Shown here: positions 1-64,000 of the stretch, piece by piece
Layout: every line of letters begins with the position of its first letter
Numbering within the stretch: the first letter of the stretch is position 1
Source: an uncultured Bacilli bacterium
GTDB lineage: Bacteria; Bacillota_I; Bacilli_A; RF39; UBA660
Reading direction: 5' to 3'
NCBI GenBank assembly: GCA_947581765.1
Contig: CANPVU010000001.1
Coordinates: forward strand, 5,513-69,512
Length of the DNA: 64,000 bases
Position numbers and translations under genes: made by a program
The notes under the pieces: model-generated
Seen by the model: the letters and a program-made list of their open reading frames with translations, nothing else
The model's database searches: none
What the model was told of the DNA's origin: nothing

Positions 1-462
1 GATGCTAGAATCTAATACACAACAAATAGAAGTACAAACATCATTTTTACCCCAAAATTTTCTACAGAACATATCCTTTACTTTATTTTCATATACTCGT
101 CTATAACCGCAAATTGACATATCAATTTTACTATCTAAATTAATATTATTAATTAAAATTTTTAAAAAATCTTTTTCAAGATAATCATCTGAATCAATAA
201 AAGAAATAAAAATTCCTTTTGAAACCTTTAATCCATAATTTCTAGCACTTGATACACCACCATTTTTTTTGTAAAAATATTTAAATCTCAAATCTTTTTT
301 ACAATATTTATTACAAATATTAGAAGAATTGTCAGTCGAACCATCATCTATTATAATAACCTCAAAATTTTTGTACGTTTGTTCAATAATACTCTTCAAA
401 CAACGTTCAATATAATTTTGCGAATTGTAAACTGGAATTATAATTGAGACATCTATTTTCAA
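1..462 (-). CDS. Glycosyltransferase family 2, N-terminal part; gene runs off the window start
   Basis: Reverse-strand translation gives ...DVSIIIPVYNSQNYIERCLKSIIEQTYKNFEVIIIDDGSTDNS...IDSDD, a classic GT2 DxD fold. A TTG/GTG start at about 462-471 overlaps the upstream stop (GTGA), with GAGG as ribosome-binding site. Not in the ORF track because it has no stop inside the window. Confidence 0.6.
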   Translation of the reverse strand, partial: MKIDVSIIIPVYNSQNYIERCLKSIIEQTYKNFEVIIIDDGSTDNSSNICNKYCKKDLRFKYFYKKNGGVSSARNYGLKVSKGIFISFIDSDDYLEKDFLKILINNINLDSKIDMSICGYRRVYENKVKDMFCRKFWGKNDVCTSICCVLDSSI

Positions 463-467
463 GTAAA

Positions 468-1961
468 TCACCTCTGAATTTTTTCTATTCGATAAAACCT
501 TGATATTATACCAAATATAATCATAATAGTTGCATACATTCTAATTCTTACAATAAAATTATAGTACACAAATATTGGAAACAAATAAATAACAAACATT
601 AGCCCACCATAACCAATAATTGAATGAATTTCATTTTTACTCTTTAATAATTTAAATGATCTATAAAATATAATAAAAAAAATTATAATAAAACAGCTAA
701 TTCCTAAAATACCAGATTCTAAAAAAACAGTTCCAAATCCTGTGTTATGATATCCCAAGTTATATGAATATTTTTCATATAAACTAGTATTATAAAATGA
801 CAAATAATTATTGTTTCTTCCAAGTAAATTGTCTCTAAAATCAAACAGAAAATATTGAGGTGGCATAGCGCTTCCAATCCCTAATCCAAAAAATTTCTTT
901 TTTACTGACGTTAAAATATTATTGTACGAATAAATTATTACATCAAATCTACTCATATCCGAATGATTAGTAGCACCAGTGGCATAATAAAAAATATAAT
1001 TTAATAATCCAACACTATTTATTCTACTTTTCCATTTTTGATTAAAAAACAAAAAAGTATAAAATGCAATAATTGAGATTAACGGAACAAAAACAAGTAT
1101 TGCAACCTTTTTATAAGTAATTTCTATGCGTTTTTTTAATTTTTTATTTTTTATTAATATTAATAAAATTTCCAAAATTGGAGCAAGAAGAATTGCAAAC
1201 TTTACTTCACCAAGTATCCAAAACATATAAAATAAAATGTTAAAAAAAAGAAATTTAAAGAAAGAAAATTTATTGTTAATATAAGCCCCTACTACTATTC
1301 CGAATAAGAAAATTGTAATCAAGGAAAAAGGGGTTACACCAAATATTCCAAATATTCCTCCAAAATCATCTACAGAATATTTCCAAAGGAGAATTGGCGC
1401 TGGAATAGCACACTGAATAAGAAATAATTTTATATCCAATTTTTTAAAAAAATTTTTATTAAAAGTTATTATAAAGTATATTGGTAAAGTTCTAAAATAA
1501 ATAAAAGCAACAGAAATTATATTTGAAATGCTATTTCCATTTAGCAATGATATAAATGAAAATAATAAAATAAATAAAACGTAAATATGCAATATTGAAT
1601 CATTTATTTTATTATGAGAACTAAGTCTTGATATTATGAATTTTATTGTTAAAATTAATAGTAATACATCTATAAAATTTAACCAATTTATTGCATTTAT
1701 ACCTATCAATTTTCTATATGTTAAGGTAATAATAAAATACATATATAACATATTATAATAAAAGCAAATTACACTATCAAATAAATTTAATAAAATAAAA
1801 AAAATTATATACAATCCTAAAAGTATGAAACACATTATCATTCCATTAAATCCTAAATTACACTGTATAATTATCCACAAAAAAACAGAAAAAAGAAAAT
1901 TAATTAATGGAATTATAATATAGTTATTTTTTTTACTATTTAGAGTTAAAAAATTTTTCAT
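468..1961 (-). CDS. Polytopic membrane protein, Wzy-like O-antigen/oligosaccharide polymerase
   Basis: 497 aa with more than 10 predicted transmembrane helices and a large extracytoplasmic loop. Sits inside a glycosyltransferase operon. Confidence 0.6.
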   Translation of the reverse strand: MKNFLTLNSKKNNYIIIPLINFLFSVFLWIIIQCNLGFNGMIMCFILLGLYIIFFILLNLFDSVICFYYNMLYMYFIITLTYRKLIGINAINWLNFIDVLLLILTIKFIISRLSSHNKINDSILHIYVLFILLFSFISLLNGNSISNIISVAFIYFRTLPIYFIITFNKNFFKKLDIKLFLIQCAIPAPILLWKYSVDDFGGIFGIFGVTPFSLITIFLFGIVVGAYINNKFSFFKFLFFNILFYMFWILGEVKFAILLAPILEILLILIKNKKLKKRIEITYKKVAILVFVPLISIIAFYTFLFFNQKWKSRINSVGLLNYIFYYATGATNHSDMSRFDVIIYSYNNILTSVKKKFFGLGIGSAMPPQYFLFDFRDNLLGRNNNYLSFYNTSLYEKYSYNLGYHNTGFGTVFLESGILGISCFIIIFFIIFYRSFKLLKSKNEIHSIIGYGGLMFVIYLFPIFVYYNFIVRIRMYATIMIIFGIISRFYRIEKIQR

Positions 1962-1971
1962 ACATACACTC

Positions 1972-2490
1972 CTATTTATAATTTTTTATTACAGATTCTT
2001 TTTTTTGAACTATTAAACTATTTGCTTCATAACTTCCTTTCAAAATTGTACCTGCTCCTACAACTGAATTATCTCCTATAATAGTGTCACGCATAATTAC
2101 GCAATTGGCTCCTATCCAAACGTTATTTCCAATATACACATTACCATTTTTATACCCAACTAAATCATTTTTATAATCGTGATCATGATCAACTATTACA
2201 ACGTTATTAGCAATCTTAACATTATTACCAATTCTTATATTATTTCTAGAAGTTATTGAAACATTAGTATTCAAAAAAACATTTTTTCCAATGATTAAAC
2301 GTCCTTCATCACATACCCGTAATTGAACATTTTTTCTGAAATTACAGTAACTTCCAATTAATAATTTCCCTTTTTTAGAAATTTTTATTTTTAAACAGGA
2401 TTCCCACCTTCTTTGTGGTAATTTCACATCTAAATTTCTATAAATAAATCTCAATATAAAAGGTTTTATTGAATTTATCATTTTTTTCAA
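1972..2490 (-). CDS. Sugar O-acetyltransferase, hexapeptide-repeat left-handed beta-helix family
   Basis: Repeated [LIV]GxxxxI hexapeptides (IGNNVKIANNVVIVDHDHD, IGNNVWIGANCVIM) typical of WbbJ/maltose O-acetyltransferase-like enzymes. Confidence 0.7.
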   Translation of the reverse strand: MKKMINSIKPFILRFIYRNLDVKLPQRRWESCLKIKISKKGKLLIGSYCNFRKNVQLRVCDEGRLIIGKNVFLNTNVSITSRNNIRIGNNVKIANNVVIVDHDHDYKNDLVGYKNGNVYIGNNVWIGANCVIMRDTIIGDNSVVGAGTILKGSYEANSLIVQKKESVIKNYK

Positions 2491-2501
2491 AAAATCACCA
2501 T

Positions 2502-3620
2502 CTATCCTAAAATTTTTATATATATTTTTTCTAATTCAGATACAGTAATCTTTATATCATAACCGGACACTTTTACTTTATCACTCATATTTACACGTTC
2601 ATTTTTACTTGCTTCTAATAATGAATTAACCCATACCGATATTGGTTCTTTTAAAGAAATACGTATTGTTGAACCAGTAACATTCGCCTCATCTGGTATA
2701 GAATCTGATACAACGCATATTAACCCAGATGATTGCGCTTCAATATTAACAATTCCAAATCCCTCATACAAACTTGGTAAAAAGAATACATCCATTGCTT
2801 GATACATATCATTAACATCTTTACGTTGACCTAAAAACAAAACGCTATCCTCTAAGTTTTTTTCAGAAACTAGTCTTTTTATATTGTTTTCCAGTTCACC
2901 TTGACCAATTAAGACTAGAACTGCAGCATTACATTTTTTTTTCAATTCTTCAAAAACATTAATCATAAAAGTATGATTCTTCTGTGAAGTGAATCTACCA
3001 ACATTTCCTATAACAAGTTTGTTTTCTAATTTTAATTCTTTTCTTTTTTTATCTCTTATTTGTTCGTTATAAGAAAATTTATTTGTATTGATTCCATTTT
3101 TTATAATTTTAACTCTTTTCATTCCTTTTTTAGTATACATATATCTAGATGCCAAATTTGAACAAGATAACAACATATCTGATTTATGTTCCAAAATTTT
3201 TTTTATTGGATAAGAAAAAATTTTTTTTATAAATGACCTTCTACCAGCGTTGTGTGAATGAACTATAATTTTTGAATTACTGTATTTTTTAGAAGTATAA
3301 GCAACAATCATATTAAATAATAAAATTCCAGAATTGATATGAATAATATCATATTTATTTTCAAGCAAAAATTTTTTTAATCTTCTGCATAACTTTACTT
3401 TTCCAAATAATGTACTGTTATTAATATTAAATTCATAAACGTTTCCGCCAATATTTATTATCTCGTCAATATATTCAGAGTATGTAGTTTTATTGGGAGT
3501 AAGAAAATCAAATTCAATAATATCTTTATTTATATTTCTATATATATTCAGTAGCATTGCGGACACTCCGCCAAAATTTCTTGAACCAGCGTTAATTTGC
3601 AAAACTCTAATTTTTTTCAC
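2502..3620 (-). CDS. Glycosyltransferase family 4 (GT-B)
   Basis: C-terminal EGFGIVNIEAQSSGLICVVSD motif (E-x7-E donor-binding region). Confidence 0.75.
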   Translation of the reverse strand: MKKIRVLQINAGSRNFGGVSAMLLNIYRNINKDIIEFDFLTPNKTTYSEYIDEIINIGGNVYEFNINNSTLFGKVKLCRRLKKFLLENKYDIIHINSGILLFNMIVAYTSKKYSNSKIIVHSHNAGRRSFIKKIFSYPIKKILEHKSDMLLSCSNLASRYMYTKKGMKRVKIIKNGINTNKFSYNEQIRDKKRKELKLENKLVIGNVGRFTSQKNHTFMINVFEELKKKCNAAVLVLIGQGELENNIKRLVSEKNLEDSVLFLGQRKDVNDMYQAMDVFFLPSLYEGFGIVNIEAQSSGLICVVSDSIPDEANVTGSTIRISLKEPISVWVNSLLEASKNERVNMSDKVKVSGYDIKITVSELEKIYIKILG

Positions 3621-3638
3621 TACTATTCCTCCTAATAA

Positions 3639-4472
3639 TTAATCTTGTTTAACAAATATTATTTCTACGGAATGATTATTTCTTTTATCTATTGGTGGTA
3701 ATTCCATATAATTTCCATATAAGTGTTTCAAGAACTCGTCATAATTTTGAGGGCCATTAAAAAATAAATTCTCAAATTCGTATAGAGCACCTTTTCCATA
3801 CACACTTTTAGGCATCATATCTTTAAATTTATACATTCCCATAAAATTTATAATATACTGCGATTTTTTTATACTACATTTTTTCATCACTTTATCAAGT
3901 TTATACCACATTTTTTCATATGAAAATTTTTTTTGAATTGATGTATGTCTTACAATCCATATTATAATATTTTCATACCAATGTCTCTTTTTATTCAAAG
4001 TAACAATTTCGTCGAATACGGAAATTTGCAACATCATTCTGCGATACAGTAAATGAATTTTTCTTAATCCGATTTTTATCTTATTCTTTGGCATGCCATC
4101 TAGTGGAAATACATCAAGCCAAGCATCACAAAACTCTCCATTTTTATTGTGAGTTCTATATAATTTAATTGAAGGATTTGTTATTCTCAAATAGTATCTA
4201 TGAACATTTTTATCATATAAGAAATGTTTTGCAATATATGGATTATTTAACTCATTTGGTAATACTTCTAATAATTTTTCATAGTCTTCCCTAGGCATTC
4301 TTATATCAGCATCATCATCCCATGGGATAAATCCTTTATGCCTTACAGCACCGAGAAAAGTACCTGCACTTAAATAATATGTAAGATTATTTTTAGAGCA
4401 AATTCTAACAATTTCCTTAAGCATTTCTAACTCAACTAATTGAAGTTGCCTTATGTTATCTACATTATTCAT
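3639..4472 (-). CDS. LicD-family phosphotransferase (phosphocholine/polyol-phosphate transferase)
   Basis: [31 protein letters not shown], the LicD/fukutin-like nucleotidyltransferase-fold signature. Confidence 0.8.
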   Translation of the reverse strand: MNNVDNIRQLQLVELEMLKEIVRICSKNNLTYYLSAGTFLGAVRHKGFIPWDDDADIRMPREDYEKLLEVLPNELNNPYIAKHFLYDKNVHRYYLRITNPSIKLYRTHNKNGEFCDAWLDVFPLDGMPKNKIKIGLRKIHLLYRRMMLQISVFDEIVTLNKKRHWYENIIIWIVRHTSIQKKFSYEKMWYKLDKVMKKCSIKKSQYIINFMGMYKFKDMMPKSVYGKGALYEFENLFFNGPQNYDEFLKHLYGNYMELPPIDKRNNHSVEIIFVKQD

Positions 4473-4488
4473 TTTTTTCCTTTCATAG

Positions 4489-5328
4489 TTACTCGTCTAA
4501 AATAGTAACATGGGCATTTTTTTCGCTATCTTTTGGAGGAATCATATAATCACCATACATTTGTCTCAACACACCATTATAATTTTCTGGCCCAAATAAC
4601 ATATAGTTTTCAAATTTATACTTTTTTCCATTACCATAGTAACATTTTGGAAACATTTCTTTGAATTTATATTGACCCATAAAATTCACAATATAATTTG
4701 AGTTTTCATATGAATATTTTTTTAATAATTTGTCAATTTTATTTAACCACTTGTAAGTATTTTGTTTTCTACCAAAGCCAGTAATCATAACAAATTTTAT
4801 TATTACTCTTTCAGATAAAGGTCGATTAGGTCTTTTTAAATTAACTTTTTCAAAACACGAAATATGATACATAGCTCTAGCAACCAACAATTTTAGCATA
4901 TGAATTTTTCTAATAATAAAATTGTTAGGCATTCCATCTAATGGAAAAATATCAACCCAAACACATTCATTTCTTTCTTTTATACTTCCTAATCGTTTTA
5001 AATTATGTCGTGTATCAACTATTCTTGAAAAATAATAATGGTGTGATTCACTATTCAAATATGTTTGTAACTTTAAATATTCAGGCAAATCTTCAACTAT
5101 CTTTTCTAAAAAAATTTCATACTGTTTTCTTGGTATACCAATATCAATATCATCATCCCATGGGATAAAACCTTCATGCCTTATTGCCCCTAATAAAGTT
5201 CCTCCCAACATATAATATTCAACGTTATTTTTTTCAAGATAATTATATATATAATCAAAAATTTCTATAATCATTTTTTGTATATTTGTTAGGTTGCTAT
5301 TTGACATATTGTTCTCCTTTTTAACCAT
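4489..5328 (-). CDS. LicD-family phosphotransferase, paralog
   Basis: [31 protein letters not shown]. About 35% identical to the preceding gene. Confidence 0.8.
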   Translation of the reverse strand: MVKKENNMSNSNLTNIQKMIIEIFDYIYNYLEKNNVEYYMLGGTLLGAIRHEGFIPWDDDIDIGIPRKQYEIFLEKIVEDLPEYLKLQTYLNSESHHYYFSRIVDTRHNLKRLGSIKERNECVWVDIFPLDGMPNNFIIRKIHMLKLLVARAMYHISCFEKVNLKRPNRPLSERVIIKFVMITGFGRKQNTYKWLNKIDKLLKKYSYENSNYIVNFMGQYKFKEMFPKCYYGNGKKYKFENYMLFGPENYNGVLRQMYGDYMIPPKDSEKNAHVTILDE

Positions 5329-5764
5329 CTATTTTATTATCTATATCATTTCTTAGCATAGTGCTACTTATACCATCAGTATGTTTTATATATATTAAAT
5401 CTACATTGTATGCAGATAATTCTCTTTCTGTTTTTTTCCACCTAGAATTACCTTTCCAATCATCTCCAATGAAAATAACATTATACTTTAATTGATTCAT
5501 TAATTTTACTTTATCTAATGTATCCACAATTATTGCTTTATCAACTGCCTTAATATTTTCTACAATAGTACATCTATTATATTGATTTATTACAGGAGTT
5601 TTATGTTTATATTCTTGAACAAGCTTATCAGAATTAACACCAACAATTAAATAATCGCAATATTTTTTAGCATTATTTATAAGATTTAAATGACCAATAT
5701 GAAACATATCATATACTCCTTGTGTATATCCTATCCTATATTTTTTCATAATTTTTTCTCCCAC
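5321..5764 (-). CDS. Cytidylyltransferase, TagD/CTP:glycerol-3-phosphate cytidylyltransferase family
   Basis: GYTQGVYDMFHIGHLNLI carries the HxGH motif. About 140 aa. Translationally coupled to the upstream gene. Confidence 0.75.
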   Translation of the reverse strand: MGEKIMKKYRIGYTQGVYDMFHIGHLNLINNAKKYCDYLIVGVNSDKLVQEYKHKTPVINQYNRCTIVENIKAVDKAIIVDTLDKVKLMNQLKYNVIFIGDDWKGNSRWKKTERELSAYNVDLIYIKHTDGISSTMLRNDIDNKIDG

Positions 5765-6162
5765 TACTTAGACTTTTTTAAATCTCTTTTAATCTGTGTT
5801 GTACTTATTTCTGGTGTTCTCTTGAGATACACGACTTCAACACCCTCAGACTCTAAAAAATCAAATTTTCCTTTCCAATCATCTCCTATAACAAAAGTAT
5901 CAATATGATACTCATGAGCATCAGTTTTTTTCTGTTCCCAAGAATTTTCTGGAATAACTAAGTCTACATAACGAATTGATTCTAAAAGTGCTTTGCGCTG
6001 TTCATAATTAAAGTAACATTTTTTTTGTTTCATATTCCAATTAAATTCATCTGTTGAAAGAGCAACAACTAGATAGTCCCCTAAAGCCTTAGCTCGTTTC
6101 AAAAGATTTATGTGACCATAATGTAATAAATCAAAAGTCCCATAGGTAATAATTCTTTTCAT
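5764..6162 (-). CDS. tagD: Glycerol-3-phosphate cytidylyltransferase (TagD/TarD-like)
   Basis: ITYGTFDLLHYGHINLLKRAKALGDYLVVALSTDEFN is near-canonical TagD sequence. 132 aa. Confidence 0.8.
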   Translation of the reverse strand: MKRIITYGTFDLLHYGHINLLKRAKALGDYLVVALSTDEFNWNMKQKKCYFNYEQRKALLESIRYVDLVIPENSWEQKKTDAHEYHIDTFVIGDDWKGKFDFLESEGVEVVYLKRTPEISTTQIKRDLKKSK

Positions 6163-6421
6163 TTAATCCCCTCTATTTAATTTTGAATAAAATTCACAAA
6201 GTGAACCCCTTTGTGAACCCCCCCTGTCAATGTGTATATAATACCACAAATTCGACAAAAGTCAAATCGTTTTTTTTGATTTTTTTTTAAGTTTACATTA
6301 ATTGATATTTTTTATTATATAAAGGCTAATTTAATGAATTCATAAATGGGTTCACTCAATGAGATAATTATTTTTAAAAAATCACTAAAAAAATTGCCTC
6401 TTAGTCGTTTATTAATTAGAT
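6163..6421. promoter_or_regulatory. Divergent promoter region between two cassettes
   Basis: AT-rich 259-bp gap between divergent operons. Palindrome TTCACAAAG-N7-CTTTGTGAA at 6193-6217. GTGAACCC appears twice (6201-6208, 6213-6220), which reads GGGTTCAC on the minus strand. ATAAAT-GGGTTCACT at 6342-6356 sits upstream of the plus-strand operon. Confidence 0.5.
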
Positions 6422-6940
6422 ATGGTGAAAAAAATGAAAAAAAATTTTAGAATTGAGTTTCATGTTCACACAATTGCATCTAAAGATAGTTTGCTTACAA
6501 AATGGTTTATGCTTTTTATGTTAAAAATTAAAAAGATAAATGCTATTGCTATAACAGATCATAATGAGATTAAAGGTGCACTTAAATATAAAGATTTCTT
6601 CAAAAAGAAGAATATTGATGTCATTGTTGGCGAAGAGATTTTTACAGCTGATGGAGAAATAATTGGTCTATTTTTGAAAAGAAAAATTCAAGAAGGAATG
6701 AGTGCAATTGATACTGTGAAAGAAATAATTAATCAAAATGGATTTGTTTATATTCCACATCCATATGATGAAAAAAGAAAAGATACTGTATTAACAAAAA
6801 AAGCATTACAAGAAATATATAAATATGTTGACTTTATTGAAGTCCACAATGGTAGAAACATATCTTACGAATTTTCAGAAAAACAAAATGAAATCGCAAA
6901 TGATTTTACTTTAAGAAAAGTTGTTGGAAATTTTTTTTAA
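6422..6940 (+). CDS. PHP-domain metal-dependent phosphoesterase (short form)
   Basis: N-terminal FHVHTIASKDS and ITDHNEI His/Asp metal-binding motifs of the PHP family. Could be a CpsB-like phosphatase. 172 aa is short for the family. Confidence 0.5.
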   Translation: MVKKMKKNFRIEFHVHTIASKDSLLTKWFMLFMLKIKKINAIAITDHNEIKGALKYKDFFKKKNIDVIVGEEIFTADGEIIGLFLKRKIQEGMSAIDTVKEIINQNGFVYIPHPYDEKRKDTVLTKKALQEIYKYVDFIEVHNGRNISYEFSEKQNEIANDFTLRKVVGNFF

Positions 6941-8070
6941 TAATTAGATTAATTACATTGTAAAGAGGTACATAAATGAAAATAGCAATGATAGGTCATA
7001 AGAGAATACCCTCACGTGAAGGTGGAGTTGAAATTGTTGTAGAAGAATTATCAACTAGAATGGTTCAACTTGGTAACGAAGTTACTTGCTACAATAGACG
7101 TGGTAAACATGTATTAGATAAAAATGAGAAGATTAAAAAATTAAAAGAATATAAAGGTATAAAAATAAAAGAAGTATTAACAATTGATAAAAAAGGTTTA
7201 GCAGCTATGACATCTTCTTTTTTTGGAACATTTAAAATACTTTTTTCTAATGCAGAAATAGTACATTACCATGCCGAAGGTCCATGTGCCATGATTCCAA
7301 TAATTAAACTTTTCTCTAGAAAAAAAGTAATTGCAACAATTCATGGATTAGATTGGCAAAGAGCTAAATGGAAAAATGGCTTTGCCTCCAAATATATAAA
7401 ATTTGGTGAAAAAATGGCTGCTAAGTATGCAGATGAAATAATTGTACTTAGTGAAAACGTAAAAAAATATTTCAAAGAAACATACAACAGGGATACAAAC
7501 TTTATACCTAATGGAGTTTCTAAACCAGAAATAAAAGAAGCAAAAATCATAAATGAGAAATATGGATTAAGAAAAAATGACTACATACTTTTTTTGGGAA
7601 GAATTGTTCCAGAAAAAGGAATTCATTATTTAATTGATGCATTTAACAAAATTAAAACAAACAAAAAATTAGTTATTGCTGGCGGTGCTAGTGATACTAA
7701 TGAATATTATTCCGAGTTAAAAGAAAAATCAGAAAATAATAAAAACATTATATTTACCGGTTTTATTCAAGGGCAAGAATTGGAAGAACTATATAGCAAT
7801 GCATACATATATGTTTTACCAAGTGATTTAGAAGGTATGCCTCTTTCACTACTTGAAGCAATGAGTTATGGAAATTGTTGCCTAACTTCTGATATAGAGG
7901 AATGTGCTACTGTAATAAAAGATAATGGATTAACATTTAAAAAATCAAATATTGAAGATTTAAAAAATAAACTTCAAAAATTATTAGATAAAGAAGACAT
8001 TGTTATTAAGTATAAAACTAATGCTCAAGATTATATTCTAAATAAATATAACTGGGATGACGTTGTTATT
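6901..8070. repeat. Inverted repeat A, left copy (about 1.17 kb, near-identical)
   Basis: By-eye alignment: 6901-8070 matches the reverse complement of about 28365-29535. The match covers the last ~40 nt of the PHP gene, the intergenic RBS and about 1085 nt of the GT4 gene. One indel was seen in the T-run. Confidence 0.8.
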
Positions 8071-8100
8071 AAAACTTTAAAGATTTATGAAAATAAATAA
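6976..8100 (+). CDS. Glycosyltransferase family 4, copy 1 of a duplicated gene
   Basis: EGMPLSLLEAMSYGNCCLTSD motif. Residues 1 to about 362 are identical to the gene at 28335-29456 on the opposite strand. Only the last 12 aa differ. Confidence 0.8.
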   Translation: MKIAMIGHKRIPSREGGVEIVVEELSTRMVQLGNEVTCYNRRGKHVLDKNEKIKKLKEYKGIKIKEVLTIDKKGLAAMTSSFFGTFKILFSNAEIVHYHAEGPCAMIPIIKLFSRKKVIATIHGLDWQRAKWKNGFASKYIKFGEKMAAKYADEIIVLSENVKKYFKETYNRDTNFIPNGVSKPEIKEAKIINEKYGLRKNDYILFLGRIVPEKGIHYLIDAFNKIKTNKKLVIAGGASDTNEYYSELKEKSENNKNIIFTGFIQGQELEELYSNAYIYVLPSDLEGMPLSLLEAMSYGNCCLTSDIEECATVIKDNGLTFKKSNIEDLKNKLQKLLDKEDIVIKYKTNAQDYILNKYNWDDVVIKTLKIYENK

Positions 8101-8109
8101 TATTTTGAA

Positions 8110-9195
8110 AGGAAGATTCTCATGGCAGAGAAAAAATTAAACGGAACCGTAATAGTTACTTATAGATGTAATGCTAGATGTACTATGTGTAATAGATATA
8201 AATGTCCTTCAAAACCTGAAGAAGAACTTAGTGTTGAAACAATAAAAAAATTACCTAAAATGTATTTTACAAACATAACAGGTGGAGAACCATTCATAAG
8301 AGAAGATTTACCAGATATAGTACGAGAATTATATAAAAAATCTGATCGTATTGTTATATCAACTAATGGTTTTTTTACAGATAGAATTATTAAATTATGT
8401 GAAGAATTTCCTAATGTTGGAATTAGAATATCAATTGAAGGATTAGAAGAAACAAATAATAAAATTAGAGGATTAGATGATGGATTTAATAAAGGATATT
8501 CAACACTAAAAAAACTTGTTGAAATGAAACATCCAGATGTAGGATTTGGAATGACTGTACAAGATGCTAATGCAAAAGATTTAGTTGAACTATATAAATT
8601 ATCTGATGAATTAAATATGGAATTTGCAACAGCATCCTTACATAATAGTTTCTATTTTGTAGAGGCAAAAAACATTATTCATGATAGACCAATGGTAGCA
8701 AAAGAATTTGAAAAATTAATTAATGAACTTTTAAAGTCTAACTCTCCAAAAAAATGGTTTAGAGCATACTTTAATCATGGATTAATTAATTATATTTATG
8801 GTCAAAAACGTTTGTTACCATGTGATATGGCATTTGATACATTTTTCATAGACCCATATGGTGATGTAATGCCTTGTAATGGAACTAAAGACAAAGAAAT
8901 AATGGGAAATTTAAATGAACAAACTTGGGAAGAACTTTGGAATTCAGAGAAAGCAGAAAGAGTAAGAAATAAAGTACGACATTGTGATAGGCAATGTTGG
9001 ATGATTGGATCTGTTTCTCCAGCAATGCACAAATATATATGGAAACCAGCATGGTGGGTATTTAGACATAAGTTTTTAAAATTTTTTAAACAAAATAAAT
9101 ATTCAATGTATGAAAACAAAATTGTTAGAGATTTTAAAGATGGAAAAGTTAGCAAGGAACAATTGGATAAATGTAGTACATGTGATATGAATTGT
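8110..9195. repeat. Inverted repeat B, left copy (about 1.09 kb, a few percent diverged)
   Basis: Matches the reverse complement of about 24855-25912. A few substitutions (K/R, S/T, Q/E) and differing upstream RBS context. Confidence 0.75.
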
Positions 9196-9309
9196 GTAGT
9201 AAATAATGGATTATCTACTGCTTCACTTGAACAATTAAAAAATAAAACTGGTGAAGAAATTGTTAATGCAGATATAGAAAAACAATTTAAGAATTTTGGT
9301 GATAATTAA
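8122..9309 (+). CDS. Radical SAM / SPASM-domain protein, copy 1
   Basis: CNARCTMC (Cx3Cx2C) at residues 16-23. C-terminal Cys-rich region (CDRQCW...CSTCDMNC) consistent with an auxiliary Fe-S (SPASM/twitch) cluster. Residues 1 to about 355 are near-identical to 24786-25889 (-). Confidence 0.8.
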   Translation: MAEKKLNGTVIVTYRCNARCTMCNRYKCPSKPEEELSVETIKKLPKMYFTNITGGEPFIREDLPDIVRELYKKSDRIVISTNGFFTDRIIKLCEEFPNVGIRISIEGLEETNNKIRGLDDGFNKGYSTLKKLVEMKHPDVGFGMTVQDANAKDLVELYKLSDELNMEFATASLHNSFYFVEAKNIIHDRPMVAKEFEKLINELLKSNSPKKWFRAYFNHGLINYIYGQKRLLPCDMAFDTFFIDPYGDVMPCNGTKDKEIMGNLNEQTWEELWNSEKAERVRNKVRHCDRQCWMIGSVSPAMHKYIWKPAWWVFRHKFLKFFKQNKYSMYENKIVRDFKDGKVSKEQLDKCSTCDMNCVVNNGLSTASLEQLKNKTGEEIVNADIEKQFKNFGDN

Positions 9310-11147
9310 TGAATGTATTTAAGAAATTAAATTATGAGTATTTTTCTTTTGATATATTTGACACATTATTATATAGGAAAATATCACCTAATGAAATACA
9401 TAATTTAGTAGAAAAAAAGCTTATTAAAATTGATAAAAAATTTTTAAATCATGCATCAAAAAGATTAGTCGCAGAAAAAAAAGCACAAAAATCTGAAAAA
9501 ATTGAAGCGACAATATATGAGATTTATGACTATATATCTGATTATAGTAAAGATGAAAAACAAATTGCAATAAAGTTGGAAATTGAAACTGAAATTGAAA
9601 ATTTGTATCCAAATCTAAAATTGAAACAAAAAATTAATAATCTAAAAAAAGATGGCAAAAAAATAATTATAATTTCGGATATGTATTATACAAAAGAGAT
9701 ATTAGAAAAAATCTTAAAGTTTTTTAATTTTGAATTTGATTATCTATTTGTTTCATCTGATATACAACTTAGAAAACATAATGGTAAGATTTTTAAATAT
9801 ATTATTAAAAAACTGGCTATACCCAAAAACAAAATGATTCATATTGGTGATAATAAAATTAGTGATTATATTATGCCGAAATTAAATGGAATAAAAAGTA
9901 TTTTATGGAAAAATAAACAGGATAAACATTTAAAAAAGTTGATAAATTTTAAAGGAGATTATAAAAAATTATATCAATTTATTTCTGATAAGAAAGTTGA
10001 TACCTATTTTGAATATATTGGATATGCTTATTTTGGGCCATTATTATTTGGCTTTTGTAATTGGATACATAGTAAAATAGAACTGGAAAAATTGGATAGT
10101 ATTTGTTTTTTATCAAGAGATGGGCAAATAGTAAAAAAAGCTTATTCATTAATCTATGATGAGGATTATCCTTATTTCTTGGCATCAAGAAGATCGTTAA
10201 CTGTTCCACTATTAGAAAACGCAAAAGAAATGAAAGATATATTATCAATAGTTCCATATATAAAAAAATATGAGGAAATATCTGATTTTTTAAAAAAAAT
10301 TGGAATTGAAAATAAAGAAATAGAAAATATTCTTATTAACAAATATGGAAAAACAATTAATCGAAATTTATTATGTTCTGATGAAGGAAATGATATTTTT
10401 AATATTGTGAAAAGCGAAATGTACAAAAATGCAGCCAATGAACAGATGCAAGCAAGAAAATATATTGAGAAAAACATGAAAAAAGGATTAATCGGGTTAG
10501 TTGATATTGGTTGGTATGGAACAATGCAAAAATCACTAACTGATTTATGCAATTTATTTGATTTAAAAATTGATTTCTATGGATTGTATTTAGGATTACT
10601 TAAAAAAGACAATTATGATTCAAACAAAGCGGACGGTTATATTTACTCATATAATAAAAATAAAAAATATGATTCTAATTTAATATATGGATTTAATGGA
10701 TTGATTGAATTGATGTTTACAGCAGACCATGGTTCTGCAAAAAAATATTTTTCAAAAAATGAAAATGTAATGTGTGAGCTTGAACCAGAAAAAGGAGAAT
10801 ATAGTACTTTCGTTCAGCAAGTTCAGAGTGGTGCTTTGCAATTTATTGAAGAATATAAAAAATCAAAATTAAATTTTAATATCAATTGGATAAAATGTTA
10901 TGCATGTATGGAGGATTTACTTACAAATCCTACTATTTCAGAATGTTATTTATTAGGTGATTTAAAATTTTATGATGCATACTTTGAAAAAATAATTCAA
11001 TATAATGGTTTATTAGATTTTGTAAAACATCCAAGAAAAAATATAAAATTATTTTTAAAATCAAATTGGAAGATTGGATATTTAAAAGAAATGTTTGTTT
11101 TTTTAAACTCTAAAGAAATATATAAAATTATTAATAAATTGAAATGA
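9309..11147 (+). CDS. HAD-like hydrolase domain protein with large C-terminal domain of unknown function
   Basis: N-terminal FDIFDTLL (motif I-like), IIISDMY (motif II), HIGDNKISD (GDxxxD motif IV). The C-terminal ~400 aa are not recognised. ATG overlaps the rSAM stop (TAATG). Confidence 0.5.
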   Translation: MNVFKKLNYEYFSFDIFDTLLYRKISPNEIHNLVEKKLIKIDKKFLNHASKRLVAEKKAQKSEKIEATIYEIYDYISDYSKDEKQIAIKLEIETEIENLYPNLKLKQKINNLKKDGKKIIIISDMYYTKEILEKILKFFNFEFDYLFVSSDIQLRKHNGKIFKYIIKKLAIPKNKMIHIGDNKISDYIMPKLNGIKSILWKNKQDKHLKKLINFKGDYKKLYQFISDKKVDTYFEYIGYAYFGPLLFGFCNWIHSKIELEKLDSICFLSRDGQIVKKAYSLIYDEDYPYFLASRRSLTVPLLENAKEMKDILSIVPYIKKYEEISDFLKKIGIENKEIENILINKYGKTINRNLLCSDEGNDIFNIVKSEMYKNAANEQMQARKYIEKNMKKGLIGLVDIGWYGTMQKSLTDLCNLFDLKIDFYGLYLGLLKKDNYDSNKADGYIYSYNKNKKYDSNLIYGFNGLIELMFTADHGSAKKYFSKNENVMCELEPEKGEYSTFVQQVQSGALQFIEEYKKSKLNFNINWIKCYACMEDLLTNPTISECYLLGDLKFYDAYFEKIIQYNGLLDFVKHPRKNIKLFLKSNWKIGYLKEMFVFLNSKEIYKIINKLK

Positions 11148-11164
11148 GGTAGGTGCTTTGATAT

Positions 11165-12358
11165 ATGAATTTAACAAATATGTCAGATAGAACAAGAAAT
11201 TTTATTATTTTTTTAATTACATTTCTTTTATTATTTTCTAGTTTTACCTCGCCTTTTTTTCAAAGTATAAAACATTTTGATTCAATATATGTTTTATTAC
11301 AGTGCTGTTGCTTTTTTATATCAATTTTTCATTTTAAAAGATTTGATAAAATGCTTATACTTATAACTTTATATTACCTAATATATTTAATCTCTACAGT
11401 AATTAATGGAGGAACACAATTAATGGGTGTTGTAAGGGCATATATAGTAGCATTTAATCTTTTAGTTATCACAAAATATTATATGTATAATAATCCTCAA
11501 GTTTATTTTAAAATAGCATCTTTCTTTTTTTATATTATTTTATTTATTGAAATAATAAGTATGATTTTTTATCCAAATGGATTGTATGATGCAAACAATA
11601 TTAACCCTCATTATTTTTTAGGTCATAGAAATAATACAATTGAATATTTATATCCAGCAATCTCTATAGTTTTTATATCTCATTTTATTAATTACAAAAA
11701 AAATATTAGCCATTATCTTTTTTTGTTCATATGCTTATTTTGCGTAATTGCAACTTGGTCAGCTAATTCTATCATTGCATTATTATTTACTATATTTTAT
11801 ATAAAATTAAATAATAATAATACAATCAAGCGTTTTTTTAATTATTGGCATATGTTTTATATAACAATTATAATGTTTTTTTCTTTTATAATATTTAAGA
11901 TTCAAAATTTATTTAAATGGTTTATTGAAGGTATTTTACATAAAAGTTTAACTTTTACAGGAAGAAGCTTAATATGGGATAAATCAATAGAATGGATAAA
12001 AAAATCTTCAATATATGGATATGGTAATGAGCAACAATTGCTAAAAAAATCAAAAATAGGACATATAAATTCATGCCATAACTATTTCTTAGATTTCATG
12101 TATACTGGCGGAATCATTATGCTATCCGTAATACTTTTTATTGTATATTTTGTTGGAAAAGAACTTAGCAAAAATTTAAAAAGTAATAATGACGTAATAA
12201 AAAAAATTGCATACGTTTTATCGGGAATTTCAGGAGGATATTTTATTATCTGGTTTGCTACTCCTGTTCATTTAAATAGCATTTCATATATGTTTCTAGT
12301 TTTTTATATAATTTACAATTTAAAAAATTTAAAGTTAGGGGTATTTAATTATGAGTGA
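11165..12358 (+). CDS. Wzy-like polymerase / O-antigen ligase family membrane protein
   Basis: About 10 transmembrane helices. GHINSCHNYFLDFMYTGG resembles the Wzy_C (O-antigen ligase) motif. Confidence 0.65.
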   Translation: MNLTNMSDRTRNFIIFLITFLLLFSSFTSPFFQSIKHFDSIYVLLQCCCFFISIFHFKRFDKMLILITLYYLIYLISTVINGGTQLMGVVRAYIVAFNLLVITKYYMYNNPQVYFKIASFFFYIILFIEIISMIFYPNGLYDANNINPHYFLGHRNNTIEYLYPAISIVFISHFINYKKNISHYLFLFICLFCVIATWSANSIIALLFTIFYIKLNNNNTIKRFFNYWHMFYITIIMFFSFIIFKIQNLFKWFIEGILHKSLTFTGRSLIWDKSIEWIKKSSIYGYGNEQQLLKKSKIGHINSCHNYFLDFMYTGGIIMLSVILFIVYFVGKELSKNLKSNNDVIKKIAYVLSGISGGYFIIWFATPVHLNSISYMFLVFYIIYNLKNLKLGVFNYE

Positions 12359-13499
12359 CATTTTATCTATAATTAGGCAAAAATTAATAAAGTTTTTTTT
12401 CCATTGTTTTTTTATCTTTAAAATTAAAAATAATAGAATTTTCCTTATGAACTATAATGGAAAAGGTTATGGTGACAGTCAAAAATACATAAGTGAAGAG
12501 TTGTTAAAAGATGATTATTATGAAATTGTTTGGGCTGTTAATAATATAGAATCTCCTTTTCCAAAAGAAATAATCAAAGTTAAACGAAATTCAATAAAAT
12601 ATTTTTATTATTTGTCAACATCTAAGGTACTTATAAATAATTGTAGATTTCCATTATTTTTTACAAAAAGAAAAGAACAGTATTATATTCAAACTTGGCA
12701 TAGTCCATTAAGATTAAAAAAAATTGAAATGGATGCAAAATCTAATTTTTCTAAATATTATATTTTGACTATGAAAAATGATTCAAAATACATTGATGAA
12801 ATATTGAGTGGTTGTAAATTTAGTTATGATATCTATTCTAGAGCATTTTTATATTCTGGAAAAATATCGAAGACTGGTACACCTAGATGTGATGTTTTTT
12901 TTGATGAAAAAAATAAAGTATCGTTAAAAAAAAGATTAACAAGAGAATTAAATTTGGACTCGAGAAAAAAAATAATTTTATATGCACCAACTTATAGAAA
13001 AAATTGCAGTATGAATGATGTTATGATGAATATAAAAAAGGTATACAGAAAAATAAGTAATAATTATGAACTATTAGTTAGATTTCATCCATTAACTAAG
13101 AAAATAGATTTACAGAAAAATATAAAAAATGTTACATGTTATCCTGATATACAAGAATTATTAACAATTTCAGACATTTTAATTACCGATTATTCAAGTT
13201 GCTTATTTGATATGTTAATTGCAGAAAAAAAATGTATTTTACTACTAAAAGATATAAAAAATTATTTACAAAAAGAGAGAGATTTGTATTTTGATATAAA
13301 TGAGTTACCTTTTCCAAAAGCATATACTGATGATGAATTAATATGTATAATTGAAAACTATGATAAATATTACAATAAAAATCAAATGAATAAATTTAAA
13401 AGAAAAATTGGTTTATATGAACACGGAAATGCGGCTTTTCTTGTAAAAAAAAGAATTGATTCAATTGTGAAAGAAGGAAAAAAATATGAAAAAATATAA
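12351..13499 (+). CDS. CDP-glycerol glycerophosphotransferase (TagF/TagB family)
   Basis: TagF-family C-terminal features: YAPTYRKN, HPL, ITDYSSCLFDMLIAEKK. 382 aa with no transmembrane segment. Confidence 0.7.
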   Translation: MSDILSIIRQKLIKFFFHCFFIFKIKNNRIFLMNYNGKGYGDSQKYISEELLKDDYYEIVWAVNNIESPFPKEIIKVKRNSIKYFYYLSTSKVLINNCRFPLFFTKRKEQYYIQTWHSPLRLKKIEMDAKSNFSKYYILTMKNDSKYIDEILSGCKFSYDIYSRAFLYSGKISKTGTPRCDVFFDEKNKVSLKKRLTRELNLDSRKKIILYAPTYRKNCSMNDVMMNIKKVYRKISNNYELLVRFHPLTKKIDLQKNIKNVTCYPDIQELLTISDILITDYSSCLFDMLIAEKKCILLLKDIKNYLQKERDLYFDINELPFPKAYTDDELICIIENYDKYYNKNQMNKFKRKIGLYEHGNAAFLVKKRIDSIVKEGKKYEKI

Positions 13500-13914
13500 A
13501 ATAGGATATACATCAGGCGTATTTGATATGTTTCATATAGGCCATTTAAATATTTTAAAAAAAGCTAAAGAAAATTGCGATTATTTAATTGTTGGAGTAA
13601 CAACAGATGAACTAGCACTATATAAAAATAAGGTACCAATTATTCCATTTTCAGAACGAAGACAAATTGTTGAAGCAATTAGATATGTTGATATGGTTAT
13701 TCCACAAGAAAATATGAACAAGAAAATAGTTTGCCAAAAATATAATGTAGATGCTATATTTGTTGGTGATGATTGGAAGGGAACCGAAAAGTGGAATAAT
13801 ATAGAATCAGAGCTTAATCAAATTGGAACAGATGTAGTATATTTTCCATATACAAAAGGAACTTCTTCTACAATATTAAGAGAAAAATTATTAAATAAAA
13901 ATAATGGTGAATAA
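13486..13914 (+). CDS. Cytidylyltransferase, TagD family
   Basis: KIGYTSGVFDMFHIGHLNILKKAKENCDYLIVGVTTDE. Confidence 0.75.
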   Translation: MKKYKIGYTSGVFDMFHIGHLNILKKAKENCDYLIVGVTTDELALYKNKVPIIPFSERRQIVEAIRYVDMVIPQENMNKKIVCQKYNVDAIFVGDDWKGTEKWNNIESELNQIGTDVVYFPYTKGTSSTILREKLLNKNNGE

Positions 13915-15318
13915 ATGTCTAGAAATAAAGATTTTATAATGAACACAATAATAATATTTATTGGTAAATTCGCAACTCAATTCATGTCTCTTTTACTTTT
14001 ACCTTTATTTACAAGATATTTGTTGTCAGAAGATTATGGATTAGTTGATTTATTTCAAACATATATCTCTTTATTTACTCCTATTCTTACTTTTAGAATA
14101 GATAGTGCACTATTTAGATTTTTGGTTGATAAGAGAAATAATTACAAAGAAATAAGTAAAACGATAAGTAACTCAATTTTAATTTTATCAATAAGTCTGA
14201 TTATAACAACATCAATCGGACTCGTCTTATTTAAATTTATAAATATAAAGTATTTTGGATATGTAATATTAAATTTGATTGTTTTAATGATAAGCAGTAG
14301 TTTACTCCATGTATTAAGAGGATTAGGAAAAACTAAAGATTATTCAATTGCCAGTATCATTACTGGAATTATTACATTAATAACAAATATTATTTTAATA
14401 ATTGTTGTTCATATGGATGCTAAAAGTATTTTAATATCATCATCTATTGCAAATTCCTTTTGTATAATTTATATCATAATTAGAAGTAATCTATTCAAAT
14501 ATATAAAATTAAACTTAATTAATTTATCAACATTAAAAGAAATATTAAAATATACTCTTCCTATGATTCCTAACTCACTATCATGGTGGATTGTTAATGT
14601 ATCTGATAGAACAATTATATCATTATTTATAGGAATTGCTTACAATGGAATATATACAGTATCATGTAAGTTTTCTAATATACTAAATAGTATATATTCG
14701 ATTTTTCATTTATCATGGCAAGAAACAGTTATATTACACATTGACGATGAAGATAGTGATAAATATTTATCAACCATGATTAACAAATTATTAAATTTAT
14801 TTTCATCTATGTCAATATTAATAGTAGTAGTTTTACCATTTTTATATGATATATTAGTAGGAAAAGAATATTTAACATCATATAATTATATACCAATTTT
14901 ATTATATTCAAACTCTTGGAATGTACTTATAAGCTTAATAGGTGCAATATATGTAGCGCGGAAGGAAACAAAAAAAGTTGCAAATACTACAATAATATCA
15001 GCAATAATAAATTTAATAATACATTTTTGTTTAATTAAATTTATAGGATTATATGCAGCTTGTATCTCTACATTAATATCATATATGGTAATGGCAATAT
15101 ATAGATATATTGATAGTAAAAAGTATGCAAATTATAAATTGGACATCAAAAATATAATTATATTTACAATTATATTTATATTAAGTTATATTATGTATTT
15201 GATAAACAATATATTCATTAATACAATTAATTTAATAATAGCTTTAGTATATATCTTTATAGTTAATAAATATATTTTTAAGTATAAAGATATATTTATA
15301 AATAAAAATAAATATTAA
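13915..15318 (+). CDS. Wzx-type oligosaccharide flippase (MOP superfamily)
   Basis: 467 aa, 12-14 transmembrane helices, polysaccharide biosynthesis protein architecture. Confidence 0.7.
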   Translation: MSRNKDFIMNTIIIFIGKFATQFMSLLLLPLFTRYLLSEDYGLVDLFQTYISLFTPILTFRIDSALFRFLVDKRNNYKEISKTISNSILILSISLIITTSIGLVLFKFINIKYFGYVILNLIVLMISSSLLHVLRGLGKTKDYSIASIITGIITLITNIILIIVVHMDAKSILISSSIANSFCIIYIIIRSNLFKYIKLNLINLSTLKEILKYTLPMIPNSLSWWIVNVSDRTIISLFIGIAYNGIYTVSCKFSNILNSIYSIFHLSWQETVILHIDDEDSDKYLSTMINKLLNLFSSMSILIVVVLPFLYDILVGKEYLTSYNYIPILLYSNSWNVLISLIGAIYVARKETKKVANTTIISAIINLIIHFCLIKFIGLYAACISTLISYMVMAIYRYIDSKKYANYKLDIKNIIIFTIIFILSYIMYLINNIFINTINLIIALVYIFIVNKYIFKYKDIFINKNKY

Positions 15319-15353
15319 ATTTTAACTATTTTTAGTTTTTTAGACCAAATAAT

Positions 15354-15382
15354 AAAGTTGTATTTTTACAACTTTTTATTAT
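15354..15382. terminator. Bidirectional rho-independent terminator between convergent operons
   Basis: AAAGTTGTA-TTTTT-ACAACTTT hairpin flanked by A-run and T-run. Lies between the Wzx stop (15318) and the minus-strand gene stop (15388). Confidence 0.6.
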
Positions 15383-15387
15383 GTTTA

Positions 15388-16104
15388 TTATTTAATTTTT
15401 TTCTTAACCAACAGATATCCTTCAAATAATTCTAAATCTTCTTTAGTAGTTATTTTTATATTTGTTTGACTTCCTTTAGAGAAGTATATTGGAATACCTA
15501 ATTTATACATCAATGTAGTAGTATGGGGTTCTACTTTGTCTATAATGCCTGTTTTAATAGCCTCTTCATATATATTTTTTATTACTTCAAACTTAAAGGC
15601 ATGTGGGGAATTCATACAAACTATTGTTTCTCTATCTATATAATTTGTAGATTTTTCACCATCAGAATCTCTATATCCAGATAATAGATAGAATGGAGTT
15701 GTTGATATTGCATTGCCTTTTTTATTACATACTTTAATTGAATCTAAAATTATTTCTTCACTTACAAATGGAGAAGCACCAAAATGAATTATTACATTGT
15801 CATTTTCATTAATTTTTCCAATTAAATTATTTACTCCATTTAATACAGAATGTTGGAAGTCTTTTCCTCCTGGTGTAATCCATTTTACCTTAGTATATTT
15901 GTTTTCTGTTACTATCTTTGATAAATAATCTATATAATCTTTATGACATACAATTTCTATTTTATCGATTTCGTTGCTATTTTGAAATGCTTCAATTGTG
16001 TAAGCTAATACAGGCTTTCCAAAAATTTCAATAAATTGCTTTGGGATATCTGCACCTAATCTTGTACCAACTCCACCTGCTAAGATTATTGCTATATTAC
16101 TCAT
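15388..16104 (-). CDS. IspD/TarI-family cytidylyltransferase (CDP-polyol, e.g. CDP-ribitol, synthase)
   Basis: MSNIAIILAGGVGTRLGADIPKQFIEIFGKPVLAYTIEAF, the N-terminal signature of 2-C-methyl-D-erythritol-4-P / ribitol-5-P cytidylyltransferases. Confidence 0.75.
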   Translation of the reverse strand: MSNIAIILAGGVGTRLGADIPKQFIEIFGKPVLAYTIEAFQNSNEIDKIEIVCHKDYIDYLSKIVTENKYTKVKWITPGGKDFQHSVLNGVNNLIGKINENDNVIIHFGASPFVSEEIILDSIKVCNKKGNAISTTPFYLLSGYRDSDGEKSTNYIDRETIVCMNSPHAFKFEVIKNIYEEAIKTGIIDKVEPHTTTLMYKLGIPIYFSKGSQTNIKITTKEDLELFEGYLLVKKKIK

Positions 16105-16106
16105 AA

Positions 16107-17702
16107 TTACATCTCCTTGTAACTTTCAATAACTTTATCAATGTTATTTACTAAATATCTATATGAAGGTAATAGAAAGAATCCATCTTCTTCACCTAAA
16201 CTACCTTTATACATTCCCCAAGATACCCAATAAAATGCATTTATTATTGATTGTCCCATTACATGTCTATGCTCTAAATCAGTTAAATCTCTACCGTAAT
16301 ATTCTTTGATTAATTTTTCTTTTATTTCTTCATTATATTCGTATCTAGTTATAATACTACATATATCATTTGCAGGATCCATTATACCAGCATATTCCCA
16401 ATCAATTAAATATAAATCACCGTTCTTTGTTGCAATAAAATTTGGTTCATACACATCATTATGACTTACAACCATTTGTATATTATATTTTTTTCTTTCT
16501 TCCTTTAGATATTCATTTACCATATCTACTTTATCAATTAAATCTTTAAATTCTTTAAATATATTTCCTTTTGTAGAAGATGCTATTTTCCATAATTTTT
16601 TTCCTTCTTCTACATTGTCAAATATTTTTACATCATCACTTATAGGTATTGTATGTGTTTTTCTTAGATATTCCATTCCTTTCTTTAGTTGAGAATGATT
16701 ATTTATAAAATCACATTTAACTATATCTTGAACATAATAAGATAATTTCCAACCAGAAGGATCCATATAAATAAAAGATTTGTCAAGTCCCATTTCTTTT
16801 GCTTTATTTTGAGTATAAAGTTCAGTTTTTCTATCTATTAAATTTCCTGCAGTTCCTCCAGGATGCCTATAAACATACTCAGTTCTATCTACTGTAAATT
16901 TAAATGATACATTTGTTAAACCAGCTTGTATAATTGAAATATCATAAATATCATTTGGATGGCAATTTAATTTACTACAAATATTTTCTACTATTTCTGA
17001 ATCAACATTCAATAAAAAGTCGGAATCAAATCTTCTTAATTCATCAATTGAGTCAAATTCTAATATTTTATCATAATCATATTCTTTCATATATAATGTT
17101 AAATCTTTTATATGTATCGCGAAAAATTCTTCCCAAAACATATTAGCAACACCAAAATCATTTATTTCTTTTTCAAGTAAATTTCTTAATTTATTTGAGA
17201 ATCTTTCATTAAAATAAGCGTGTCCTATCATTGCCATTTTATCATGGCCACCAATATAGCATCCTGATATTACCTTAGCATCTGTATAATCTATAGAAAA
17301 TTCTCTAAATTTTTTTGAATAGTATGTAGCTGCTCTGTATGAGATATTATCACTATTATTATCAATAAATGGGTTGCTTATAAAATAATGGTCTGCACAA
17401 CATATAAAAGTATTTTTTAAGTATGCTTTTGCTACATATAATGAGTAAATATTTCCATATTTTCCATATGTATTATTAACTATAAGTTTAACTTGTTTGT
17501 ATTTTTGCTCTAAATAAAAGAATTTTTCTTTCATATATCCAACAACAATTAAAATTTCTTCAATTCCTGCCTCAATTAATTGCTCAATTTGCCTTTCAAT
17601 TAATACTTCACCCTTAACGATGAATAAACCTTTTGGTTTTTCATAAGTAAACGGTGCAAATCTATTAGATTTACCAGCCGCTAAAATTATTGCATTTTTC
17701 AT
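16107..17702 (-). CDS. Bifunctional LicC-like nucleotidyltransferase / LicA-like choline (aminoalcohol) kinase
   Basis: N-terminal AIILAAGKSNRF...KPKGL (LicC-like). C-terminal HNDVYEPNF...IDWEYAG (Brenner and choline-kinase motifs). Confidence 0.75.
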   Translation of the reverse strand: MKNAIILAAGKSNRFAPFTYEKPKGLFIVKGEVLIERQIEQLIEAGIEEILIVVGYMKEKFFYLEQKYKQVKLIVNNTYGKYGNIYSLYVAKAYLKNTFICCADHYFISNPFIDNNSDNISYRAATYYSKKFREFSIDYTDAKVISGCYIGGHDKMAMIGHAYFNERFSNKLRNLLEKEINDFGVANMFWEEFFAIHIKDLTLYMKEYDYDKILEFDSIDELRRFDSDFLLNVDSEIVENICSKLNCHPNDIYDISIIQAGLTNVSFKFTVDRTEYVYRHPGGTAGNLIDRKTELYTQNKAKEMGLDKSFIYMDPSGWKLSYYVQDIVKCDFINNHSQLKKGMEYLRKTHTIPISDDVKIFDNVEEGKKLWKIASSTKGNIFKEFKDLIDKVDMVNEYLKEERKKYNIQMVVSHNDVYEPNFIATKNGDLYLIDWEYAGIMDPANDICSIITRYEYNEEIKEKLIKEYYGRDLTDLEHRHVMGQSIINAFYWVSWGMYKGSLGEEDGFFLLPSYRYLVNNIDKVIESYKEM

Positions 17703-17769
17703 TTTATCACCTCTAACTTAATTAAACATTTACTTATAAAATCATATTTTTTATATGATAAATTTTTAT

Positions 17770-18939
17770 TTATATTTTTATTTTGAGAAAATTTAGTAAT
17801 CTTTCACAATTATTAACTTTATATTTATTTACAAAATTATTAATTTTAGCTCTATCTTGTTTAAATTTATCAAAATTTTTTGAAATATTTTCAATAAATA
17901 AGTAAAATGAATTTATGTCAATAATGAAATCTCCTGGCATATATTCTTTATAATTAGAAATCATATATCCACGTTTTAATTCATAGTCTTCAACATCTTT
18001 CAAGTAAAATCCAATTGGCTTGTCAAGTAATAAATAATCAAAATAAACAGATGAAAGATCAGTTAAAAGGGCATCAGTACAAGATAGAAGTTCATATAAT
18101 TGAATATTATATTTTATTAAATCGTCATCATTAATGAAAATTATATTTTTTAAATTAATATTATTATCATAATTAAAAATTTGGCAATGATGCGGTTTAA
18201 TTATTAATATAACGTTTTCTTTATCTAACTTATTGTTCAATTGTATTAAATCTAATTCATTTTCTACAAAAGGAATTATGTATTTATTAACAACGGATGA
18301 ATCCTTTCTTTCATTTGTTTGATGATATGTAGGCATACATATAATAACTTTTTGATTATTAATTTTTAATATTTTATTTATTTTTTTATGATTATCTATC
18401 ATCAAGTAATCGTTTCTGGGATATCCACAATATATCATTTTATTTCTAGGGGTACCTGTAAACTTTGAAAGCCAAGGCATAACATTAAAAGATGGACAAA
18501 TCATATAATCATATGTATTACCAATTGAGGTGGTAGGATTTTTGAATGTTGTTCCATGCCATAAATTAACTACAACTTGTTCTTTATGAATTTTTTTAAA
18601 CCACCAAGGATGAGTAAAGAAAAAATATTTAGCAGTACATAATATATTTGATTTTCTTTTTATTTCTAGTGGGTTCCAAGTATAATATTGGAAAAATTTT
18701 TCATATTCGTTATTCCTAAATTCTTTTTTGTTTTTTACTATCCAAATCAATTTTATATTGTTTTTTGTCATATTATTTAAAATATAATCAGAAAGTGCTC
18801 TTGCATTATCTGTATAATCGCCTTCGCTTTGAAATACAAAGAAATTATTCTTTACTTTATTTTTTCTATAAATAAAGCAAAAAAATTTTAACAATGAAGA
18901 GTTATATTTTAAATATATTTTATTGATAAATTTTTTCAT
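17770..18939 (-). CDS. CDP-glycerol glycerophosphotransferase (TagF family), second paralog
   Basis: 389 aa. Similar architecture to 12351-13499 (CMPTYHQTNE, DLSSVYFDYLLLDKP). Confidence 0.65.
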   Translation of the reverse strand: MKKFINKIYLKYNSSLLKFFCFIYRKNKVKNNFFVFQSEGDYTDNARALSDYILNNMTKNNIKLIWIVKNKKEFRNNEYEKFFQYYTWNPLEIKRKSNILCTAKYFFFTHPWWFKKIHKEQVVVNLWHGTTFKNPTTSIGNTYDYMICPSFNVMPWLSKFTGTPRNKMIYCGYPRNDYLMIDNHKKINKILKINNQKVIICMPTYHQTNERKDSSVVNKYIIPFVENELDLIQLNNKLDKENVILIIKPHHCQIFNYDNNINLKNIIFINDDDLIKYNIQLYELLSCTDALLTDLSSVYFDYLLLDKPIGFYLKDVEDYELKRGYMISNYKEYMPGDFIIDINSFYLFIENISKNFDKFKQDRAKINNFVNKYKVNNCERLLNFLKIKI

Positions 18940-20359
18940 TTATATCACCATTCTTATTTTTAGATATTTTTTTTAATATTTTCTTTATTTCTTTATGATT
19001 AATAAATAAAATAAAAAGTAACATAAAAATTTCAACTGTATATAAAACAATATTATATTTTATTGTTAAGATTAAAATTATTTGAAGAATTAATATAATA
19101 TAGGAAAAAAAATCTCTTTTTAAATTTAATTTCAAACTCACATATCTTTTTACCTTTATTAACCTCATTAACCATACAATAAAATATGACATAGCTGTTG
19201 ACATAGCAGCTCCCATAACTCCAATTTTGTATATCAAAATTATATTTAGAATAAAATTTGATATCGCCCCAATTACAGTTGTATAACTTAAAAATTTCGA
19301 GTCTTTAGCTGCTTGAAAAACCCCACCTAATACTCCTGCGAGTGCTCCAAATAAAACAGAAATCATTAATAGTGGAACATATCTCCATGCAGAATAGAAA
19401 TCTTTTGAATATAAAATACTTGCAATTATTTTTGTAAAAATTATCATTACTGAGCATGCTACTATCATTATAAAATTATACGTACAATAAATGTTTTTTA
19501 AAAAAATATCTCTATCATTTTTATCATATAATTTAACAATTGATAACTGCCATGCCTGATTAAATATTGTTTGTACTACTGAAAGAATAGATGGAATTTT
19601 GTATGCAACTGAATATATACCATTTATCGACAATCCACACATCCAAGTAACAATATATCGATCTGAAGCATTGTTTATCCACCAACTTAACGAATTAAGG
19701 ACAAGAGGTCTGCTATACATTATCATACTCTTTTCTAATTTCTTATTTATTTTATTTAAACTTAAATATTTAAAAATTCTAATTCTTATTAATAAATAGA
19801 AACAAGAAAAAACATATGAAATTATGCTAGCTAAAAAATATCCATCCAATCCTAATTTCAATACTAATAGAAAATATAAATTTAAAGATATCATTATTAC
19901 AGTATTAATTACACCACTCATTGCTAAATCAAAAATTTTTCCTAAACCTCTTACAAAGTATTGTAAAATTTGAAAAATAGTAGTAGTTACAAAAAGAAAA
20001 ATAAAATAAGCTGAATATTCATTAAGTATATATACAAATTTAAAATAACAATTTATTATAAATAATATTAAAAAAATAATAAACCCAAAAAGAAAATATT
20101 TTATCGATATCATCATGATTTGTGATTTATCATTATTTTCATCCAACGAAAATCTCAAAATAGATTCCGAAATATTTAAAGTTAAAATAGGTGTTAACAA
20201 AGTTACTGTTGTATATATTAAATCATAACTGCCATAATCAGATGTAGATAATACAGCGGTATAAAGCGGTACAAGGAAAAAACTTAATAATTTACTACTG
20301 AAATTGCTAATTGTTAATAGTCCAATATTTTTTAATAAGTATTTGTATTTATTTTTCAT
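18920..20359 (-). CDS. Wzx-type flippase
   Basis: 479 aa polytopic MOP-family protein. Confidence 0.7.
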   Translation of the reverse strand: MKNKYKYLLKNIGLLTISNFSSKLLSFFLVPLYTAVLSTSDYGSYDLIYTTVTLLTPILTLNISESILRFSLDENNDKSQIMMISIKYFLFGFIIFLILFIINCYFKFVYILNEYSAYFIFLFVTTTIFQILQYFVRGLGKIFDLAMSGVINTVIMISLNLYFLLVLKLGLDGYFLASIISYVFSCFYLLIRIRIFKYLSLNKINKKLEKSMIMYSRPLVLNSLSWWINNASDRYIVTWMCGLSINGIYSVAYKIPSILSVVQTIFNQAWQLSIVKLYDKNDRDIFLKNIYCTYNFIMIVACSVMIIFTKIIASILYSKDFYSAWRYVPLLMISVLFGALAGVLGGVFQAAKDSKFLSYTTVIGAISNFILNIILIYKIGVMGAAMSTAMSYFIVWLMRLIKVKRYVSLKLNLKRDFFSYIILILQIILILTIKYNIVLYTVEIFMLLFILFINHKEIKKILKKISKNKNGDINEKIYQ

Positions 20360-21183
20360 TTTTTTCTTCTTCCTTTAAATTTAATCAAATAATAATTTAA
20401 TGTATGATTTAACCCCTGATTTTTTATTTTTAGAAAGAATTTTTGAGGAAAACTAATTACCTTTATAAATTTTTTTGAATTTTTTACTCCAAATATTGGT
20501 TCAAATTTTTGCATTACATAGTGCCATTTTTTATCGTTATCGTCTATCCAAGACATTGAATATCTATGGATACTATATGTATTTTCAGTAATTTGTAACT
20601 TACCATTATAATAATTTAAAGGACAAAAATATTCTGTAGGGAATATTGCTACTCCGTTTATAAATTGAAGTTTTTTACTAATTTTGAGTCCTTTGTTTTT
20701 TAATATTTCAGTCGTTATTTTGGGACAAGTAATAGTATTGAAAGTACCATCATCATTTATAAACCTCAAGTCATTATAATAATCTAAATTTTCTTTAATG
20801 ATTGGATGATGTTTTACTGCACCAAACCCCAAACCTGTATTAATAAAACCACTTACTTCAAATCCCATAAAGCATTCATATGACAGTAATTTATCGAAAT
20901 TTTTTATTACTTCTACATCAGTATCTAAATAAATTCCACCATTATTATAAATAATATCTAAACGCGCATAATCTGAAACAAAAGCCCATTTTTTATGTTC
21001 ATACGCAGATTTAATAAATTCACATTTTCTAATATCAAAATTTTTTTCGTTCCACTCTATTATTTGATAATCAGGCATGTATTTTTTCCAAGATTCTATA
21101 TAATTTTTATATTCTTCTGGTAATGGTTTTCCACCGAACCAACAATAATGAATAACTTTAGGTATTTTTTTCATAAAATTCAC
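20356..21183 (-). CDS. GT32-like glycosyltransferase (sugar-binding region with DXD motif)
   Basis: IPKVIHYCWFGGKPLPEEY ... LDTDVEV, the Gly_transf_sug (Och1-like) pattern. Confidence 0.7.
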   Translation of the reverse strand: MNFMKKIPKVIHYCWFGGKPLPEEYKNYIESWKKYMPDYQIIEWNEKNFDIRKCEFIKSAYEHKKWAFVSDYARLDIIYNNGGIYLDTDVEVIKNFDKLLSYECFMGFEVSGFINTGLGFGAVKHHPIIKENLDYYNDLRFINDDGTFNTITCPKITTEILKNKGLKISKKLQFINGVAIFPTEYFCPLNYYNGKLQITENTYSIHRYSMSWIDDNDKKWHYVMQKFEPIFGVKNSKKFIKVISFPQKFFLKIKNQGLNHTLNYYLIKFKGRRKK

Positions 21184-21184
21184 C

Positions 21185-22366
21185 TTATAATCTATTTTTA
21201 ATTTTAAATTTAATATTACTAAATTTTTTTCTTAATTTCATTTTAATTTCTTGATTTTTTGTACCTCTACAATACATTTTTAAAAATTTTTTCTTTAATT
21301 CACAATAAGCTTTTAATGCATCATCCTTATATGGATAATAGTATAGTTCATCATATCTAACTATGCTATTTCTGTCTGTATCATAATATGTTTCAATTAA
21401 TATGTTATAATTTTCTTCTGGATCATAACTTAAATCATAAAGTTCTTCAACATTTGTTTCTTTATTATATATATATTTAAATCGCTCACCAATAATTGCA
21501 GTTTTTCTATGTGGTTGCATATAGTATGCAGTGTCAACAATTGTAAATTTTCTTTCAATGATTTTATTATTCAATATTAATTCAACTAAATCCAAATGCG
21601 AAGTTAAAAAATCAACACTTTTTATATTATCAATTCTAGGAGTTATCAATGGAATACAAACTATTGGTTCATAAACGTGAAATCCATAACCTACCAGGCC
21701 CTTATGCATGTTCATATGTCCATGATCAGTTGTTAGGTAAATGTTATCATCACCTACCATTTTTCTTACAAAACCAACAATATTATCAAAATCCTCCATA
21801 TCATCCATATAAGAATTTCTACCTTTTAATATATGTGGAAGATGCATCCAAATAAATACAGGCTTAGATAAATCAATAGAATTTAGTTCAGTATAAATTT
21901 TATTATAGGTTTCTTCCATTTTTTTATCATTTCTTATTATTTTTTTCTCTGCATCTTTCTTTTTATGTGAGCCAGCTGGTTGTGCAATATCAATGTTATG
22001 TATAATTGTTTTATTTTCGTCACCAAATTCACGTACATATTTCCATGCCATGTCCATCCAAGTTTTGTCCCATATTAAATGGCATATATATCCCTTTTTT
22101 TGTAATATGTCAAAAATACTATTAAATTCATTTTTCAAAACAGGTTTATAAGTTTTTCTGCTTGAGAACTCATATGGATACTTTCCTGTTAAAAAAGAAC
22201 TCATTGACATAGATGTAGATGATGCTGTTGTGTAATGCCTTTTGAAAACTGTTCCATTATGTGCTAATGTATCGATATTTGGTGTATTAAATAATTTGTT
22301 ACCATATATTGGTAAAGACTCTTTTGACATACAATCTTTTGTTAGCAAAAAAATAATTTTTTTCAT
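21185..22366 (-). CDS. Sulfatase-fold (alkaline phosphatase superfamily) protein, probable phosphotransferase/hydrolase
   Basis: FNTPNIDTLAHNGTVFKRHYT...LTGKYP is the sulfatase N-terminal fold. The C/S-x-P-x-R formylglycine motif is absent (TSMSMSSF). No transmembrane segment. Confidence 0.55.
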   Translation of the reverse strand: MKKIIFLLTKDCMSKESLPIYGNKLFNTPNIDTLAHNGTVFKRHYTTASSTSMSMSSFLTGKYPYEFSSRKTYKPVLKNEFNSIFDILQKKGYICHLIWDKTWMDMAWKYVREFGDENKTIIHNIDIAQPAGSHKKKDAEKKIIRNDKKMEETYNKIYTELNSIDLSKPVFIWMHLPHILKGRNSYMDDMEDFDNIVGFVRKMVGDDNIYLTTDHGHMNMHKGLVGYGFHVYEPIVCIPLITPRIDNIKSVDFLTSHLDLVELILNNKIIERKFTIVDTAYYMQPHRKTAIIGERFKYIYNKETNVEELYDLSYDPEENYNILIETYYDTDRNSIVRYDELYYYPYKDDALKAYCELKKKFLKMYCRGTKNQEIKMKLRKKFSNIKFKIKNRL

Positions 22367-23646
22367 TCTAGTTCATTCATCTCCTTATATGAAATTATTA
22401 TTGGTGAAAAAGATAACAATAAAAATGATAAATAGGAAATATCTCTTCTACTAGTGCTATTATAGAAAATATTAAAAATCAATAAAATTGATATAATTAC
22501 AATACTTTTTAAAATATAACAATCACTTTTTTTTATTCTTCTGCTTGATAAAATTGTGTAAAATATGATTGATATATAAATGAATATGTATGATATTAAT
22601 CCTGTTAAACCTGTTTCTATATAAATCATGGCCGAAGAAAGATTTCTATATTCATATGATGAGTAAGCATTATAAAAATCACTATTTAAAAATGCGAAAT
22701 TGGAAGACATTTCAGCCGATCCAAAGCCATTTCCTATTATTTGTTTAATATTAGAATTATTAAAAAAATTTTTATTTATTTGATAGTAAAATGAACTTCT
22801 ACCAATTATGTATCTATTATTGTCACCAGTTGAATTAGAATATTTCATAATTTCTGTAATGCTTGAAAAAAAATTTTCAAAGTTTGGAAATAATGTTATC
22901 GTTATACGTATTCCCATTATCCCAATTAATATTATAAAAAATATAATAACTAATTTTTTTATTGAAAATTTATAACTGCAAAAACATACTAGTAATATTA
23001 AAAGTAATTCTAAAAAGAATACCTTTAGTTCAGACATTGCAGATATCAATATACTTGTAATAACTATAAAAATAAAATTTAAACCTGTATTGAAATTTTT
23101 TTTACTATCTTTTTTCAAAGAGAGAAATTTGCTTATAGCAAGGCTTGTAGTAATGATTAAAAATATATTCATAAATCCATTACAACCTTGAGATGTACCG
23201 AATATACCGCCAAGATAATCCCCCTTATACTTAAAAATAAAGTATTGAATTAAAACTAATATAAAATTAAAATAGTGAATTTTGTATAGATCATTAATAA
23301 TTCTTCTTATATCTTCAATATTTAAATTTTCTTTACACAAATAAAAGAAGAAAATAAATCTAAAGGAGTTTCTTAAGGCCCAAAAAAACAAAGTAATTTT
23401 TACTGTATTTAAAATTGCTGATAAAATTACAATTATTAGATAACTTATAATAAAAAAATTTATTAAAGAAGTTTTAGTGTGTTTTTTCTTTTTTTTTAAA
23501 CTTAAAAATATGGAAAAAATTATTAAAAAATCAGGAATATATCGTAAAATCGAAAAAGATGGAATTATTTCTATTAATAATGATGAAAACAAAGTTATGT
23601 ATAATATTATATAAATTATTTTTTTATTTATATCTTTTATTATCAT
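22363..23646 (-). CDS. Wzy-like polysaccharide polymerase membrane protein
   Basis: 427 aa polytopic protein inside a glycosyltransferase operon. Confidence 0.55.
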   Translation of the reverse strand: MIIKDINKKIIYIILYITLFSSLLIEIIPSFSILRYIPDFLIIFSIFLSLKKKKKHTKTSLINFFIISYLIIVILSAILNTVKITLFFWALRNSFRFIFFFYLCKENLNIEDIRRIINDLYKIHYFNFILVLIQYFIFKYKGDYLGGIFGTSQGCNGFMNIFLIITTSLAISKFLSLKKDSKKNFNTGLNFIFIVITSILISAMSELKVFFLELLLILLVCFCSYKFSIKKLVIIFFIILIGIMGIRITITLFPNFENFFSSITEIMKYSNSTGDNNRYIIGRSSFYYQINKNFFNNSNIKQIIGNGFGSAEMSSNFAFLNSDFYNAYSSYEYRNLSSAMIYIETGLTGLISYIFIYISIIFYTILSSRRIKKSDCYILKSIVIISILLIFNIFYNSTSRRDISYLSFLLLSFSPIIISYKEMNELE

Positions 23647-24749
23647 CTATAAAATCCTCCAATTCTACAGAAAAGGTAAATTAAGTAAATCATTTTATGT
23701 TTTATCAAAATTGATATTATTTTCTGCTTTGTTGGATTTTGATGGTAAGGATACTTATCTAAAACTTCTTGAATAACATCATTATTACAGATTTTTTTTA
23801 TTTCTTTTATTTTATTTTTAAAGCTTAAATCTGATACTGTAACAATTTGTTTAAAACATACTCTAGTATTTCCAAGTAAAGTACGTTGAATTCTATTATC
23901 AGCATCTTTAAAACCCAGCTCATGTATTAGTTCTAATTCTTTTTTATATAAAATAATATTTTTTTCAAATCTATTTGAATTATATCTTTTTGTTAAAGAG
24001 TTGTAATTTTTTCGGTAATAATAATCACACTTAGAAGACGTACAAACTATTTTTGAATTTCTTAAAAAATAAATATTAAATATTAAATCTTCTGAAATAT
24101 ATTCTCTTTCTGAAAAAAAGCTAAGTCTATTCTTATCAATAATTTCTTTTCTATATATTGCTACACAACTAGAAATTGGAAAGCTTTGGTCTTTCTTTTT
24201 TTTAGGTGTAGAGCCAAGCATATCTAACATTATTCTATCTATTTGATTGTTTTTCAAAACCATATTACCATATGAATTGGGATTTTTTTTTATTTTTCCA
24301 TTTGGAAATAAATCAATTATTCCAGAATATACTGCATCAGCATCTTCTTTTATTGCAATATTGTATAAGTTATATAACATATTTTCACTAATAAAATCGT
24401 CAGAATCTACAAATGAAATATATTCACCCATAGCAATATTAATACCTGAATTTCTTGCTAACCCTAATCCCTCATTTTTTTTGTGAATTACTCTAACTCT
24501 AGAATCTTTTTCTTTATAATAATCGCAAATTTTTGGGCAATTATCTGGTGAATTATCATCTATTAATATAATTTCAATATTTTTTAGTTTTTGATTTAAT
24601 ATTGATTCAATACATTCTTGCAAATATTTTTCTACATTATATATTGGAACAATAACACTAACTTTAGGCTTTTTCATATTAACTCTCCCATTTAAACATT
24701 TATTAAAAATAAACAAAACATTTTTTAATAATCTATATATTTTGTTCAT
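23643..24749 (-). CDS. Glycosyltransferase family 2
   Basis: VSVIVPIYNVEKYLQECIESILNQ...IILIDDNSPDN...VDSDD. Likely true start at the internal MKKPKVS. Confidence 0.75.
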   Translation of the reverse strand: MNKIYRLLKNVLFIFNKCLNGRVNMKKPKVSVIVPIYNVEKYLQECIESILNQKLKNIEIILIDDNSPDNCPKICDYYKEKDSRVRVIHKKNEGLGLARNSGINIAMGEYISFVDSDDFISENMLYNLYNIAIKEDADAVYSGIIDLFPNGKIKKNPNSYGNMVLKNNQIDRIMLDMLGSTPKKKKDQSFPISSCVAIYRKEIIDKNRLSFFSEREYISEDLIFNIYFLRNSKIVCTSSKCDYYYRKNYNSLTKRYNSNRFEKNIILYKKELELIHELGFKDADNRIQRTLLGNTRVCFKQIVTVSDLSFKNKIKEIKKICNNDVIQEVLDKYPYHQNPTKQKIISILIKHKMIYLIYLFCRIGGFYR

Positions 24750-24785
24750 ATGACAATTTTAGTCATATTTTTTCAATTATCATAC

Positions 24786-25889
24786 TTATTCATCAGGCAA
24801 TCCATTTTTTATAACACAATTCATATCACATGTACTACATTTATCTAATTCTTCCTTGGTAACTTTTCCGTCTTTAAAATCTCTAACAATTTTGTTTTCA
24901 TACATTGAATATTTATTTTGTTTAAAAAATCTTAAAAACTTATGTCTAAATACCCACCATGCTGGTTTCCATATATATTTGTGCATTGCTGGAGAAACAG
25001 ATCCAATCATCCAACATTGCCTATCACAATGTCGTACTTTATTTCTTACTCTTTCTGCTTTCTCTGAATTCCAAAGTTCTTCCCAAGTTTGTTCATTTAA
25101 ATTTCCCATTATTTCTTTGTCTTTAGTTCCATTACAAGGCATTACATCACCATATGGGTCTATGAAAAATGTATCAAATGCCATATCACATGGTAACAAA
25201 CGTTTTTGACCATAAATATAATTAATTAATCCATGATTAAAGTATGCTCTAAACCATTTTTTTGGAGAGTTAGACTTTAAAAGTTCATTAATTAATTTTT
25301 CAAATTCTTTTGCTACCATTGGTCTATCATGAATAATGTTTTTTGCCTCTACAAAATAGAAACTATTATGTAAGGATGCTGTTGCAAATTCCATATTTAA
25401 TTCATCAGATAATTTATATAGTTCAACTAAATCTTTTGCATTAGCATCTTGTACAGTCATTCCAAATCCTACATCTGGATGTTTCATTTCAACAAGTTTT
25501 TTTAGTGTTGAATATCCTTTATTAAATCCATCATCTAATCCTCTAATTTTATTATTTGTTTCTTCTAATCCTTCAATTGATATTCTAATTCCAACATTAG
25601 GAAATTCTTCACATAATTTAATAATTCTATCTGTAAAAAAACCATTAGTTGATATAACAATACGATCAGATTTTTTATATAATTCTCGTACTATATCTGG
25701 TAAATCTTCTCTTATGAATGGTTCTCCACCTGTTATGTTTGTAAAATACATTTTAGGTAATTTTTTTATTGTTTCAACACTAAGTTCTTCTTCAGGTTTT
25801 GAAGGACATTTATATCTATTACACATAGTACATCTAGCGTTACATCTATAAGTAACTATTACGGTTCCGTTTAACTTTTTCTCTGCCAT
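24786..25889 (-). CDS. Radical SAM / SPASM-domain protein, copy 2
   Basis: MAEKKLNGTVIVTYRCNARCTMCNRY..., near-identical to 8122-9309 over about 355 aa. Distinct 13-aa C-terminal tail. The ORF-track N-terminal extension MILM is probably not used. Confidence 0.8.
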   Translation of the reverse strand: MAEKKLNGTVIVTYRCNARCTMCNRYKCPSKPEEELSVETIKKLPKMYFTNITGGEPFIREDLPDIVRELYKKSDRIVISTNGFFTDRIIKLCEEFPNVGIRISIEGLEETNNKIRGLDDGFNKGYSTLKKLVEMKHPDVGFGMTVQDANAKDLVELYKLSDELNMEFATASLHNSFYFVEAKNIIHDRPMVAKEFEKLINELLKSNSPKKWFRAYFNHGLINYIYGQKRLLPCDMAFDTFFIDPYGDVMPCNGTKDKEIMGNLNEQTWEELWNSEKAERVRNKVRHCDRQCWMIGSVSPAMHKYIWKPAWWVFRHKFLRFFKQNKYSMYENKIVRDFKDGKVTKEELDKCSTCDMNCVIKNGLPDE

Positions 25890-25912
25890 GAGAATCACCT
25901 TTCTTTTTATTA
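24855..25912. repeat. Inverted repeat B, right copy
   Basis: Reverse complement matches 8110-9195. Confidence 0.75.
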
Positions 25913-25941
25913 ATTTTGTTATAAAAATATATTTACATTAA

Positions 25942-27111
25942 TTAATTATTATTTTTAAATTCATTTAAATACTTATTAGAAATTACATCCCAGCTATATT
26001 TTTTTACAGCAATATCCCTAGATTTTTTACATATTTTTTTTCTTTCTTGTTCATTTAATATGTAATTTTTTATTAAATTATCAAAACTTTCTTGATTTTC
26101 ATAAAATAAAATTACTTTTTTTAAATCATCTGATACTTCTAATATGTTTTTTTTGTTCATTATTACTGGTAATCCGCACGACATCGCCTCTAATATAACT
26201 AAACTAAATGCTTCAGCTGTAGATGGAAAGATAAAAGCTTTAGCACTGTTATAAAATTTATTTATTTGTTCACCAGGTTGTAGTTCTCCAACATACTCAA
26301 CTTTATTTTTAAGATTATTATTATACACATAAGTATCTATTGCATCTTTATACTTACTATCAATAATTCCACCGGCATATAAATATTTATATCTCTCATC
26401 GTCTTGTAGAAGTTTTGTTAAATTTTTAATAGCTCCTAATTGGTTTTTTCGTTCGCATACTGATCCAGATTGAAAAAACACAAACTTTTCTTGATTACTG
26501 TTTATTTCCTTATATATTTCAGTATTAACCCCATTATCAATTTGTACTAACCTTTTTTCATCTATACCTAAATGATTAATAAAATGATTTGCAGTAATAT
26601 TATTTAGGACAAATACTTTATCAGCTTTTTTGATAGAATAAACCTCTTGAAAATATTTTTTTCTTATGATTGAGGAAATTTTTTCCCACTCATTATTCCA
26701 TATATAACTATGAACTGTATAGAATAAATGTACTCTCTTTCTTATTTTTTTAGAAGTCATAATAAGAAAGAAAAACATATTATATTGATTATGAAAATGT
26801 ATATACAAATTTTCTTTTGAAAATTTTATTTCTTTTTTCAAAGATTTTGCTAAAGATAATGAGTATAGTACTCTTTTAAATTTATGTAAAATTCCCAAAG
26901 TTGTATCTTTTTTTCTAAAACATTTTGGAATATTCACTTCTCTAATTTTTAAATTTGTTTTTTTTCTATTTTCGTCTTTAACATCAAATATTTCATAATT
27001 GATTTTTTTGTTTTGAAAAGATTTTGATAACTCTTCTACTACTATTTCAGTAGCAGCTCCCATATTTGCTGGAATTGAGGTGTAACCAGTTCCTACTTCG
27101 ATTATTTTCAT
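25942..27111 (-). CDS. Glycosyltransferase family 4
   Basis: FPSTAEAFSLVILEAMSCGLPVI motif. Confidence 0.7.
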   Translation of the reverse strand: MKIIEVGTGYTSIPANMGAATEIVVEELSKSFQNKKINYEIFDVKDENRKKTNLKIREVNIPKCFRKKDTTLGILHKFKRVLYSLSLAKSLKKEIKFSKENLYIHFHNQYNMFFFLIMTSKKIRKRVHLFYTVHSYIWNNEWEKISSIIRKKYFQEVYSIKKADKVFVLNNITANHFINHLGIDEKRLVQIDNGVNTEIYKEINSNQEKFVFFQSGSVCERKNQLGAIKNLTKLLQDDERYKYLYAGGIIDSKYKDAIDTYVYNNNLKNKVEYVGELQPGEQINKFYNSAKAFIFPSTAEAFSLVILEAMSCGLPVIMNKKNILEVSDDLKKVILFYENQESFDNLIKNYILNEQERKKICKKSRDIAVKKYSWDVISNKYLNEFKNNN

Positions 27112-27126
27112 AAATTTATCACTACC

Positions 27127-28326
27127 TTAAATATTTTTATATAAGCTTATTAATTTTTCCGCATAATTTTTTATTGTAACAACTTTATTATTTTTACAAT
27201 TTTTAGAATATCTTTCTAACTTTTGTTTATCATTCCACAACATTAAAATTTTATTTTTTAATTCTGTTTTATTTTTTGCTTCAAATATTTCTCCATTTAT
27301 ACCTTCATTAATTAATTCTGGAATTCCACCCATATTAGAACCAATAACTGGAGTTCCACACATTATTGATTCAATCACGGAAAATGGGCAATTTTCATAC
27401 CATTCAGAGGGGCAAATACTAATTTTAGCTTCTGCAATTAAGCTTTCAAGCTCCTTTCCACTTTTAAATCCAACAAACTCAGCATTAGTAATTTTTTGAA
27501 TTTTATTTTCTAAAGGTCCATATCCAGCAAAAACAAATTTAATATTTTTTAACTCTTTAGCTACTTCAATTAAAGTTTCTACCCCTTTATCTTTACATAA
27601 TTTTCCAAAATAAATTATATAGTCTTTTTTTTCATAATTATTAGTTTCAATTTTTTTATCAACATAATTATGAATGACAATTGTTTTATTCTTAAATAAA
27701 TCACACGTATCCAATTTACTTTTCATAAAATAACTAGGACATATTATTTTATCAACATAATTATATGTTTTTCTTTTATGCCAATAAAAACTATCAAGCA
27801 TTGCTATTAAACTTTTGATTCTAGAATTTTTCATACACTTACTTTTAAAACAATTTATATATTTTCCATTTAAACATTTTTCACATGGATTGATATTATT
27901 ATCAAATAATCCGTGACTTGGGCAAACTAATTGATAATCATGTGCAACATAAAAAACTTTTATTTTTTTATTCTTTTTTTTGTATATTCCTATAGCATCT
28001 ATAATTGATGGTGTAAGATGATATTCTATATTGTTCAATATAACTAAATTTGGTTCATAAACATTAAGTAATCTAATCATTTTTTTCTTTGCTTCTTTGT
28101 TGTTTATCATGCTTTTTACCTGAAAAATATTTTTAAATGTTTTGGGTGAAAAATCTTTTTCGGAAACATATAAATTATAATCATTCTTTAATATATTTTT
28201 TGAATTTTTCATTCCAAAATATTGAACCTCATGACCTTGTAATTTAAAAAAATTGCCTAGTTTAATTACATAAGTTTCAGCACCACCTTTTTGGTATAGG
28301 AACTTATTAACTAATAAAATTTTCAT
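27127..28326 (-). CDS. Glycosyltransferase family 4
   Basis: ICPSEWYENCPFSVIESIMCGTPVIGSNMGGIPELI. Confidence 0.7.
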   Translation of the reverse strand: MKILLVNKFLYQKGGAETYVIKLGNFFKLQGHEVQYFGMKNSKNILKNDYNLYVSEKDFSPKTFKNIFQVKSMINNKEAKKKMIRLLNVYEPNLVILNNIEYHLTPSIIDAIGIYKKKNKKIKVFYVAHDYQLVCPSHGLFDNNINPCEKCLNGKYINCFKSKCMKNSRIKSLIAMLDSFYWHKRKTYNYVDKIICPSYFMKSKLDTCDLFKNKTIVIHNYVDKKIETNNYEKKDYIIYFGKLCKDKGVETLIEVAKELKNIKFVFAGYGPLENKIQKITNAEFVGFKSGKELESLIAEAKISICPSEWYENCPFSVIESIMCGTPVIGSNMGGIPELINEGINGEIFEAKNKTELKNKILMLWNDKQKLERYSKNCKNNKVVTIKNYAEKLISLYKNI

Positions 28327-28334
28327 ATTAGCAC

Positions 28335-29456
28335 CTACTTTTTATATAAATTTAATGTTATTTGTACAACATCATCCCAGTTATATTTATTTAGAATATA
28401 ATCTTGAGCATTAGTTTTATACTTAATAACAATGTCTTCTTTATCTAATAATTTTTGAAGTTTATTTTTTAAATCTTCAATATTTGATTTTTTAAATGTT
28501 AATCCATTATCTTTTATTACAGTAGCACATTCCTCTATATCAGAAGTTAGGCAACAATTTCCATAACTCATTGCTTCAAGTAGTGAAAGAGGCATACCTT
28601 CTAAATCACTTGGTAAAACATATATGTATGCATTGCTATATAGTTCTTCCAATTCTTGCCCTTGAATAAAACCGGTAAATATAATGTTTTTATTATTTTC
28701 TGATTTTTCTTTTAACTCGGAATAATATTCATTAGTATCACTAGCACCGCCAGCAATAACTAATTTTTTGTTTGTTTTAATTTTGTTAAATGCATCAATT
28801 AAATAATGAATTCCTTTTTCTGGAACAATTCTTCCCAAAAAAAGTATGTAGTCATTTTTTCTTAATCCATATTTCTCATTTATGATTTTTGCTTCTTTTA
28901 TTTCTGGTTTAGAAACTCCATTAGGTATAAAGTTTGTATCCCTGTTGTATGTTTCTTTGAAATATTTTTTTACGTTTTCACTAAGTACAATTATTTCATC
29001 TGCATACTTAGCAGCCATTTTTTCACCAAATTTTATATATTTGGAGGCAAAGCCATTTTTCCATTTAGCTCTTTGCCAATCTAATCCATGAATTGTTGCA
29101 ATTACTTTTTTTCTAGAGAAAAGTTTAATTATTGGAATCATGGCACATGGACCTTCGGCATGGTAATGTACTATTTCTGCATTAGAAAAAAGTATTTTAA
29201 ATGTTCCAAAAAAAGAAGATGTCATAGCTGCTAAACCTTTTTTATCAATTGTTAATACTTCTTTTATTTTTATACCTTTATATTCTTTTAATTTTTTAAT
29301 CTTCTCATTTTTATCTAATACATGTTTACCACGTCTATTGTAGCAAGTAACTTCGTTACCAAGTTGAACCATTCTAGTTGATAATTCTTCTACAACAATT
29401 TCAACTCCACCTTCACGTGAGGGTATTCTCTTATGACCTATCATTGCTATTTTCAT
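28335..29456 (-). CDS. Glycosyltransferase family 4, copy 2 of the duplicated gene
   Basis: Identical to 6976-8100 except the last ~12 aa. Confidence 0.8.
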   Translation of the reverse strand: MKIAMIGHKRIPSREGGVEIVVEELSTRMVQLGNEVTCYNRRGKHVLDKNEKIKKLKEYKGIKIKEVLTIDKKGLAAMTSSFFGTFKILFSNAEIVHYHAEGPCAMIPIIKLFSRKKVIATIHGLDWQRAKWKNGFASKYIKFGEKMAAKYADEIIVLSENVKKYFKETYNRDTNFIPNGVSKPEIKEAKIINEKYGLRKNDYILFLGRIVPEKGIHYLIDAFNKIKTNKKLVIAGGASDTNEYYSELKEKSENNKNIIFTGFIQGQELEELYSNAYIYVLPSDLEGMPLSLLEAMSYGNCCLTSDIEECATVIKDNGLTFKKSNIEDLKNKLQKLLDKEDIVIKYKTNAQDYILNKYNWDDVVQITLNLYKK

Positions 29457-29535
29457 TTATGTACCTCTTTACAATGTAATTAATCTAATTATTAAAAAAA
29501 ATTTCCAACAACTTTTCTTAAAGTAAAATCCTTAG
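28365..29535. repeat. Inverted repeat A, right copy (includes a 40-nt remnant of the PHP gene 3' end)
   Basis: Reverse complement of 29457-29535 reproduces GATTTTACTTTAAGAAAAGTTGTTGGAAATTTTTTTTAATAATTAG...AAGAGGTACATAAATG found at 6901-6978. Confidence 0.8.
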
Positions 29536-29650
29536 TGAAAAATAATTTAAATGATTAATAATAAAAACTCATAGTTTTCTTATGTTTAAGATAAAACTAT
29601 GAGTTTTTTCTATAATGGGTTCACTTTAAGAAAATTTTAAATATCATAAA
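29457..29650. promoter_or_regulatory. Divergent promoter region with 16-bp perfect inverted repeat and TATAAT-GGGTTCACT element
   Basis: AAAAACTCATAGTTTT (29563-29578), 14-nt spacer, AAAACTATGAGTTTTT (29593-29608), then TATAAT (29611-29616) and GGGTTCACT (29617-29625). This is about 26 bp upstream of the 29651 start. Confidence 0.5.
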
Positions 29651-30529
29651 ATGTTTTTACTACAAAAAAAGAACAAATTGAAATGTTATGGAGGAAATAT
29701 GACAAAAAATAACTTATCATCAGTGCAAGCTCATGTGTTAGATATATTACATCAATTGATTGAATTATTTGAAAAAGAAAATATTTCTTATTACATCCTT
29801 GGTGGTACTATGTTAGGTGCTATTCGTCACAAAGGATTTATTCCATGGGATGATGATGTTGACATAGGTATACCCAGGGAAGACTACGAACGATTTTTAA
29901 AAGAATGTAACTCTAAACTATCACAATATTTAAAAATCAGAACATATAATGATGAATCATATCATCATTATTACTATGCAAGAGTAGTAGATACAAGATA
30001 CCATATAAAAAGAAAAGGTAGTATTAAAGAAAGAGAAGAAGAATTATGGGTAGACATTTTTCCTTTAGATGGAATGCCTAATAGCAAAATAAAAACAATA
30101 ATTCATAAAATTAAATTGTTGTTTATAAGACTGTTATATCATATGTCATGCTTTGATAAAGTTAATATAAAACGTCCGGGAAGGCCTGTAATTGATAGGA
30201 TAATAATTAAAGTTCTTATGGTTACCCATATATGCTCCTCTCTTAATAGTACTAAGCTTCTGAATAAAATTGACAAACTTTTAAAAAAATACCCTATTTC
30301 TAGTTCAAAATATGTATTTAATTTTATGGGAAGTACCCATGCATTTCGTGAGATTTTTAATAAAGAGTGTTTCGCAGAAGGTACTAAATATGATTTTGAA
30401 GATATGAGATTAATTGGTCCCAAAAACTATGATTTTTATTTAAAAAAACTGTATGGAGATTATATGAAACTGCCTCCCGAAAACGAAAGAAATATTCATG
30501 CAGATGAATTCGTTGAAAAGGAAGAATAG
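29651..30529 (+). CDS. LicD-family phosphotransferase
   Basis: [31 protein letters not shown]. Confidence 0.8.
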
Positions 30530-30548
30530 TTTTTAGAAAGGAGTAATA

Positions 30549-31433
30549 ATGCGTTTACATGATGTTTCTAAAAGTGCTTCAAATAGTGAAGTTCCTATTC
30601 TTTCTGAAGAGCAATTAAAAAAACTACAAAAATTATTATTATCCATACTAGAAGATATTGATTATATATGTGATAAATATAACCTAAAATATATTCTTAT
30701 AGGTGGTTCTGCAATTGGGGCAATGAGACATAAAGGATTTATTCCATGGGATGATGATATAGACATTGCTATAACCAGAAAAGATTATAATGAATTAGTA
30801 AAAATTATACGTACAGAATATTCAAATAAATATTCGATTTTTGATGCTAATGATGATAAAAATTATGGTAGAATTATTCCAAAAATTAGATTAAAAGGAA
30901 CTACATATAGAACAATACTAGAACCTGATCTTGAAGATTGTGGAATAAGAATTGATATATTTTTAATTGAAAATGTATTCAATAATTTCTTGCTCCGAAA
31001 TATTCAGGGTATCGGTTGTTTATTTTTTGGTTTTGCTTTATCATGCAGAAGACTTTATAGTCATAAAAACGAATTTAAAAATATTGTATCGGGTGTTTCA
31101 TTTAAAATTAAAAAGTTTCTAGGATTTATTTTTAGTTTTGCATCGTTAGAAACATGGGCAAGATGGACTAATAAATGGTATTCAATATGTAAAAAAGATG
31201 ATTCAAAGTATGTATCTGTTCCAACAGATGGAGCTCACTTTTTTGGTGAACTTACTAACAGAACAAATCTTTGTGATAGAAAAGAAATAATATTTGAAGG
31301 AAAAAAAAGATATGTACCAAGTTCGGTTGATTCTTATCTTACAAGAATTTATGGTAATTATATGAAAATTCCACCAATTGAAAAGCAACTTAGAAGTAAA
31401 TATTTAGAATATAATCTTGGTAAATATGAATAA
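30549..31433 (+). CDS. LicD-family phosphotransferase
   Basis: [31 protein letters not shown]. Confidence 0.8.
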   Translation: MRLHDVSKSASNSEVPILSEEQLKKLQKLLLSILEDIDYICDKYNLKYILIGGSAIGAMRHKGFIPWDDDIDIAITRKDYNELVKIIRTEYSNKYSIFDANDDKNYGRIIPKIRLKGTTYRTILEPDLEDCGIRIDIFLIENVFNNFLLRNIQGIGCLFFGFALSCRRLYSHKNEFKNIVSGVSFKIKKFLGFIFSFASLETWARWTNKWYSICKKDDSKYVSVPTDGAHFFGELTNRTNLCDRKEIIFEGKKRYVPSSVDSYLTRIYGNYMKIPPIEKQLRSKYLEYNLGKYE

Positions 31434-31436
31434 TTT

Positions 31437-32528
31437 ATGAGGAGGGATATTATGATTAATTTTACAGTTGGTCCTGTTCAATCAGACGAAAAGGTTCTTG
31501 AAATTGGTTCAAAAAATGTACCATATTTTAGAACACCAGAGTTTTCAGAAATAATGCTTGAAAATGAAAGAATAATGAAAAAATTGACTTTTGCCTCCGA
31601 AAATGATCGAGTTGTATTTATTACTGGATCTGGCACAGCTTCTATGGAAGCAGCTATTATGAATGTTTTTACACAAAACGATAAAGTTTTAGTAATAAAT
31701 GGAGGAAGTTTTGGACAAAGATTTGCGGAAATGTGTGAAATTCACGATATTCCATATACAGAAATTAAGCTTCAAACTGGTAAAACAATTGATGAAGAAT
31801 TATTAAAAAAATATGATAACCAAGGATATACAGGATTCTTAGTAAATATCCATGAGACATCTACTGGGGTTTATTATAATCTAAATATTATAAGTGATTT
31901 TTGTAAAAGAAATAACATTTTCCTTGTTGTTGATGCAATAAGTTCATTTCTAGCTGATTCGTTTAATATGACTGAATTAGGTGTCGATGTCATGATTACT
32001 GGTTCACAAAAAGCATTAGCCTGTCCACCTGGAATTTCAATAATTATACTTTCTGAAAAAGCTATAAATCGTGTAATGAATAATAATGTTAAATCAATGT
32101 ATTTCGATTTAAAACTAGCATTAAAGAATGGTGAACGAGGACAAACTCCTTTTACACCGGCTGTAGGTATTTTATTACAAATTCATGAAAGACTTAAACA
32201 AATTGAAAAAAATGGTGGAATAGCCGTTGAACAAAAGAAAATTTCAAAATTGGCAAACGATTTTAGAAATCGTATTAAGGATTTGCCACTTGATATTTGT
32301 TCGGAATCACTTTCGAATGCAGTTACTCCTCTTTCAACAAGAAATTGTTCAGCATATAATATTTTTACAACACTTAAAGATGAGTACGGAATATGGATTT
32401 GCCCCAATGGTGGTGATTTGAAAGACAAAGTATTTCGTGTTGGGCATATAGGAAATTTAACAATTAATGATAATATTAAACTTTCAGATGCACTTCATGA
32501 TTTATTCAAAAAAGGAATATTAAAATAA
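31437..32528 (+). CDS. Class V (AGAT/SPT-family) pyridoxal-phosphate aminotransferase
   Basis: MINFTVGPV...ITGSGTASMEAAIMNV...SQKAL(A)CPPG follows the layout of serine-pyruvate / 2-aminoethylphosphonate-pyruvate type transaminases. Likely start at MINF (31452). Confidence 0.6.
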   Translation: MRRDIMINFTVGPVQSDEKVLEIGSKNVPYFRTPEFSEIMLENERIMKKLTFASENDRVVFITGSGTASMEAAIMNVFTQNDKVLVINGGSFGQRFAEMCEIHDIPYTEIKLQTGKTIDEELLKKYDNQGYTGFLVNIHETSTGVYYNLNIISDFCKRNNIFLVVDAISSFLADSFNMTELGVDVMITGSQKALACPPGISIIILSEKAINRVMNNNVKSMYFDLKLALKNGERGQTPFTPAVGILLQIHERLKQIEKNGGIAVEQKKISKLANDFRNRIKDLPLDICSESLSNAVTPLSTRNCSAYNIFTTLKDEYGIWICPNGGDLKDKVFRVGHIGNLTINDNIKLSDALHDLFKKGILK

Positions 32529-32548
32529 ATTTATAAGGAGATTAGAAA

Positions 32549-33484
32549 ATGAAAATAATAACACATAAAATGATTGATAATTTAAACCTTGATTCAAATG
32601 TTTGGTACGAATGGGCTGAACATGTAATAAAAAATAAGCATATGTATAATATGCCAGCCAAAACTAGTATCCATTTTGGAAGTTCATACTTTAATACTAT
32701 GCCAAGTATTCTTCCACCCGAAAATGTAATGGGAGTTAAAGTAGTTAATCGTTATCTTGGAAGAATTCCATCTTTAGATAGTCAAATTTTACTATATAAA
32801 TATGATAATGGAGAAAATATTGCACTCATGGATGCAAGTAAGATTACGGCAATGAGAACTGGGGCAGTAGCTGTACATACTATGGAACTTTTTGCTAATG
32901 ATGACTTTTATGAAGTTGGTATTATGGGATTTGGAAATATAGGTATAGCAACAATGGATATTTTAACATCACATTATTCGAATAGAAATATGAAAATAAA
33001 ACTTCTACGTTATAAAGATCATGCAGAAAAAGTCATAGAACGTTATAAAGAATATTCGAATATTTCATTTGAAATTGTAGATTCTGTTAAAGAAATTATT
33101 GTTGGAAGTGATGTAATAATATCATGTATCACATATACAGAAGATTTGCTTGGTGAAGATGAATGGTATAAAGAGGGATGCCTCGTTATACCAGTACATT
33201 TAAGAGGTTTCCAAAATTGTGATTTATTCTTTGATAAAGTATATGGAGATGACTATAATCAAATAAAAGGATTTGAATATTTTGATAAATTTAAATATTT
33301 TGCTGAAACTGCTGAAGTACTTCGTGGAGAAAAAAAAGGTCGTGAAAATAAATCTGAACGTATAATATGTTATAGTGTTGGAATGTCTTTACACGATATA
33401 TATGCAGCATCAAAAATTTATTCATATTTTGATAATATTGATGATACTTTATCACTTTCACCTGATACAAGATATTGGATATAA
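32549..33484 (+). CDS. Ornithine cyclodeaminase / mu-crystallin family NAD(P)-dependent dehydrogenase
   Basis: ITAMRTGAVAVHT and GIMGFGNIG (Rossmann fold) match the OCD/mu-crystallin family (SbnB/alanine dehydrogenase-like). Confidence 0.55.
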   Translation: MKIITHKMIDNLNLDSNVWYEWAEHVIKNKHMYNMPAKTSIHFGSSYFNTMPSILPPENVMGVKVVNRYLGRIPSLDSQILLYKYDNGENIALMDASKITAMRTGAVAVHTMELFANDDFYEVGIMGFGNIGIATMDILTSHYSNRNMKIKLLRYKDHAEKVIERYKEYSNISFEIVDSVKEIIVGSDVIISCITYTEDLLGEDEWYKEGCLVIPVHLRGFQNCDLFFDKVYGDDYNQIKGFEYFDKFKYFAETAEVLRGEKKGRENKSERIICYSVGMSLHDIYAASKIYSYFDNIDDTLSLSPDTRYWI

Positions 33485-34833
33485 AAATTGGAGTTTCCAT
33501 GAAAAAAGTAATTACATACGGAACATACGATTTATTACATTATGGTCATATTCGGTTACTTGAAAGAGCCAAAGCTTTAGGGGATTATTTAATCGTAGCT
33601 GTAACATCCGATGATTATGATAAGTCACGTGGAAAAATCAATGTCAAACAATCGTTAATTGAACGTGTAGAAGCGGTACGTAAAACCGGACTTGCAGATG
33701 AAATAATTGTAGAAGAATATGAAGGTCAAAAAATTGATGATATTAAAAAATTTGATATTGATATATTTACTGTAGGTTCAGATTGGAAAGGTGTATTTGA
33801 TTATCTTTCAGAATATTGTGAGGTTGTTTATTTGGATAGAACTGAAGGAATTTCTAGTTCTGAACTTAGAAAATCAGAATATTTAATCAATTTAGGAATT
33901 GTAGGAGATTCATCATTTTTAAATAGAATTGAAAAAGAAGCTAAATTTGTTAATGGTATTGTATTATCTGGAATTTGTACAAATAAATGTGAAAAAATGT
34001 CTAATGCAATTTTGAAACTTCCTTTGGTAACTGATAACTACAAAACTTTATTAGAACATTCAGATGCTGTTTATATTCATTCAATACCTGAGGAACATTA
34101 TGTCCAAATTAAACAAGCATTACAAATGGGAAAACATGTTCTTTGTGAATCACCTATTGCTATGTCAATGGTTGAGTGGGAGGAACTACAAAAAATTGCA
34201 AAACAAAATAATTGTATCTTGATGGATGCCCTAAGAACTGCATATTCTACTGCATTTTGTAGATTATTACTTTTAGCAAAAACTGGTAAGATTGGGAAAG
34301 TACTATCAGTAGATGCTACTTGTACTAGTTTACGAAAAATTGATAAAAATCAACTATCCAAATCTTGGAATAGTATTTCAGCATGGGGACCCACTGCATT
34401 GTTACCGATATTTCAATTATTTGGTACAGAATATAAAATAAAGCAGATTGTTTCAAATTTTATTGATTCTAATCAAACGTTTGATTCATTTACTAAAATT
34501 TCATTTGTTTATCAAAATTCAGTGGCATCTCTAAAGGTAGGCATGGGGCTAAAATCTGAAGGAGAATTAATTATATCTGGTACAAAAGGATATATATACG
34601 TCCCTTCCCCATGGTGGAAAACTGACTATTTTGAAATTAGATATGAAAATCCATCTGAAAACAAGAGATATTTTTATCAACTTGATGGTGAAGGTATTAG
34701 ACTAGAACTTGTAACTTTTGCAAAATCTATATCTAGTGGAAAAAATCTTTCGTCAATAGACCAAGAAGTGTCTAAAGCAATTTGTAAAATTTTAGAAGAT
34801 TTTAAAAACTGTGAAGATATGATTATTATTTAA
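33475..34833 (+). CDS. Fusion protein: TagD-family cytidylyltransferase (N-terminal) plus Gfo/Idh/MocA-like oxidoreductase (C-terminal)
   Basis: N-terminal VITYGTYDLLHYGHIRLLERAKALGDYLIVAVTSDDYD. The C-terminal ~320 aa start LGIVGDSSF (Rossmann) with the dehydrogenase alpha/beta layout. Confidence 0.65.
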   Translation: MDIKIGVSMKKVITYGTYDLLHYGHIRLLERAKALGDYLIVAVTSDDYDKSRGKINVKQSLIERVEAVRKTGLADEIIVEEYEGQKIDDIKKFDIDIFTVGSDWKGVFDYLSEYCEVVYLDRTEGISSSELRKSEYLINLGIVGDSSFLNRIEKEAKFVNGIVLSGICTNKCEKMSNAILKLPLVTDNYKTLLEHSDAVYIHSIPEEHYVQIKQALQMGKHVLCESPIAMSMVEWEELQKIAKQNNCILMDALRTAYSTAFCRLLLLAKTGKIGKVLSVDATCTSLRKIDKNQLSKSWNSISAWGPTALLPIFQLFGTEYKIKQIVSNFIDSNQTFDSFTKISFVYQNSVASLKVGMGLKSEGELIISGTKGYIYVPSPWWKTDYFEIRYENPSENKRYFYQLDGEGIRLELVTFAKSISSGKNLSSIDQEVSKAICKILEDFKNCEDMIII

Positions 34834-34851
34834 GGAGCTGCGATATAGAAT

Positions 34852-35856
34852 ATGAAAAATAATAAACAAATCGAAAAAATTGATTTTGTAATTATATGGG
34901 TTGATGGAGATGATCCAGAATGGCAAAAAGAATATAATAAGTACAGAAATGTTGATGGTGATAAAAGAAATTCACGTTTTAGAGATATGGAATTATTGCA
35001 ATATTGGTTTAGAGGTGTAGAGAAATTTACTCCATGGGTAAATAAGATATATTTTGTTACATGCGGTCAAAAACCTACATGGTTAAACACTAATCATCCA
35101 AAACTTGTATGTATAAATCATAAAGATTATATACCTAAACAATATCTTCCTACTTTCTCAAGTCATACAATTGAGGACAATTTACATAGAATTAAGGATT
35201 TAAGTGAACGTTTTGTTTATTTTAATGACGATACATTTATAATCAAATCAATGCAACCAGAAGATTTTTTTAAAAATGGTCTTCCATGTGAATCTGCAGT
35301 TATGAACTATTCAGCCCCAAGAAAAGAACCACTCAATCTTGTTCCTTTTGTTAATGTGGCAACAATCAATAGAAATTTTATAAAAAAAGATGTATTAAGG
35401 AAAAATTTAAGAAAGTTTTTTTCCTTTAAATATAATAAATATTTAATAAAGAATTTCCAGTTTATTATTGGTACATGGTTTCCTGGATTTAAATATTTTC
35501 ACTTACCAACGTCATTCTTAAAATCTACCTTTGAAGAAGTGTGGCAAAAAGAATATGACCTACTTGATAAAACCAGTAGTCACAAATTTCGTGTTCTTAC
35601 AGACGTTAATCAATGGCTATTTAAAGATTGGCAAATATGTAGTGGAAAATTTTATCCTAGAAACACAAACATCGGATATTATGCAGTAATCGATAGTGAT
35701 ACTGCTTTGTATAATGCTATTGCAGCTATGAAAAAAAGAAAATATAAACTATTTTGTGCTAATGATGAAGATTATGAAAATTTTGATTTGATGAAATCAG
35801 AACTAAAAAAAGCATTCAATGACTTGCTACCCGAAAAAAGTAAATTTGAAATATAG
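34852..35856 (+). CDS. Stealth-family capsular hexose-1-phosphoryltransferase
   Basis: Stealth conserved regions: IDFVIIWVDGDDPEW (CR1), ELLQYWFRGVEKFTPWVNKIYFVTCGQ (CR2), FVYFNDD (CR3). Confidence 0.7.
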   Translation: MKNNKQIEKIDFVIIWVDGDDPEWQKEYNKYRNVDGDKRNSRFRDMELLQYWFRGVEKFTPWVNKIYFVTCGQKPTWLNTNHPKLVCINHKDYIPKQYLPTFSSHTIEDNLHRIKDLSERFVYFNDDTFIIKSMQPEDFFKNGLPCESAVMNYSAPRKEPLNLVPFVNVATINRNFIKKDVLRKNLRKFFSFKYNKYLIKNFQFIIGTWFPGFKYFHLPTSFLKSTFEEVWQKEYDLLDKTSSHKFRVLTDVNQWLFKDWQICSGKFYPRNTNIGYYAVIDSDTALYNAIAAMKKRKYKLFCANDEDYENFDLMKSELKKAFNDLLPEKSKFEI

Positions 35857-35867
35857 TAAGGTGTTGT

Positions 35868-36959
35868 ATGTTGAAATCAAAAAAAAATATTTTATTTTAT
35901 ATCTCATGGATTCTTTATTCTAGTTCATACTTCTTATTTGTTGCTTCAAGTTTGAAATACATAACTAACATTCATGCATATTATAAATTCTTTCAATATA
36001 TTGTAATTTTTTTACTTGCAATACAATTAATAAAATTAAAATATAATTTAAAAAATTTTTTAATAATTACTCTTTTGATTATTTTAGCATTTTTGGTTAT
36101 GAACATGGAAATTATGATTATAATACTTTTTATACTGTGTGCGAGAAATATCAATATAAAAAAATTTTTAAATTTTGATATTAAATTGAAATTGTTTTGG
36201 ATTATATCTATTATTTTTTTATTTATTATAGGAATATTACCTAATGTAGATGGTATTTTTTATCAAACATATAAACAATCATTTGGATTTCAACACCCAA
36301 ATACGTTAGCAATGAATTCATATCTAGTAATGATAGAATTTCTTAGTATTAAATTTAAAAATTTAAAACGTTTAGATATTATTTTATTATTTATTTTATT
36401 CATATTTGTGAATTCTATTACACATTCACGAACAGCAGGATATTCATTTGTTTTTTTATTTATTTTTACATTGATATCAAAAATATATCCAAAAGTTTTT
36501 AATCTAAAAATTGTAAAAATTGCAATAATTTTTCTTGCCCCGATGTTAGCACTTTTGACTGTATATTTAACTTTACAATATAGCTCTGGAAGTGATTTTA
36601 TTTTATCTTTAAATAAATTACTTTCTGGTAGAATCTTTTTGCAATATATGAATATGAAAAAATATAAAATTACATTATTTGGTCAAGAATTTGATGAATC
36701 TTTTATGTATTTTTTAGATAGTGGATATCTAAGGGCATTACTAGAATTCGGATTATTATTTTTAGTTTTAATGTGTACATTATATATTAGATTGATGCAT
36801 AAATGTTTAAAAAATAAAGAATATGGATTAACAATTCTTATTATATTTTGTGTGCTCTTAGGTTTCACTGAAAGCTCATTTTTGAAAATTGTTGTAAATG
36901 TCTCGTTTATATTATTTTTAAACAATGAATTAAGAAAAAAAATAGATAGTTTTGATTGA
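35868..36959 (+). CDS. Wzy-like polymerase membrane protein
   Basis: 363 aa, about 10 transmembrane helices, sits between Stealth and GT2 genes. Confidence 0.55.
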   Translation: MLKSKKNILFYISWILYSSSYFLFVASSLKYITNIHAYYKFFQYIVIFLLAIQLIKLKYNLKNFLIITLLIILAFLVMNMEIMIIILFILCARNINIKKFLNFDIKLKLFWIISIIFLFIIGILPNVDGIFYQTYKQSFGFQHPNTLAMNSYLVMIEFLSIKFKNLKRLDIILLFILFIFVNSITHSRTAGYSFVFLFIFTLISKIYPKVFNLKIVKIAIIFLAPMLALLTVYLTLQYSSGSDFILSLNKLLSGRIFLQYMNMKKYKITLFGQEFDESFMYFLDSGYLRALLEFGLLFLVLMCTLYIRLMHKCLKNKEYGLTILIIFCVLLGFTESSFLKIVVNVSFILFLNNELRKKIDSFD

Positions 36960-36986
36960 TTTTTTTACTAAATATGAGGTGATAAA

Positions 36987-37970
36987 GTGAACAAATTAGT
37001 ATCAATTATAATCCCTGTTTATAATGTTGAAAAATATTTAAATAGATGTGTTGAAAGTGTTGTAAACCAAATCTATAAAAATATTGAAATTATTTTGGTA
37101 GATGATGGTTCTCCAGATTCTTGCGGGAAAATGTGTGATGAATGGGGTAAAAAAGATTTGAGGATTAAAGTTATTCATAAAAAAAATGGTGGTCTGTCTG
37201 ATGCTAGAAACTTTGGTTTAAAAATAGCAACAGGAGAATACGTGCTATTTGTAGATTCAGATGATTGGATTTCAACTTCAATGGTTAAAGATATGGTCGA
37301 AAATATGGAAAAAAATAACGTCGATATGGTAATTTGCCAATTTTATCTTGCGTATGCAAACGGTAAAAAAATATGCAAATATAACAATATAATTGAAAAT
37401 CAAATATTTGATGTTAGACAGACTATTAAATTATTGCTAGATGATAAAATAATTACAAATCATATTTGGAGAAAATTATATAAAAGAAGGTTATTATATT
37501 CTAATTGTTTTCCAATTGGAATGAATTATGAAGATATTTATGTAATGCCTAAATTAATTTTTTCTTGCAAAAAAATATATTATACTAATAATCCATATTA
37601 TTACTATTTTCAAAATCAAAATAGTATTACGAATACAGCATCTTATAAAAATTCACTTGATCATTTTAAAGCAAAAAAACATAGTTTTGAACAAATTATA
37701 GAAAAATTTCCTGAAATGAAGCAAGAAGTTAAAATTATACAAGAAAAAACAATATTACATATATGCAATAATTTGATTAAGAATGAAAACAATTACAAGT
37801 TAACTAAATTAAAATTGAACATATTTACTGAATTAAGGAAAGAAAGTAAAAATTTAAATGGCTTAGATTTAAAATTCGGGCAAATGATTTTATTTAAAAC
37901 TTTTAAGCATTCTTTTAAAATTTTTCTAATACTTTGTTGGTTAAAAAAAATATATACTAGGAAAGGATAA
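36987..37970 (+). CDS. Glycosyltransferase family 2
   Basis: VSIIIPVYNVEKYLNRCVESVVNQ...ILVDDGSPDS...VDSDD. GTG start. Confidence 0.75.
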   Translation: MNKLVSIIIPVYNVEKYLNRCVESVVNQIYKNIEIILVDDGSPDSCGKMCDEWGKKDLRIKVIHKKNGGLSDARNFGLKIATGEYVLFVDSDDWISTSMVKDMVENMEKNNVDMVICQFYLAYANGKKICKYNNIIENQIFDVRQTIKLLLDDKIITNHIWRKLYKRRLLYSNCFPIGMNYEDIYVMPKLIFSCKKIYYTNNPYYYYFQNQNSITNTASYKNSLDHFKAKKHSFEQIIEKFPEMKQEVKIIQEKTILHICNNLIKNENNYKLTKLKLNIFTELRKESKNLNGLDLKFGQMILFKTFKHSFKIFLILCWLKKIYTRKG

Positions 37971-37974
37971 TAAA

Positions 37975-39051
37975 ATGAATTTAAGCAGAAAAAAATTTTT
38001 TATCAAGAATTTTCTTAAAATGATAATAGGATATTTTTTAAATATTAAGAATTTTAAAAATTATGACGAAAATACTATATTCTTTATAGGCGTGCCAGAG
38101 TATGGAAATTTAGGTGATCAGGCAATTGCTAAAGCTGAAATAAACTTTTTAAAAAAAATTTTACCTGAAAGTGAAATTGTGGTTATTACAGAGAAAAAAA
38201 GTATGGAAAATTTACTATGCATAAAAAAAACAACTAATAAATTTCACAATATTTGTACATTCATTGGTGGTGGAAATATGGGAGATTTATATTTTTTTCA
38301 AGAAAATCTTAGATTAACTGCAATAAAATTATTAAAAAAAGGAAAAATTATTATATTTCCTCAATCTATAGATTATAATGGAACCTCAAAACGATATAAA
38401 AAAGCAAAAAAAATATATGAGTCACATGATAATTTATTTTTATTTACACGTGAAAAAAATAGTGAGAAAAAAAGGAAATTATTATTTCCAATGTGCAAAG
38501 GTGGATTAGTTCCTGACATAGTATTATCATTAGAACCTAAAATTGAAAAAATAACTAGAAATGGAATTTACTTTTGCCTTAGAAATGACATAGAAAAAAA
38601 TGATAAAAGCTTAAAAATTATAACTGAATTAGAAAATTTTTCAAAAAAATTAAATTTTGAAATTAAAAAAATAGATACTAGTTGTTCTAAATATTGTACA
38701 AAATATGAAAAACAAAATATGCAATTAACTAATTTTCTAAAAGAGTTTTCTAAAGCTAATATAATTATAACAGATCGACTACATGGAATGATATTCAGTG
38801 TTATAACAAATACACCCTGTGTGGCTTTCGATAACACTACTGGAAAAAATAAGAGTCTATATAACACATGGCTAAATAAAGAAATGGTTTGTTTTATCGA
38901 TAATATTAATGATATTGAAAAAGCTAAATATTATATAAAAAAACATCAACAAAATAATCAGTATAATAAGAATTATCTGAATGAAATTAATAAATATTAT
39001 AAAATTTTAGAAAAAAGTATATTAGATTTTTACCAAAAAAGTTTTAAATAA
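37975..39051 (+). CDS. Polysaccharide pyruvyl transferase (CsaB/WcaK family)
   Basis: GNLGDQAIAKAE... and C-terminal ITDRLHGMIFSVITNTPCVAFDN, typical of PS_pyruv_trans. Confidence 0.7.
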   Translation: MNLSRKKFFIKNFLKMIIGYFLNIKNFKNYDENTIFFIGVPEYGNLGDQAIAKAEINFLKKILPESEIVVITEKKSMENLLCIKKTTNKFHNICTFIGGGNMGDLYFFQENLRLTAIKLLKKGKIIIFPQSIDYNGTSKRYKKAKKIYESHDNLFLFTREKNSEKKRKLLFPMCKGGLVPDIVLSLEPKIEKITRNGIYFCLRNDIEKNDKSLKIITELENFSKKLNFEIKKIDTSCSKYCTKYEKQNMQLTNFLKEFSKANIIITDRLHGMIFSVITNTPCVAFDNTTGKNKSLYNTWLNKEMVCFIDNINDIEKAKYYIKKHQQNNQYNKNYLNEINKYYKILEKSILDFYQKSFK

Positions 39052-39114
39052 ATTTGATTAAAAATTCATATGCTTATTTACAATCATTTTAGATTGGAGA
39101 TGAAAATCTGAATA

Positions 39115-40623
39115 ATGCGCACAAAAAAGTCAATTACAAACATATTTTTCAACTTCAGCAATCAATTTATTACTTTAATTTTAAGCTTTTTTTCAAGAAA
39201 CATTTTTATCCATACATTAGGTGTTGAATATCTTGGAATAAATGGACTATTTAGTGATGTTTTAGGAATGTTATCACTTGCAGATTTAGGATTTAATACA
39301 GCAATGGTTTATAGCTTTTATAAGCCTATTGCTGAAAACAATCAAGAAAAGATTTCAGCTTTAATAACATTTTATCGAAAAATATATAATTTAATAGCAA
39401 TTGCTATTTCAATTATTGGTCTATGCTTAACACCTTTCATAAAATATATTGTTAATACAGATAAATCAATTTCAAACCTCGAAATTTATTATTTATTTGC
39501 ACTAACAGGTGTAGTAATATCATATTTATTTGTTTATAAAACTTCTATAATAACAGCTGATCAAAAAAATTATATTGTAACAAGAATTACAATTGTTACA
39601 AATATAATAAAAACAATAATTCAAATAATATCATTAATTATATTTAAAAATTTTATTATGTATTTATCTATAAATATATTATTTAATTTGTTAAACAATA
39701 TAATTGCTTCACATAAAGCTGTTACTATGTATCCATATATAAAAAACAAAAGAAATTTACCAAAAAGTGAGATTAAAAACATATTTATAAATTTAAAATC
39801 TGTATTTTTATATAAACTTTCTTCTTTAATGTTAAATGCTACAGACAATATTTTAATCTCTATAATTGTTGGTACTATAGCTGTTGGATATTATTCAAAT
39901 TATTTAATGATTAGTAATAAACTTTCACAAATTATTTCCTTATTTTTTACATCTGTAACTGCAAGTATAGGAAATATTATTGTAAAAGAAAAAGCATCTA
40001 AAAGATATGAAATATTTTCTGTTGAACAATCAATAAGTTTTATTATAAGTGGAATTGTTATACCATGTTTTACAATACTTATAAATGATTTAATTATACT
40101 ATGGTTAGGAAAAGATTATTCATTAGGATATGTTTTAGCAATTGTATTAGCTTTAAACTTATATCTTTCTTGTGTTTTACAACCATTATGGTCATATAGA
40201 GAAGCAACTGGTTTATACCAAAAAACAAAATGGATTATGTTTATATGTGCAATTATTAATATTGTTTTGTCAATTATATTTGGTTTACTATTTGGACTAT
40301 CCGGTATAATATTAGCATCATTCATTGCTAGAATATCAACATATGTGTGGTATGAACCTCATATTTTATTTAAAGAATATTTCGAAAGTCCTCCATATAC
40401 ATACTTTAAAGATTTAATAAAAAATTTTATTACTATAATAATCATTACTGTATTTTTATTTATTATATCTTCTAAATTTACTTCAATATCATTTACTACA
40501 CTTATAATTAAAGGTTTAATTTGTAGCACAGTATCTATTCTTATGATATTAGTAATTTATAAGAATAGTGATGGTATTAAATATTTAAAGAAGAAATTAA
40601 TAAGGAAGAAAAATAAACTTTAA
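39115..40623 (+). CDS. Wzx-type flippase (MOP superfamily)
   Basis: 502 aa, 12-14 transmembrane helices. Confidence 0.7.
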   Translation: MRTKKSITNIFFNFSNQFITLILSFFSRNIFIHTLGVEYLGINGLFSDVLGMLSLADLGFNTAMVYSFYKPIAENNQEKISALITFYRKIYNLIAIAISIIGLCLTPFIKYIVNTDKSISNLEIYYLFALTGVVISYLFVYKTSIITADQKNYIVTRITIVTNIIKTIIQIISLIIFKNFIMYLSINILFNLLNNIIASHKAVTMYPYIKNKRNLPKSEIKNIFINLKSVFLYKLSSLMLNATDNILISIIVGTIAVGYYSNYLMISNKLSQIISLFFTSVTASIGNIIVKEKASKRYEIFSVEQSISFIISGIVIPCFTILINDLIILWLGKDYSLGYVLAIVLALNLYLSCVLQPLWSYREATGLYQKTKWIMFICAIINIVLSIIFGLLFGLSGIILASFIARISTYVWYEPHILFKEYFESPPYTYFKDLIKNFITIIIITVFLFIISSKFTSISFTTLIIKGLICSTVSILMILVIYKNSDGIKYLKKKLIRKKNKL

Positions 40624-40646
40624 AAGGATATAAAATCCTTTTTTTT
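40624..40646 (+). terminator. Rho-independent terminator after the flippase gene
   Basis: AAGGAT-ATAAA-ATCCTT followed by T8. Confidence 0.55.
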
Positions 40647-40673
40647 GTTTATTATATATAACGAAAAGCGAGG

Positions 40674-41597
40674 ATGATTTATATGAGAAAGAAAAAAGAA
40701 AATAAAGAATATTTAGGATATTATATAAATGAATTTATAAATATATCCAAGATAAGGAATAAGGAGTCTACTTATTCAAATTATTTATATACTATTAATT
40801 CTAGAATGATTGTATTATATAATACTAAGATAAAAAATATAGATATTAAGTTTATAAATGAGTATACTAATTATTTATTTGATAAAGGTTTATGTAGTAA
40901 AAGTATTAAAGATACTTTAATACTTTTAAATGAAATATTAAAATTAGCAGATATACATATTAATATACCTATGCCTAAAGTAATTAAAAAAGAAATTTCA
41001 GTATTTAATGAAGATGAACAAATAGAACTTGAAAAATACCTTTTAAATAGTCCTAATAGCGTTAATTTAGGTATATACCTATCACTTTATACTGGAATTA
41101 GAATTGGTGAACTATGCGCCTTAAAATGGGAAAATATAGACCTTATTAATAATAAGATAACTATTAAAAAAACAATGTTAAGAATTAAAGATACAAACCC
41201 TAATAATAGAAACAAAACTAAAGTAATAGTAGATTCACCAAAAAGTACATCATCTATAAGAGATATTCCACTACCACCTTTTATATCATCTATGTTATCT
41301 AAAATAACTAATATATTACCAGAATACTATTTACTTACAAATAGTATATCTTATATAGAACCTAGATTATTATATAAAAAATATAAACAAATACTTAGTG
41401 AATTAAACTTATCTAAATATAACTTTCATACAATGAGACATACATTTGCTACACGTTGTATAAACCAAAACTTCCCTATTAAAATAGTCTCAGAAATATT
41501 AGGACACTCTAGTGTTAAAATAACACTAGATAGATATGTACATCCTAATTATAATGAAAAAGTAAAAATGATGAATAATTTACAAAAATTATATTAA
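40674..41597 (+). CDS. Tyrosine site-specific recombinase (phage integrase / Xer family), stand-alone
   Basis: C-terminal HTMRHTFATRCINQNFPIKIVSEILGHSSVKITLDRYVH (R...HxxR...Y catalytic box) and an N-terminal SAM-like core-binding domain. Probable start at the second ATG (40683), preceded by GAGGA. Confidence 0.8.
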   Translation: MIYMRKKKENKEYLGYYINEFINISKIRNKESTYSNYLYTINSRMIVLYNTKIKNIDIKFINEYTNYLFDKGLCSKSIKDTLILLNEILKLADIHINIPMPKVIKKEISVFNEDEQIELEKYLLNSPNSVNLGIYLSLYTGIRIGELCALKWENIDLINNKITIKKTMLRIKDTNPNNRNKTKVIVDSPKSTSSIRDIPLPPFISSMLSKITNILPEYYLLTNSISYIEPRLLYKKYKQILSELNLSKYNFHTMRHTFATRCINQNFPIKIVSEILGHSSVKITLDRYVHPNYNEKVKMMNNLQKLY

Positions 41598-41598
41598 A

Positions 41599-41621
41599 AG
41601 TGTCTAAAGACACTTTTTTGA
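41599..41621 (+). terminator. Rho-independent terminator after the recombinase gene
   Basis: AAGTGTC-TAAA-GACACTT followed by T6. A second palindrome GATGAT-ATCTC-ATCATC at 41633-41650 lies next to the convergent gene end. Confidence 0.55.
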
Positions 41622-41654
41622 TAAAAAAAAGATGATATCTCATCATCAATATAA

Positions 41655-42338
41655 TTACTTAGATCCCTTACGTGATAATACTACTTTAAATGTCTTAAAA
41701 AATATTTTTACATCCATTTTAAATGATACATGATTAGAATAATACTTTTCTAACTCTAATCTCTTATCAAATGTAGTATCACTTCTTCCAGATACTTGCC
41801 AGTATCCAGTAAGACCAGGTTTAGTTTTAACTATATCATTATAGTAAACACCCATATCAAATTTTTCTCTTGGTAGGTAAGGTCTATTTCCTATTAAGGA
41901 CATATCCCCTTTTAATACATTAATTAATTGTGGTAATTCATCTAAAGATGCTATTCTAAGTATTTTCCCCATCTTAGTTATTCTAGGATCATTTTCCAAC
42001 TTTTTATTTATTTTATATTCTTGTGCCAACTCTTTGTTATTTTTAAGAATTTTTTCTAACTCATCATCAGCATTTACAATCATAGTTCTAAATTTATAAA
42101 ATTTAAATAATACCCCATTTTTCCCAATTCTTTTTTGTGTAAAAAATATCGAATGAAAATCCCCAGATAGCATATACGATATCTTTACAATAATAGAAAT
42201 AGGAATTAAAAGTAAACATCCAATAAATGAAAATATAATATCAAAAATTCTCTTTGATATTAAATATAATCTTTGTTTTGAAATACTAGTTGTTTTTACA
42301 TCCATACCAACAACATCAAACTGTGATATTTCATTCAT
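41655..42338 (-). CDS. Initiating undecaprenyl-phosphate sugar-phosphate transferase (Bac_transf family, small form)
   Basis: KRIFDIIFSFIGCLLL...FYKFRTM...DELPQLINVLKGDMSLIGNRP...PGLTGYWQVSGRS, the canonical bacterial sugar transferase C-terminal domain. Confidence 0.8.
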   Translation of the reverse strand: MNEISQFDVVGMDVKTTSISKQRLYLISKRIFDIIFSFIGCLLLIPISIIVKISYMLSGDFHSIFFTQKRIGKNGVLFKFYKFRTMIVNADDELEKILKNNKELAQEYKINKKLENDPRITKMGKILRIASLDELPQLINVLKGDMSLIGNRPYLPREKFDMGVYYNDIVKTKPGLTGYWQVSGRSDTTFDKRLELEKYYSNHVSFKMDVKIFFKTFKVVLSRKGSK

Positions 42339-42487
42339 AGTCTATACCCCTTTATCTAATTTTAAAACTAGCTTAAAAGCTAATTTTTTCAAGAAAACAG
42401 TCACTATAATACTACAAATTTTATATTTTTGCAACTCTTTATGTATATTTTTATTCAAAGTGATGTATATAATGAGTAATTATAAAA

Positions 42488-44023
42488 TTACTCATTATAT
42501 ACAGATATTATTTTACTTCTTGCTTTGTCTATTTCAGCTTGAGATGGTTCCATAACATATGTCCATGTTTCAGGTATTGTATAAGTATATCCTCTTGAAT
42601 CTTTTCCATCTACACTTTGCTTAACAATTTTCCAAGCACTCATATTATTTAACTGATTTTTTACTAATTTTTGAATAACACTTTTTGGCATATCAGTTAG
42701 ATAAAATGAACTAAATGATTGTAATAATTCATCATATTTTAACAACAATGATTTGTTTTTAAACATTTTATTCATAATAGCTTCTAATACTTGTTGTTGA
42801 TTTAATACTCTATGTCTATCTCCGCCTTTATATGCATATCTTTCTCTTGCATATGCTAAGGCATGTTCACCGTCTAAGTGATTCCATCCTTTAGGAACTA
42901 CCCATCCTTTAATATGGTATGAATTAAATGTTATATCTGAGTATACATCTACTCCCCCTATTAAGTCTACTAATTTAACTACAGAAGTAAATCCTACTTT
43001 AACAGTATAATCAATTTTTATATCAAATATACTCTCTATAGTCTTTTTAGTCATATTCATTCCATACATACCACTATGTGTTAACTTATCTCTTAACCCT
43101 GTTGTACCAGGTAATTGTATATAATAATCTCTTGGTATACTAGTAAGTAATATAGTCCTTGTACTAGGATTTAATGTCATAATCATATTAACATCAGATA
43201 AAGAATTATTTACTATATTAGTAGTTCTACTATCACTACCAGATATTAATATATTTATTCCATTAGCATTACTTTTTTGTTTTACAGTATTAGAATTATT
43301 ACTAGTACTAGTTTTATTACTACTATTACTATTACTTACATCATTACTAGTATTATTACTATTACTGTTACTATTACTATTATTATTGCTTACATCATTA
43401 TTAATAATAATTTTATCTTCATATTCATAAGAATAAATAATTCTAATATTTGAAGCAGAATCACTAACTACTTCCTCTAATAAATCTAAGTAAACACTAT
43501 TAGATACAAATGAATCTATCTTATTATTTTTTAAATCCTTATATAATTGACTTACATCTTTATAACTTTTAAATTGAATATTTATTTTACTTTTAATCTC
43601 ACTTAAATAATCAGGACTAATAGTACTATTATCTATATATCCCATAGTTTTATTATTTAATGATTCAATCTTATCATAATTACTATCCTTTAATACTACT
43701 ACATTATATGCTGATTTCTCAACTTCGTAATTATTAAATCCATTATCTAAAAAATCATTAGTACTATCTACATACTTAATACCTATACCACATAATATAA
43801 TTAATATTACATATATAATACCACTAACTATTTTAGTCCATATCTTCTTAACAAATATACCTATAATACCAATTATATTTAATATAACAATACCTGCTAT
43901 TATTAAGTATAAATATTTATTAGGAATCATATCAAGATCTATTAACTCTTTTACAAGCCAACCAGAAAGAACTAATACTACAAATACTATAATTATTCTT
44001 AATATAGTCCATATCTTCTTCAT
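42488..44023 (-). CDS. LytR-CpsA-Psr (LCP) family glycopolymer-to-peptidoglycan ligase
   Basis: N-terminal transmembrane segments, Asn/Ser-rich linker, then INILISGSDSR...VNMIMTLNPSTRTILLTSIPRDYY LCP core. Confidence 0.75.
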   Translation of the reverse strand: MKKIWTILRIIIVFVVLVLSGWLVKELIDLDMIPNKYLYLIIAGIVILNIIGIIGIFVKKIWTKIVSGIIYVILIILCGIGIKYVDSTNDFLDNGFNNYEVEKSAYNVVVLKDSNYDKIESLNNKTMGYIDNSTISPDYLSEIKSKINIQFKSYKDVSQLYKDLKNNKIDSFVSNSVYLDLLEEVVSDSASNIRIIYSYEYEDKIIINNDVSNNNSNSNSNSNNTSNDVSNSNSSNKTSTSNNSNTVKQKSNANGINILISGSDSRTTNIVNNSLSDVNMIMTLNPSTRTILLTSIPRDYYIQLPGTTGLRDKLTHSGMYGMNMTKKTIESIFDIKIDYTVKVGFTSVVKLVDLIGGVDVYSDITFNSYHIKGWVVPKGWNHLDGEHALAYARERYAYKGGDRHRVLNQQQVLEAIMNKMFKNKSLLLKYDELLQSFSSFYLTDMPKSVIQKLVKNQLNNMSAWKIVKQSVDGKDSRGYTYTIPETWTYVMEPSQAEIDKARSKIISVYNE

Positions 44024-44076
44024 AATAAAATCTCCTCCTCGGACTAATTTATTATAACATACCCTAAGAAAAAATA

Positions 44077-45183
44077 CTAGAATATTTTATCTAGTATTTT
44101 ACTGTTTACAATTTTATTTTTCACATTATCTATCTTTATACTTATTTTATCTACTAATTTAGTATATCTTTTTTCTAATAAATATATTCTTAATAATTCT
44201 ATAACTGAACATACTATAAATATAAAACTAATAACAAATATAGAATAAATAATAAAATAACTTGTATTAAATATAGTATCTACTTTAAATACATTTTGCC
44301 AAATACGTACAAATTTTCTAAGCATTCTAGAATCATGTATTAAATATATACCAAATGTAGTACTAGACACTAAATTAATAAATTTATTATTTTTAATATT
44401 TATATTTTTAAATCCTAAAAACATAATAAGTGCTATTAATAGTACATCTATAGAATACATATCATAATAATAAAATATATAATCACGTAATACTGAATAC
44501 TTAGTACTAGCTACACTTAAAACTATTCCAAAAAAAGCACTAATTAATAATAATACAATAGATATACATATACACATACCACCATTTAACTTTATATCAT
44601 CTTTATACAACTTTATATATCCACCTACTCCATATAAATATATAAGCCATATTAACTGATTAACATATAAATTAACTTTAACAAAAGTAGGAATAATAAC
44701 CCATAATATAGTACATAATATTAATATTTTTTTATATGTTAATTTATCTATTTTGCTAATAAATAAATTTATATATGGTATAAATAAATAAAGTACAAAG
44801 TATGTTGTTGCAAACCACCAACATGAATGTGTAATTGGCATAACAGCATTAATAAATTCTTGCTTATTAAATTTAACAGAAGTAAATAATACTGCTAATA
44901 CATATATAGTTATAGAATAAAAGAATGCTTGTAACCATAACTTTAATAACTTAGATATCTTAATATCTTTTTTATGTATCATAAAATATCCAGTAATTAA
45001 TACAAATACATCTACTCCTACTTTTCCACCTACTCTTAAAAGATAAAGCCAAAATTCATTTAATCCCATAGCATTATAATTACATGTTATACTACTATGT
45101 ACAGATAAGTGATGTCCTATAATCATCACCATACTAATTATTCTTAGTAATTCAATATTAGATTTTCTATTCATAATAACCAT
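44077..45183 (-). CDS. Acyltransferase family 3 membrane O-acyltransferase
   Basis: NIELLRIISMVMIIGHH start and a 10-TM topology typical of acyltransferase family 3 (OatA/WecH-like). No SGNH domain. Confidence 0.7.
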   Translation of the reverse strand: MVIMNRKSNIELLRIISMVMIIGHHLSVHSSITCNYNAMGLNEFWLYLLRVGGKVGVDVFVLITGYFMIHKKDIKISKLLKLWLQAFFYSITIYVLAVLFTSVKFNKQEFINAVMPITHSCWWFATTYFVLYLFIPYINLFISKIDKLTYKKILILCTILWVIIPTFVKVNLYVNQLIWLIYLYGVGGYIKLYKDDIKLNGGMCICISIVLLLISAFFGIVLSVASTKYSVLRDYIFYYYDMYSIDVLLIALIMFLGFKNINIKNNKFINLVSSTTFGIYLIHDSRMLRKFVRIWQNVFKVDTIFNTSYFIIYSIFVISFIFIVCSVIELLRIYLLEKRYTKLVDKISIKIDNVKNKIVNSKILDKIF

Positions 45184-45198
45184 TCCCCCTATAGCAAT

Positions 45199-45981
45199 CT
45201 ACTCTAAATAACTATTACCTGTTTCATAATCAATAACTATCCCCTTTTGTACATTAAATACATATACATTAAATTTTATTCCTTCACCATTATCCTCAAC
45301 AGAATATCCTTCCATTAATACTCCACTTGCTACTAAGTTATTACCATCATATATAGGAGTAACTCTATATAGTACATGGTTTTTAGTCTCCTTTACATAT
45401 TCTGCTACTAAATCTTCAAAATATAACATACCTACATTATTCATATACCTAGTACAAGTAATTAAATTTTTTTCATTAGCATTCTCACCAGTCAATTGAT
45501 ATCCAATTAAATGACATCTATTATATAAATACTTACCCTCTACTATATCATACTTAACAGTATGCCATCCTGATGGCTTAATCATACCAATACTTTCTCT
45601 TTTAGTAGTAGGCATAATATCTATTCCAACAGAAGCAAAAGCTACTCCACATCTACCTAATGAATCTAAATTACTATATTTTTCAAATGACTTAGTAGTA
45701 ATATCACTATCAGTAAAATATGGTTCATTATTATTAATAACTACATAAGGACTACCACTATACTTTGGTATATTATCTAAAGTTATTACCTCATCTATAT
45801 TATTATTTACTTTAGTAGTTACATTAGAACTATTATTACTACCTAATACATAGTTAGCAACATTATCATTATAAATAAGTACTAAGTATACAATAAATAA
45901 AAATAAAACAATATATTCAATTGGATTTAAATTTAATCTTCTTAAAATACTTTTTTTAATTTTTCTACTACGTCTTCTCAT
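45199..45981 (-). CDS. Membrane-anchored DNA/RNA non-specific endonuclease (EndA/NucA DNA-entry nuclease family)
   Basis: KPSGWHTVKY...YLYNRCHLIGYQL...FNVYVFNVQKGIVIDYETGN is colinear with pneumococcal EndA (TPPGWHQVKN...DRGHLLGYAL...NVLVPNVQKGLQLDYRTGE). N-terminal TM anchor. Confidence 0.7.
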   Translation of the reverse strand: MRRRSRKIKKSILRRLNLNPIEYIVLFLFIVYLVLIYNDNVANYVLGSNNSSNVTTKVNNNIDEVITLDNIPKYSGSPYVVINNNEPYFTDSDITTKSFEKYSNLDSLGRCGVAFASVGIDIMPTTKRESIGMIKPSGWHTVKYDIVEGKYLYNRCHLIGYQLTGENANEKNLITCTRYMNNVGMLYFEDLVAEYVKETKNHVLYRVTPIYDGNNLVASGVLMEGYSVEDNGEGIKFNVYVFNVQKGIVIDYETGNSYLE

Positions 45982-46042
45982 ATCTTTCCTACCCTATAAC
46001 AATTATAACACATAATAAAAAAAGATAACAAGTACTGTTATC

Positions 46043-47590
46043 TTAATAAAGTGATTGTGAATACTCAATTGGTTCATATACAGTTCCTGTAAACCATACC
46101 TCACCTGAGTTTTTATCTCTAACTAAGAATAAATATGGTTTATCAAAAGTTAAATCTATACTTTCTATTGGAACTTCATATAAATAATCAAATCCACATT
46201 TAGAAGATCCTAACCCTTCAAGTGTAACTGGATCTGCTTCCTTAATTCCATCATTTGAAAAATCTACATCTACTTTGTGCTCTATACTATCTAAATAAAC
46301 CTTACTATCTATTAAATTAGATAAATTAGCCTTCTTACTATCAAAAACATCAGTTATACCTAATTTATTTAAATCTTCCTCTAAATTAATTCTAGATAAA
46401 ATATCAAATACTGGAATAGTTCCTTCTACTTTTGTAATTACTCCATCTTTAAAGCTATCTAACTCTATACCTTTAAGATTATTAATTAAATTATTTATAT
46501 CTGAAGAATTAATACCATCAATATATTTTTTCAAACTTACCTTTGTTGGCATAATACCTACATATTGTAATGTAATACCATTATACTCTTTTAAATCTTT
46601 AGCAAATACCTTTACGTTATCATCAGTATAAAACATAAAGTCAGTAGAACTAGTCACATCATCATAACCAATATTAATTTCTTGAAGATATTTATCTACA
46701 TATACTTTTGCAGGCATTTCTTTTGTAGGATCACCAGAACATGATTTTGGAGCACCCTCTTCTAACCATTTTTTATACTCATTAATTACATTTTGTCTTA
46801 TATTTTCCATACCTAAAGAATTAATAATATCATACCTATTAGCTACTGCTGATATTTTTACAGCCTTAGCCTCCATTGCATTATCATTAAACTTTAAATT
46901 AGTATAATCTTTTGCATTTAATGGTCCTATATACTCAAGAAACTTTCTATGGTGATAATTAATAAAATATGGTCTATCAGAATCTTGTATCTTATTTTCC
47001 CAATCCATATCTATAGCAAGTGTATTAAGTAAAACAAAATTCTTATCAGATATATCATCAACCATGTTATCAATTAAATTAAATGTTCTATTTCCAACCC
47101 AACTATTTATTTTATCTGATGTATTAAATGAATCATATATAACATCAGCATCATATTTATCTTTTATTGAACTAATATATTTACTCTTTATTTTATCTTT
47201 TAGGGAATCTCTAACAAATAAAGCATTTACAAAAGACATAGTCTCAGTATTTGTATATCTACCATAATCATAAGTACCTATAACATCAGTTATCTGTTTT
47301 TTACTATTACCAACAGATCCTTCCTGTAACATTTTTAGTGCATACTTAATAGCAATTGGACTATATGCCTTATTCTTCTCTTCATTTTCAAGTTTCAAAA
47401 AATATAAATCAAAATCTTGTAAACTATTACCATTTAATCTATATTTGGAACTTTCTTTATTAATCTTAATTGGGAGCAATAAACTTATCCCTAAAGCTAT
47501 AACAATAAACAATAATAATACAATTACTATTCTCATTATACTATTATATTTGTTATTATTAACAGTTTCAACATTTTGATCTTTTTCCAT
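46043..47590 (-). CDS. Serpin (serine protease inhibitor) with N-terminal membrane anchor
   Basis: C-terminal DKPYLFLVRDKNSGEVWFTGTVYEP matches the serpin signature (PFLFxIR...FxGRVxxP). Internal AIKYALKMLQEGSVGNSKKQI and NALFVRDSL resemble serpin helix A and the s3A region. One transmembrane segment near the N-terminus. Confidence 0.65.
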   Translation of the reverse strand: MEKDQNVETVNNNKYNSIMRIVIVLLLFIVIALGISLLLPIKINKESSKYRLNGNSLQDFDLYFLKLENEEKNKAYSPIAIKYALKMLQEGSVGNSKKQITDVIGTYDYGRYTNTETMSFVNALFVRDSLKDKIKSKYISSIKDKYDADVIYDSFNTSDKINSWVGNRTFNLIDNMVDDISDKNFVLLNTLAIDMDWENKIQDSDRPYFINYHHRKFLEYIGPLNAKDYTNLKFNDNAMEAKAVKISAVANRYDIINSLGMENIRQNVINEYKKWLEEGAPKSCSGDPTKEMPAKVYVDKYLQEINIGYDDVTSSTDFMFYTDDNVKVFAKDLKEYNGITLQYVGIMPTKVSLKKYIDGINSSDINNLINNLKGIELDSFKDGVITKVEGTIPVFDILSRINLEEDLNKLGITDVFDSKKANLSNLIDSKVYLDSIEHKVDVDFSNDGIKEADPVTLEGLGSSKCGFDYLYEVPIESIDLTFDKPYLFLVRDKNSGEVWFTGTVYEPIEYSQSLY

Positions 47591-47656
47591 CTAACTACTC
47601 CTCCTATGCTATCAAATTAATTATAAAATTATACAAAAAAAAAGTCAATTAAAAAG

Positions 47657-48598
47657 CTACATATTATGTAACTTTTCTACAAATTCTCTAATTATATGAT
47701 AACTATTAGAATCTACTCTATATGCATAAGCATACTCTCTTTTAGGTAACTTAAAATCAGTTTTAATTGGTATTAATTCTTTATTTTCTAATTCTTTTTT
47801 TACTAAATTAGTAACTACTAATCCTATACCTATACCTAACTTAACATATTCTTCTACTAAATAATTATGTGACAACTGATATGTTGGTAAAAATTTTAAT
47901 CCTGCTTTACTAAATTCATTCTCTAAATTCTTTCTACCAGTTCCACTACCTAATTTACATATAATAGGATAATTATTTAATTCTTTTAACGTTATATAAC
48001 TTGGATACTTATCACAAACCAAACTACTAACAACTAACTCATCTTCAACAGTAATCCATTTTTCAATTACTATATTATCATATGTTTCATTAACTTCCTG
48101 TTTAGTAAAGAATATAATATCATATTTTCCTTCTCTTAATTTTTGAAGTGCTATATCATAGTCATCTGAACTAAGATTAAATTTTATTTTAGGATACTTC
48201 TCATTAAATTTAGCAAGAACTTTTAATATATAACATTTAGTAGTAGAAAAACCTGCATTAATACAAATTTCTTTATCAAATTCATTACTCTTCTTAGCAA
48301 ATGCATTAGAAGTACCATTTAATTTTTCTATAGGTTCTTTTATTTCATTATAAAGTATCATACCATCATGTGTTAACTCTATACCTTTTGTATTCTTAGT
48401 TATAAGTTTTTTTCCAAGTGATTCTTCTAATTTTCTAATACTTTTTGTAATAGCTGGTTGACTAACACATAAAAAGTTAGCAGCTTTTGTAACATTTTTA
48501 AATTCACAAACATAATAAAAAACATTATACCAATCAAAATTTATATTCATAACATCACCGTTACAAGGTATTATATCAAAATAAAAAGAACTATACAA
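47657..48598 (-). CDS. LysR-family transcriptional regulator
   Basis: HTH region VTKAANFLCVSQPAITKSIRKLEESLGKKLITKNTKGIELTHDG, followed by a substrate-binding domain. Likely start at the internal MNINFD. Confidence 0.75.
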   Translation of the reverse strand: MYSSFYFDIIPCNGDVMNINFDWYNVFYYVCEFKNVTKAANFLCVSQPAITKSIRKLEESLGKKLITKNTKGIELTHDGMILYNEIKEPIEKLNGTSNAFAKKSNEFDKEICINAGFSTTKCYILKVLAKFNEKYPKIKFNLSSDDYDIALQKLREGKYDIIFFTKQEVNETYDNIVIEKWITVEDELVVSSLVCDKYPSYITLKELNNYPIICKLGSGTGRKNLENEFSKAGLKFLPTYQLSHNYLVEEYVKLGIGIGLVVTNLVKKELENKELIPIKTDFKLPKREYAYAYRVDSNSYHIIREFVEKLHNM

Positions 48599-48609
48599 TT
48601 TGTATAATT

Positions 48610-49470
48610 CTATTTTTTAGTACAATCATATTGTAATGCTGTTGCTGAAACACTATCAATATAATGAGCTTTTTTACCATCTTTATCTAGTCCAAAAATA
48701 AATCCATAGTTTCCACTATCTAATGCTACCTCTGTACCAGCTGCATTTGCTTTAGCATTCTTAATTTGATATTGAACATATTTAAATCCATCTTTTTTAG
48801 CTGCAGGTTTTACATTAGATGAAAACTTAGAATAATCTCCAGTTAAAGTAACAGTCATTCCACTTTGAGTCATATCCATAGTTACCTTTTTATCAGTGAA
48901 ATTAATTTTTACACTTCCATTTGTTCCTGTACATTCCCAATCACCTTTTACATTAGATGAAGATTTTCCAGATACCATTACAAATACTATAATTCCAACT
49001 ACTACAGCTACAACTATACCAATAATTAAACCTGTTTTATTATTTTTTTGATTTACAGGTTGAGCAATAGCTCCTGGCATACCATTATTATTAATAGGTG
49101 CCGCATTCATATTTATTTGATTTGCATCTGGCATAGGAACTACTTCAGGTTGTGGAACTGGTTCTGGTGTTGGTTCTGGTGTTGACTCAGGTGCTACCTC
49201 TTGTGCTGGTACTTCCTCAGGTGTAGAAACTGGTTCTGGTGCAGAAACTGGTTCTGGTGTTGTTACTTCACTTGAAGTATCCTCTTCTTTTGGTAAACTA
49301 GTATCTTCTGATACCCCTTCAGTACTTTCTGGCGCTACATTTGATACACTTGAATCAACTGTTGAATTTACATCATTATTATTATTTAAGTTTTGACTAT
49401 CACTACTTGAACTATCATAAATATTTTCTTCGTTATTCATATACACTCCTCCTACTATTAAGAGTATCAT
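48610..49470 (-). CDS. Pro/Glu/Thr/Val-rich single-pass membrane protein of unknown function
   Basis: Acidic Pro-rich N-terminal region (PEPVSAPEPVSTPEEVPAQEVAPESTPEPTPEPVP), one transmembrane segment, and a ~110-aa C-terminal domain with two Cys. Likely start at MNNEEN after AGGAGG. Confidence 0.5.
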   Translation of the reverse strand: MILLIVGGVYMNNEENIYDSSSSDSQNLNNNNDVNSTVDSSVSNVAPESTEGVSEDTSLPKEEDTSSEVTTPEPVSAPEPVSTPEEVPAQEVAPESTPEPTPEPVPQPEVVPMPDANQINMNAAPINNNGMPGAIAQPVNQKNNKTGLIIGIVVAVVVGIIVFVMVSGKSSSNVKGDWECTGTNGSVKINFTDKKVTMDMTQSGMTVTLTGDYSKFSSNVKPAAKKDGFKYVQYQIKNAKANAAGTEVALDSGNYGFIFGLDKDGKKAHYIDSVSATALQYDCTKK

Positions 49471-49481
49471 ATTTTTATGAA

Positions 49482-50753
49482 TTAATCAAATACTTTTTGT
49501 AATTCATCTATATTTTTGATATAAAATTCTTTTCCTAATTTCATATCTCTTATCTTAAATTCTTTATTTTCTACTTCTTCACTACCTAATATTATTACAT
49601 ACCTAATATTTTCCTTATTGGCAAACTCTAAGCTTTTCTTAAGTTTTCTATTACTCATCTCTACATCTACACTATATCCTAAATTTCTTAAAAAAGTAGC
49701 TAATTTTAAACTTTCTATATTAGTATCAAGTGGTATTATGTATATATAATCATTATTAACTATATCCTTATCTTTTAATAACTCATATATAGATGTTAAT
49801 CCAAAACTAATACCAACTGCAGGATAGATATTACCATCATTAATAAACTCTGTTATCATATTATCATATCTACCTCCTCCACCAATACTACAACTTATCT
49901 TATTATTCTTTTCATATACTTCAAATACATTACCAGTATAATAATCTTGTCCCCTAGCTAGTGTTGGACTAAACTTGACATAATCATTTAATTTTAATTC
50001 ATTAATATACATATTTAATTCATTTATCTCTTTTAATCCAATACTAAATTCTTCATTATCTATATTTAATTTATTTAACTGTTCTATATTACAATTAAAA
50101 TAATTTAATAACTCTTCTATATTATTTTTATTTAAACCAATACTTATAAATAAATCATTAAGTTCTTTTTTAGATAATTTATCAAATTTATCTACAATAG
50201 TAATAACTTTAGAAACTAAATTATCACTAATACCACAAGATTTAATTAATCCTCTCATTAAATTTCTACTATTATATTTTATTAATATATCAATATTTAA
50301 TTTATTAAATGCACTAACATATAAACTTATTAGTTCTGCTTCTATCATTGAACCCTTTATACCTACTACATCCACATCACATTGTGTAAACTCTCTATCT
50401 CTTCCTAATTTAACTGGTCCATCTCTAAATACCTTAGCTATCTCATATCTTTTAAATGGTAATTTTATACTATTTTTAGAAAGTGCTATTAATTTAGCAA
50501 ATGGTACTGTTAAATCATACCTTAATCCTAGTTTTCTATTTCCTTGATCAGTTAATTTATATATTTCATTTAATAAATCATTATTTTCATCATATTTATC
50601 ACTTAATATATCATAATATGTAAGTATTGGGGTTTCAACTGGTTTATATCCATACTCCTTAAAAGTTTCTATTAAAACATCATTTATATAATTTCTTATT
50701 ACTTGTTCTTTTGGTAAATAATTATTACCACCTTTTACATTTTCAATTTTCAT
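49482..50753 (-). CDS. hisS: Histidine--tRNA ligase
   Basis: Class II aaRS motifs (LRYDLTVPFAKLIA, FRDGPVKLGRDREFTQCDVDVVG) plus a C-terminal anticodon-binding domain (VIILGSEEVEN). True start at MKIENVKG, preceded by AAGAGGAG. The ORF-track extension covers the leader. Confidence 0.75.
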   Translation of the reverse strand: MKIENVKGGNNYLPKEQVIRNYINDVLIETFKEYGYKPVETPILTYYDILSDKYDENNDLLNEIYKLTDQGNRKLGLRYDLTVPFAKLIALSKNSIKLPFKRYEIAKVFRDGPVKLGRDREFTQCDVDVVGIKGSMIEAELISLYVSAFNKLNIDILIKYNSRNLMRGLIKSCGISDNLVSKVITIVDKFDKLSKKELNDLFISIGLNKNNIEELLNYFNCNIEQLNKLNIDNEEFSIGLKEINELNMYINELKLNDYVKFSPTLARGQDYYTGNVFEVYEKNNKISCSIGGGGRYDNMITEFINDGNIYPAVGISFGLTSIYELLKDKDIVNNDYIYIIPLDTNIESLKLATFLRNLGYSVDVEMSNRKLKKSLEFANKENIRYVIILGSEEVENKEFKIRDMKLGKEFYIKNIDELQKVFD

Positions 50754-50971
50754 ATATACTCCTCTTTCTTTTTTATAAAAAAAGCTATACAGAATCCTGT
50801 ATAGCTTTATATTTATACAGGCAAGCACCACAAATAGCACTTGCCTACGATATATTAATGTCGTATTAACAAGTGCAAAGTATTATGATGATGTCTGTTT
50901 AATAACTGTTTCATAAAATACTTCCCTTTCTTAAATACTAGATTAACACAATATATCATTTTAGTCAAATA
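50754..50971 (-). promoter_or_regulatory. Putative T-box-like leader / attenuator upstream of hisS
   Basis: On the transcribed strand: hairpin GGCAAGUGCUAUUUGUGGUGCUUGCC (contains UGGU) followed by the perfect terminator AAAGCUAUACAG-GAUU-CUGUAUAGCUUU plus a U-run just before the RBS. Upstream in the leader is a CAUCAUCAU run (His codons). Confidence 0.4.
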
Positions 50972-51502
50972 TTATTTAGTTTTAATAGTAATATCTTCAT
51001 CTTCTAATAATTCAGCAATTGCTGAATAATCTTCAGCTAATTCTCCTATTGATGGATTTTCCTCTACTTTATGTTTTAATCCACCATCTTTTTGCCTTTC
51101 TTCAATTTTTTTTATGTACCCTTCTATTTCTGCTGTATTATCCAAATTTTCTTTCTTTTTTTCTGTTACTACTTCTTCTTTATCATAAGTTTCTTTTAAA
51201 GAAACATTTTTATCTTCAATATTTTTAGTATTACAACTACAAAATTCATCTTTAATGTTTAATAACTTATTATATTTTGCAATTAATTCTAAAGAACAAT
51301 TACCTGTTCTAATATAATCTTGCAAATTAATTCCCATTAAAGCTTCATTAACAGCACTCTCAAATTGATGTAGTAAAGATTCTCTTATATTACCCGTATT
51401 TTCAAATTTCATTAGAAAATAATCGGCAATATCACTTAATACGGCATTAATATCTGACCATTTTATTTCTTTTATTTTCTCCGTTGAACGATCCAATATC
51501 AT
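50972..51502 (-). CDS. Acidic hypothetical protein
   Basis: 176 aa, highly acidic C-terminal half, no recognisable motif. Confidence 0.35.
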   Translation of the reverse strand: MILDRSTEKIKEIKWSDINAVLSDIADYFLMKFENTGNIRESLLHQFESAVNEALMGINLQDYIRTGNCSLELIAKYNKLLNIKDEFCSCNTKNIEDKNVSLKETYDKEEVVTEKKKENLDNTAEIEGYIKKIEERQKDGGLKHKVEENPSIGELAEDYSAIAELLEDEDITIKTK

Positions 51503-51684
51503 TTTATCACCAACTTAATTCTATCATTATTAAAAACAATTATCAAGGATTAAGGTAAAATTAATAAAAAAAAACAAACCCTAAATTAGAAATTAAGATT
51601 TGTTTTTTTGTGTCTTAGAAAAAATTAAGAAGGAATAATGTTTTCTACTTTATTCATATTCCACATTTTGTAAGAGTATTCAAA

Positions 51685-54600
51685 CTAAAATATAATAAAT
51701 GGTCTTGTTTTACTACCTGTACCACTTCTTATTTCAATATTTTTTCCTAAATAGAATACTGGTCTTATATTAAACCAAGTATCTGCTAAAAAACCTCTTG
51801 CATTCTTGTCTCCAGGATGAATGTAGTATATATAAGCAGAATATATTGTACTATCGTAATCTTTTCTTGTAATTGTCCATTCACTATAAGGTGTTGATAA
51901 ATAACTATCACAATAAATTTTTTGACAATTTTCACTACCCGAACCATCATTATAAGCATAATAATAATCACTTAGATACATTAAGCCAAACTTATCTCTT
52001 ACAATTTTTTCTTTAATCTCTTTTTTATAGACAGCCTCTCCTGTTTTATCATCACTTGTAACACTACCATAATACCACGTTGCAACATCTATTTTTAGTT
52101 TCCAATACTTATCCAAAGTGTTTGAATAAGTTTCATTTAAAACTTTATAAATATCACTTACTGGATATTTGCATCTATCACCATTTTTTCCACAACTTTC
52201 AATAGTATATCTTCTATTCCATTGATATTGACCAAAGGTTTCTGCTTTCATAAGCTTAAATTTACCTCCTTCTGTTACACCAATGATTCTAAAAAGATAT
52301 TTATCAGATTGATTTAAACACTCATCAACATCCTTAGTACCAAAACAGATATAATTTTCTACATCAATACCAGAATAACGATACATACCTGATTTAAGAG
52401 TTTTACTCAATCCTTTTGGTTCATACTCCATTAACTTCTCTGCTTTACCTGTAAAATCCTTTTTTATATAAGAAATAGTATCCTTCGAAACAGAAGAATA
52501 AACACCTTCATCATTCTTTAGATAAGCATAATAAGTATAGGTATTATAAGAATTAAAATTCAATTGTTCCGTAATTTCTTTTTTACCCTGAGTATCTTTC
52601 CAAACACATTTACTCTTATCTTCCTCTGTTACTAAACAGTATTGTGTAACATTATCATCTTTCCAAGAAAGATGATAAGAAACAGTGTTCGAGAAAGTAC
52701 TTTCCGTCTTAGGATCATCACCTAAATAGAATTCTTCTATTACTGGAGCTTTGATTTCATCATACTGAGCATAATAATCAATATCACCAGAACTCAAAGT
52801 AGCTTTCATCTTACCTAACTCGTCTGTAGAAATTTTTCCAGACTCTAGTTCTCCTTCATATTCCCAATTATTATTAAAAATATATTTCTTTTCTGTAGCA
52901 TTATTCAAATACTTATAATTAGAACCATCCTCTTTAAACGAAGTTGGAACAAAATATTGTTCATTATTAATATAAGCAATATTTATATAAGACCTACCCA
53001 TAGTTATATAATCAACAAAGATTAATCTAGAGTTTTTATAGTCTTTATAATAATGAATATAATCTTTAACTTGTTTACTTTCTTCTCCTGTACCATCTTC
53101 TTTTCTTGTTATATTATAAATATATTCTTGTCTATTTCCACCTAAAACATTCATCGTAGCATCACGAGTAGCTAAAACTGTTGGACTACCATAGATCTCA
53201 TCTTGATATGAGATATTGTTAGCATATAAAGTACCCTTTAATAAAATTGCTGCATTTTCATTAATTGTAACTGTACTAGCCATAAGATCTTCATCACTAA
53301 TTTTTAATGTCTTAGTATCAATTGTTTCTTTATTTTTGACATAGAAATTATTTGCCGTCAAAGTAGCACCTTCACCAACTTCTATACCAATTGTATTTTT
53401 ATCAACTTTAGCTTTCCCCGACACTTTATCATATTCAGATGGTTTTAATACATCAATTTTTAATGTTAAATCCTTGATAACAACACTTCCAGATGTAATA
53501 TTAAAGACTGATTTGCTATTACTTATTTCAGATGTTATTTCTGCATTTCTACCATCAATAACAACGTCTCTAGAAATATTCAAAGGTTTAGATATAGTTC
53601 CTTTCCAATCTTTAATAATAATTTCTTTATTACCAGATAAAGCCTTTTCTAGTTCATCTTCATTGCTTACAAAAACAAAGTTTGTCATAAATTTTGCTGT
53701 ATAGTTATCTGTATTTGTGTTTTTTTCATTTTTTACACCATCTGCCAATGTAAAGTTGATAATAAATGATTTTTGATGTAAGTTTTCTAATGTAGCTTTA
53801 TCAAAAGGAGTTGGAGAAAGTAAACTTTTAAATATACTTTCTAGCCCTTCTTCAACTTTTCCACTTGTTAATGGAAGACCACTAATTTGAATACTTTCAA
53901 CATTTTTTACTTCAATAAACTTTTGTAATGCAGATGCCACCTTCTTCAAATTTTCAGATAATGATTGATCTTTCTTTAGTATTGCAATTTCTAATTGTGA
54001 ACCTTCTTTTACATAAGCAGAAATATTATCACTCGTAATTTCAGAAGCAAAACTTTGAATCATTTTATTGGTATAAACAACAGGTTGATATTTTGCTTTT
54101 AAGGTAATATTAGATGTTATTGTTTCTTCATCAAAATTAAACTCTTCATCTTCACAGACATTGTTATCACATTTATACCATCCAATAAATTCGTACCCAT
54201 TATAGTCATCTGTACTAGTTTTTGAAGCATTTCCAGGATTTGCTACTTTTTCTCCATGTTTTACTTGAGCATCTCCGATTTTTATTCCTCCATCTGTATC
54301 AAATTTAACGGTATAAACTTTTGTTTCCCATTTACCAATGACCGTCGTTTCTAATTTTGAAAATTTGTAATTTGTAAGATCAATTTGTTTATCATCTTCT
54401 TGTAAAAACCATCCTTTAAAGTTATACCCCTCTTGTTCTTCTGTTGGAATTTGCTCTTTCGTTAATTGATTTAGAGCATTAGCAAGTTGCGTTTTCTTTC
54501 CTAAAACAAAATTATCATTGGCTTGATTATCAATTTGGCCTTTAAAATTAATTCTTAAAGCGTCTTCCCATTTTGCTTTTAAAGTAATCGTTTTTGAAAG

Positions 54601-55440
54601 CTCATCTTGGCTTAATTCCAATTTTTTCGTAAAATCAAAAGCAGTCGCATCATCTGTTGTAGAATCATACCAATACCTAAAAATGTATCCTTCTTTTGGT
54701 TTTGGTTGAACATTTGCTAAATCATTAGGTGTAATATCTGGATAAGTGTATATCTTCTCTTTCTCACCTTCCTGGATATCTTCTTCAAACTGAATTTTTA
54801 CATTCTTAGCTCCCCACTTTTGCTTCAAAGTAATATCTTTAGTAATATTTTCTTCATCTACATCAAATAATTGATCATCCTCTGTATTATACCAACCTAA
54901 AAATTGATAATTTTGTTTCAAATCAACATTTGGTCTTATTGCTTTATGTCCTTCAATAATTTCATGTCTTTCTAATTCTTTTCCATTTTCATCTTGAAAA
55001 ATAACTGTATAAATATTATTTAATCGATTATAATCAATATATTCTACTTCAAATTTTGTAGCATTATTAATTTTATTTTCCCCGATTAAATTCGCACCAA
55101 CATACCAATCGGTAACATCTCCATAGCTATCGGTATGAGCTAGTATTTGATAAACACTCATTTTCTTATAAGCTTCTGTTCCTCTTACTTTTTTATCTGT
55201 TTCTGAAATATTAATAGAATGAGCTGCAAGCATAAAATCTTCTGTATTCAAATTATTTTTTTCAACATAACTCATGGTAAAAATATACTTTCCAACAACG
55301 TAAAATGATTCGGCTTCTGGATTTTCTTGTAAAACAAGTTCTCCCACTGTCTGTAAATCATACTCTTTTGCAAAAGCATTAATGATACCAATTAAAAATA
55401 CAATGAAACTAAAAATTATATATTTTCCTACTTTTTTCAT
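51685..55440 (-). CDS. Large secreted surface protein with Listeria-Bacteroides (Flg_new) repeats
   Basis: Signal peptide MKKVGKYIIFSFIVFLIGIINAFA. Five or more Flg_new-type units (FLGWYNTEDDQLFD, GYIFRYWYDSTTDD, GYNFKGWFLQEDD, YTVKFDTDGG...GYEFIGWYKCD). The large ~800-aa C-terminal region is unassigned. Confidence 0.6.
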   Translation of the reverse strand: MKKVGKYIIFSFIVFLIGIINAFAKEYDLQTVGELVLQENPEAESFYVVGKYIFTMSYVEKNNLNTEDFMLAAHSINISETDKKVRGTEAYKKMSVYQILAHTDSYGDVTDWYVGANLIGENKINNATKFEVEYIDYNRLNNIYTVIFQDENGKELERHEIIEGHKAIRPNVDLKQNYQFLGWYNTEDDQLFDVDEENITKDITLKQKWGAKNVKIQFEEDIQEGEKEKIYTYPDITPNDLANVQPKPKEGYIFRYWYDSTTDDATAFDFTKKLELSQDELSKTITLKAKWEDALRINFKGQIDNQANDNFVLGKKTQLANALNQLTKEQIPTEEQEGYNFKGWFLQEDDKQIDLTNYKFSKLETTVIGKWETKVYTVKFDTDGGIKIGDAQVKHGEKVANPGNASKTSTDDYNGYEFIGWYKCDNNVCEDEEFNFDEETITSNITLKAKYQPVVYTNKMIQSFASEITSDNISAYVKEGSQLEIAILKKDQSLSENLKKVASALQKFIEVKNVESIQISGLPLTSGKVEEGLESIFKSLLSPTPFDKATLENLHQKSFIINFTLADGVKNEKNTNTDNYTAKFMTNFVFVSNEDELEKALSGNKEIIIKDWKGTISKPLNISRDVVIDGRNAEITSEISNSKSVFNITSGSVVIKDLTLKIDVLKPSEYDKVSGKAKVDKNTIGIEVGEGATLTANNFYVKNKETIDTKTLKISDEDLMASTVTINENAAILLKGTLYANNISYQDEIYGSPTVLATRDATMNVLGGNRQEYIYNITRKEDGTGEESKQVKDYIHYYKDYKNSRLIFVDYITMGRSYINIAYINNEQYFVPTSFKEDGSNYKYLNNATEKKYIFNNNWEYEGELESGKISTDELGKMKATLSSGDIDYYAQYDEIKAPVIEEFYLGDDPKTESTFSNTVSYHLSWKDDNVTQYCLVTEEDKSKCVWKDTQGKKEITEQLNFNSYNTYTYYAYLKNDEGVYSSVSKDTISYIKKDFTGKAEKLMEYEPKGLSKTLKSGMYRYSGIDVENYICFGTKDVDECLNQSDKYLFRIIGVTEGGKFKLMKAETFGQYQWNRRYTIESCGKNGDRCKYPVSDIYKVLNETYSNTLDKYWKLKIDVATWYYGSVTSDDKTGEAVYKKEIKEKIVRDKFGLMYLSDYYYAYNDGSGSENCQKIYCDSYLSTPYSEWTITRKDYDSTIYSAYIYYIHPGDKNARGFLADTWFNIRPVFYLGKNIEIRSGTGSKTRPFIIF

Positions 55441-55459
55441 TTCTATCTCCTAAACTACT

Positions 55460-56839
55460 CTATTGATAAGATACTGTTACCTTATCAATAACGACATCCT
55501 CTATTTTTATCGATGCTGTTTTTACTTTTTCATCAATTTCATCCATTGCTGCAAAGAAATCTGCAAACTTTTTAGTACTACCTCTATAAATAATAGAAGT
55601 AAATCCTGTCCAAACTTTTTTATTTTTATAAACGGTTAAATGATAACCAACAGGAACTTTATAATTGTTATATTTTTTAGCAAATACAAGTTCATAAAGT
55701 GTTGTAACCGTAATTGTTTTTTTATCCGAATAATTTCCATCTTTGGTCGTAACTGTAATCGTTACTTCTCCATCTTGAACTCCAACAACTTTTCCATTTT
55801 GATCGACAGTTGCGATTTTATTATCACTACTTTCCCATCGAACATCCTGGTTTGTTGCATTTTTTGGGTCAATAATTGCAGTTAATTGTAAAGTCTCACT
55901 GACATAAACACTACTTCCTCCGTCAATTTTAACACCTTTAACTGGAATCTTCTTTTCAGGAGCAGGCGTAGGTTTTGATGCTGGTTTAGATTCTGGATTA
56001 GTTTCTGATTCTGAAGAAGAACCTTGATTTTTAGACGGACTCATATCTGCTTTAACTGTGATATTTTTCTTTGCTGTTTTATTTCCATCTTCTGTAGTAA
56101 CTGTAATCGTAACTTTACCTGCCTTAATTCCATGCACACGTCCAAATTCATCTACTGTAGCAATTTTTTCATCACTACTTGTCCAAACAACAACCTTATT
56201 CGATGCATCTTCAGGTTGAATATTAGCACTAAGTTGAATAGTTCTTCCAACAGTAACCTCACTAGCTCCACGAATTGATACACTCATAACACTTACTAAA
56301 TCATCTGTAACTGTGACTTCACAAGTATCTTGATACTTTCCATCTTCTGTCATAACAGTGATGGTAACCACTCCTATTTTTAAAGCTGTAATTTTACCAT
56401 TCTCATCAACACTTACTATACTGCTATCACTACTTGTCCACTTCAATTTTTGTTTCGTATTATTCTCAACATCAAAGGTATGTGTAGAGCCTGGATTTAA
56501 AGATAATTCCTCCAAGTCCAAATGAACTTTCCTTTCTTCTTCTTTTATCCATCTAGCCTTTAAAATAATATCGGAGGTAATTTTCGTTTGAAAATCAAAT
56601 AGCTCATCTTCATAATACCAACCATCAAAGATGTATCCTTCTTTTATAGGATCTTCAGGTTGAGAGACTCGACCATTTTTTCGAACAGTGATGCTATTAA
56701 TAGTACTTCCACCATCCGTATCAAAAGTTACTTCATATTCTTTTGTTTTGCCCCAAAACATAAAAAACAAAATCAAGAGAATAATAAGTATTCCCAAAAT
56801 GATAAGCAAAATATTTCTTTGCTTCTTTGAAATCTCCAT
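55460..56839 (-). CDS. Membrane-anchored surface protein: Flg_new repeat plus three Big_2 (Ig-like) domains
   Basis: N-terminal TM. YEVTFDTDGG...GYIFDGWYYEDELFDF (Flg_new). Three ~85-aa repeats ending VTITVMTEDGKYQD / VTITVTTEDGNKTA / VTITVTTKDGNYSD (Big_2-like). Confidence 0.6.
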   Translation of the reverse strand: MEISKKQRNILLIILGILIILLILFFMFWGKTKEYEVTFDTDGGSTINSITVRKNGRVSQPEDPIKEGYIFDGWYYEDELFDFQTKITSDIILKARWIKEEERKVHLDLEELSLNPGSTHTFDVENNTKQKLKWTSSDSSIVSVDENGKITALKIGVVTITVMTEDGKYQDTCEVTVTDDLVSVMSVSIRGASEVTVGRTIQLSANIQPEDASNKVVVWTSSDEKIATVDEFGRVHGIKAGKVTITVTTEDGNKTAKKNITVKADMSPSKNQGSSSESETNPESKPASKPTPAPEKKIPVKGVKIDGGSSVYVSETLQLTAIIDPKNATNQDVRWESSDNKIATVDQNGKVVGVQDGEVTITVTTKDGNYSDKKTITVTTLYELVFAKKYNNYKVPVGYHLTVYKNKKVWTGFTSIIYRGSTKKFADFFAAMDEIDEKVKTASIKIEDVVIDKVTVSYQ

Positions 56840-57519
56840 ATCTTACTCCTTCCTACTTTATATATACAATATACCATGAATGGGTACTTATTTACAAGGC
56901 AATTTACTACTTTTTTTGGTCTTATAAAGATCTAAATTCAATTGTTCATCATTATGAATATAAAGAAAAACAATTCGAACAATATTATAATTTTCTTTGA
57001 CATTTTAAAGTCAAATTTCATTTTGAACTCCCTGTAATATAACAAGATTATAATTTTTTTCAGTAATAAGGAATATACACATAAACAAAGGTATTAAAAA
57101 GAATTAAGGAACTCTTAGACGAAAGTCAATTAAGATATGTTTTCAAAAATTAAGAGAACTTTTAGACATAAAAAAACAAACAGATAAAAATATATCTATT
57201 TGTTAATTTACCAGATTATATACTTATATATTAAGTATTATAAAATCAACTTAGAAACTGGTTAAGAAACCACTACTATTAACTATCTATATATTCCTGT
57301 TAATAATTAAAGACTCTTATTAGAGTTCAAAATACTTATTATACAAATATTATAATATGATAAAATTCAGGATAAACCTTTCATTTTAAATTTATCATTT
57401 ATTTAAAATAAATGCAAATACATATAATTTATACCACTTATAATTTTTTTTTATAACATTAATGCTCATTGAAAAAAATAACAATTTATGATAGAATTTT
57501 TATGATAGGAGGATAGAAT

Positions 57520-58458
57520 ATGGGGACTGAAAATAACAATAATAATCAAACAAATGAAACAAACCAAACAAATCAAGTAAATGAAACTACTAAAGTAATA
57601 AAAAAGCATCATGGACCGCTTTATTGGGTAATTGTAGTAGCAGGTGTTGCATTCATAGTTGCAGCAAGTATTAATATTGGTGAGAAACTTGGTAAATTAG
57701 CAAGTGGTGAGACTGACTCTAGTACAAAAACTGAATCAAATAGTAATTCAAATTCTAATATAGAAAGTAACAGTAATGTAGAAAATAATGTATCAAATAA
57801 TGAATTAACAGATACTCAAAAAACTGATTTATCAGAAAAATTAGCATTATTAGTTGGTAGTAACTATAATGGAAATAAATTAATTGATAATGCAACTATA
57901 AATTCTTATTTATTTACTACATCATTAGATGAAACACAAAAAGCATATATCATAACTCGTATAACTGGATCTACACTAGCTAATTTAGATAAAAATAATT
58001 TTAAATTTAACGAAGAAATAGAACAAAGCGAAATAGATAGCCAAGATGGTCAATATAGAGTAATAAACAAGGGTGATTATGATACAAATTATAAGAAGAT
58101 TTTTGGAACTTCACCAACTTCATATCCAAGAACCCCTGCTTGTCCAAGTTATGTTTTTGATACTAATTCACAACGTTATATATCTATAGGAGCATGTGAT
58201 GTTGCTATTAATAGTGGATTAGCATATATTGATGATATTAAATTAGAAGGTAATAATGCTATTGTAAGTGTATATGTAGGTTCAAAATTTGATAATAAAA
58301 TATATAATGATTACCTAAGATTTAATGAAACTGATAAAACAGTTGATGCTACTACTATAACAGAAGAAAACAAAACTCAATTTGCTAAATATAATTTCAT
58401 ATTTGAAAAATCAACTGACGGAAATTACTACTATAAATCAACACAAAAAGCAAGCTAA
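57520..58458 (+). CDS. Membrane-anchored hypothetical protein with Asn/Ser-rich linker
   Basis: Asn-rich N-terminus, TM (LYWVIVVAGVAFIVAASI), S/N-rich low-complexity linker, ~200-aa C-terminal domain with Cys residues. Confidence 0.45.
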   Translation: MGTENNNNNQTNETNQTNQVNETTKVIKKHHGPLYWVIVVAGVAFIVAASINIGEKLGKLASGETDSSTKTESNSNSNSNIESNSNVENNVSNNELTDTQKTDLSEKLALLVGSNYNGNKLIDNATINSYLFTTSLDETQKAYIITRITGSTLANLDKNNFKFNEEIEQSEIDSQDGQYRVINKGDYDTNYKKIFGTSPTSYPRTPACPSYVFDTNSQRYISIGACDVAINSGLAYIDDIKLEGNNAIVSVYVGSKFDNKIYNDYLRFNETDKTVDATTITEENKTQFAKYNFIFEKSTDGNYYYKSTQKAS

Positions 58459-58478
58459 AAGAATCGAAAGATTCTTTT

Positions 58479-59326
58479 TTAGTTTAAATAAATCCTTACT
58501 GTTTCACCTTCTAATATCTTAGTTCCTTCTACAGGTGATTGATATATAACTTTACCACTACCTTCACTTTTTACATTATATCCTTTTAATGTTTTTTTAG
58601 CTTCACTTAAATCCATACCTACTACATTAGGAACAGTTAAATATTTTTTATCTAGATATGTATATTCCTTTTCTATACCATTTTTATCTTCTTTTATATC
58701 TAAAACTTCTATTATTGAATTCATTACTGACTTTGCTATAGGTGCTGCTACTGTACCACCATATTGAGTAACACCTTTAGCATTATCAACTGCAACATAA
58801 ACAACTACTTCTGGATTATCTGCTGGTAAAATACCAATAAATGAAGTAATGTAATTTCCAACCATATATTTTCCATCACTTACTTTTTGAGCAGTACCAG
58901 TCTTACCACCAACTCTGTAATCTGCTATATACGCATTATGTCCTGTACCTTTAGCTACAACACTTTCAAGTGCATATCTAACCTTACTACTAGTTTCTCT
59001 ACTAATTACATCCCTAACCTTAGTAGGAGTATTTTGAAGTACTACTTGATTAGTTTCTGGATCATTTACACTTTTTACAATATATGGTTTATATAATGTT
59101 CCTCCATTAACAGCAGCACTAACTGCTGTTACTTGTTGTATAGCAGTAACTGATACACCTTGTCCAAATGCTGTTGTAGCAATTTCTAATTCTCCTATTT
59201 TATCTTCATTAAAAAGTATTCCGTTTTCTTCACCACTTAACTCTATATTAGTTTTTTTACCAAATCCAAAGTTTTTTATATATTTAAACAATTTCTCTTT
59301 ACCTAATTTAAGTCCTATATTTACAA
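58479..59326 (-). pseudogene. 3' fragment of a class B penicillin-binding protein (transpeptidase C-terminus plus single PASTA domain, SpoVD-like), cut at its 5' side
   Basis: NTGFVNIGLKLGKEKLFKYIKNFGFGKKT...ATTAFGQGVSVT...GGKTGTAQK... plus one C-terminal PASTA domain. The frame is open back to an in-frame TGA at 59327-59329. There the PBP similarity stops abruptly, corresponding to the conserved SSN(T/V)G motif region. The N-terminal ~400 aa are missing. Confidence 0.65.
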
Positions 59327-59360
59327 ACCCTGTATTTCAAGGATTAAACCAAGAGATACT

Positions 59361-60950
59361 CTAATCCATATTAAAATTTAATTTTAAATTTTCTCTTTTA
59401 TAATTAAATATTATTTCAAAATTAACATACTTTCTATCATTATTTATTTTACTAACAAATACTTTATCTATAAAAAGATTAAAATACATACCTATATTAT
59501 TTTTAATATTCAATTTTTCATGTAATACAGATTTTATTTTTTTTAATAAATTTTCATTATATTGTTTTTTACAGTCTATACTTAATTTATTTTTTAAATT
59601 TAATATTTCATTTTTTATACTAATATTTTTTTCATTAAATTCATCATATGTAATAATATTTTTTAAAACCATATCAAATATTTTATCTTTATATTTTTCT
59701 TGTTCTTTTATTTTATTTTTTATATCATTTACATCATCATATTCATTAATTAAATTAATATAGTCATTAGAAATTAGATCAATTAATTTTATTTTATGTT
59801 CTATTTCATTTTCTAATATTTCTGAAAAAAAATAATCTAATTTTTTTTCATATAGTCTAGGAGTAATACAACCTTTTAGTCCATGTCTTAAATATTCATT
59901 GCATTGCCATACAGGATTACTTTTTCTTTTACCACTTGCACACCTAATAAATGTTTTATTATGTTCAATACAATATATCTTAGATGTATATTTTTTATTT
60001 TCTATATATATTTCTTTATTTAATACATTTTTATTCCATTTATTACATCTTTTACATAATAAGCTATTAGCCTTATTCCATAATTTTTCATCTACTATTG
60101 ATGGAACATTACCTTTATTATCTTTATATATTATCCACTCTTCTTTTGGTTTCATTACCTTTTTATGAGTTTTATAATCTTTAACCTCACTCATATTAGC
60201 AGTATACCAACCCTTATACCTAGGATTTTTTATCATTTTTTTTAATGTAGTATCACTAAATACATTACCTTTCCTTGTATAATACCCCCTACTGGCTAAT
60301 ATCTCACCAATCTTTCTAAGTCCATATTTTTCAGAAGCATACAATTCATATATAATTTTAACTACCTTAGATTCTTCATTATTAACACTTAATTTGCAAT
60401 CTTTCTTATCATAACCATAAATACCTCCTCCACCAACTTTTCCATCCTTAATACTCCTCTTAATACCAAATTTTACCCTTTCTGATAATTTTCTTACCTC
60501 ATCTTGTGCCATACTAGCCATTAAAGTTAATCTAAACTCACTATCAGGATAAATTGTATTAATATTATCAGATATAAAATAAACAACTACACCATACTTT
60601 AATAAAAGCTCAGTATAACTTATACTATCAACAGTATTACGTGCAAACCTAGATACCTCCTTAGTTAAAATTAAATCTATCTTTCCACATCTAGCATCCT
60701 CTATCATCTTTAAAAATTTTTCTCTTTTATAAACTTGAGTACCACTTATACCATAATCATTATAACCACAAACACAATTCCAACTTTTGACACTAGAAAT
60801 CATATCACAAAAATACTTTTTTTGATTTTCTAATGAATTTAACTGGTCATTCTTATCTGTAGAAACACGTCCATAGTATGCTACATTCAAATTCATATCA
60901 AAAATTGTTTTTCCCAATTTTAATTCTTCACGTGCCTTTGCTATATCCAT
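59361..60950 (-). CDS. Large serine recombinase (resolvase/integrase family)
   Basis: N-terminal VAYYGRVSTDKNDQLNSLENQKKYF (catalytic Ser in the RVST motif), then a recombinase domain, zinc-ribbon-like Cys cluster (CIEHNK...C...CNEY...C) and a C-terminal coiled-coil. 529 aa. Confidence 0.8.
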   Translation of the reverse strand: MDIAKAREELKLGKTIFDMNLNVAYYGRVSTDKNDQLNSLENQKKYFCDMISSVKSWNCVCGYNDYGISGTQVYKREKFLKMIEDARCGKIDLILTKEVSRFARNTVDSISYTELLLKYGVVVYFISDNINTIYPDSEFRLTLMASMAQDEVRKLSERVKFGIKRSIKDGKVGGGGIYGYDKKDCKLSVNNEESKVVKIIYELYASEKYGLRKIGEILASRGYYTRKGNVFSDTTLKKMIKNPRYKGWYTANMSEVKDYKTHKKVMKPKEEWIIYKDNKGNVPSIVDEKLWNKANSLLCKRCNKWNKNVLNKEIYIENKKYTSKIYCIEHNKTFIRCASGKRKSNPVWQCNEYLRHGLKGCITPRLYEKKLDYFFSEILENEIEHKIKLIDLISNDYINLINEYDDVNDIKNKIKEQEKYKDKIFDMVLKNIITYDEFNEKNISIKNEILNLKNKLSIDCKKQYNENLLKKIKSVLHEKLNIKNNIGMYFNLFIDKVFVSKINNDRKYVNFEIIFNYKRENLKLNFNMD

Positions 60951-61129
60951 ATATCTTTCCTTTGTATATCATCCATTTTATTAATTAAAATATTTTGCAT
61001 TTTACTATATATTTCATATGGTATAACTTCTTTTTCATATAACTCATTATTAAATTGCATCCTTAGTTTTAGCATAATATAATCTTTTGGTAATTTTCTT
61101 GAATTAATATATTTATCATTACCATTCAA
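60941..61129 (-). CDS. Small hypothetical protein directly upstream of and overlapping the serine recombinase
   Basis: 62-aa ORF whose stop overlaps the recombinase start. Its position fits a recombination directionality factor or small regulator, but there is no sequence support. Confidence 0.3.
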   Translation of the reverse strand: MNGNDKYINSRKLPKDYIMLKLRMQFNNELYEKEVIPYEIYSKMQNILINKMDDIQRKDIWI

Positions 61130-61268
61130 AATAATCCCTCCAATTAAGAATATTTAATTTAGAAAAAAAAAGAACAATTAATTATTGTTATATATTTGTG
61201 ATTTTTAAATATTTATTATGAAAAAAGAGCTAACGATTAATTCGTTAACTCTAATTCATTTTTTTAGA

Positions 61269-64000
61269 TTAAATAGCTTCGTATACAGCTTCAAATACTT
61301 GTATTGTAACATTTTTTATTTTCTCTTCAGATACTTTCCAACCAACAAATTTATATCCATCTTTAGCTTTTGGAGCTGTCATTTCAATTTCATGAATTTC
61401 TGCTCTTCTACCTTCAGTAATGCTTTCTTGGCCACCATCAAAGCCTTCGCACATATTTAAATCACATTTAAACTTTGCCCACCATATTATAGATGACTCA
61501 GCATTATTATGTTTTTTTAACCATTCTTGAACATTTTTATCATTGCTTACTTTAGCAACTACTTTATTTTCAGTAGAATAATATTCATTAGACTTAATAG
61601 ATGATAATTTAACAACTTGTTTTGGTGTTAACATTTCACCTGTTGATAACTTATTTGATGATTCTTCATCTTTTTCATAATTTGCTTTATAGTATGACCA
61701 AGAGAAACCATCTACAGTTAAGTCATATTTCTTCCATCCAACAAAATGATAACCCTCTCTTGCTTCTGGTGCATCAACTGTAAGTTCTGTTCCACCTCTT
61801 CTACTTTCTGTTAATTTATCAGAACCATTAAATCCTACACACTCGTTTAAATCACAAACAAATTGAGCGAAACTTACATAATGATGACAACCTTCATATT
61901 TAATAGTAAGCTTTCCATTTTCATTTTTTACTATATTAGTCCAAATGCCATCTTCTGGTTTAGAACATTCATGGTCTTTTTTTTCAGTAGACTGGTTTAA
62001 TTCTTTAACATCAGCTAATTTTTCTTTTAATAATAATGTTGAAAATTCAGTTTCTTTATCTTCTTCATAAACAGCTTCATAACCATAAACCTTATATCCA
62101 TCGTCTAAAGCTTTTATAAGATAACGTTTCCATCCTGCAAAGTGATAACCATTTTTTGCCTCTGGTGCTGTAATAGTTATATCAGAATCCCCTCTTCTAC
62201 TCAAAAGAATAGATTCTTGACCATCAAAACCATTACATTTAGTTAAATCACATTTAAATTTTGACCACCAAATTACAGAATAATCATTATATCCTTTATG
62301 TTTAGATAAAAACTCTCCTAAACTATCTTTTGAATCAATAGTAATTTCTTCTTCATCAGAATAATTTTCCTCTTTAACATCAGAAATTTGAGATTCAAAA
62401 GTTAAAATTTCATCTTCAGATAATACAAGACTATCAGATTCAACTACTGAATCATTTACTTTTGGAGTTACCTCCTCTGTCTTTTCATCTTTTTCATAAA
62501 CAGCTTTATAGCTTTGAACAGTTATTTTACCATCTTTATCTATGGCTACTTCACCTAAATATTTCCATCCAACAAATTTATATCCTTCTTTTGCTGCTGG
62601 AGCAGTCATTTTAATTTCAGAAATTTCTGCTCTTCTACCTTCAAGTAAAGTTCCTGTTTTTCCTTTTTCAAGGTGATTATCAAATCCTTCACATTCATTT
62701 AAATCACAACTAAATTGTGCCCACCATATTATAGATGATTCATGACCTGGATTTTTTTCTAGCCACTTTTGTATACGGCTATCATTTTTAACATTTACAG
62801 AAATCTCTTCAGCTTCGATAAGTTTTCCTTCACTTTCTTCTTCATCTGATTCTAATGAATCAAATAATTCAGAACTTAATGTAAATGAATTATCTCTATA
62901 TTCAACGGCTTGATCAAAAATTTGTGGATTTTCAAATGATGGTTCTGATGACTCCTCTGTCTTTTCATCTTCTTCATAAATTGCTTCATAGTTTCTAACA
63001 GTTACTTTGCTAGTTCCAATTGTTGTAGTACTTTTTTTCCATCCAACAAAATGGTAACCGTCTTTCGCTTCTGGAGCAGTCATTTTAATTTCAGAAATTT
63101 CTGCCCTTCTACCTTCTAGTAGCGTATCAGTTTTTCTTGATTCAAGATGATTATCAAATCCTTCACACTTAGTCATATCACAACTAAATTGTACCCACCA
63201 AATTACACTTTGTTTTGGATATTTTGGATGATTCTTGAAAAATTCTTTTAATTCTTCATCGTCATCAACACTTACTGAAATTTCTTTACCTTCAATAAGT
63301 TCCTCATCTTCAGTTTGATCTTCACTTGATTGTGATGAATTAGGTGCTGCTTCTTTTACTGTGAATGAATTGTTATTATACTCAACAACATCATCAAATA
63401 CTTCTGGAACATCAAATGGTAAATTTTCTGATTTTGGAGTTACCTCCTCTGTCTTTTCATCTGCTTCATAAATAGCTTCATAACTTTGAACAGTTACTTC
63501 ACTCTCTCCAATTGTTGTAGTACCTTTTTTCCATCCAACAAAATGGTAACCATCTTTTGCTTTTGGAGCTGTCATTTCAATTTCAGAAATTTCTGCTCTT
63601 CTACCTTCAAGTAATTTATCAGTTTTTCCTTTTCCAAGATGATTATCGAATCCTTCACATTTATCTAGGTCACAACTAAATTGTACCCACCAGATAATAT
63701 TGGCATCACGTCCAGAATGTTCTTTTAACCATTCTTGTACATAGCTATCGCTTTCAACACTTACTGTAACTTTTTCATCTTTAATTGTATCTTCTTCAAC
63801 TGATTTTGAAGAGCTATACAAACTACCATTTAATGTAAATGAGTTAGATTCATACTCAAATGCACCATCAAACATTTCTGGAGTTTGTTCTTTATCTTCT
63901 TCATAAATTGCTTTATAGCTTTGAACAGTTACTCCACTATTTCCAATTGTTGTAGTACCTTTTTCCCATCCAACAAAATGGTAACCTTCTTTTGCTTCTG
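61269..64000 (-). CDS. Giant tandem-repeat surface protein (Flg_new-like repeats with a conserved Cys pair), 5'-partial
   Basis: At least 6 tandem units of ~150-190 aa. Each has (I/V)IWW(V/A)QFSCDLxxCEGFDNHL...LLEGRRAEISEIxMTAPxAKDGYHFVGWKK...YEAIYEEDEKTEE and is separated by acidic linkers. The reading frame continues to the window end. The DNA repeats are also near-identical (e.g. CCATCCAACAAAATGGTAACC recurs). Confidence 0.65.
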   Translation of the reverse strand, partial: EAKEGYHFVGWEKGTTTIGNSGVTVQSYKAIYEEDKEQTPEMFDGAFEYESNSFTLNGSLYSSSKSVEEDTIKDEKVTVSVESDSYVQEWLKEHSGRDANIIWWVQFSCDLDKCEGFDNHLGKGKTDKLLEGRRAEISEIEMTAPKAKDGYHFVGWKKGTTTIGESEVTVQSYEAIYEADEKTEEVTPKSENLPFDVPEVFDDVVEYNNNSFTVKEAAPNSSQSSEDQTEDEELIEGKEISVSVDDDEELKEFFKNHPKYPKQSVIWWVQFSCDMTKCEGFDNHLESRKTDTLLEGRRAEISEIKMTAPEAKDGYHFVGWKKSTTTIGTSKVTVRNYEAIYEEDEKTEESSEPSFENPQIFDQAVEYRDNSFTLSSELFDSLESDEEESEGKLIEAEEISVNVKNDSRIQKWLEKNPGHESSIIWWAQFSCDLNECEGFDNHLEKGKTGTLLEGRRAEISEIKMTAPAAKEGYKFVGWKYLGEVAIDKDGKITVQSYKAVYEKDEKTEEVTPKVNDSVVESDSLVLSEDEILTFESQISDVKEENYSDEEEITIDSKDSLGEFLSKHKGYNDYSVIWWSKFKCDLTKCNGFDGQESILLSRRGDSDITITAPEAKNGYHFAGWKRYLIKALDDGYKVYGYEAVYEEDKETEFSTLLLKEKLADVKELNQSTEKKDHECSKPEDGIWTNIVKNENGKLTIKYEGCHHYVSFAQFVCDLNECVGFNGSDKLTESRRGGTELTVDAPEAREGYHFVGWKKYDLTVDGFSWSYYKANYEKDEESSNKLSTGEMLTPKQVVKLSSIKSNEYYSTENKVVAKVSNDKNVQEWLKKHNNAESSIIWWAKFKCDLNMCEGFDGGQESITEGRRAEIHEIEMTAPKAKDGYKFVGWKVSEEKIKNVTIQVFEAVYEAI

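Follow-up and report, generated by a model that had tools for sequence, protein, structure and literature searches.

The first 40,623 nucleotides of the window (the whole 64,000-nt stretch of DNA that was analysed) comprise four head-to-head and tail-to-tail operons, cassettes A(-), B(+), C(-) and D(+). Each cassette has its own MOP-family Wzx and its own Wzy/WaaL-superfamily membrane protein, and taken together they also encode TagF-like, LicD, Stealth, TagD-like, LicC/A-like and IspD-like enzymes (Table 1). Cassette D is followed by a tyrosine recombinase gene, and then by a lone Bac_transf phosphoglycosyl transferase (PGT) and one LCP. ORFs were found at the coordinates and on the strands given in an earlier note on this DNA, and agree with the operon layout that it proposed. 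The paralogs of the four cassettes are 25–53% identical in amino acid sequence, except for a head common to B and C (98.6–98.7%), and the claim of four distinct Wzx/Wzy-type cassettes is borne out. The locus belongs to an uncultured gut Firmicute of very low GC content, most closely related to 'Bacilli' MAGs from human, rabbit and ruminant guts.

Table 1. Features of the glycopolymer super-locus (window coordinates; cassette C in transcription order)
Feature	Position	Strand	Remarks
Super-locus, A(-) B(+) C(-) D(+)			ca. 48 kb, partly upstream of window
Cassette A	1–6162 in window	-	Pfam/NCBIfam; extends ca. 4.2 kb upstream of window
A: GT2, N-terminal part	1–462	-	
A: Wzy-like	468–1961	-	profile comparison
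A: hexapeptide acyltransferase	1972–2490	-	
A: GT4	2502–3620	-	
A: LicD	3639–4472	-	
A: second LicD	4489–5328	-	
A: cytidylyltransferase	5321–5764	-	
A: TagD	5764–6162	-	passes TagD equivalog
A: remaining GT2, pyruvyl transferase, Wzx (472 aa), Fer4 protein, FrhB_FdhB_C protein			beyond window
A/B divergent control region	6163–6421		
Cassette B	6422–15318	+	Pfam, NCBIfam
B: PHP phosphoesterase	6422–6940	+	
Inverted-repeat arm 1, left copy	6902–8093	+	
B: GT4/DUF1972	6976–8100	+	
Inverted-repeat arm 2, left copy	8115–9211	+	radical-SAM/SPASM gene
B: radical-SAM/SPASM	8122–9309	+	
B: 612-aa HAD-like protein	9309–11147	+	
B: Wzy	11165–12358	+	Wzy_C
B: TagF-like	12351–13499	+	
B: TagD-like	13486–13914	+	
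B: Wzx	13915–15318	+	
Cassette C	15388–29456	-	Pfam, NCBIfam, hhalign
Inverted-repeat arm 1, right copy	28339–29530	-	
C: GT4/DUF1972	28335–29456	-	
C: GT4	27127–28326	-	
C: another GT4	25942–27111	-	
Inverted-repeat arm 2, right copy	24800–25896	-	
C: radical-SAM/SPASM	24786–25898	-	
C: GT2	23643–24749	-	
C: Wzy-like	22363–23646	-	hhalign
C: sulfatase-fold protein	21185–22366	-	
C: DXD glycosyltransferase	20356–21183	-	
C: Wzx	18920–20359	-	
C: TagF-like	17770–18939	-	
C: nucleotidyltransferase + choline-kinase fusion (LicC/A-like)	16107–17702	-	
C: IspD/TarI-like	15388–16104	-	
Bidirectional terminator-like hairpin	29558–29613		directly upstream of C head
GGGTTCACT facing cassette D	29617–29625	+	
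Cassette D	29651–40623	+	Pfam, NCBIfam, fold comparison, strain comparison
D: LicD	29651–30529	+	likely true start 29699
D: second LicD	30549–31433	+	
D: class-V aminotransferase	31437–32528	+	
D: OCD/mu-crystallin-family dehydrogenase	32549–33484	+	
D: TagD-like + GFO/IDH/MocA fusion	33475–34833	+	
D: Stealth	34852–35856	+	
D: Wzy-like	35868–36959	+	
D: GT2	36987–37970	+	
D: pyruvyl transferase	37975–39051	+	
D: Wzx	39115–40623	+	
Tyrosine recombinase (Phage_integrase; Xer/integron-integrase-like)	40674–41597	+	
Small stand-alone PGT (Bac_transf, 227 aa)	41655–42338	-	
LCP (LytR-CpsA-Psr) ligase	42488–44023	-	N-terminal membrane/extra domain
Acyl_transf_3 O-acyltransferase	44077–45183		after LCP

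Domains were assigned with Pfam and NCBIfam profiles. The Wzx proteins of cassettes B, C and D score 68.1, 77.1 and 30.9 bits, respectively, against Pfam Polysacc_synt (cut-off 28.2 bits), and near-identical contigs place a fourth, that of cassette A, ca. 1.6–3.0 kb upstream of window position 1. The three Wzx counted earlier therefore all stand, but the true count is four; the lower figure was an artefact of the window edge, beyond which the cassette A gene lies (genes of cassette A outside the window were read from contigs 99.9% identical to it). Of the Wzy-like proteins, that of cassette B passes Wzy_C (42.4 bits, cut-off 31.7), that of cassette C has a weak match under the cut-off (16.7 bits), and those of cassettes A and D have no match in Pfam or NCBIfam. 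The family profile of the cassette A protein aligns with the cassette C protein (hhalign 99.9%, E 1e-34) and with the cassette D family (96%, E 4.7e-9), and all four proteins are polytopic in the membrane, with a big loop near the C-terminus. The Wzy_C matches and hhalign thus link all four proposed Wzy-like proteins to the Wzy/WaaL superfamily – a protein of this fold may also act as a ligase or an extracytoplasmic GT-C enzyme instead of a polymerase.

The same profiles confirmed the four LicD proteins and the two TagF-like enzymes (as Glyphos_transf) of the earlier note. Its four TagD-family enzymes are indeed CTP_transf_like proteins, though only the last gene of cassette A in Table 1 passes the TagD equivalog. 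There is a single NTP_transf_3 and choline-kinase fusion and a single IspD/TarI-like enzyme. The figure of 'about 13' glycosyltransferases holds roughly only with the two TagF-like enzymes included; without them there are nine Leloir enzymes (one cut off at the window start) and one Stealth. The set of TagF-like, LicD, TagD, LicC/A-like, IspD-like and Stealth enzymes points to phosphodiester-containing, teichoic-acid-like repeat units, and backs the teichoic-acid-like character suggested before. Domain searches of the non-antisense ORFs of at least 100 aa in the whole window found no Wzz, CpsC or CpsD domains, in agreement with the reported lack of a Wzz/CpsCD chain-length tyrosine kinase.

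No priming transferase is encoded in any of cassettes A–D. The PGT gene is flanked by terminator-like hairpins and apparently monocistronic, and its protein is 100% identical in a sister strain. The recombinase gene, also between terminator-like hairpins, adjoins the PGT gene in both strains, and in four other organisms homologs of it (28–45% identity) lie close to a PGT or GT4/DUF1972 gene. One initiating transferase and one LCP had been placed outside the cassettes; both are there, but the 'LCP' at 41655–44023 spans the two genes. These counts are for the locus region, and further priming enzymes or LCPs may be encoded elsewhere in the genome. The fourth Wzx, the recombinase gene, a 2.3-kb inverted repeat, a shared motif and a swap of cassette D were absent from the earlier note.

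In the conspecific sister strain, 29628–40620 is swapped for a different 8.3-kb cassette, from promoter motif to terminator (breakpoints 29627/29628 and 40620/40621), while the flanks are 99.6% identical between the strains. The replacement encodes a Wzx and a Wzy-like protein (hhalign 94.8%) of its own, along with a pyruvyl transferase, a GT2, a TagD-like enzyme and two LicD. B and C are ca. 99% conserved despite the exchange; not all of the cassettes are fixed, and the comparison of related genomes that could have refuted the earlier reading thus speaks for it. The motif GGGTTCACT precedes A, B and D in sense orientation; in front of D it overlaps a -35-like TTCACT (TTCACT-16-TATCAT), and sister-strain homology stops 2 nt past it. 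The two strains' sequences show that the cassettes are modules that can be exchanged, framed by a promoter/leader motif and a terminator, and that D was exchanged through recombination in the conserved flanks.

We consider it likely, with some reserve, that this is a single cell-wall glycopolymer super-locus of four self-contained cassettes with a common PGT and LCP. The mechanism is drawn from the established Wzx/Wzy pathway and from knowledge of the TagF, LicD, Stealth and LCP families. The lone monotopic PGT would put the first sugar-phosphate on undecaprenyl phosphate, and this primer would be extended by each of A, B, C and D with its own glycosyltransferases, its own phospho-alcohol or sugar-phosphate transferases (TagF-like, LicD, Stealth) and its own enzymes for CDP-activated alcohols, giving phosphodiester-containing, teichoic-acid-like repeat units with pyruvyl or acetyl groups. 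Each unit would be flipped by the cassette's own Wzx and polymerised or ligated by its own Wzy/WaaL-fold protein, and the LCP would join the product to peptidoglycan. The activity of the individual cassettes and the making of a separate polymer by each are points that we infer, and so is any use of them as alternatives or in combination.

Some of the precursor genes seem mismatched. The LicC/A-like fusion is in C, apart from the LicD genes, which are all in A and D, and there is no TarJ beside the IspD-like gene of C; both observations argue against fully independent cassettes. Enterococcal EPA and lactococcal CWPS consist of a backbone plus decorations. A tentative alternative is that the cassettes cooperate (for example, as the divergent pairs A+B and C+D) on one or two such composite wall polysaccharides, with some of the Wzy/WaaL-fold proteins acting as ligases that join sub-chains. 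The split of LicC/A-like and IspD-like genes from LicD and the head common to B and C would fit this, as would the EPA model, in which Wzx/Wzy-made teichoic decorations are joined to another chain (PMC7188991). However, each cassette is complete, with Wzx, Wzy-like protein, glycosyltransferases and activated-alcohol genes, and D alone gave way to a non-homologous cassette, with B and C staying 99% conserved. Since D is exchangeable alone, independent modules fit better than a composite product.

The common head of B and C, GT4/DUF1972 and radical-SAM/SPASM, is present as a 2.3-kb split inverted repeat. The left copy of arm 1 contains the final 39 nt of the PHP gene, a 35-nt spacer and almost the whole of GT4/DUF1972, and there are 0 mismatches in 1159 nt between 6902–8060 and the reverse complement of 28372–29530. 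The two copies of arm 2 have 10 mismatches, none of them within 8173–9079 (907 nt), and mismatches in both arms are confined to the edges. In the right copy of arm 1 a remnant of the PHP 3' end survives although the gene itself is missing there, so the C head was copied from a B-type head. The sister-strain left arm (the only one recovered) differs from that of strain 1 at 4 of 118 and 15 of 907 positions (1.7–3.4%), and the unique DNA between the arms differs by 0.78%. Identity of the arms within strain 1, against this divergence between strains, indicates that the two head copies are kept identical by gene conversion, in concerted evolution. Dozens of related gut loci have the canonical order PGT, GT4/DUF1972, (GT4), rSAM, and eventually Wzx, and the heads of B and C are therefore normal operon heads that lack the PGT. 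B and C share their first committed steps, GT4/DUF1972 and then radical-SAM/SPASM.

Cassette C has no GGGTTCACT upstream and has the terminator-like hairpin there instead (16-bp stem, U-runs on both strands, -20 kcal/mol, z = -7.3). The minus strand of 29300–29800 yielded no sigma-70-like site, promoter prediction being weak in DNA of 24% GC. With a hairpin in front and no shared promoter motif, C may not be expressed as arranged. It is conceivable, if rather unlikely, that B and C form an expression-site switch, in which the inverted heads undergo reciprocal homologous recombination and flip the 15.5–20 kb between them, exchanging the B and C bodies, with phase-variable, exclusive expression of B or C; the sole active promoter would be upstream of the PHP gene, and the other body would be silent behind the hairpin. 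Crossovers between inverted arms give inversions, and the identity over 1159 and 907 nt, edge-only mismatches and concerted evolution relative to the sister strain suggest ongoing recombination between the arms. The right arm, with its PHP remnant, no promoter motif and a strong bidirectional terminator-like hairpin before it, would also fit a silent site, and assemblies from several samples break within the arms. However, gene conversion alone explains the arm identity, the promoter prediction is weak, and every arm-spanning contig, including a strain-2 contig across arm 2, has the window arrangement. The alternative junctions (PHP-GT4DUF-GT4-GT4 or GT4-rSAM-HAD612) are in no contig, an absence that carries no weight, since short-read graphs are the same for both isomers and short-read assembly cannot fix the orientation of DNA between perfect inverted repeats.

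GGGTTCACT is also found at 6200–6208 (- strand, toward A) and 6348–6356 (+ strand, toward B), in an 18-nt imperfect inverted repeat (6200–6217 and 6339–6356, 89% complementary) that encloses 121 nt. This segment holds the best predicted sigma-70-like site (6265 to 6238, - strand), and the A leader (6193–6217) has a 13-bp hairpin and a U-run. It seems improbable that the tyrosine recombinase inverts this segment as an A/B toggle, whose inverted junction would read TTCACAAAGTGAACCCATTTATG, or exchanges cassettes at the motif. The repeat does surround the best promoter-like site, which now faces A; a recombinase gene is within the locus, with homologs near PGT or GT4/DUF1972 genes elsewhere; and the D replacement breakpoint is 2 nt from the motif. 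But the A/B region is 100% identical and in one orientation in the four of four contigs examined, the core of the repeat is just 9 nt, and the single GGGTTCACT upstream of D is more in keeping with an element of promoter, operator or leader type than with a site of recombination.

The organism is known from metagenome assemblies alone, and short-read assemblers struggle with perfect repeats that exceed the insert size, but it is highly improbable that either the concatenation or the inverted repeat arose as a strain chimera in a metagenome bin – unitigs stop precisely where the arms do, as a true repeat would give, the arm edges have copy-specific SNPs, and B, C and the flanks are arranged the same way in a second strain. 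Independent contigs from other samples bridge each of the junctions A/B, B/C, C/D and D/recombinase/PGT/LCP at 99.9–100% identity, and the cassette arrangement is therefore not a chimeric assembly.

The four-cassette architecture is not as unusual as had been supposed. Lactobacillus plantarum WCFS1 has a 49-kb region of three adjacent cps clusters (cps1–3), two of which lack a priming glycosyltransferase, with a separate priming glycosyltransferase at the edge of the region (PMC3539956). It resembles the present locus in its adjacent clusters and separate priming transferase, with three clusters as against four here. Enterococcus faecalis EPA, with teichoic acids made by Wzx/Wzy with LicD and TarI (PMC7188991), likewise combines LicD/TarI-type genes with Wzx/Wzy. 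The locus thus elaborates on multi-capsule loci that are already known, and adds two unreported traits: the identical 2.3-kb inverted head on B and C, and the cassette swap in a sister strain.

The locus spans ca. 48 kb, from an FrhB-like gene to the LCP gene, and the window is very AT-rich throughout (GC 0.20-0.31). ORFs of at least 100 aa were found at the gene coordinates given in the earlier note, and Pfam and NCBIfam scans of every sizeable ORF reproduced its four operons in alternating orientation, A(-) B(+) C(-) D(+). Cassette A extends upstream of the window, where the rest of its GT2 gene and genes for a pyruvyl transferase, a Polysacc_synt Wzx of 472 aa, and Fer4 and FrhB_FdhB_C proteins were read from a metagenome contig (99.945% identical to window positions 1-18100) plus a second look-up. 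Apart from the shared heads of B and C, paralog pairs between cassettes have protein identities of 25-53%.

Features of the four-cassette locus, and of the cassette (D') that a sister strain carries at the position of D
Feature	Position	Strand	Content
Cassette A	1-6162	-	GT2 (N-terminal part only), 497-aa membrane protein, hexapeptide acyltransferase, GT4, 2 LicD, 2 cytidylyltransferases
Cassette B	6422-15318	+	PHP phosphoesterase, GT4/DUF1972, radical-SAM/SPASM, 612-aa HAD-like protein, Wzy_C protein, TagF-like, TagD-like, Wzx
Cassette C, first genes	15388-29456 (whole C)	-	GT4/DUF1972, 2 GT4, radical-SAM/SPASM, GT2, 427-aa membrane protein
Cassette C, remainder		-	sulfatase-fold protein, DXD glycosyltransferase, Wzx, TagF-like, nucleotidyltransferase + choline-kinase fusion, IspD/TarI-like
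Cassette D	29651-40623	+	2 LicD, class-V aminotransferase, OCD-family dehydrogenase, TagD-like + GFO fusion, Stealth, 363-aa membrane protein, GT2, pyruvyl transferase, Wzx
Tyrosine recombinase	40674-41597		after D
PGT	41655-42338		Bac_transf, 227 aa
LCP	42488-44023		followed by an Acyl_transf_3 protein
Cassette D' (sister strain)			Fer4/FrhB protein, Wzx, 442-aa Wzy-like, pyruvyl transferase, GT2, TagD-like enzyme, two LicD
Inverted repeat, arm 1	6894-8093 with 28339-29538		left copy in B, right copy in C
Inverted repeat, arm 2	8115-9242 with 24769-25896		left copy in B, right copy in C
GGGTTCACT(TTGTGA) element	6200-6208 (A), 6348-6356 (B), 29617-29625 (D), L101 about 20010-20025 (D')

There is one Wzx flippase per cassette. 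Those of B, C and D score above the Pfam gathering cut-off for Polysacc_synt, and A's has a Polysacc_synt match in precomputed Pfam annotation. The total is four rather than the three counted in the earlier note, from which A's was hidden by the window edge.

All four Wzy-like proteins are polytopic, with a large loop ahead of the last helices. B's (11165-12358) passes Wzy_C and C's (22363-23646) matches it weakly; for those of A (468-1961) and D (35868-36959) every library came up empty, even with the limit relaxed to E = 10. Among 14 homologs of D's protein is one named as an oligosaccharide repeat unit polymerase. For A's protein, a word-indexed search returned just 3 homologs, and an AF2 model (pLDDT 48.8) was unusable for assignment. 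An exhaustive profile search found 123 relatives, with 3 of the 100 scanned matching Wzy_C, and the profile of this family aligned with C's protein (hhalign 99.9%, E 1e-34, 368 columns) and with D's family (96%, E 4.7e-9), with no match to B's Wzy. The family placement of A's protein rests on the exhaustive search and these profile alignments. We conclude that all four belong to the Wzy/WaaL superfamily, each a putative polymerase or ligase, and at this level the four Wzy-like proteins of the earlier note stand. B's Wzy is annotated in forms of 311 aa and 397 aa, for which slipped-strand phase variation was rejected as the cause, as both have identical DNA and differ in the start codon picked by the gene caller.

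The chain-length module reported missing by the earlier note is indeed missing – no Wzz, GNVR, CpsC, CpsD/CbiA-type or related domain was found in any ORF scanned in the window (Pfam/NCBIfam), and the sole candidate, a 172-aa PHP-domain protein (6422-6940), does not match the CpsB models. As to TagO-type initiation, the TagA/TagB enzymes of the linkage unit and the TagGH exporter, the window has no Glycos_transf_4 (MraY/WecA-type) protein, TagA or ABC transporter. From the classical ABC-transporter-dependent wall teichoic acid set it encodes only TagF-family (Glyphos_transf) and TagD-family enzymes, and A's last cytidylyltransferase passes the NCBIfam TagD equivalog (201.7 bits, cut-off 165.4). 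The NTP_transf_3 + Choline_kinase fusion, the four LicD and the IspD/TarI-like protein are all below equivalog cut-offs. Scans of the window found no TarJ-type reductase, and Rfam and tRNA scans of it were empty.

In D, 31437-34833 encodes a PhnW/AepZ-like class-V aminotransferase, an SbnB/OCD-like dehydrogenase and a fusion of a TagD-like cytidylyltransferase to a GFO/IDH/MocA oxidoreductase, with two LicD genes adjoining; the trio may provide a route to a CDP-activated amino-polyol or amino-alcohol phosphate. The 612-aa protein of B (9309-11147) has an N-terminal HAD-phosphatase domain and a C-terminal region of ca. 400 aa with no family match; a 54% identical counterpart also follows a radical-SAM gene in one related gut locus (L108), and another (L031) has two copies. 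A third (L177, a contig of SRR10504711) has the gene order GT4 - hexapeptide acyltransferase - A1-like (69% identical), which indicates that the core of an A-type cassette circulates in related organisms.

Within the window there is, as the earlier note had it, a single initiating transferase and a single LCP protein, both outside the cassettes. The PGT has a Bac_transf score of 208.5 bits and the LCP a LytR_cpsA_psr score of 130.4 bits (Pfam). The PGT gene stands alone, with terminator-like hairpins on either side. Its closest relatives among species-representative genomes (the best 71% identical) are from uncultured gut 'Bacilli' MAGs (Hadza humans, rabbits, sheep, 'Mycoplasma sp. CAG:956'); the best non-self match of HisRS is 80% identical. 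A recurrent gene order in these MAGs and in gut metagenome contigs is PGT, GT4/DUF1972, (GT4), radical-SAM/SPASM, further genes, pyruvyl transferase, Wzx. The B-type head (GT4/DUF1972 then radical-SAM) and the C-type head (GT4/DUF1972, GT4, further genes, radical-SAM) are both found elsewhere, normally with a PGT immediately upstream, so the cassettes of the window are ordinary cassettes minus their own PGT. Four other gut organisms (L008, L030, L114, L116) have homologs of the tyrosine recombinase (28-45% identity) in the neighbourhood of a PGT or GT4/DUF1972 gene, which suggests a recurrent association with such loci.

The radical-SAM/SPASM genes (8122-9309 and 24786-25898) are the most conserved of the three compared across gut loci (L010, L011, L040, L107-L163), with identities of 79-91%, against 54-79% for GT4/DUF1972 and 37-71% for the PGT, and are nearly always one or two genes past GT4/DUF1972. 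Judged by sequence, the solved proteins nearest to it are SPASM enzymes that modify peptides, such as SkfB, and nothing relevant was found in the literature on radical-SAM/SPASM enzymes in Wzy loci. A role as anaerobic sulfatase maturase for the sulfatase-fold protein of C was judged unlikely, because that protein lacks the C/S-x-P-x-R motif and B has a radical-SAM gene but no sulfatase gene. This very conserved enzyme is placed at step two or three of these pathways and has a putative role in glycan synthesis.

The heads of B and C are joined by a split inverted repeat. In arm 1, 6902-8060 is identical to its partner base by base over 1159 nt; in arm 2, 8115-9211 has 10 mismatches to its partner, none of them within 8173-9079 (907 nt). 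The mismatches are confined to the arm edges. Two extra GT4 genes (25942-28326) separate the arms in C. The right copy of arm 1 starts with a leftover of the 3' end of a PHP gene at a site with no PHP gene, indicating that the C head was copied from a B-type head. No large inverted repeat was found in 109 related loci, each covering +/-10 kb, a span that arms 20 kb apart would escape.

A sister strain from other samples (strain 2) shares the repeat. At the nucleotide level it matches the window (strain 1) with 99.2% identity over the unique portion of the B and C tails, and with 99.6% over the right flank. The start of its right arm adjoins its cassette at the D position, and its contigs break within the arms. 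Against strain 1, its left arm has 15 differences over the 907 positions of the arm-2 core and 4 over 118 positions of the arm-1 tail, while at these strain-variable positions the two arms of strain 1 have no differences from each other. Arms identical within strain 1, with a left arm that differs between the strains, bear the signature of gene conversion since the strains split. The inverted repeat is ancestral and evolving in concert, and recombination between its arms clearly happens.

Cassette D is not shared by the two strains. Strain 2 matches the window from 52337 to 40621, across the flank and the genes for the LCP, the PGT (identical as a protein) and the recombinase. Next comes D', 8.3 kb of unrelated sequence, and the match resumes from 29627 to 29458. 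The proteins of D' are 27-74% identical to proteins of the window, and its 442-aa protein is related to the Wzy-like family of A and C (hhalign 94.8%). One breakpoint is 2 nt past the promoter motif, and the other is at the stop codon of D's Wzx, directly ahead of its terminator. Cassettes are swapped between strains as promoter-to-terminator modules, and the fixity of all four, which the earlier note had set against its own reading, does not hold.

The motif at the first breakpoint, GGGTTCACT, has exactly 3 copies in 64 kb (0.12 expected; none of 100 shuffles reached 3). All are within the two divergent intergenic regions, in sense orientation upstream of A, B and D. The copy ahead of D' in strain 2 is GGGTTCACTTTGTGA, the same as the A copy. 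The motif upstream of D overlaps a -35-like hexamer, and in the leader of A it folds into a 13-bp hairpin ahead of a U-run (-13.6 kcal/mol, z = -5.5). The element is a candidate -35/activator site, operator or ops-like leader element. C has no copy, and no sigma-70-like site was found upstream on its strand; its head is preceded by a 16-bp bidirectional terminator-like hairpin (-20 kcal/mol, z = -7.3).

The inverted heads may also act as a homologous-recombination switch, although we consider this unlikely. A flip-flop of 15.5-20 kb would put the body of B or of C, the part behind the shared head, at the sole promoter-bearing site, and the other body would be silent at a site insulated by the terminator; an event confined to arm 2 would join heads to new tails. 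The perfect arms exceed the insert size, so all isomers would give one and the same assembly graph, and the orientation of the inner segment in strain 1 is that of the assembly. Alternative head-tail junctions of B and C were absent from the other assemblies, whose short-read graphs cannot tell isomers apart, and one strain-2 contig that crosses arm 2 has the B-type configuration. We know of no description of antigenic variation of whole glycopolymer operons by such a switch in Wzx/Wzy loci; if the inverted heads drive inversion, phase variation of entire polysaccharide operons would have a new mechanism. A promoter inversion between A and B finds no support in the assembled contigs. The locus has a recombinase gene, and between A and B an 18-nt imperfect inverted repeat surrounds 121 nt (6218-6338) holding the best promoter-like site; this segment, the inverted form of which would be marked by the junction sequence TTCACAAAGTGAACCCATTTATG, has the same orientation and 100% identity in all 4 contigs.

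The right flank has features of its own. A gene at 58479-59291 (-) encodes only the C-terminal half of a penicillin-binding protein (PBP; Transpeptidase profile positions 120-298, plus PASTA), and directly upstream is a large serine recombinase gene (59361-60950, -; Resolvase + Recombinase + Zn_ribbon). The arrangement at 58479-60950 looks like the insertion of a mobile element or prophage in the PBP gene, much as with intervening elements of the 'skin' type. The stretches 46043-47590, 51685-56839 and 61269-63875 encode a bacterial serpin of 515 aa and three large surface proteins; the surface proteins carry Listeria-Bacteroides repeats and Big_2 domains, and the repeats are direct repeats in the DNA at 61.3-64.0 kb.

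The gene content, a shared PGT and LCP that stand alone, the exchange of D as a module and the homogenised heads of B and C are directly supported. What is well established for the Wzx/Wzy pathway, and for the TagF, LicD, Stealth and LCP families, then suggests a mechanism. Und-P would be primed by the PGT, each cassette would assemble, flip and polymerise its own phosphodiester-containing repeat unit, and the LCP protein would join the products to peptidoglycan. GT4/DUF1972 and the radical-SAM enzyme would give the B and C units the same core at the reducing end. The cassettes may depend on one another in part, since the LicC/A-like fusion is in C and all LicD genes are in A and D. Surface glycans govern the encounters of gut bacteria with phages and the immune system, and here a lineage without a cultured representative spends ca. 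48 kb on four teichoic-acid-like Wzx/Wzy pathways served by one priming enzyme, with two cassettes holding a 2.3-kb head identical through recombination.

The locus has parts in common with several known systems. The capsule loci of Bacteroides are scattered over the genome, and every one has an invertible promoter and UpxY/UpxZ regulators to itself. Like them, this gut commensal locus devotes much coding capacity to alternative surface glycans and has a recombinase gene, but its cassettes are contiguous, share a priming enzyme and showed no inversion. In streptococcal cps serotype switching, a non-homologous cassette is exchanged among conspecifics between conserved flanks in housekeeping genes. 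The swap of D is similar, between conspecific strains and with conserved flanks, but the unit is one of four cassettes and the breakpoints are at a promoter motif and a terminator. The lic/tar genes for S. pneumoniae teichoic acid are scattered and make a single polymer. Apparently shared with that system are the small Bac_transf initiator, LicA/LicC-type activation, LicD, a cytidylyltransferase of TarI type and a MOP flippase, as well as the polymerisation of repeat units on a lipid carrier and attachment by an LCP protein; unlike it, the locus yielded no TarJ and has LicA- and LicC-like parts fused, with choline or another amino-alcohol as candidate substrate.

Two systems are closer. The teichoic-acid-like decorations of E. 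faecalis EPA are proposed to be made by a Wzx/Wzy-type route, with LicD-family phosphotransferases, a TarI homolog, a Bac_transf-type initiator, a Wzy-like/O-antigen-ligase-like protein and LCP ligases; there is one Wzx and one Wzy, and the rhamnan that carries the decoration is made via an ABC transporter (Guerardel et al. 2020, PMC7188991). This locus differs in having four Wzx/Wzy sets, no rhamnan genes and no ABC transporter. L. plantarum WCFS1 has three adjacent cps clusters, cps1-cps2-cps3, in a 49-kb strain-variable region with transposase genes between the clusters (Remus et al. 2012, PMC3539956). Of these, cps1 and cps3 have no priming glycosyltransferase and are thought to borrow one encoded elsewhere, including lp_1233 at the edge of the region, while cps2 has its own Wzd/Wze/Wzh module and priming glycosyltransferase, and the products are ordinary heteropolysaccharides (PMC3539956). 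Adjacent Wzx/Wzy clusters, cassettes without a PGT and strain-variable content are therefore common to both loci, and the architecture is less unusual than the earlier note proposed. Here, however, none of the four cassettes carries a PGT and a tyrosine-kinase module is missing; the cassettes stand in two divergent pairs, teichoic-type phosphotransferases are abundant, and two cassettes share a perfect inverted head. The locus merges a multi-cluster region of the L. plantarum type with a teichoic Wzx/Wzy route of the EPA type, and adds to both the loss of the PGT from all four cassettes, the mirror-image pairing of cassettes and a gene-converted inverted head.

Follow-up and report, generated by a model that had tools for sequence, protein, structure and literature searches.

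Two convergent surface-polysaccharide loci of an uncultured gut bacterium start with almost the same glycosyltransferase gene, and we asked whether the two inverted copies act as a switch or are kept alike by some other process. In the window, the whole stretch of 64,000 nt that was analysed, locus A (6434-15318, forward strand) and locus B (29456-15388, reverse strand) are convergent neighbours, and both are Wzx/Wzy-type glycopolymer (cell-surface polysaccharide) clusters. They are headed by a shared starter module, made up of a Cps2T/WchF-like GT4 glycosyltransferase and a radical SAM/SPASM enzyme (rSAM). Half of this module is the repeat that the initial annotation had described, here called I1, which involves the following features:

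6902-8060, forward strand: core of I1 copy A, with the last 39 nt of the PHP gene, a 35-nt spacer with an RBS and codons 1-362 of GT4-A
28372-29530, reverse strand: core of I1 copy B, with a PHP remnant (29492-29530), the spacer and codons 1-362 of GT4-B
6434-6940, forward strand: PHP-domain gene (168 aa; Pfam PHP), first of locus A, with its final 39 nt inside I1
6976-8100, forward strand: GT4-A glycosyltransferase (Pfam DUF1972 and Glycos_transf_1)
28335-29456, reverse strand: GT4-B glycosyltransferase, identical to GT4-A through residue 364
8061-8114, forward strand: diverged GT4-A tail (last 10 codons and stop) and the A-specific spacer before rSAM-A

The initial annotation had placed an essentially identical inverted repeat at 6901-8070 and about 28365-29535, and precise alignment bore this out. 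Compared base by base in the window, 6902-8060 and the reverse complement of 28372-29530 agree at all 1159 nt, with neither mismatches nor indels. A repeat search returned arms of 1200 nt (6894-8093 and 28339-29538) that are 99% complementary, and blastn aligned 6899-8093 with 29533-28339 with 12 mismatches and no gaps, which puts identity at 98.996% overall and 100% in the core, not below 95%. Eleven of the 12 mismatches fall within 8061-8093, the final 33 nt, at ~67% identity, and the twelfth is position 6901 at the outer edge; at 8095-8114 the copies differ by both mismatches and indels. A match of this length cannot be due to chance. An indel in a T-run, reported by eye, does not exist in the window, and a difference in T-run length was seen only in strain L086. 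The encoded proteins, GT4-A with 374 aa and GT4-B with 373 aa, differ solely beyond residue 364 (IKTLKIYENK versus QITLNLYKK), that is, at the C-terminus as annotated, but over 10 versus 9 residues and not about 12. The best NCBIfam match of GT4-A is the Cps2T rhamnosyltransferase, below the cutoff.

Copy B also retains the end of a PHP gene, put at ~40 nt in the annotation and found here to be 39 nt (29492-29530; DFTLRKVVGNFF plus stop); the 35-nt spacer and RBS that come next are those of copy A as well. The outer junction between the B flank and this remnant was found independently in L096 and L097. Both copies had been described as lying immediately inside promoter regions; this holds for copy B, which abuts the intergenic region, but not for copy A, where the whole PHP gene lies in between. 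The left boundary of I1 (6901/6902) is abrupt and older homology beyond it is absent; it looks like an illegitimate join or the original duplication endpoint, unlike the end of a conversion tract, and in this it speaks against the gene-conversion reading favoured below. An origin of the repeats from a mobile element or IS was ruled out, as their content is limited to the GT4 and rSAM genes and the PHP tail.

Directly downstream of I1 we observed a second inverted repeat, I2, which extends from 8090 to 9212 and from 25917 to 24799 and is 98.4% identical. The initial annotation does not mention it. I2 and the segment specific to locus B consist of:

8115-9212, forward strand: I2 copy A, the first ~364 codons of a radical SAM/SPASM gene (8122-9309; Pfam Radical_SAM and SPASM)
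24799-25896, reverse strand: I2 copy B, in the radical SAM/SPASM gene of locus B (24786-25889)
25918-28338, reverse strand: B-specific segment between I1 and I2, with GT4b (27127-28326) and GT4c (25942-27111), both Pfam GT4

The rSAM-A and rSAM-B proteins are 98% identical, with a tail that is 28 aa longer in rSAM-A, and the identity of I2 falls gradually across 9080-9212. I1 and I2 adjoin in locus A and are parted in locus B by the two extra GT4 genes, a 2.4-kb segment that maps to ~8090-8093 of locus A and also turns up as contigs of its own, delimited by the repeats (L081-L085, L102). Neighbouring paralogs are less alike (LicD 70-74%, cytidylyltransferase 87% identical). Since these reach only 70-87% against 100% and 98.4% for the module (probably ~99% in reality), the module appears to have been homogenised recently; inverted gene copies far more alike than the paralogs around them are a mark of a tuf-type pair.

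Gene order in relatives tells which copy was the donor. The usual order in 76 related loci is GT4, GT4b, sometimes GT4c, and rSAM (GT4-GT4b-(GT4c)-rSAM in L003, L004, L008-L012, L015, L020, L021 and L024-L026). A GT4 gene followed immediately by rSAM was not found in the related loci examined, and none of the 76 has a PHP homolog upstream of its GT4 gene, which makes the junction of PHP and GT4 in locus A a derived one. Together, the order in relatives and the missing PHP gene mean that locus B has the ancestral layout and that sequence from locus A replaced its 5' end. Copying thus ran from A to B, and the annotated origin of copy B in a PHP-GT4 context stands, given the PHP tail and spacer that it carries. 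The scan of GTDB genomes gave no conspecific genome (best GT4 match 79%); in JGI metagenomes, a 26-nt pattern from the core end had 0 matches and the PHP protein hit a single irrelevant 54% fragment.

To what extent the copies are truly identical depends on the assembly. Where three further assemblies of this strain depart from the window, they do so inside the repeats alone; against ERZ27249211, 0 differences were counted over ~39 kb of unique sequence. Among assemblies, repeat sites less than 55 nt apart co-vary and sites at least 60 nt apart assort freely, which suggests that differences between the paralogs were collapsed, so that the true identity of the I1 and I2 copies is probably about 99% and the figure of 100% is assembly-dependent. 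In flank-anchored contigs of two other assemblies, 3-4 sites among the first 70 nt distinguish the copies: ERR10663677 has A, G, T at 6919/6927/6931 in copy A and G, A, C in copy B, and ERZ27249221 shows the same split plus C versus T at 6971. The A allele set is present at both flanks in the window and in ERZ27059539, and the B set at both flanks in ERZ27249211. All four combinations of the flank alleles (6919-6971) occur among assemblies with identical unique DNA, and the interior shows a k=55 collapse signature. In strain 2, copy B carries A-type alleles at 9141-9160, which means that the end of the rSAM tract varies between strains.

The orientation of the intervening DNA is subject to the same caution. 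In at least nine further assemblies, contigs stop at the repeat borders, which makes the orientation given here for the 20-kb segment provisional. We searched for isomers through the exact-protein contexts of PHP variants, of GT4-A and GT4-B with their cluster variants, of GT4b and GT4c, and of the genes that open loci C and D; most of the contigs reached in this way stop at a repeat border. Every repeat-spanning contig had the arrangement of the window; because short-read contigs stop at the repeats or else run one collapsed consensus through both copies, the lack of an alternative isomer among them is uninformative. In L086, a contig of another strain from an unrelated sample, PHP, an A-tailed GT4 and rSAM are linked. 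Each of the four junctions between unique and repeat sequence was recovered, as were the two inner ones (L090/L094, L096/L097, L080-L085, L101/L102, L086, L093), and a hairpin or chimeric assembly was ruled out because each junction was recovered independently. The two loci converge at 15318-15388, within unique sequence; ERZ27249211 (L001) is identical there, and the junction must be spanned by NODE_581 of ERZ27249221, which is anchored at both ends. The existence of two copies is hence reliable; their exact identity and relative orientation are unreliable. As a practical warning, 100% identity and orientation between such repeats in short-read metagenome assemblies are choices of the assembler.

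The explanation that we favour, and hold to be fairly likely, is concerted evolution, in which gene conversion of the tufA/tufB kind would keep the two-gene module of these two convergent polymer loci alike. Locus A would be the derived paralog, with GT4b and GT4c missing and the PHP gene in front, and RecA-type non-reciprocal exchange would hold both copies ~99% alike, including at least one transfer from A to B that took the PHP tail along. The 2.4-kb heterology would be impassable to such exchange; a block at this point would leave the GT4 tails and spacers (8061-8114) to diverge and would make the decay of identity at 9080-9212 gradual. As in a tuf-type pair, the homogenised tracts stop at heterology (8061-8114) and have variable ends (9080-9212; 9141-9160 in strain 2). 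Very recent gene conversion, which the initial annotation offered as an alternative, fits best in view of the collapse of identity at the heterology, the strain-variable end of the rSAM tract and the re-associated flank alleles; the k=55 bubble-collapse signature in the assembly variation means that part of this evidence for exchange could reflect artefact or within-sample heterogeneity. We infer that both polymers probably begin with one lipid-linked intermediate, which the single WbaP-like transferase (41655-42338) and, after it, the GT4 enzyme would make. The same recombination might incidentally invert the 20-kb segment, or a nested 15.5-kb segment, without any such inversion having to be a designed switch.

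Alternatively, the A segment could have been copied into locus B just once and recently, with no further exchange since, so that the copies would be alike because they are young; we regard this as unlikely. The abrupt left boundary with its PHP tail and the 0 mismatches through the core in the window are as such an event would leave them. However, the GT4-GT4b-GT4c-rSAM order of locus B is ancestral, and the event would require a contiguous paste of 6902-9212 and then an insertion of two GT4 genes at the exact spot, which is improbable. Moreover, the diverged tails beside the 2.4-kb segment look old, the tract end varies by strain, and combinations of flank alleles vary by assembly.

The intergenic regions upstream of loci A and B and the end of locus D contain the following features:

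6200-6356, no strand: 157-bp invertible element between the divergent loci C and A, defined by its repeats (IRL/IRR) and by flipped copies in L087-L089
29558-29613, reverse strand: strong stem-loop and then a U-run that precede the PHP remnant and GT4-B and resemble a terminator on the strand reading into locus B
29608-29625, reverse strand: single copy of the inverton repeat motif, AGTGAACCCATTATAGAA, between loci B and D
40674-41597, forward strand: tyrosine recombinase gene (307 aa; Pfam Phage_integrase and SAM-like domain) at the end of locus D

The 157-bp element has 18-nt inverted repeats (IRL 6200-6217, AGTGAACCCCTTTGTGAA; IRR 6339-6356, reverse complement AGTGAACCCATTTATGAA) that match at 16/18 positions and enclose a 121-bp interior. 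In a consensus scan, the interior bears the promoter-like site nearest to locus A (TTGACT-16-TGG-TATTAT, minus strand, 6265-6238, 10/12 matches, with TG). Both orientations occur in nature, across different strains, with the inverted repeats as breakpoints: L087, L088 and L089, from three samples and a strain ~98% identical, carry an exact flip of 6200-6356 relative to PHP, opposite to the window and L090-L094. The motif GTGAACCC occurs four times (6201, 6213, 6348 and 29617) against 0.22 expected, and more distant relatives lack AAGTGAACCC in their loci. The tyrosine recombinase, which has Xer-like NCBIfam matches below the cutoff, adjoins the WbaP-like initiating transferase and an LCP gene (42488-44023), and homologs (34-38%) lie 2-3 kb from a GT4 gene in L013 and L014; it is a candidate invertase for the inverton. 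Ahead of locus B, folding of the 110-nt stretch 29531-29640 gave an MFE of -22.5 kcal/mol (z = -5.2), and a consensus scan of the minus strand at 29400-29750, in DNA of 25% GC, returned no sigma-70-like site, which suggests that locus B may be without a promoter of its own.

With these features, recurrent RecA-dependent inversion between the copies could serve as a promoter-swap switch that moves the one strong, invertible promoter and PHP from A to a promoter-less B. We consider this improbable. In its favour, the inverted repeats reach ~99% identity over 1.1 kb or more, the copies bear signs of exchange, the promoter inverton precedes locus A, a terminator-like hairpin and no sigma-70-like site were found on the locus B strand, and other isomers are compatible with the short-read assemblies. 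Yet a contig with PHP-GT4-GT4b or B flank-GT4-rSAM-A-HAD is absent among repeat-spanning assemblies, L086 joins PHP, an A-tailed GT4 and rSAM in an unrelated sample, and the absence of a promoter is that of a consensus scan in 25% GC DNA. Inversion would also yield no new protein. It had been proposed to re-pair promoters and GT4 C-termini with different downstream genes in a shufflon-like manner, but a crossover in the identical cores, with the tails outside, leaves each tail with its own genes and gives the same two GT4 proteins; the upstream region (promoter and PHP) alone would change places. The homology is gene-length, with no short recombination sites at the borders (6901/6902, 8060-8093 and 9212), and site-specific recombination there was ruled out as the only over-represented inverted motif (GTGAACCC) is missing. 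If true, the inversion model would describe a compound switch for surface variation that joins homologous and site-specific recombination.

A two-tier version, in which the site-specific 157-bp inverton aims one strong promoter at C or PHP/A and homologous inversion at the 1.16-kb GT4 repeat and the nested 1.1-kb rSAM repeat picks A or a promoter-less B behind its terminator, seems quite doubtful to us; it would let one promoter serve three glycopolymer loci. Of the two elements, the 157-bp inverton is more likely than the GT4 repeat to be a genuine switch. That the second copy, or both copies on one contig, are an assembly artefact is very hard to believe, for while the contigs are of a SPAdes-style metagenome, vary inside the repeats in a k=55-linked pattern and in many assemblies end at the repeat borders, all the repeat junctions were recovered separately in unitig-level or independent contigs and the convergent junction lies in unique sequence, is the same in one further assembly and must be spanned in another.

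If concerted evolution is correct, these loci are a clear natural case of tuf-like homogenisation of biosynthetic genes common to two surface-polymer loci in an uncultured gut bacterium, and the promoter inverton adds a poorly known low-GC lineage to those in which polysaccharide loci are under phase-variable control. In the R64 Rci shufflon and S. pneumoniae hsdS/PsrA, intra-coding inverted repeats rejoin constant 5' to alternative 3' parts (PMC4948785). Here, too, inverted repeats lie inside coding regions and could in principle do likewise, but those systems make new protein variants with a dedicated recombinase and short specific sites or sub-genic repeats, whereas the repeat here spans nearly a whole gene, has no recombinase motif at its borders and leaves the 10-residue tails with their own downstream genes. 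The 6200-6356 element, and not the 1.17-kb repeat, resembles the invertons of Bacteroides PS loci and of eps2A/eps2B in Bifidobacterium breve, in having short inverted repeats, divergent polysaccharide operons and both orientations. In B. breve eps2, promoter reorientation between two opposed operons occurs via an intergenic inverted repeat (PMC4155821). Unlike in those hosts, the element is found in an uncultured low-GC Bacilli-like gut bacterium, and its orientations were seen in different strains.

The inversion model of the initial annotation amounts to one of the type reportedly described for Campylobacter fetus sap. In C. fetus, inversion in the 5' conserved regions of opposed sap cassettes moves a single promoter, and homologous inversion between the inverted conserved 5' regions here would likewise reassign one promoter among surface-structure cassettes. 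In contrast to sap, with its S-layer genes, the cassettes here are whole polysaccharide loci, the absence of a locus B promoter is only suggested, and all repeat-spanning contigs share one orientation.

The tufA/tufB genes share 1185 nt in inverse orientation with 12 differing sites, and large sequence differences block their conversion (PMC5485169). Unlike tufA/tufB, which lie 762 kb apart and are a dosage duplicate, the copies here are 20 kb apart, head two different polysaccharide operons and have a second adjacent gene in common, with a 2.4-kb interruption in one copy, and conversion is inferred from sequence. Recombination between the tuf genes has reportedly been linked to chromosomal inversions. 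As with tufA/tufB of Salmonella and E. coli, we find ~1.2-kb inverted copies that are ~99% identical, with tract ends inside the gene.

Positions 1 to ~40.6 kb of the window are taken up by two divergent pairs of loci, four in all, of polysaccharide or teichoic-acid-like type, and genes for a tyrosine recombinase, a WbaP-like initiating transferase and an LCP protein lie downstream of them.

Features of the polysaccharide region
up to 6162, minus strand: locus C (cytidylyltransferases, two LicD genes, GT4, others)
6434-15318, plus strand: locus A (PHP, GT4, radical SAM/SPASM (rSAM), HAD-like, Wzy, TagF-like, cytidylyltransferase, Wzx)
29456-15388, minus strand: locus B (first GT4, GT4b, GT4c, rSAM, GT2 and an unknown protein, then sulfatase-family, DXD glycosyltransferase, Wzx, TagF-like and LicC/LicA-like genes)
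29651 to ~40623, plus strand: locus D
40674-41597: tyrosine recombinase, downstream of the four loci
41655-42338: WbaP-like initiating transferase, downstream of the four loci

We observed diverged inverted similarities between paralogous cytidylyltransferase genes (5622-5758 versus 13477-13613, 83-87%) and between LicD genes (4262-5244 versus 29754-30225, 70-74%), which point to an older, mirrored duplication here. Beyond the loci, a serpin-domain protein of 515 aa (46043-47590) is flanked by non-specific endonuclease and LysR regulator genes. At 51685-56839 and 61269-64000 are genes for large surface proteins that carry Listeria-Bacteroides (Flg_new) and Big_2 repeats; in the last of these genes, diverged tandem units (repeat families D1-D6) follow one another at a spacing of ~400-500 nt. 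Within 58479-60950, a large serine recombinase (59361-60950) adjoins a PBP transpeptidase/PASTA ORF whose match begins at profile position 120 of 299, and the PBP gene may have been interrupted here by a mobile or excisable element.

The heads of loci A and B carry the inverted GT4 repeat that the initial annotation had described, an observation confirmed here with some corrections. In this window of 25% GC, a repeat search returned arms of 1200 nt that are 99% complementary (6894-8093 and 28339-29538), and blastn aligned 6899-8093 with 29533-28339 with 12 mismatches and 0 gaps. Base by base, copy A (I1, 6902-8060, plus strand) is the reverse complement of copy B (I1', 28372-29530, minus strand) over 1159 nt with no mismatches or indels, and the T-run indel reported previously is absent; 11 mismatches follow within the next 33 nt (8061-8093). 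GT4 contains DUF1972, and its top NCBIfam match, Cps2T rhamnosyltransferase, falls well below the cutoff. Of the two GT4 proteins, one has 374 aa and the other 373 aa, and they are identical up to their final 10 and 9 residues. The PHP remnant noted earlier is present where copy B opens: the gene's final 39 nt (DFTLRKVVGNFF plus stop, 29530-29492) come first, followed by the same 35-nt spacer and RBS as in copy A.

A second inverted duplication, not mentioned in the initial annotation, involves the rSAM gene (I2, 8090-9212, versus I2', 25917-24799; 98.4% identity), whose proteins are 98% identical with different tails. The GT4 and rSAM repeats adjoin in locus A, and in locus B they are parted by 2.4 kb (25918-28338) coding for GT4b and GT4c. 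Identity between the copies collapses on either side of this heterology (8061-8114) and decays gradually over 9080-9212. On its left side the repeat breaks off sharply, in the manner of an illegitimate end, the remaining borders lying within older, diverged homology. Nearby paralogous segments are only 70-74% (LicD) and 87% (cytidylyltransferase) identical.

Many related gut Firmicutes loci have the order GT4, GT4b, sometimes GT4c, then rSAM, with all four genes in, for example, L009, L011 and L025, and GT4 directly before rSAM was seen in none of the relatives examined. Locus B therefore retains the ancestral layout. Judged from these comparisons, only locus A has the PHP-GT4 junction, and the PHP tail before GT4-B thus shows that A-to-B transfer took place. 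With PHP homologs found in 0 of 76 related loci, the earlier proposal of copying from the PHP-GT4 context into copy B is upheld.

Window proteins were found on contigs of two kinds, Logan contigs and SPAdes-style ones of a single ENA project. In at least nine other assemblies, contigs stop at the repeat borders: those on the PHP side (L087-L090) end 34-60 nt inside I1, those on the D side (L096, L097) end 60-128 nt inside I1', and the GT4b-GT4c segment occurs as 1.9-3.3-kb contigs bounded by repeats at both ends (L081-L085, L102). These contigs independently confirm every junction, and the repeats are not resolvable from their data. One 33.9-kb contig (ERZ27249221 NODE_581) starts in locus C, passes through I1, I2, the interior and I2', then covers the 2.4-kb segment and breaks off just as it enters I1'.

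Three further assemblies evidently represent the same strain as the window, from which they differ only within the repeats (compared over 6902-9212 with contigs L001, L002, L079, L091-L093 and L101). ERZ27249211 showed 0 differences in ~39 kb of unique DNA and 19 in the repeats, and the ERZ27059539 and ERZ27249221 loci likewise differed within the repeats only. Interior alleles are the same in both copies of any assembly, and the haplotype is different in each. Sites <55 nt apart always co-vary (6919/6927/6931/6971; 7758/7773; 8664/8700; 8862/8899/8950/8960), whereas sites at least 60 nt apart assort independently (7221 versus 7281; 8802 versus 8862; 8960 versus 9080). This pattern is expected of, and diagnostic for, de Bruijn assemblies at k=55 in which paralog differences have been collapsed: the graph would reduce each difference to one allele and reuse the collapsed edge for both copies. 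Contigs anchored in unique flanks do differ: in ERR10663677, positions 6919, 6927 and 6931 read A, G, T in copy A versus G, A, C in copy B, and in ERZ27249221 the copies differ additionally at 6971 (C versus T). True identity is therefore probably ~99%, near that of tufA/tufB. By the same reasoning, the orientation of the 20.2-kb and nested 15.5-kb segments in the contigs is no independent evidence.

From one assembly to another, the alleles nearest the flanks are re-associated: the A set stands at both flanks in the window and ERZ27059539, the B set at both flanks in ERZ27249211, and one set at each flank in two other data sets. Since unique sequence is no more than one k-mer away from these sites, the reads should contain the junction k-mers. 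In a second strain (L080), copy B has A-type alleles at 9141-9160, and the tract end therefore differs between strains. Re-associated alleles and a variable tract end fit gene conversion in both directions, in support of the alternative that had been offered earlier; within-sample heterogeneity or an artefact is a less likely source.

If crossing over took place in the identical core, 8061-28371 would be inverted, and loci A and B would trade their upstream parts, the promoter region and PHP. Each GT4 tail would remain with its own downstream genes, yielding no new protein, and the suggested re-pairing of GT4 C-termini is therefore incorrect. A promoter-swap inversion resembling C. fetus sap is kept alive, at low probability, by two circumstantial points: the 194-nt intergenic region, which has no sigma-70-like site on the locus B strand, and a strong hairpin with U-run ahead of locus B (-22.5 kcal/mol, z = -5.2). 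Against it, no contig carries PHP-GT4-GT4b or the reciprocal junction, although contigs often break at repeats, and a contig from an unrelated sample (L086) joins PHP to rSAM through a GT4 gene with the A tail. The shufflon-like switch first proposed is hypothetical and was partly mis-stated, and the data can be explained without it.

A 157-bp invertible promoter element (6200-6356) separates the divergent loci C and A. Its ends are imperfect inverted repeats of 18 nt, AGTGAACCCCTTTGTGAA and the reverse complement of AGTGAACCCATTTATGAA; the window has 4 occurrences of GTGAACCC versus 0.22 expected. Contigs from three samples of a ~98% identical strain (L087, L088, L089) have the element reversed relative to PHP, and the flipped window segment equals their sequence bar one C-run change. 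The best promoter-like site (TTGACT-16-TGG-TATTAT, 10/12 matches) points to locus C in the window and to PHP/locus A in the flipped contigs. The two orientations were found in different strains, not both within one sample. In L087 (ERZ27249097 NODE_1754), the locus divergent from PHP is wholly different, with Alg14/Alg13-like genes, two GT4 genes, Wzy, Wzx, LicD and TagF. The sequence switches exactly where the left inverted repeat has its outer edge, and whole loci have thus been exchanged between strains at the inverton border. The first 38 nt of L086 (Logan SRR27728189) are unrelated and GC-rich and meet the right inverted repeat precisely at its outer edge (6356/6357); either the join is chimeric, or the recombination site underwent an unknown rearrangement. 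A lone motif copy in the B/D intergenic region (29608-29625) may be a relic of a second inverton, or a site for long-range, site-specific inversion with the left inverted repeat at 6200; it directly abuts the strong hairpin with U-run upstream of GT4-B, and the two together span 29558-29625. The tyrosine recombinase, which adjoins the WbaP-like transferase and LCP genes inside the polysaccharide super-locus, is a candidate invertase for the inverton, and homologs of 34-38% identity lie 2-3 kb from the GT4 gene in two Lachnospiraceae loci (L013, L014).

In conclusion, the repeats are best read as concerted evolution of inverted duplicated genes adjoining a conventional promoter inverton, a kind already known. 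Gene conversion has been described for inverted tuf genes of 1185 nt, where it is blocked by large heterology (PMC5485169), and like these the inverted copies here fit conversion in both directions. The closest described analogue of the 6200-6356 inverton is Bifidobacterium breve eps2A/eps2B, opposed operons between which a promoter reorients (PMC4155821).

Follow-up and report, generated by a model that had tools for sequence, protein, structure and literature searches.

Nearly identical inverted head genes of two convergent glycan operons in an uncultured Bacilli bacterium: a probable case of gene conversion between paralogues

Two nested inverted repeats of 1.1–1.2 kb lie in the first genes of two convergent glycopolymer operons within the analyzed DNA, a stretch of 64,000 nucleotides from an uncultured Bacilli bacterium (here referred to as the window). 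Intragenomic gene conversion between inverted paralogues that were already present, with cassette B as the donor, explains both repeats best, and we estimate its probability at about 0.68. The head genes of cassettes B and C, which encode a GT4 glycosyltransferase with DUF1972 and a radical SAM protein with SPASM domain (rSAM), would have been inverted paralogues before the exchange. They would then have been overwritten by homologous recombination, most likely from cassette B and through the RecA-dependent route described for other bacteria. The outcome would be two separate tracts of about 1.1–1.2 kb, approximately 99–100% identical and each stopping within the 3' end of a gene, and the premature stop and decayed tail of the cassette C rSAM gene would be older sequence left past the tract. 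The recombination mechanism itself and its direction for the rSAM tract are what we infer from these patterns. The repeat is a new instance of a known process and as such a familiar genome event.

The window has a G+C content of 24.9% and contained at least four glycopolymer operons of alternating orientation. The following assignments were made with Pfam:

468-6162, - strand: operon A, with two cytidylyltransferases, two LicD, a GT4, an acetyltransferase and others
6422-15318, + strand: operon B, with a truncated PHP ORF, GT4/DUF1972, rSAM-SPASM, a 612-aa HAD protein, Wzy, a TagF-like and a TagD-like protein and Wzx
29456-15388, - strand: operon C, with GT4/DUF1972, two more GT4, rSAM-SPASM, GT2 and a 427-aa ORF without family match in its first part, and a sulfatase-fold protein, a DXD glycosyltransferase, Wzx, a TagF-like protein, a LicC/choline-kinase fusion and an IspD-like protein in its later part
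29651-41597, + strand: operon D, with two LicD, an aminotransferase, OCD, Stealth, GT2, a pyruvyl transferase and Wzx, then a tyrosine recombinase

The repeated genes are the inward-pointing heads of operons B and C, which converge at 15318/15388. Behind these early-step genes both cassettes carried a flippase, a polymerase and glycosyltransferases of their own, as in Wzx/Wzy-type cassettes, the polymerase of cassette C being a candidate. The genes of relevance here and in the neighboring operons were:

11165-12358: Wzy_C of cassette B (Pfam)
13915-15318: Polysacc_synt of cassette B (Pfam)
18920-20359: Polysacc_synt of cassette C (Pfam)
22363-23646: the 427-aa ORF of cassette C, a candidate polymerase by position only
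40674-41597: tyrosine recombinase gene
41655-42338: WbaP-like Bac_transf, the only priming transferase found, together with an LCP protein in a further operon
59361-60950: large serine recombinase gene

All other paralogous gene pairs of cassettes B and C shared 24–54% identity in protein, with DNA identities of 71–83% over stretches of 130–260 nt, which makes the two repeats extreme outliers, well outside what chance would give. The four operons might together go back to an ancient palindromic duplication, but this would not suffice as an explanation, as the mirror-image gene pairs are only 24–54% identical. A composite transposon was rejected as well, since transposases were absent between and beside the arms. 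No match was obtained when the whole window was scanned against Rfam, and promoter and terminator scans were uninformative in this 25% GC DNA, with fewer hits than in shuffled sequences.

The inverted repeats were located by a repeat scan across the window and their limits were refined by base-level alignment. They are nested, with the rSAM arms 15.6 kb and the GT4 arms 20.3 kb apart. The features of the region were:

6422-6940, + strand: truncated PHP-domain ORF of 172 aa, compared to about 240 aa in homologues (alignment to PHP homologues)
6899-8066, + strand: arm 1 of inverted repeat A, with the PHP 3' relic, a leader and the GT4/DUF1972 gene without its last 11 codons (99.83% match, window profile)
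6976-8100, + strand: GT4 glycosyltransferase with DUF1972 (Cps2T/WchF-like), copy 1, 374 aa (Pfam; NCBIfam Cps2T 124 bits)
8067-8106, + strand: joint of 40 nt between repeats A and B in cassette B, preserved at neither cassette C junction (53% and 47% identity, within the null)
8107-9212, + strand: arm 1 of inverted repeat B, with the RBS and most of rSAM copy 1 (blastn, base alignment, 60-nt profile)
8122-9309, + strand: rSAM/SPASM copy 1, 395 aa, whose C-terminal tail is the conserved one typical of the family (Pfam PF04055 1e-15, PF13186 4.7e-12)
9213-24798, no strand: interior of 15.6 kb between the rSAM arms, i.e. the 3' halves of the convergent operons B and C, which meet at 15318/15388 (gene content)
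24750-24813, - strand: decayed homologue of the rSAM tail, with the last codons, the premature stop and a non-coding remnant with a 1-nt shift (fixed-register identity)
24786-25889, - strand: rSAM/SPASM copy 2, 367 aa, ending in CVIKNGLPDE and a stop, conserved tail lost (Pfam PF04055 8.5e-16, PF13186 3.7e-12; translation)
24799-25903, - strand: arm 2 of inverted repeat B, with the RBS and nearly all of rSAM copy 2 (blastn, base alignment, 60-nt profile)
25942-28326, - strand: pair of additional GT4 genes (389 and 399 aa) that separate GT4/DUF1972 from rSAM in cassette C (Pfam; neighbor census)
28335-29456, - strand: GT4/DUF1972 copy 2, 373 aa (Pfam, translation)
28366-29533, - strand: arm 2 of inverted repeat A (repeat scan, alignment, window profile)
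29504-29533, - strand: PHP-gene relic of 30 nt with which the cassette C arm of repeat A ends on its outer side (PHP homologue alignment and repeat register)

Repeat B (8107-9212 on the + strand, 25903-24799 on the - strand) aligned by blastn and at base level over 1106 columns with 11 mismatches and one gap of 1 nt, located 5' of the start codon. The resulting identity of 98.9% confirms the preliminary description, in which the rSAM gene at 8122-9309 (+) was reported to recur at 25889-24786 (-) with a few substitutions. Seven mismatches fell into the high-identity zone (8136, 8172, 9080, 9141, 9152, 9160 and 9165), all of them at most 66 nt from the 5' end or at most 118 nt from the 3' end, and the core of 907 nt from 8173 to 9079 was 100% identical between the arms. 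In 60-nt windows the identity rose from 57% before 8115 to 97–100%, then changed to 98%, 93% and 63%; it fell to about 63% beyond 9197 and was at background level 5' of 8107. A plateau of about 99% that drops to 57–63% or to background is in line with sharp identity boundaries and not with ordinary paralogues of less than 80% identity.

The start of copy 2 at 25889 had been placed correctly as well. It is an ATG that opens a frame of 367 aa, and the GTG at 25898 given in the ORF list is an unlikely start. All Cys motifs were retained in both rSAM copies, through CSTCDMNC. The exact copy 2 protein is recorded from further assemblies of this contig, and an exact database look-up of copy 1 gave no match.

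Repeat A (6899-8066 on the + strand, 29533-28366 on the - strand) is 1168 nt long with 2 mismatches, i.e. 99.83% identity. The two GT4/DUF1972 proteins differ only in their last 10–11 residues, and these tails (VIKTLKIYENK and VQITLNLYKK) look homologous in protein. Beyond the 3' end of the tract the DNA identity in a fixed-register test was 53%, which is not significant (99th percentile of the null 56%). With 124 bits against a cut-off of 500 bits for NF046071, the protein is related to the Cps2T/WchF beta-1,4-rhamnosyltransferase but is not its equivalog.

The GT4 and rSAM repeats had been described as contiguous in cassette B. They do stand side by side there, but the 40-nt joint at 8067-8106, which is not shared, intervenes. 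Since this joint is absent from cassette C, we are dealing with two tracts and not with one copied block. The two GT4 genes reported between the units in cassette C are real. However, the separation of the rSAM gene from its GT4 partner does not qualify as a special rearrangement, as spacing and order of both genes vary in other species. A homologue of the DUF1972 GT4 (55–80% identity) was found within 1–5 kb of the rSAM gene in about 75 of 85 related loci, being located adjacent upstream, one or two genes upstream, or downstream. The neighbor found most frequently just upstream of rSAM elsewhere was a GT4 (about 400 aa) of the same type as the one at 27127-28326, separated from rSAM by a median of 3.5 nt, and GT4-GT4-GT4-rSAM orders occur independently in other species. 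Both local gene orders are thus precedented elsewhere, and the split is no special event.

A recent partial inverted duplication would be another way to arrive at such repeats. Here, the head of cassette B (PHP relic, GT4 and rSAM core) would have been copied into a cassette C without any homologue of its own, the additional GT4 genes would have been inserted later, and the tails would be illegitimate junctions. We consider this unlikely, though it finds some support at the outer end of repeat A, where a PHP relic lies inside the repeat and the boundary is set against non-homologous DNA. The PHP ORF aligned without gaps to full-length homologues through DFTLRKVVG (aa 160-169), and the SDAH motif expected thereafter is missing. 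Its last genuine codons, aa 160-169, correspond to nt 6899-6928. The first 30 nt of repeat A are therefore still homologous to PHP, and cassette C has received a relic of the PHP gene with its repeat arm, which points to cassette B or a B-like source as the donor; repeat A of cassette C most likely derives from such a donor. Cassette C shares the PHP truncation junction, with no further PHP sequence upstream of the relic at 29533-29504. Outward of 6899/29533 the identity was 37–38%, within the null, and homology was thus not found.

Because the outer end of repeat A abuts non-homologous DNA, classical two-sided conversion is excluded there unless upstream PHP sequence was lost from cassette C at a later time. 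This end is either an illegitimate junction or the endpoint of a later deletion. In total, both heads share 77 nt 5' of the GT4 gene, composed of a 47-nt leader and the 30-nt PHP relic, and the promoter regions further upstream differ.

The second point in favor of a duplication concerns rSAM copy 2, in which the conserved tail is missing and the reading frame ends 8 codons past the last shared residue. The two copies share their residues through C359, followed by 36 aa in copy 1 and 8 aa in copy 2 (37 and 9 aa when counted after nt 9195), which corrects the 40 and 13 aa stated before. In the rSAM family the C-terminal 30 residues are conserved (consensus NNGLSEASxEQLKNKTGEEIVxADIxxQ) and are present in copy 1, and the C-terminus of copy 2 is IKNGLPDE with a premature stop. 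The swapped tails suggested before are thus not supported: copy 1 has the family-wide tail, and copy 2 carries a premature stop and decayed remnants of the same tail. In fixed register the identity beyond the boundary was 63% at 9198-9227 and, after a 1-nt shift, 58% at 9228-9260, compared to a mean of 30% and a maximum of 53% in the 456 other registers that served as null. When the tails were compared by local alignment against shuffled sequences, no significance was reached; the fixed-register test used in its place gave significance for the tail of rSAM but not for that of GT4.

This decayed homology of about 60 nt past the boundary means that cassette C already held an rSAM homologue, in conflict with a duplication into a cassette without one. 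The stepwise fall of identity (98%, 93%, 63%) in place of a single drop points in the same direction, as do the missing 40-nt joint in cassette C, the GT4 tails, which are equal in length and similar in protein, and the independent occurrence of the GT4-GT4-GT4-rSAM order. Near the boundary copy 2 kept R320, T344 and E347 of the family consensus, where copy 1 has K, S and Q. The tail of copy 2 is not an alternative functional module. The truncation need not abolish function, since tail-less natural variants of 358 aa are encoded on long contigs elsewhere. A frameshift origin of the differing tails was rejected, because the sole gap lies 5' of the start codon and the tails differ by substitutions and a stop.

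Gene conversion, the reading preferred here, is unable to pass the end of homology, so that the tails of the genes and their flanks retain older diverged sequence. The copies are about 99–100% identical, compared to 24–54% in protein for the cassette paralogues and 87.5% in DNA for the rSAM pair of another MAG with two copies, where homogenization was not seen. A plateau with a diverged flank was present at the rSAM 3' end, whereas at the GT4 3' end it did not reach significance, and assembly collapse may exaggerate the plateau. The four-fold degenerate sites are saturated among rSAM orthologues, with a median identity of 43% at a protein identity of about 88%. Zero synonymous differences in the core hence indicate a very recent exchange and not selection alone.

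A well-studied case is the inverted gene pair tufA and tufB of Salmonella enterica (1185 nt, 12 differences), in which conversion is RecA-dependent, is blocked at the ends of homology and occurs less often at positions near these ends (PMC5485169). The end-clustered mismatches in repeat B would be the expected pattern if near-end positions convert least often. Both systems consist of two inverted genes of about 1.1–1.2 kb on one replicon that are about 99% identical, and in both the same repeats can also mediate inversion. In contrast to the tuf genes, which are essential translation genes, the arms found here are only 15–20 kb apart and belong to accessory glycan operons; furthermore, the tracts cover two neighboring genes separately, a C-terminal truncation is seen in one copy, and the case is known from sequence.

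How far the identity values can be trusted depends on the assemblies. Besides the window, two ENA contigs of 80,995 bp each cover the locus, and we compared these three assemblies, which probably stem from closely similar or identical data. Outside the repeats they were 100% identical over 19–21 kb, and all differences between them, 7–10 per comparison or 8–10 per assembly, were located within repeats A and B. In ERZ27059539, where mirroring was compared in both arms, the changes appeared in both (7221/29211, 7281/29151, 7421/29011, 7758/28674, 7773/28659, 8664/25347 and 8700/25311); ERZ27249211 was read in one arm. Since the differences are found only inside the repeats and are mirrored in ERZ27059539, the cores are probably collapsed graph edges through which the assembly path passed two times, each run having settled the bubbles in its own way. 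In that case, real differences between copies or between strains would underlie the 16 variable sites (6919, 6927, 6931, 6971, 7221, 7281, 7421, 7758, 7773, 8664, 8700, 8862, 8899, 8950, 8960 and 9080). If collapse is allowed for, identity may be approximately 99.1% in repeat A and 98.4% in repeat B, or about 98.5–99% overall, and the end-clustering of the mismatches may partly be an artefact. Counting 6 further polymorphic sites as real reduced the largest difference-free gap from 907 to 492 nt.

With all assembly differences confined to the repeats, it is unsafe to conclude that repeat B is older than repeat A. The divergence of repeat B had been attributed to an older duplication or to partial gene conversion. 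The argument from age is not supported, because the mismatches cluster at the ends and the difference between A and B lies within the assembly uncertainty; conversion is the best explanation.

It is quite improbable that the pattern as a whole is an assembly artefact, with collapsed de Bruijn edges used twice, inflated identity and an arbitrary or chimeric path from heads to tails. The complete agreement of the assemblies outside the repeats and the mirrored alleles of ERZ27059539 are what such an artefact would produce, and an independent Logan contig of 1.9 kb from another sample (L090) stops 84 nt into the rSAM repeat. However, collapse can only inflate identity and cannot create repeats, and it presupposes a divergence of a few per cent or less. 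Each of the unique joints (8067-8106, 25904-28365 and the convergent junction 15318-15388) and both tails demand their own copy of a repeat, so the repeats themselves are no artefact. Moreover, L090 carries the PHP gene, the GT4 gene, the joint and the rSAM start contiguously at 98.6% identity; its divergence amounts to 0.55% for the unique PHP part and 1.9% for repeat A, and it has several of the variable alleles in common. Scans of metagenomes for the copy 2 tail and for a core 35-mer gave no match. Short reads are unable to phase these repeats and do not fix how the 15.6-kb interior is oriented with respect to the heads. Metagenome assemblies collapse repeats of this kind, and copy-specific alleles as well as the pairing of heads with tails need long reads to be trusted.

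Repeats A and B are ready substrates for inversion, and recombination between the arms would flip the interior. A programmed switch would exploit this: RecA or the tyrosine recombinase (40674-41597) would invert the 15.6- or 20.3-kb interior and thereby swap the 3' halves of the operons between differently regulated heads. We regard this as very improbable, and the same slim chance applies to an 'operon-tail shufflon' for the surface glycans of a low-GC gut Firmicute, in which interior flips would re-pair the 3' halves with the two heads, one of them with two extra GT4 genes, to give up to four isoforms. Inverted repeats of 1.1–1.2 kb at about 99% identity are indeed good recombination substrates, the promoter regions of the two heads differ upstream of the common 77 nt, and a tyrosine recombinase gene is present in the region. 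The evidence against a programmed switch is stronger: all three assemblies examined have a single arrangement, the gene content would be unchanged by inversion, and the pair in the other two-copy genome (87.5% in DNA) is not homogenized. In comparison with site-specific shufflons (hsdS ivr-type, Min/pilV-type), the repeats are whole-gene homologies of 1.1–1.2 kb in which no short conserved crossover site or recombinase site was identified. In place of an adjacent conserved recombinase, the tyrosine recombinase is located 11 kb away, and tblastn detected no homologue of it within 10 kb of rSAM in 85 related loci.

Inversion is known from the sap locus of Campylobacter fetus, where it is RecA-dependent and takes place between the conserved 5' regions of opposed S-layer gene cassettes; a single promoter lies on the invertible segment between divergent cassettes. 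The oppositely oriented homologues with conserved 5' and variable 3' parts are common to both systems. In the window, in contrast, the heads face inward, the promoters lie outside the segment and isomers were not seen in the three assemblies.

The cps loci of Streptococcus pneumoniae are modular too: the genes for the early steps (wchA, wchF/cps2T) are conserved and precede those specific to the serotype, and recombination breakpoints fall in the conserved genes. The locus described here resembles them in having a conserved 5' head with a Cps2T-related DUF1972 GT4, followed by variable glycosyltransferase, Wzy and Wzx genes. It differs in that two inverted cassettes of one genome exchange sequence and that the head includes an rSAM/SPASM gene.

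If several cassettes depend on a single priming transferase, the steps that follow it would take place on a common lipid-linked intermediate, so that the heads would be interchangeable and their homogenization free. Both head enzymes may act on this early intermediate, and homogenization would therefore be tolerated. On the gene conversion reading, inverted paralogues would here have evolved in concert within a hypervariable glycan region, a clean case from nature in which the shared early-step genes stay interchangeable while the remaining parts of the cassettes diverge.

The rSAM/SPASM protein is an uncharacterized, ultra-conserved enzyme of Firmicute polysaccharide loci, with 84–91% identity over more than 580 Firmicute species, and the most valuable lead of this analysis. 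Literature searches for characterized rSAM proteins of capsule or EPS loci gave no relevant result. In sequence databases, more than 7,600 proteins matched rSAM, and 584 candidate stretches in species-representative genomes encoded a relative. In the best 80 of these 584 the protein identity was 83–91% (Clostridia, Lachnospiraceae, Bacilli-type MAGs, Blautia and Acetivibrio), and the G+C content of the gene tracks that of the host, from 27% to 52%. Together with the saturated four-fold degenerate sites, this argues for ancient and very strong purifying selection and against a recent spread. In related loci a Bac_transf gene is usually located 1.8–4 kb upstream of rSAM. Being found almost always with GT4 genes and just downstream of the priming transferase, rSAM is a well-defined target for a radical step in glycan assembly.

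The radical SAM motif C16-x3-C20-x2-C23 (PF04055) was invariant in 34 homologues, and both copies carried the C-terminal Cys-rich SPASM domain (PF13186). None of the NCBIfam equivalogs was reached, the best being TIGR03961 with 87 bits against a cut-off of 306 bits. The nearest solved structures were the SPASM enzymes SkfB, anSME, CteB, BlsE and PqqE, which are 14–20% identical (phmmer to SkfB: E = 1.2e-12). These share the CX3CX2C radical SAM core and the Cys-rich SPASM extension, but the context of rSAM here is polysaccharide assembly and not peptide maturation. An AlphaFold model reached a moderate pLDDT of 69, and Foldseek returned only generic SPASM enzymes, with a probability of 1.0 and a TM of about 0.45–0.5.

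The radical SAM/SPASM protein encoded at 8122-9309 was compared with its counterparts in diverse Firmicutes, for which 80 loci were fetched of 584 matching stretches (L002-L086). Protein identity ranged from 83 to 91%. Within the fetched Firmicute loci four-fold degenerate sites of the gene were saturated, with a median identity of 43%, and its G+C content ranged from 27% to 52%. The gene was almost always found in polysaccharide loci amid GT4 genes, a short way downstream of the priming transferase. The enzyme is uncharacterised and under unusually strong constraint.

Among proteins of other assemblies, two family members (P0400 and P0402) were naturally short, with 358 aa and the C-terminus CSTCEF(N/D)D, and carried neither the conserved tail nor the last Cys. 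Such short members were found on long contigs from several sources, and a tail-less lineage apparently persists. In the metagenome-assembled genome BRZ_E__bin81 two cassettes (L042 and L047) carried the gene, with a DNA identity of 87.5% between both genes. No homology beyond the gene was found between these two cassettes. This pair represents a comparison case without homogenisation, unlike the near-identical pair in the window.

The divergent intergenic regions between operons A and B and between operons C and D contained the following elements:

6200-6220, 6345-6356 and 29614-29625: stretches with the octamer GGGTTCAC
6200-6217 / 6339-6356: 18-nt inverted pair enclosing 121 nt (A/B)
29558-29613: A+T-rich hairpin (21 nt, 90% complementary) with a T run after it, located centrally in the promoter region of the divergent operons C and D

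The 64-kb window contains four copies of the G+C-rich octamer against an expected 0.34, all of them within these two regions. A promoter-like site (TTGACT-16-TG-TATTAT) pointing toward operon A is located inside the enclosed 121 nt of the A/B region. Together with this site the inverted pair may constitute either an operator or a promoter that can invert. The independent Logan contig L090 (SRR27728189) matched the window from position 6356 on; its first 38 nt were G+C-rich and unrelated. The break at 6356/6357 lies exactly 3' of the motif GGGTTCACT and reflects either a chimeric contig or a genuine rearrangement at the motif. The C/D hairpin is nested within an imperfect 33-nt inverted repeat with arms at 29510-29542 and 29605-29637. 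The former arm partly coincides with the outer end of repeat A, the inverted repeat carrying the GT4/DUF1972 gene.

Two recombinase genes and a repeat-built ORF were present as well:

40674-41597 (+): tyrosine recombinase, 307 aa, XerA/XerC-like, below equivalog cut-offs
59361-60950 (-): large serine recombinase, 529 aa, adjoining the 868-aa ORF
61269-63875 (-): 868-aa ORF made of direct repeats at intervals of about 470-490 nt
61424-64000: direct repeat families D1-D3 (868-aa ORF, window edge)

Operon D ends with the tyrosine recombinase gene, which faces the WbaP-like priming transferase and LCP genes in convergent orientation and was not conserved near the radical SAM gene in related loci. 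At the window edge, the serine recombinase and the repeat ORF may represent a mobile element; a variable surface protein is the alternative reading.

Two further genes were located between the housekeeping gene hisS and the polysaccharide region:

45199-45981 (-): non-specific endonuclease
46043-47590 (-): serpin-domain protein, 515 aa

Follow-up and report, generated by a model that had tools for sequence, protein, structure and literature searches.

In the biosynthesis of aminoglycoside and nucleoside antibiotics, it is established that radical SAM enzymes tailor sugars. BtrN (a dehydrogenase), HygY and NeoN (both epimerases), SpeY and BlsE (a decarboxylase) are twitch enzymes of antibiotic pathways that act on sugars, and they combine a radical SAM core with a short C-terminal Fe-S domain, an architecture shared by the enzyme described here. 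They abstract hydrogen from an unactivated sugar carbon, which is, by analogy, the chemistry we propose for the present enzyme. However, the intermediates that they tailor are soluble and belong to the secondary metabolism of actinomycetes and Bacillus, whereas the family analysed here lies in the conserved core of surface-polysaccharide loci of gut anaerobes, with fusions to GT4 glycosyltransferases. In gut Clostridia, Lachnospiraceae and Prevotellaceae, capsules and wall polysaccharides influence how the immune system recognises the cells, how sensitive they are to phages and how they colonise; the chemistry of these polymers is mostly obscure. In such pathways, DUF1972 GT4 transferases of the Cps2T/WchF and GacB types add the second sugar to an undecaprenyl-diphosphate-linked first sugar; no radical SAM partner is known to us from the characterised Cps2T and GacB systems. 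In the literature we searched, radical SAM tailoring is not established for cell-surface polysaccharide assembly, and radical SAM genes of capsule loci are mentioned merely as annotations, for example in C. jejuni HS:19 (PMC8743553).

We analysed a stretch of 64,000 nucleotides from an uncultured Bacilli bacterium (hereafter, the window), which carries a radical SAM gene at 8122..9309 on the forward strand. We propose, with moderate confidence, that its product belongs to the core of a Wzx/Wzy-type pathway for surface polysaccharides, as a tailoring enzyme with one twitch-type auxiliary [4Fe-4S] cluster, and that it does not mature peptides or proteins. No paper on this radical SAM family came up in full-text searches, and the database names of its relatives are nothing more specific than 'radical SAM protein'.

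Among solved structures, the best relative is SkfB (PDB 6EFN), the sporulation killing factor maturase (a sactisynthase). It is matched by the family profile with E=8.6e-32, over both the radical SAM core and the twitch domain, and ranks first in Foldseek (TM 0.57-0.59). Both enzymes have a single auxiliary-cluster domain, predicted in our case, after a partial TIM barrel. However, their identity is only about 20%, and within SkfB the profile alignment is confined to residues 108-388. The roughly 100 N-terminal residues of SkfB that remain outside the alignment, which we take to be its peptide-recognition part, have no counterpart in the window enzyme. Moreover, SkfB has a precursor peptide gene and belongs to a bacteriocin operon, whereas the window enzyme is encoded among glycosyltransferases with no precursor gene. 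SkfB, the closest solved relative by sequence, modifies a peptide, a point that runs against sugar tailoring.

As a whole, the Foldseek matches were generic, with TM values of 0.5-0.66 for the set formed by SkfB, BlsE, CteB, anSME, DesII and MoaA, and neither they nor the sequence matches to solved structures assigned a function or pointed to a particular reaction. BlsE, BtrN and SpeY are among the structural or profile matches of the family, with a generic similarity that covers only the N-terminal part for BtrN (1e-12) and residues 9-165 for BlsE (2e-18). The anaerobic sulfatase-maturating enzyme anSME (PDB 4K36-4K39; Foldseek TM about 0.5) also consists of a radical SAM core and a C-terminal Fe-S domain, but it has two auxiliary clusters and acts on a C/S-x-P-x-R motif in a protein substrate, whereas the four cysteines of the window enzyme suffice for one cluster. 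Against the family profile, the solved anSME (E=4e-11) is outscored by SkfB, CteB, BlsE, MoaA and BtrN.

Searches against NCBIfam returned 43 sub-threshold matches, none reaching its curated cut-off, and no anSME model was among the best 25 of these 43 families. The best match was TIGR03961 (PTO1314 family), which aligned nearly end to end (residues 12-298 to model positions 29-308 of 332); at 86.7 bits against a cut-off of 306.05, the enzyme is not a member. Since the PTO1314 family is itself uncharacterised, this match gives nothing on function. NF033640 (N_Twi_rSAM subfamily) scored 62 bits against a cut-off of 170. The profile searches for a subfamily, proposed in a preliminary description of this DNA made from the sequence alone, thus reached no well-characterised family unrelated to glycans at the NCBIfam cut-offs.

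Gene, domains and cysteine pattern

The open reading frame at 8122..9309 starts with an ATG, preceded by a GGAAG Shine-Dalgarno-like sequence, and encodes 395 amino acids. Its stop codon overlaps the start of the following gene (9309..11147) in a TAATG junction. A scan for promoters and terminators was uninformative in this AT-rich DNA. The preliminary description had assigned exactly these coordinates to a radical SAM/SPASM enzyme with an N-terminal CX3CX2C motif, and Pfam recovered both domains above their gathering scores: Radical_SAM (PF04055; E=1e-15, 58.8 bits versus 29.5) and SPASM (PF13186; E=4.7e-12, 46.5 bits versus 21.5, residues 234-292). As sequence matches, both are far above chance. 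No third domain was detected by Pfam at E values up to 0.01. In the same search neither a B12-binding nor a methyltransferase domain was found, in agreement with the preliminary description, and an N-terminal extension is likewise absent. An assignment to the cobalamin-dependent radical SAM methyltransferases is thus not supported, as these have an N-terminal B12-binding domain.

Residues 16-23 (CNARCTMC; 8167..8190, forward strand) form the CX3CX2C motif, in which C16, C20 and C23 are the predicted ligands of the SAM-cleaving [4Fe-4S] cluster. This motif is invariant in 187 out of 187 distinct close homologues and present in 39-41 of 42 distant representatives. The SAM-binding GGE motif lies within TGGEPF at residues 53-58; in the wider family G54 and G55 are invariant, and E56 reaches at least 90% conservation. 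The close homologues share GGEP, CX3CX2C and four auxiliary cysteines without exception, and 232 of the 395 positions are at least 99% conserved among them. With all its catalytic motifs intact, the gene product is predicted to be an active enzyme, with the same moderate confidence that we give to the whole proposal. The AlphaFold2 model has a mean pLDDT of 88.8 and a pTM of 0.88.

The auxiliary cysteines C234, C252, C288 and C292 lie in a twitch/SPASM-type segment (8821..8997, forward strand) and follow the pattern C-x17-C ... C-x3-C. They would be enough for one auxiliary cluster, so the domain looks twitch-like and not like a two-cluster full SPASM. The latter was rejected, as it is expected to have 7-8 cysteines (CX9-15GX4C ... 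CX2CX5CX3C ... C), and only four are conserved here. In the model, which is a confident one, strands 240-243 and 248-250 are followed by helices, as in the beta-hairpin and helix of a twitch domain. The SPASM label of the preliminary description therefore holds for the Pfam match and the type of Fe-S domain, but not for the number of clusters. Similarly, the C-terminal cysteine cluster that it described is confirmed in the four invariant residues, whereas a C351-x2-C354-x3-C358 motif in the tail is only partly conserved: C351 is present in 80% and C358 in 73% of the 187 homologues, and only C354 is invariant, so we discarded the tail as a second cluster site. C354 belongs to an S-T-C-D motif (9175..9186, forward strand) of the subfamily-specific tail, in which S352, T353, C354 and D355 are conserved in 187/187. 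Only one stretch of the model has low confidence (pLDDT <50 at residues 354-363), and the motif falls within it or borders it.

The 42 distant representatives either keep or lack the four auxiliary cysteines together, as a block. Position 296 (window enzyme numbering) is an invariant Gly in the subfamily of the window and a Cys in most distant relatives, and this fifth cysteine is retained in 7 distant representatives that lack the auxiliary block. By analogy, the pattern suggests a hydrogen-donor cysteine in the distant relatives, recalling the radical SAM epimerases of sugars and peptides. The presence or absence of the extra cysteine in the wider family also echoes the epimerase/dehydrogenase switch of HygY, in which the mutation of a single cysteine unmasks dehydrogenase activity, according to the title of a study cited in PMC10991966. 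Given that the window's subfamily has no Cys296, the epimerase analogy does not carry over directly to the window enzyme; what this subfamily has instead is the invariant C354, in a flexible tail. The 7 representatives that keep Cys296 without an auxiliary cluster may form a single clade and hence reflect one evolutionary event.

A cationic, aromatic-rich segment spans residues 305-330 (9034..9111, forward strand), with a net charge of +6 and 10 W/F/Y residues out of 26. The model places a helix at 307-321, and throughout the wider family W312 is close to invariant. From the composition of this one helix, a membrane-interface segment is possible. An amphipathic-helix test did not rank its hydrophobic moment among the highest in the protein, so it is the cationic, aromatic composition that argues for membrane association.

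The surrounding locus and its conserved 5' module

The gene directly upstream, separated by a 21-nt spacer, encodes a GT4 glycosyltransferase with a DUF1972 N-terminus (GT4a; 6976..8100, forward strand; Pfam Glycos_transf_1, Glyco_transf_4 and DUF1972). Its best NCBIfam match is Cps2T (5.6e-36, full length), at 124 bits against a cut-off of 500. It is thus GT4a, and not the radical SAM enzyme, that resembles the Cps2T/WchF- and GacB-type transferases, in its full-length alignment and its DUF1972 domain. Their second-sugar role fits the position of GT4a directly after a priming transferase; given the sub-threshold score, equivalence to Cps2T or a rhamnose donor cannot be assumed. Neither the window nor the set of common neighbour families showed any rml genes. 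The gene downstream (9309..11147, forward strand) encodes a 612-aa protein with an N-terminal HAD-hydrolase domain in Pfam.

The window contains a second, inverted copy of the radical SAM gene (24786..25889, reverse strand), which encodes 367 aa from its ATG, with the listed reading frame starting at a GTG at 25898. The repeat arms 8115-9242 and 24769-25896 are 98% complementary. The two gene copies differ at only 2 positions in the first 958 nt; their 3' ends then diverge, leaving copy 2 shorter by the C-terminal 28 aa. GT4a is also duplicated (28335..29456, reverse strand), in an arm (28339-29538) that is 99% complementary to 6894-8093, with 0 differences in the first 1085 nt of the gene. 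The preliminary description had placed each copy next to the same GT4. This is correct for the near-identical, inverted copies as such and for the adjacency of copy 1, but copy 2 is parted from its GT4a by two further GT4 genes (25942-28326) identified by Pfam, namely GT4c (25942..27111, reverse strand), specific to this cassette, and GT4b (27127..28326, reverse strand), the second conserved partner.

Further along the window, on the reverse strand, are a small priming phosphoglycosyl transferase (41655..42338; Pfam Bac_transf, 7e-62), with a WbaP/RfbP-like catalytic domain that matches NCBIfam WbaP_sugtrans below its cut-off (6e-79, 266 bits versus 403), and a LytR-CpsA-Psr (LCP) family protein (42488..44023; Pfam 8e-38). 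LytR-CpsA-Psr proteins attach the polymer to the cell wall, and homologues are found upstream of the module in many related loci.

We compared 80 related loci from different species. The radical SAM enzyme has a median identity of 86% in them, GT4a is present in 75 (61% identity) and GT4b in 71 (median 39%), as a rule immediately before the radical SAM gene. A homologue of the priming transferase occurs upstream of the module in 55 loci (50% identity). In nearly all 80 loci the radical SAM gene belongs to a common 5' module (priming transferase, DUF1972-type GT4, second GT4, radical SAM enzyme), and the loci bearing it also have genes for Wzz, a tyrosine kinase, LCP, a flippase and Wzy. The radical SAM gene usually follows GT4a and GT4b, at the border with a variable region. 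GT4c has homologues in 17 loci (median 26% identity), and the HAD-domain protein in only one (L080), so the latter is not a general partner. Among the neighbour families of the related loci, no gene for nucleotide-sugar synthesis, a nucleotidyltransferase or sugar activation is consistently linked to the module.

In some relatives the partners are fused. GT4a-rSAM proteins of about 700 aa (P0275-P0277) keep EX7E, CX3CX2C and GGEP intact, and proteins of about 730 aa with the reverse order, rSAM-GT4a (P0280, P0281), also retain their motifs. A GT2-rSAM fusion was found as well (P0213), and in P0170 and L081/L082 GT4a carries a fused, degenerate rSAM-like domain, next to an intact rSAM gene. Additionally, relatives at 37-51% identity (P0138, P0158, P0170, P0213 and P0214) adjoin GT4 or Wzy genes. 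As judged from sequence, the module in nearly all 80 loci, the context of the distant relatives and the GT4a fusions make the link to a glycan pathway much stronger than adjacency in one window would, which bears out the placement of the enzyme in a glycopolymer cassette by the preliminary description. An enzyme supplying GT4a with an unusual nucleotide-sugar donor would fit the fusion and neighbourhood data equally well.

A sulfatase-fold protein is encoded at 21185..22366 (reverse strand; Pfam Sulfatase, 1.4e-18), 2.4 kb from copy 2, as the preliminary description had stated, and copy 1 has no such neighbour. When aligned to solved sulfatases, the protein has T-S-M-S-M at the place of C/S-x-P-x-R, and its gene occurs in only 4 of the 80 loci that carry the radical SAM enzyme. 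With the motif missing and co-occurrence this rare, we excluded it as the substrate.

Candidate reactions and substrates

Radical tailoring of a sugar, by epimerisation or oxidation, at an early lipid-linked stage is the best explanation for the locus. We infer the chemistry, the sugar substrate, the lipid linkage and the outcome; the view of the preliminary description that the exact chemistry cannot be read from the sequence stands. The WbaP-like priming transferase would put the first sugar phosphate onto undecaprenyl phosphate, and the DUF1972-type, Cps2T/WchF-like GT4a, usually together with GT4b, would extend the primed lipid. The radical SAM enzyme would act on an early, conserved lipid-linked intermediate, in physical or kinetic partnership with GT4a. 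SAM would be reductively cleaved, and the 5'-deoxyadenosyl radical would take a hydrogen from an unactivated sugar carbon. The substrate radical could be quenched from the opposite face, giving epimerisation to a rare sugar, or alternatively be oxidised via the auxiliary cluster to a keto-sugar. The outcome would be an unusual residue in the conserved core without a dedicated nucleotide-sugar pathway. The absence of linked nucleotide-sugar genes fits a common sugar that is modified after its transfer.

More tentatively, the enzyme may be the founding member of a widespread family, that of twitch radical SAM enzymes which are coupled to glycosyltransferases and edit lipid-linked glycan intermediates, converting a common core hexose into a rare sugar in situ. 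One such conversion would be an epimerisation at C5, by which D-galactose would give L-altrose, or a uronic acid would give L-iduronic acid. L-altrose, like L-iduronic acid, has been reported from Butyrivibrio exopolysaccharides (PMC10794557, PMC4392319), and we found no account in the literature of the biosynthetic route to either in these polymers.

On this more tentative reading, a defined step in the Wzx/Wzy-dependent assembly of capsules or cell-wall polysaccharides would for the first time be assigned to a radical SAM enzyme, and gut-anaerobe capsules would bear its product as a conserved structural signature. Once identified, the reaction would bring a new class of enzyme into glycan biosynthesis, probably explain a rare sugar in the polysaccharides of anaerobes and make the gene a marker for capsule loci of a large family.

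It is rather unlikely, though far from negligible, that the substrate is instead soluble, a nucleotide sugar or some other small precursor, from which the enzyme would make an unusual or labile donor that GT4a transfers at once. Fusion and adjacency would then represent substrate channelling, and both the existence of GT4a fusions in the two orders and the tight linkage to GT4a agree with this. Moreover, the structurally comparable BlsE, DesII, viperin and MoaA act on nucleotide-linked substrates. However, the lack of a consistently linked nucleotidyltransferase or sugar-activation gene speaks against a soluble donor, as does the usual position of the radical SAM gene after GT4a and GT4b and not before them, and the cationic aromatic C-terminal helix weakly hints at membrane association.

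Modification of GT4a itself, as a post-translational activation, or of the polyprenyl carrier lipid, by a chemistry like that of HpnH or Tes, is improbable. The fusions, including the degenerate rSAM-like domain on GT4a, suggest protein-protein contact; HpnH (7e-15 over nearly the full length) and Tes are among the weak NCBIfam matches, and GDGT-MAS is among those of Foldseek. The similarity to HpnH and Tes is, however, no greater than that to a dozen unrelated radical SAM families. Across 61 orthologues, the invariant residues of GT4a are those ordinary for a GT4, and none of them forms a target motif with Cys, Ser or Gly.

It is very improbable that the enzyme matures a RiPP or another peptide, in the manner of the sactisynthase SkfB, and lies in polysaccharide loci by chance. 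SkfB is the best solved match over the whole catalytic part, and peptide maturases make up most of the SPASM/twitch proteins for which NCBIfam has models. However, the window enzyme has no N-terminal recognition (RRE-like) domain, its CX3CX2C motif starting at residue 16 and the alignment at SkfB residue 108. The flanks, with the short upstream spacer and the overlapping start downstream, leave no space for a precursor ORF, and no family of small ORFs is conserved beside the gene in the 80 loci. The conserved module and the conserved glycosyltransferase fusions also speak against a maturase.

Finally, it is scarcely credible that the enzyme is an anSME that makes formylglycine from a Cys or Ser of the sulfatase-fold protein, an alternative raised in the preliminary description: the proximity of that gene to copy 2 and the matches to anSME (Foldseek E about 1e-10, in addition to the profile match) are outweighed by the T-S-M-S-M sequence, the few shared loci, the cysteine count and the NCBIfam and profile rankings given above.

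Distribution and selection

Relatives of the enzyme were found in at least 584 species-level genomes, mostly of gut and rumen Clostridia and Bacilli, and also of Segatella and Bacteroides. A close homologue lies in an EPS locus of Pseudobutyrivibrio xylanivorans. Cultured carriers of the gene include Pseudobutyrivibrio xylanivorans MA3014, Segatella copri DSM 18205, Blautia luti MSK.16.34 and Acetivibrio mesophilus N2K1. The enzyme is conserved at the level of a housekeeping protein, while the surrounding glycosyltransferases diverge freely. This conservation, together with the repeated fusion to a second-step glycosyltransferase, points to a common, chemically demanding modification in a conserved polymer core.

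The relatives share 83-91% identity with synonymous sites saturated: dN was 0.06-0.14, and dS was about 1 or saturated (uncomputable in 33 out of 80 comparisons). Across the compared loci, GC content ranges from 24 to 42%, and the radical SAM gene follows the base composition of each host. These sequence comparisons indicate that purifying selection on the gene is extreme and old. Given the saturated synonymous sites and the host-like base composition, the high conservation reflects function, and recent horizontal transfer was rejected as the cause of the roughly 90% identity. In the clade at 51% identity, an FNR-like flavoprotein is encoded adjacent to the enzyme (L081/L082) or fused to it (P0265), an arrangement that would be consistent with a dedicated electron supply.

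Domain architecture and conservation of the radical SAM enzyme

The ORF at 8122-9309 (+) encodes 395 aa, starting with ATG behind a GGAAG ribosome-binding sequence; its stop codon overlaps the start of the next gene. Its coordinates in the preliminary description are exact, and the CX3CX2C motif described there was confirmed, as CNARCTMC at residues 16-23. A Pfam search also confirmed the absence of a B12-binding or methyltransferase domain. Pfam gathering scores are exceeded for Radical_SAM (E=1e-15) as well as for SPASM (E=4.7e-12). Every NCBIfam match falls short of its cut-off; the top one is to the uncharacterised PTO1314 family (87 bits, cut-off 306), followed by many peptide-maturase, haem, MoaA and HpnH models at E values of 1e-18 to 1e-9. 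In the AlphaFold2 model, which is confident (pLDDT 88.8, pTM 0.88), only residues 354-363 are disordered. Foldseek comparison with the PDB gave generic matches only (TM 0.5-0.66), to SkfB, BlsE, CteB, an anaerobic sulfatase-maturating enzyme (anSME), SuiB, DesII and MoaA. The family profile best matches SkfB (8.6e-32); as this alignment begins at SkfB residue 108, the N-terminal region of SkfB lies outside the match.

Across 187 distinct close homologues, 232 of the 395 positions are at least 99% conserved. Cysteines C16, C20, C23, C234, C252, C288, C292 and C354 are invariant, while C351 (80%), C358 (73%) and C28 (33%) are not. The four cysteines of the pattern C-x17-C ... C-x3-C suffice for one auxiliary cluster, so the C-terminal domain is, judged by its sequence, twitch-like with a predicted single auxiliary cluster, rather than a full two-cluster SPASM domain. 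The defining features of anSMEs, sactisynthases, full SPASM proteins and B12-dependent methylases are lacking.

When one genome was scanned for each species, at least 584 stretches contained relatives. The 80 best of these, almost all from gut or rumen samples, are 83-91% identical; their sources are Clostridia, Bacilli, Lachnospiraceae, Ruminococcaceae, Acetivibrio, Blautia and two MAGs, one 'Tenericutes' and one Bacteroides. Homologues annotated simply as 'radical SAM protein' are also found on plasmid-like replicons, at 82% in Pseudobutyrivibrio xylanivorans and at 81% in Segatella copri DSM 18205. Against the 80 loci, dN is 0.06-0.14, and dS is near 1 or could not be computed (33 of the 80 comparisons), with third-position identity down to 32-49% in hosts of 30-42% GC. 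This pattern indicates long-term purifying selection, and the dS and third-position divergence rule out recent transfer as the cause of the high identity. A 117-aa antisense ORF within the gene (8802-9155 (-), and 24856-25209 (+) in the second copy) appears 'conserved' in 34-35 related loci; the simplest reading is that extreme sense-strand conservation produces it and that it is not a gene.

A wider search of 1.84 billion cluster representatives returned 321 at E<1e-30. An identity gap separates the tight group from its nearest other full-length relatives, which reach at most about 53% and are mostly about 325 aa long, without the C-terminal tail. Literature searches found no paper on this radical SAM family; where papers mention a radical SAM gene within a capsule locus, it is only as an annotation (e.g. 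PMC8743553).

Genomic neighbourhood and gene fusions

Besides the radical SAM enzyme, only three window proteins recur across the 80 loci: the DUF1972-type glycosyltransferase GT4a (75/80, median identity 61%), a second GT4, GT4b (27127-28326 (-); 71/80, 39% identity), and a small WbaP-like priming transferase (41655-42338 (-); 55/80, 50% identity). The module usually opens with the priming transferase, followed either by GT4a, GT4b and radical SAM or by GT4b, radical SAM and GT4a; a hexapeptide or Acyl_transf_3 acyltransferase sometimes precedes the radical SAM gene. Upstream of this module are LCP, VanZ, Wzz and tyrosine-kinase genes, and downstream of it are variable glycosyltransferases, pyruvyl transferases, Wzy and flippases, which places the radical SAM enzyme in the conserved 5' core of Wzx/Wzy-type loci. 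GT4 and Wzy genes likewise adjoin the relatives with 37-51% identity (P0138, P0158, P0170, P0213 and P0214). Directly 3' of the radical SAM gene, 16-25 of the 80 loci have a polysaccharide pyruvyl transferase and then an FrhB-like Fe-S flavoprotein (e.g. L037 10217-12550, L086 11214-13460); this pair might make reduced (lactyl/carboxyethyl), not ketal, pyruvate substituents.

'Rosetta stone' fusions are the strongest evidence that the radical SAM enzyme and GT4a work together. DUF1972 GT4s are fused to radical SAM domains in both orders with every catalytic motif intact: GT4a first in P0275-P0277 (EX7E, CX3CX2C and GGEP within about 700 aa) and radical SAM first in P0280 and P0281 (about 730 aa, the latter from a Zixibacteria MAG). 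P0213 is a GT2-radical SAM fusion, and P0265 consists of the twitch part fused to an FNR-like reductase. In P0170, a radical SAM-like domain that has lost CX3CX2C is fused to the DUF1972 GT4 (GT4a). Its locus, on the metagenome contigs L081 (6238-10154) and L082, has an intact radical SAM gene of this family, then a gene for a small FAD_binding_6 flavoprotein and directly after these the fusion gene; here, a catalytically dead copy appears to be retained as a glycosyltransferase domain.

Candidate chemistry and alternatives

The radical SAM enzyme is very probably a glycan-pathway enzyme. In the scheme we propose, which as a whole has about an even chance of being right, the priming transferase would put the first sugar phosphate onto undecaprenyl phosphate, and GT4a (Cps2T/WchF-like along its full length, with a score below threshold) and GT4b would lengthen this lipid-linked sugar. 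The radical SAM enzyme would associate with GT4a, possibly also with the membrane via a cationic aromatic helix, and remove hydrogen from a sugar carbon of an early intermediate, yielding an epimer or a keto-sugar. The window protein would thus work like the twitch sugar-tailoring enzymes of antibiotic pathways (BtrN, HygY, NeoN, BlsE and SpeY), but by score it falls outside their families.

The cysteine pattern was compared in 42 distant representatives of full length. In 27 of them, the four auxiliary cysteines are joined by a fifth, at window position 296 (C-x3-C-W-M-x-C); seven have lost all four and kept the fifth, and four have the four without the fifth. The four are thus gained and lost as one unit, as for cluster ligands, and the independence of the fifth is the behaviour expected of a catalytic residue, although the seven cluster-less sequences possibly form a single clade, which leaves the argument suggestive only. 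By analogy, the fifth cysteine is suggestive of the cysteine that serves radical SAM epimerases as hydrogen donor; loss of that cysteine from HygY, a twitch sugar epimerase, unmasks dehydrogenase activity, according to a title cited in PMC10991966. The window subfamily, in which G296 is invariant, has acquired a tail whose S-T-C-D motif (C354) is also invariant and lies in or beside the sole flexible part of the AlphaFold2 model. These features are compatible with an auxiliary-cluster dehydrogenase-type reaction or with an epimerase whose hydrogen donor has been relocated. L-altrose, like L-iduronic acid, is formally a C5 epimer of a common sugar. Both are reported from Butyrivibrio exopolysaccharides (PMC10794557, PMC4392319), and a Pseudobutyrivibrio EPS locus holds a close homologue of the radical SAM enzyme, which is a lead to the chemistry, not a test of it.

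The main rival, production of an unusual soluble donor for GT4a, is an unlikely but serious contender; no consistently linked nucleotide-sugar synthesis gene was found among the 80 loci. Peptide maturation, anSME activity and protein or lipid modification are, taken together, improbable. An anSME role towards the sulfatase-fold protein at 21185-22366 (-) had been raised previously and is now excluded for practical purposes: alignment to solved sulfatases places T-S-M-S-M at the S/C-x-P-x-R formylglycine motif (Thr, with no Pro or Arg), the protein accompanies the radical SAM enzyme in only 4 of 80 loci, the first copy has no such neighbour, and the cysteine count fits a single cluster. The sulfatase-fold protein is more likely a phospho-substituent transferase or hydrolase that acts on the polymer than a sulfatase; a Wzy/sulfatase-fold/GT32-like trio recurs in four related loci (L049, L054, L065 and L078).

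Repeated cassettes and other features of the window

The second radical SAM copy (24786-25889 (-)) is a near-identical inverted repeat of the first. The arms 8115-9242 and 24769-25896 are 98% complementary, with only two differences within the first 958 nt; the 3' end of the second copy diverges and its last 28 aa are missing. The preliminary description placed the same GT4 beside each copy. GT4a is indeed duplicated (6976-8100 (+) and 28335-29456 (-), no differences over 1085 nt) and lies immediately upstream of the first radical SAM copy, but in the second cassette two more GT4 genes (25942-28326) intervene. Over the repeat regions 6894-9242 and 24769-29538, the GT4a and radical SAM copies are virtually identical and differences cluster only at the 3' junctions. 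Homologous recombination between the repeats would flip the intervening 15-20 kb, exchanging variable cassettes behind the GT4a promoter regions, a possible capsule-switching arrangement. Inverted repeats of such near-identity are also a well-known cause of misassembled metagenome contigs; gene order around the first copy matches that in the only other instance retrieved, L091 (ENA contig NODE_154, 80,995 bp), possibly from the same sample.

A tyrosine recombinase gene (Phage_integrase family, 40674-41597 (+)) adjoins the priming transferase gene, between the priming transferase/LCP operon and the glycopolymer cassettes, and could take part in DNA inversion selecting the expressed cassette. 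Directly upstream of the first GT4a, a 172-aa PHP-domain ORF (6422-6940 (+)) covers about half of the PHP profile and may be a truncated remnant, of a CpsB-like phosphatase for example. Its 3' end includes position 6894, where the repeat common to both copies begins.

At least four glycopolymer cassettes of differing orientation occupy 468-40623, within 40 kb, each with a flippase and/or Wzy-like gene. They encode LicD pairs, TagF-like glycerophosphotransferases, TagD-like cytidylyltransferases, a choline-kinase/nucleotidyltransferase fusion, an IspD/TarI-like protein, a Stealth hexose-1-phosphoryl transferase and a pyruvyl transferase. The 64-kb window as a whole shows a single priming transferase. 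Elsewhere, a partial penicillin-binding transpeptidase ORF (58479-59291 (-)), comprising only the C-terminal transpeptidase part (Pfam profile positions 120-298) and one PASTA domain, lies directly beside a large serine recombinase (59361-60950 (-)), which suggests interruption by a mobile or developmentally excised element. A 515-aa protein (46043-47590 (-)) carries a C-terminal serpin domain (Pfam E=3e-37), a protease inhibitor unusual for a bacterium. Large surface proteins with Listeria-Bacteroides repeats and Big_2 domains are encoded at 51685-56839 (-) and 61269-64000 (-), and tandem DNA repeats at 61.4-64.0 kb are spaced 435-1242 nt apart, with copies 63-90% identical.
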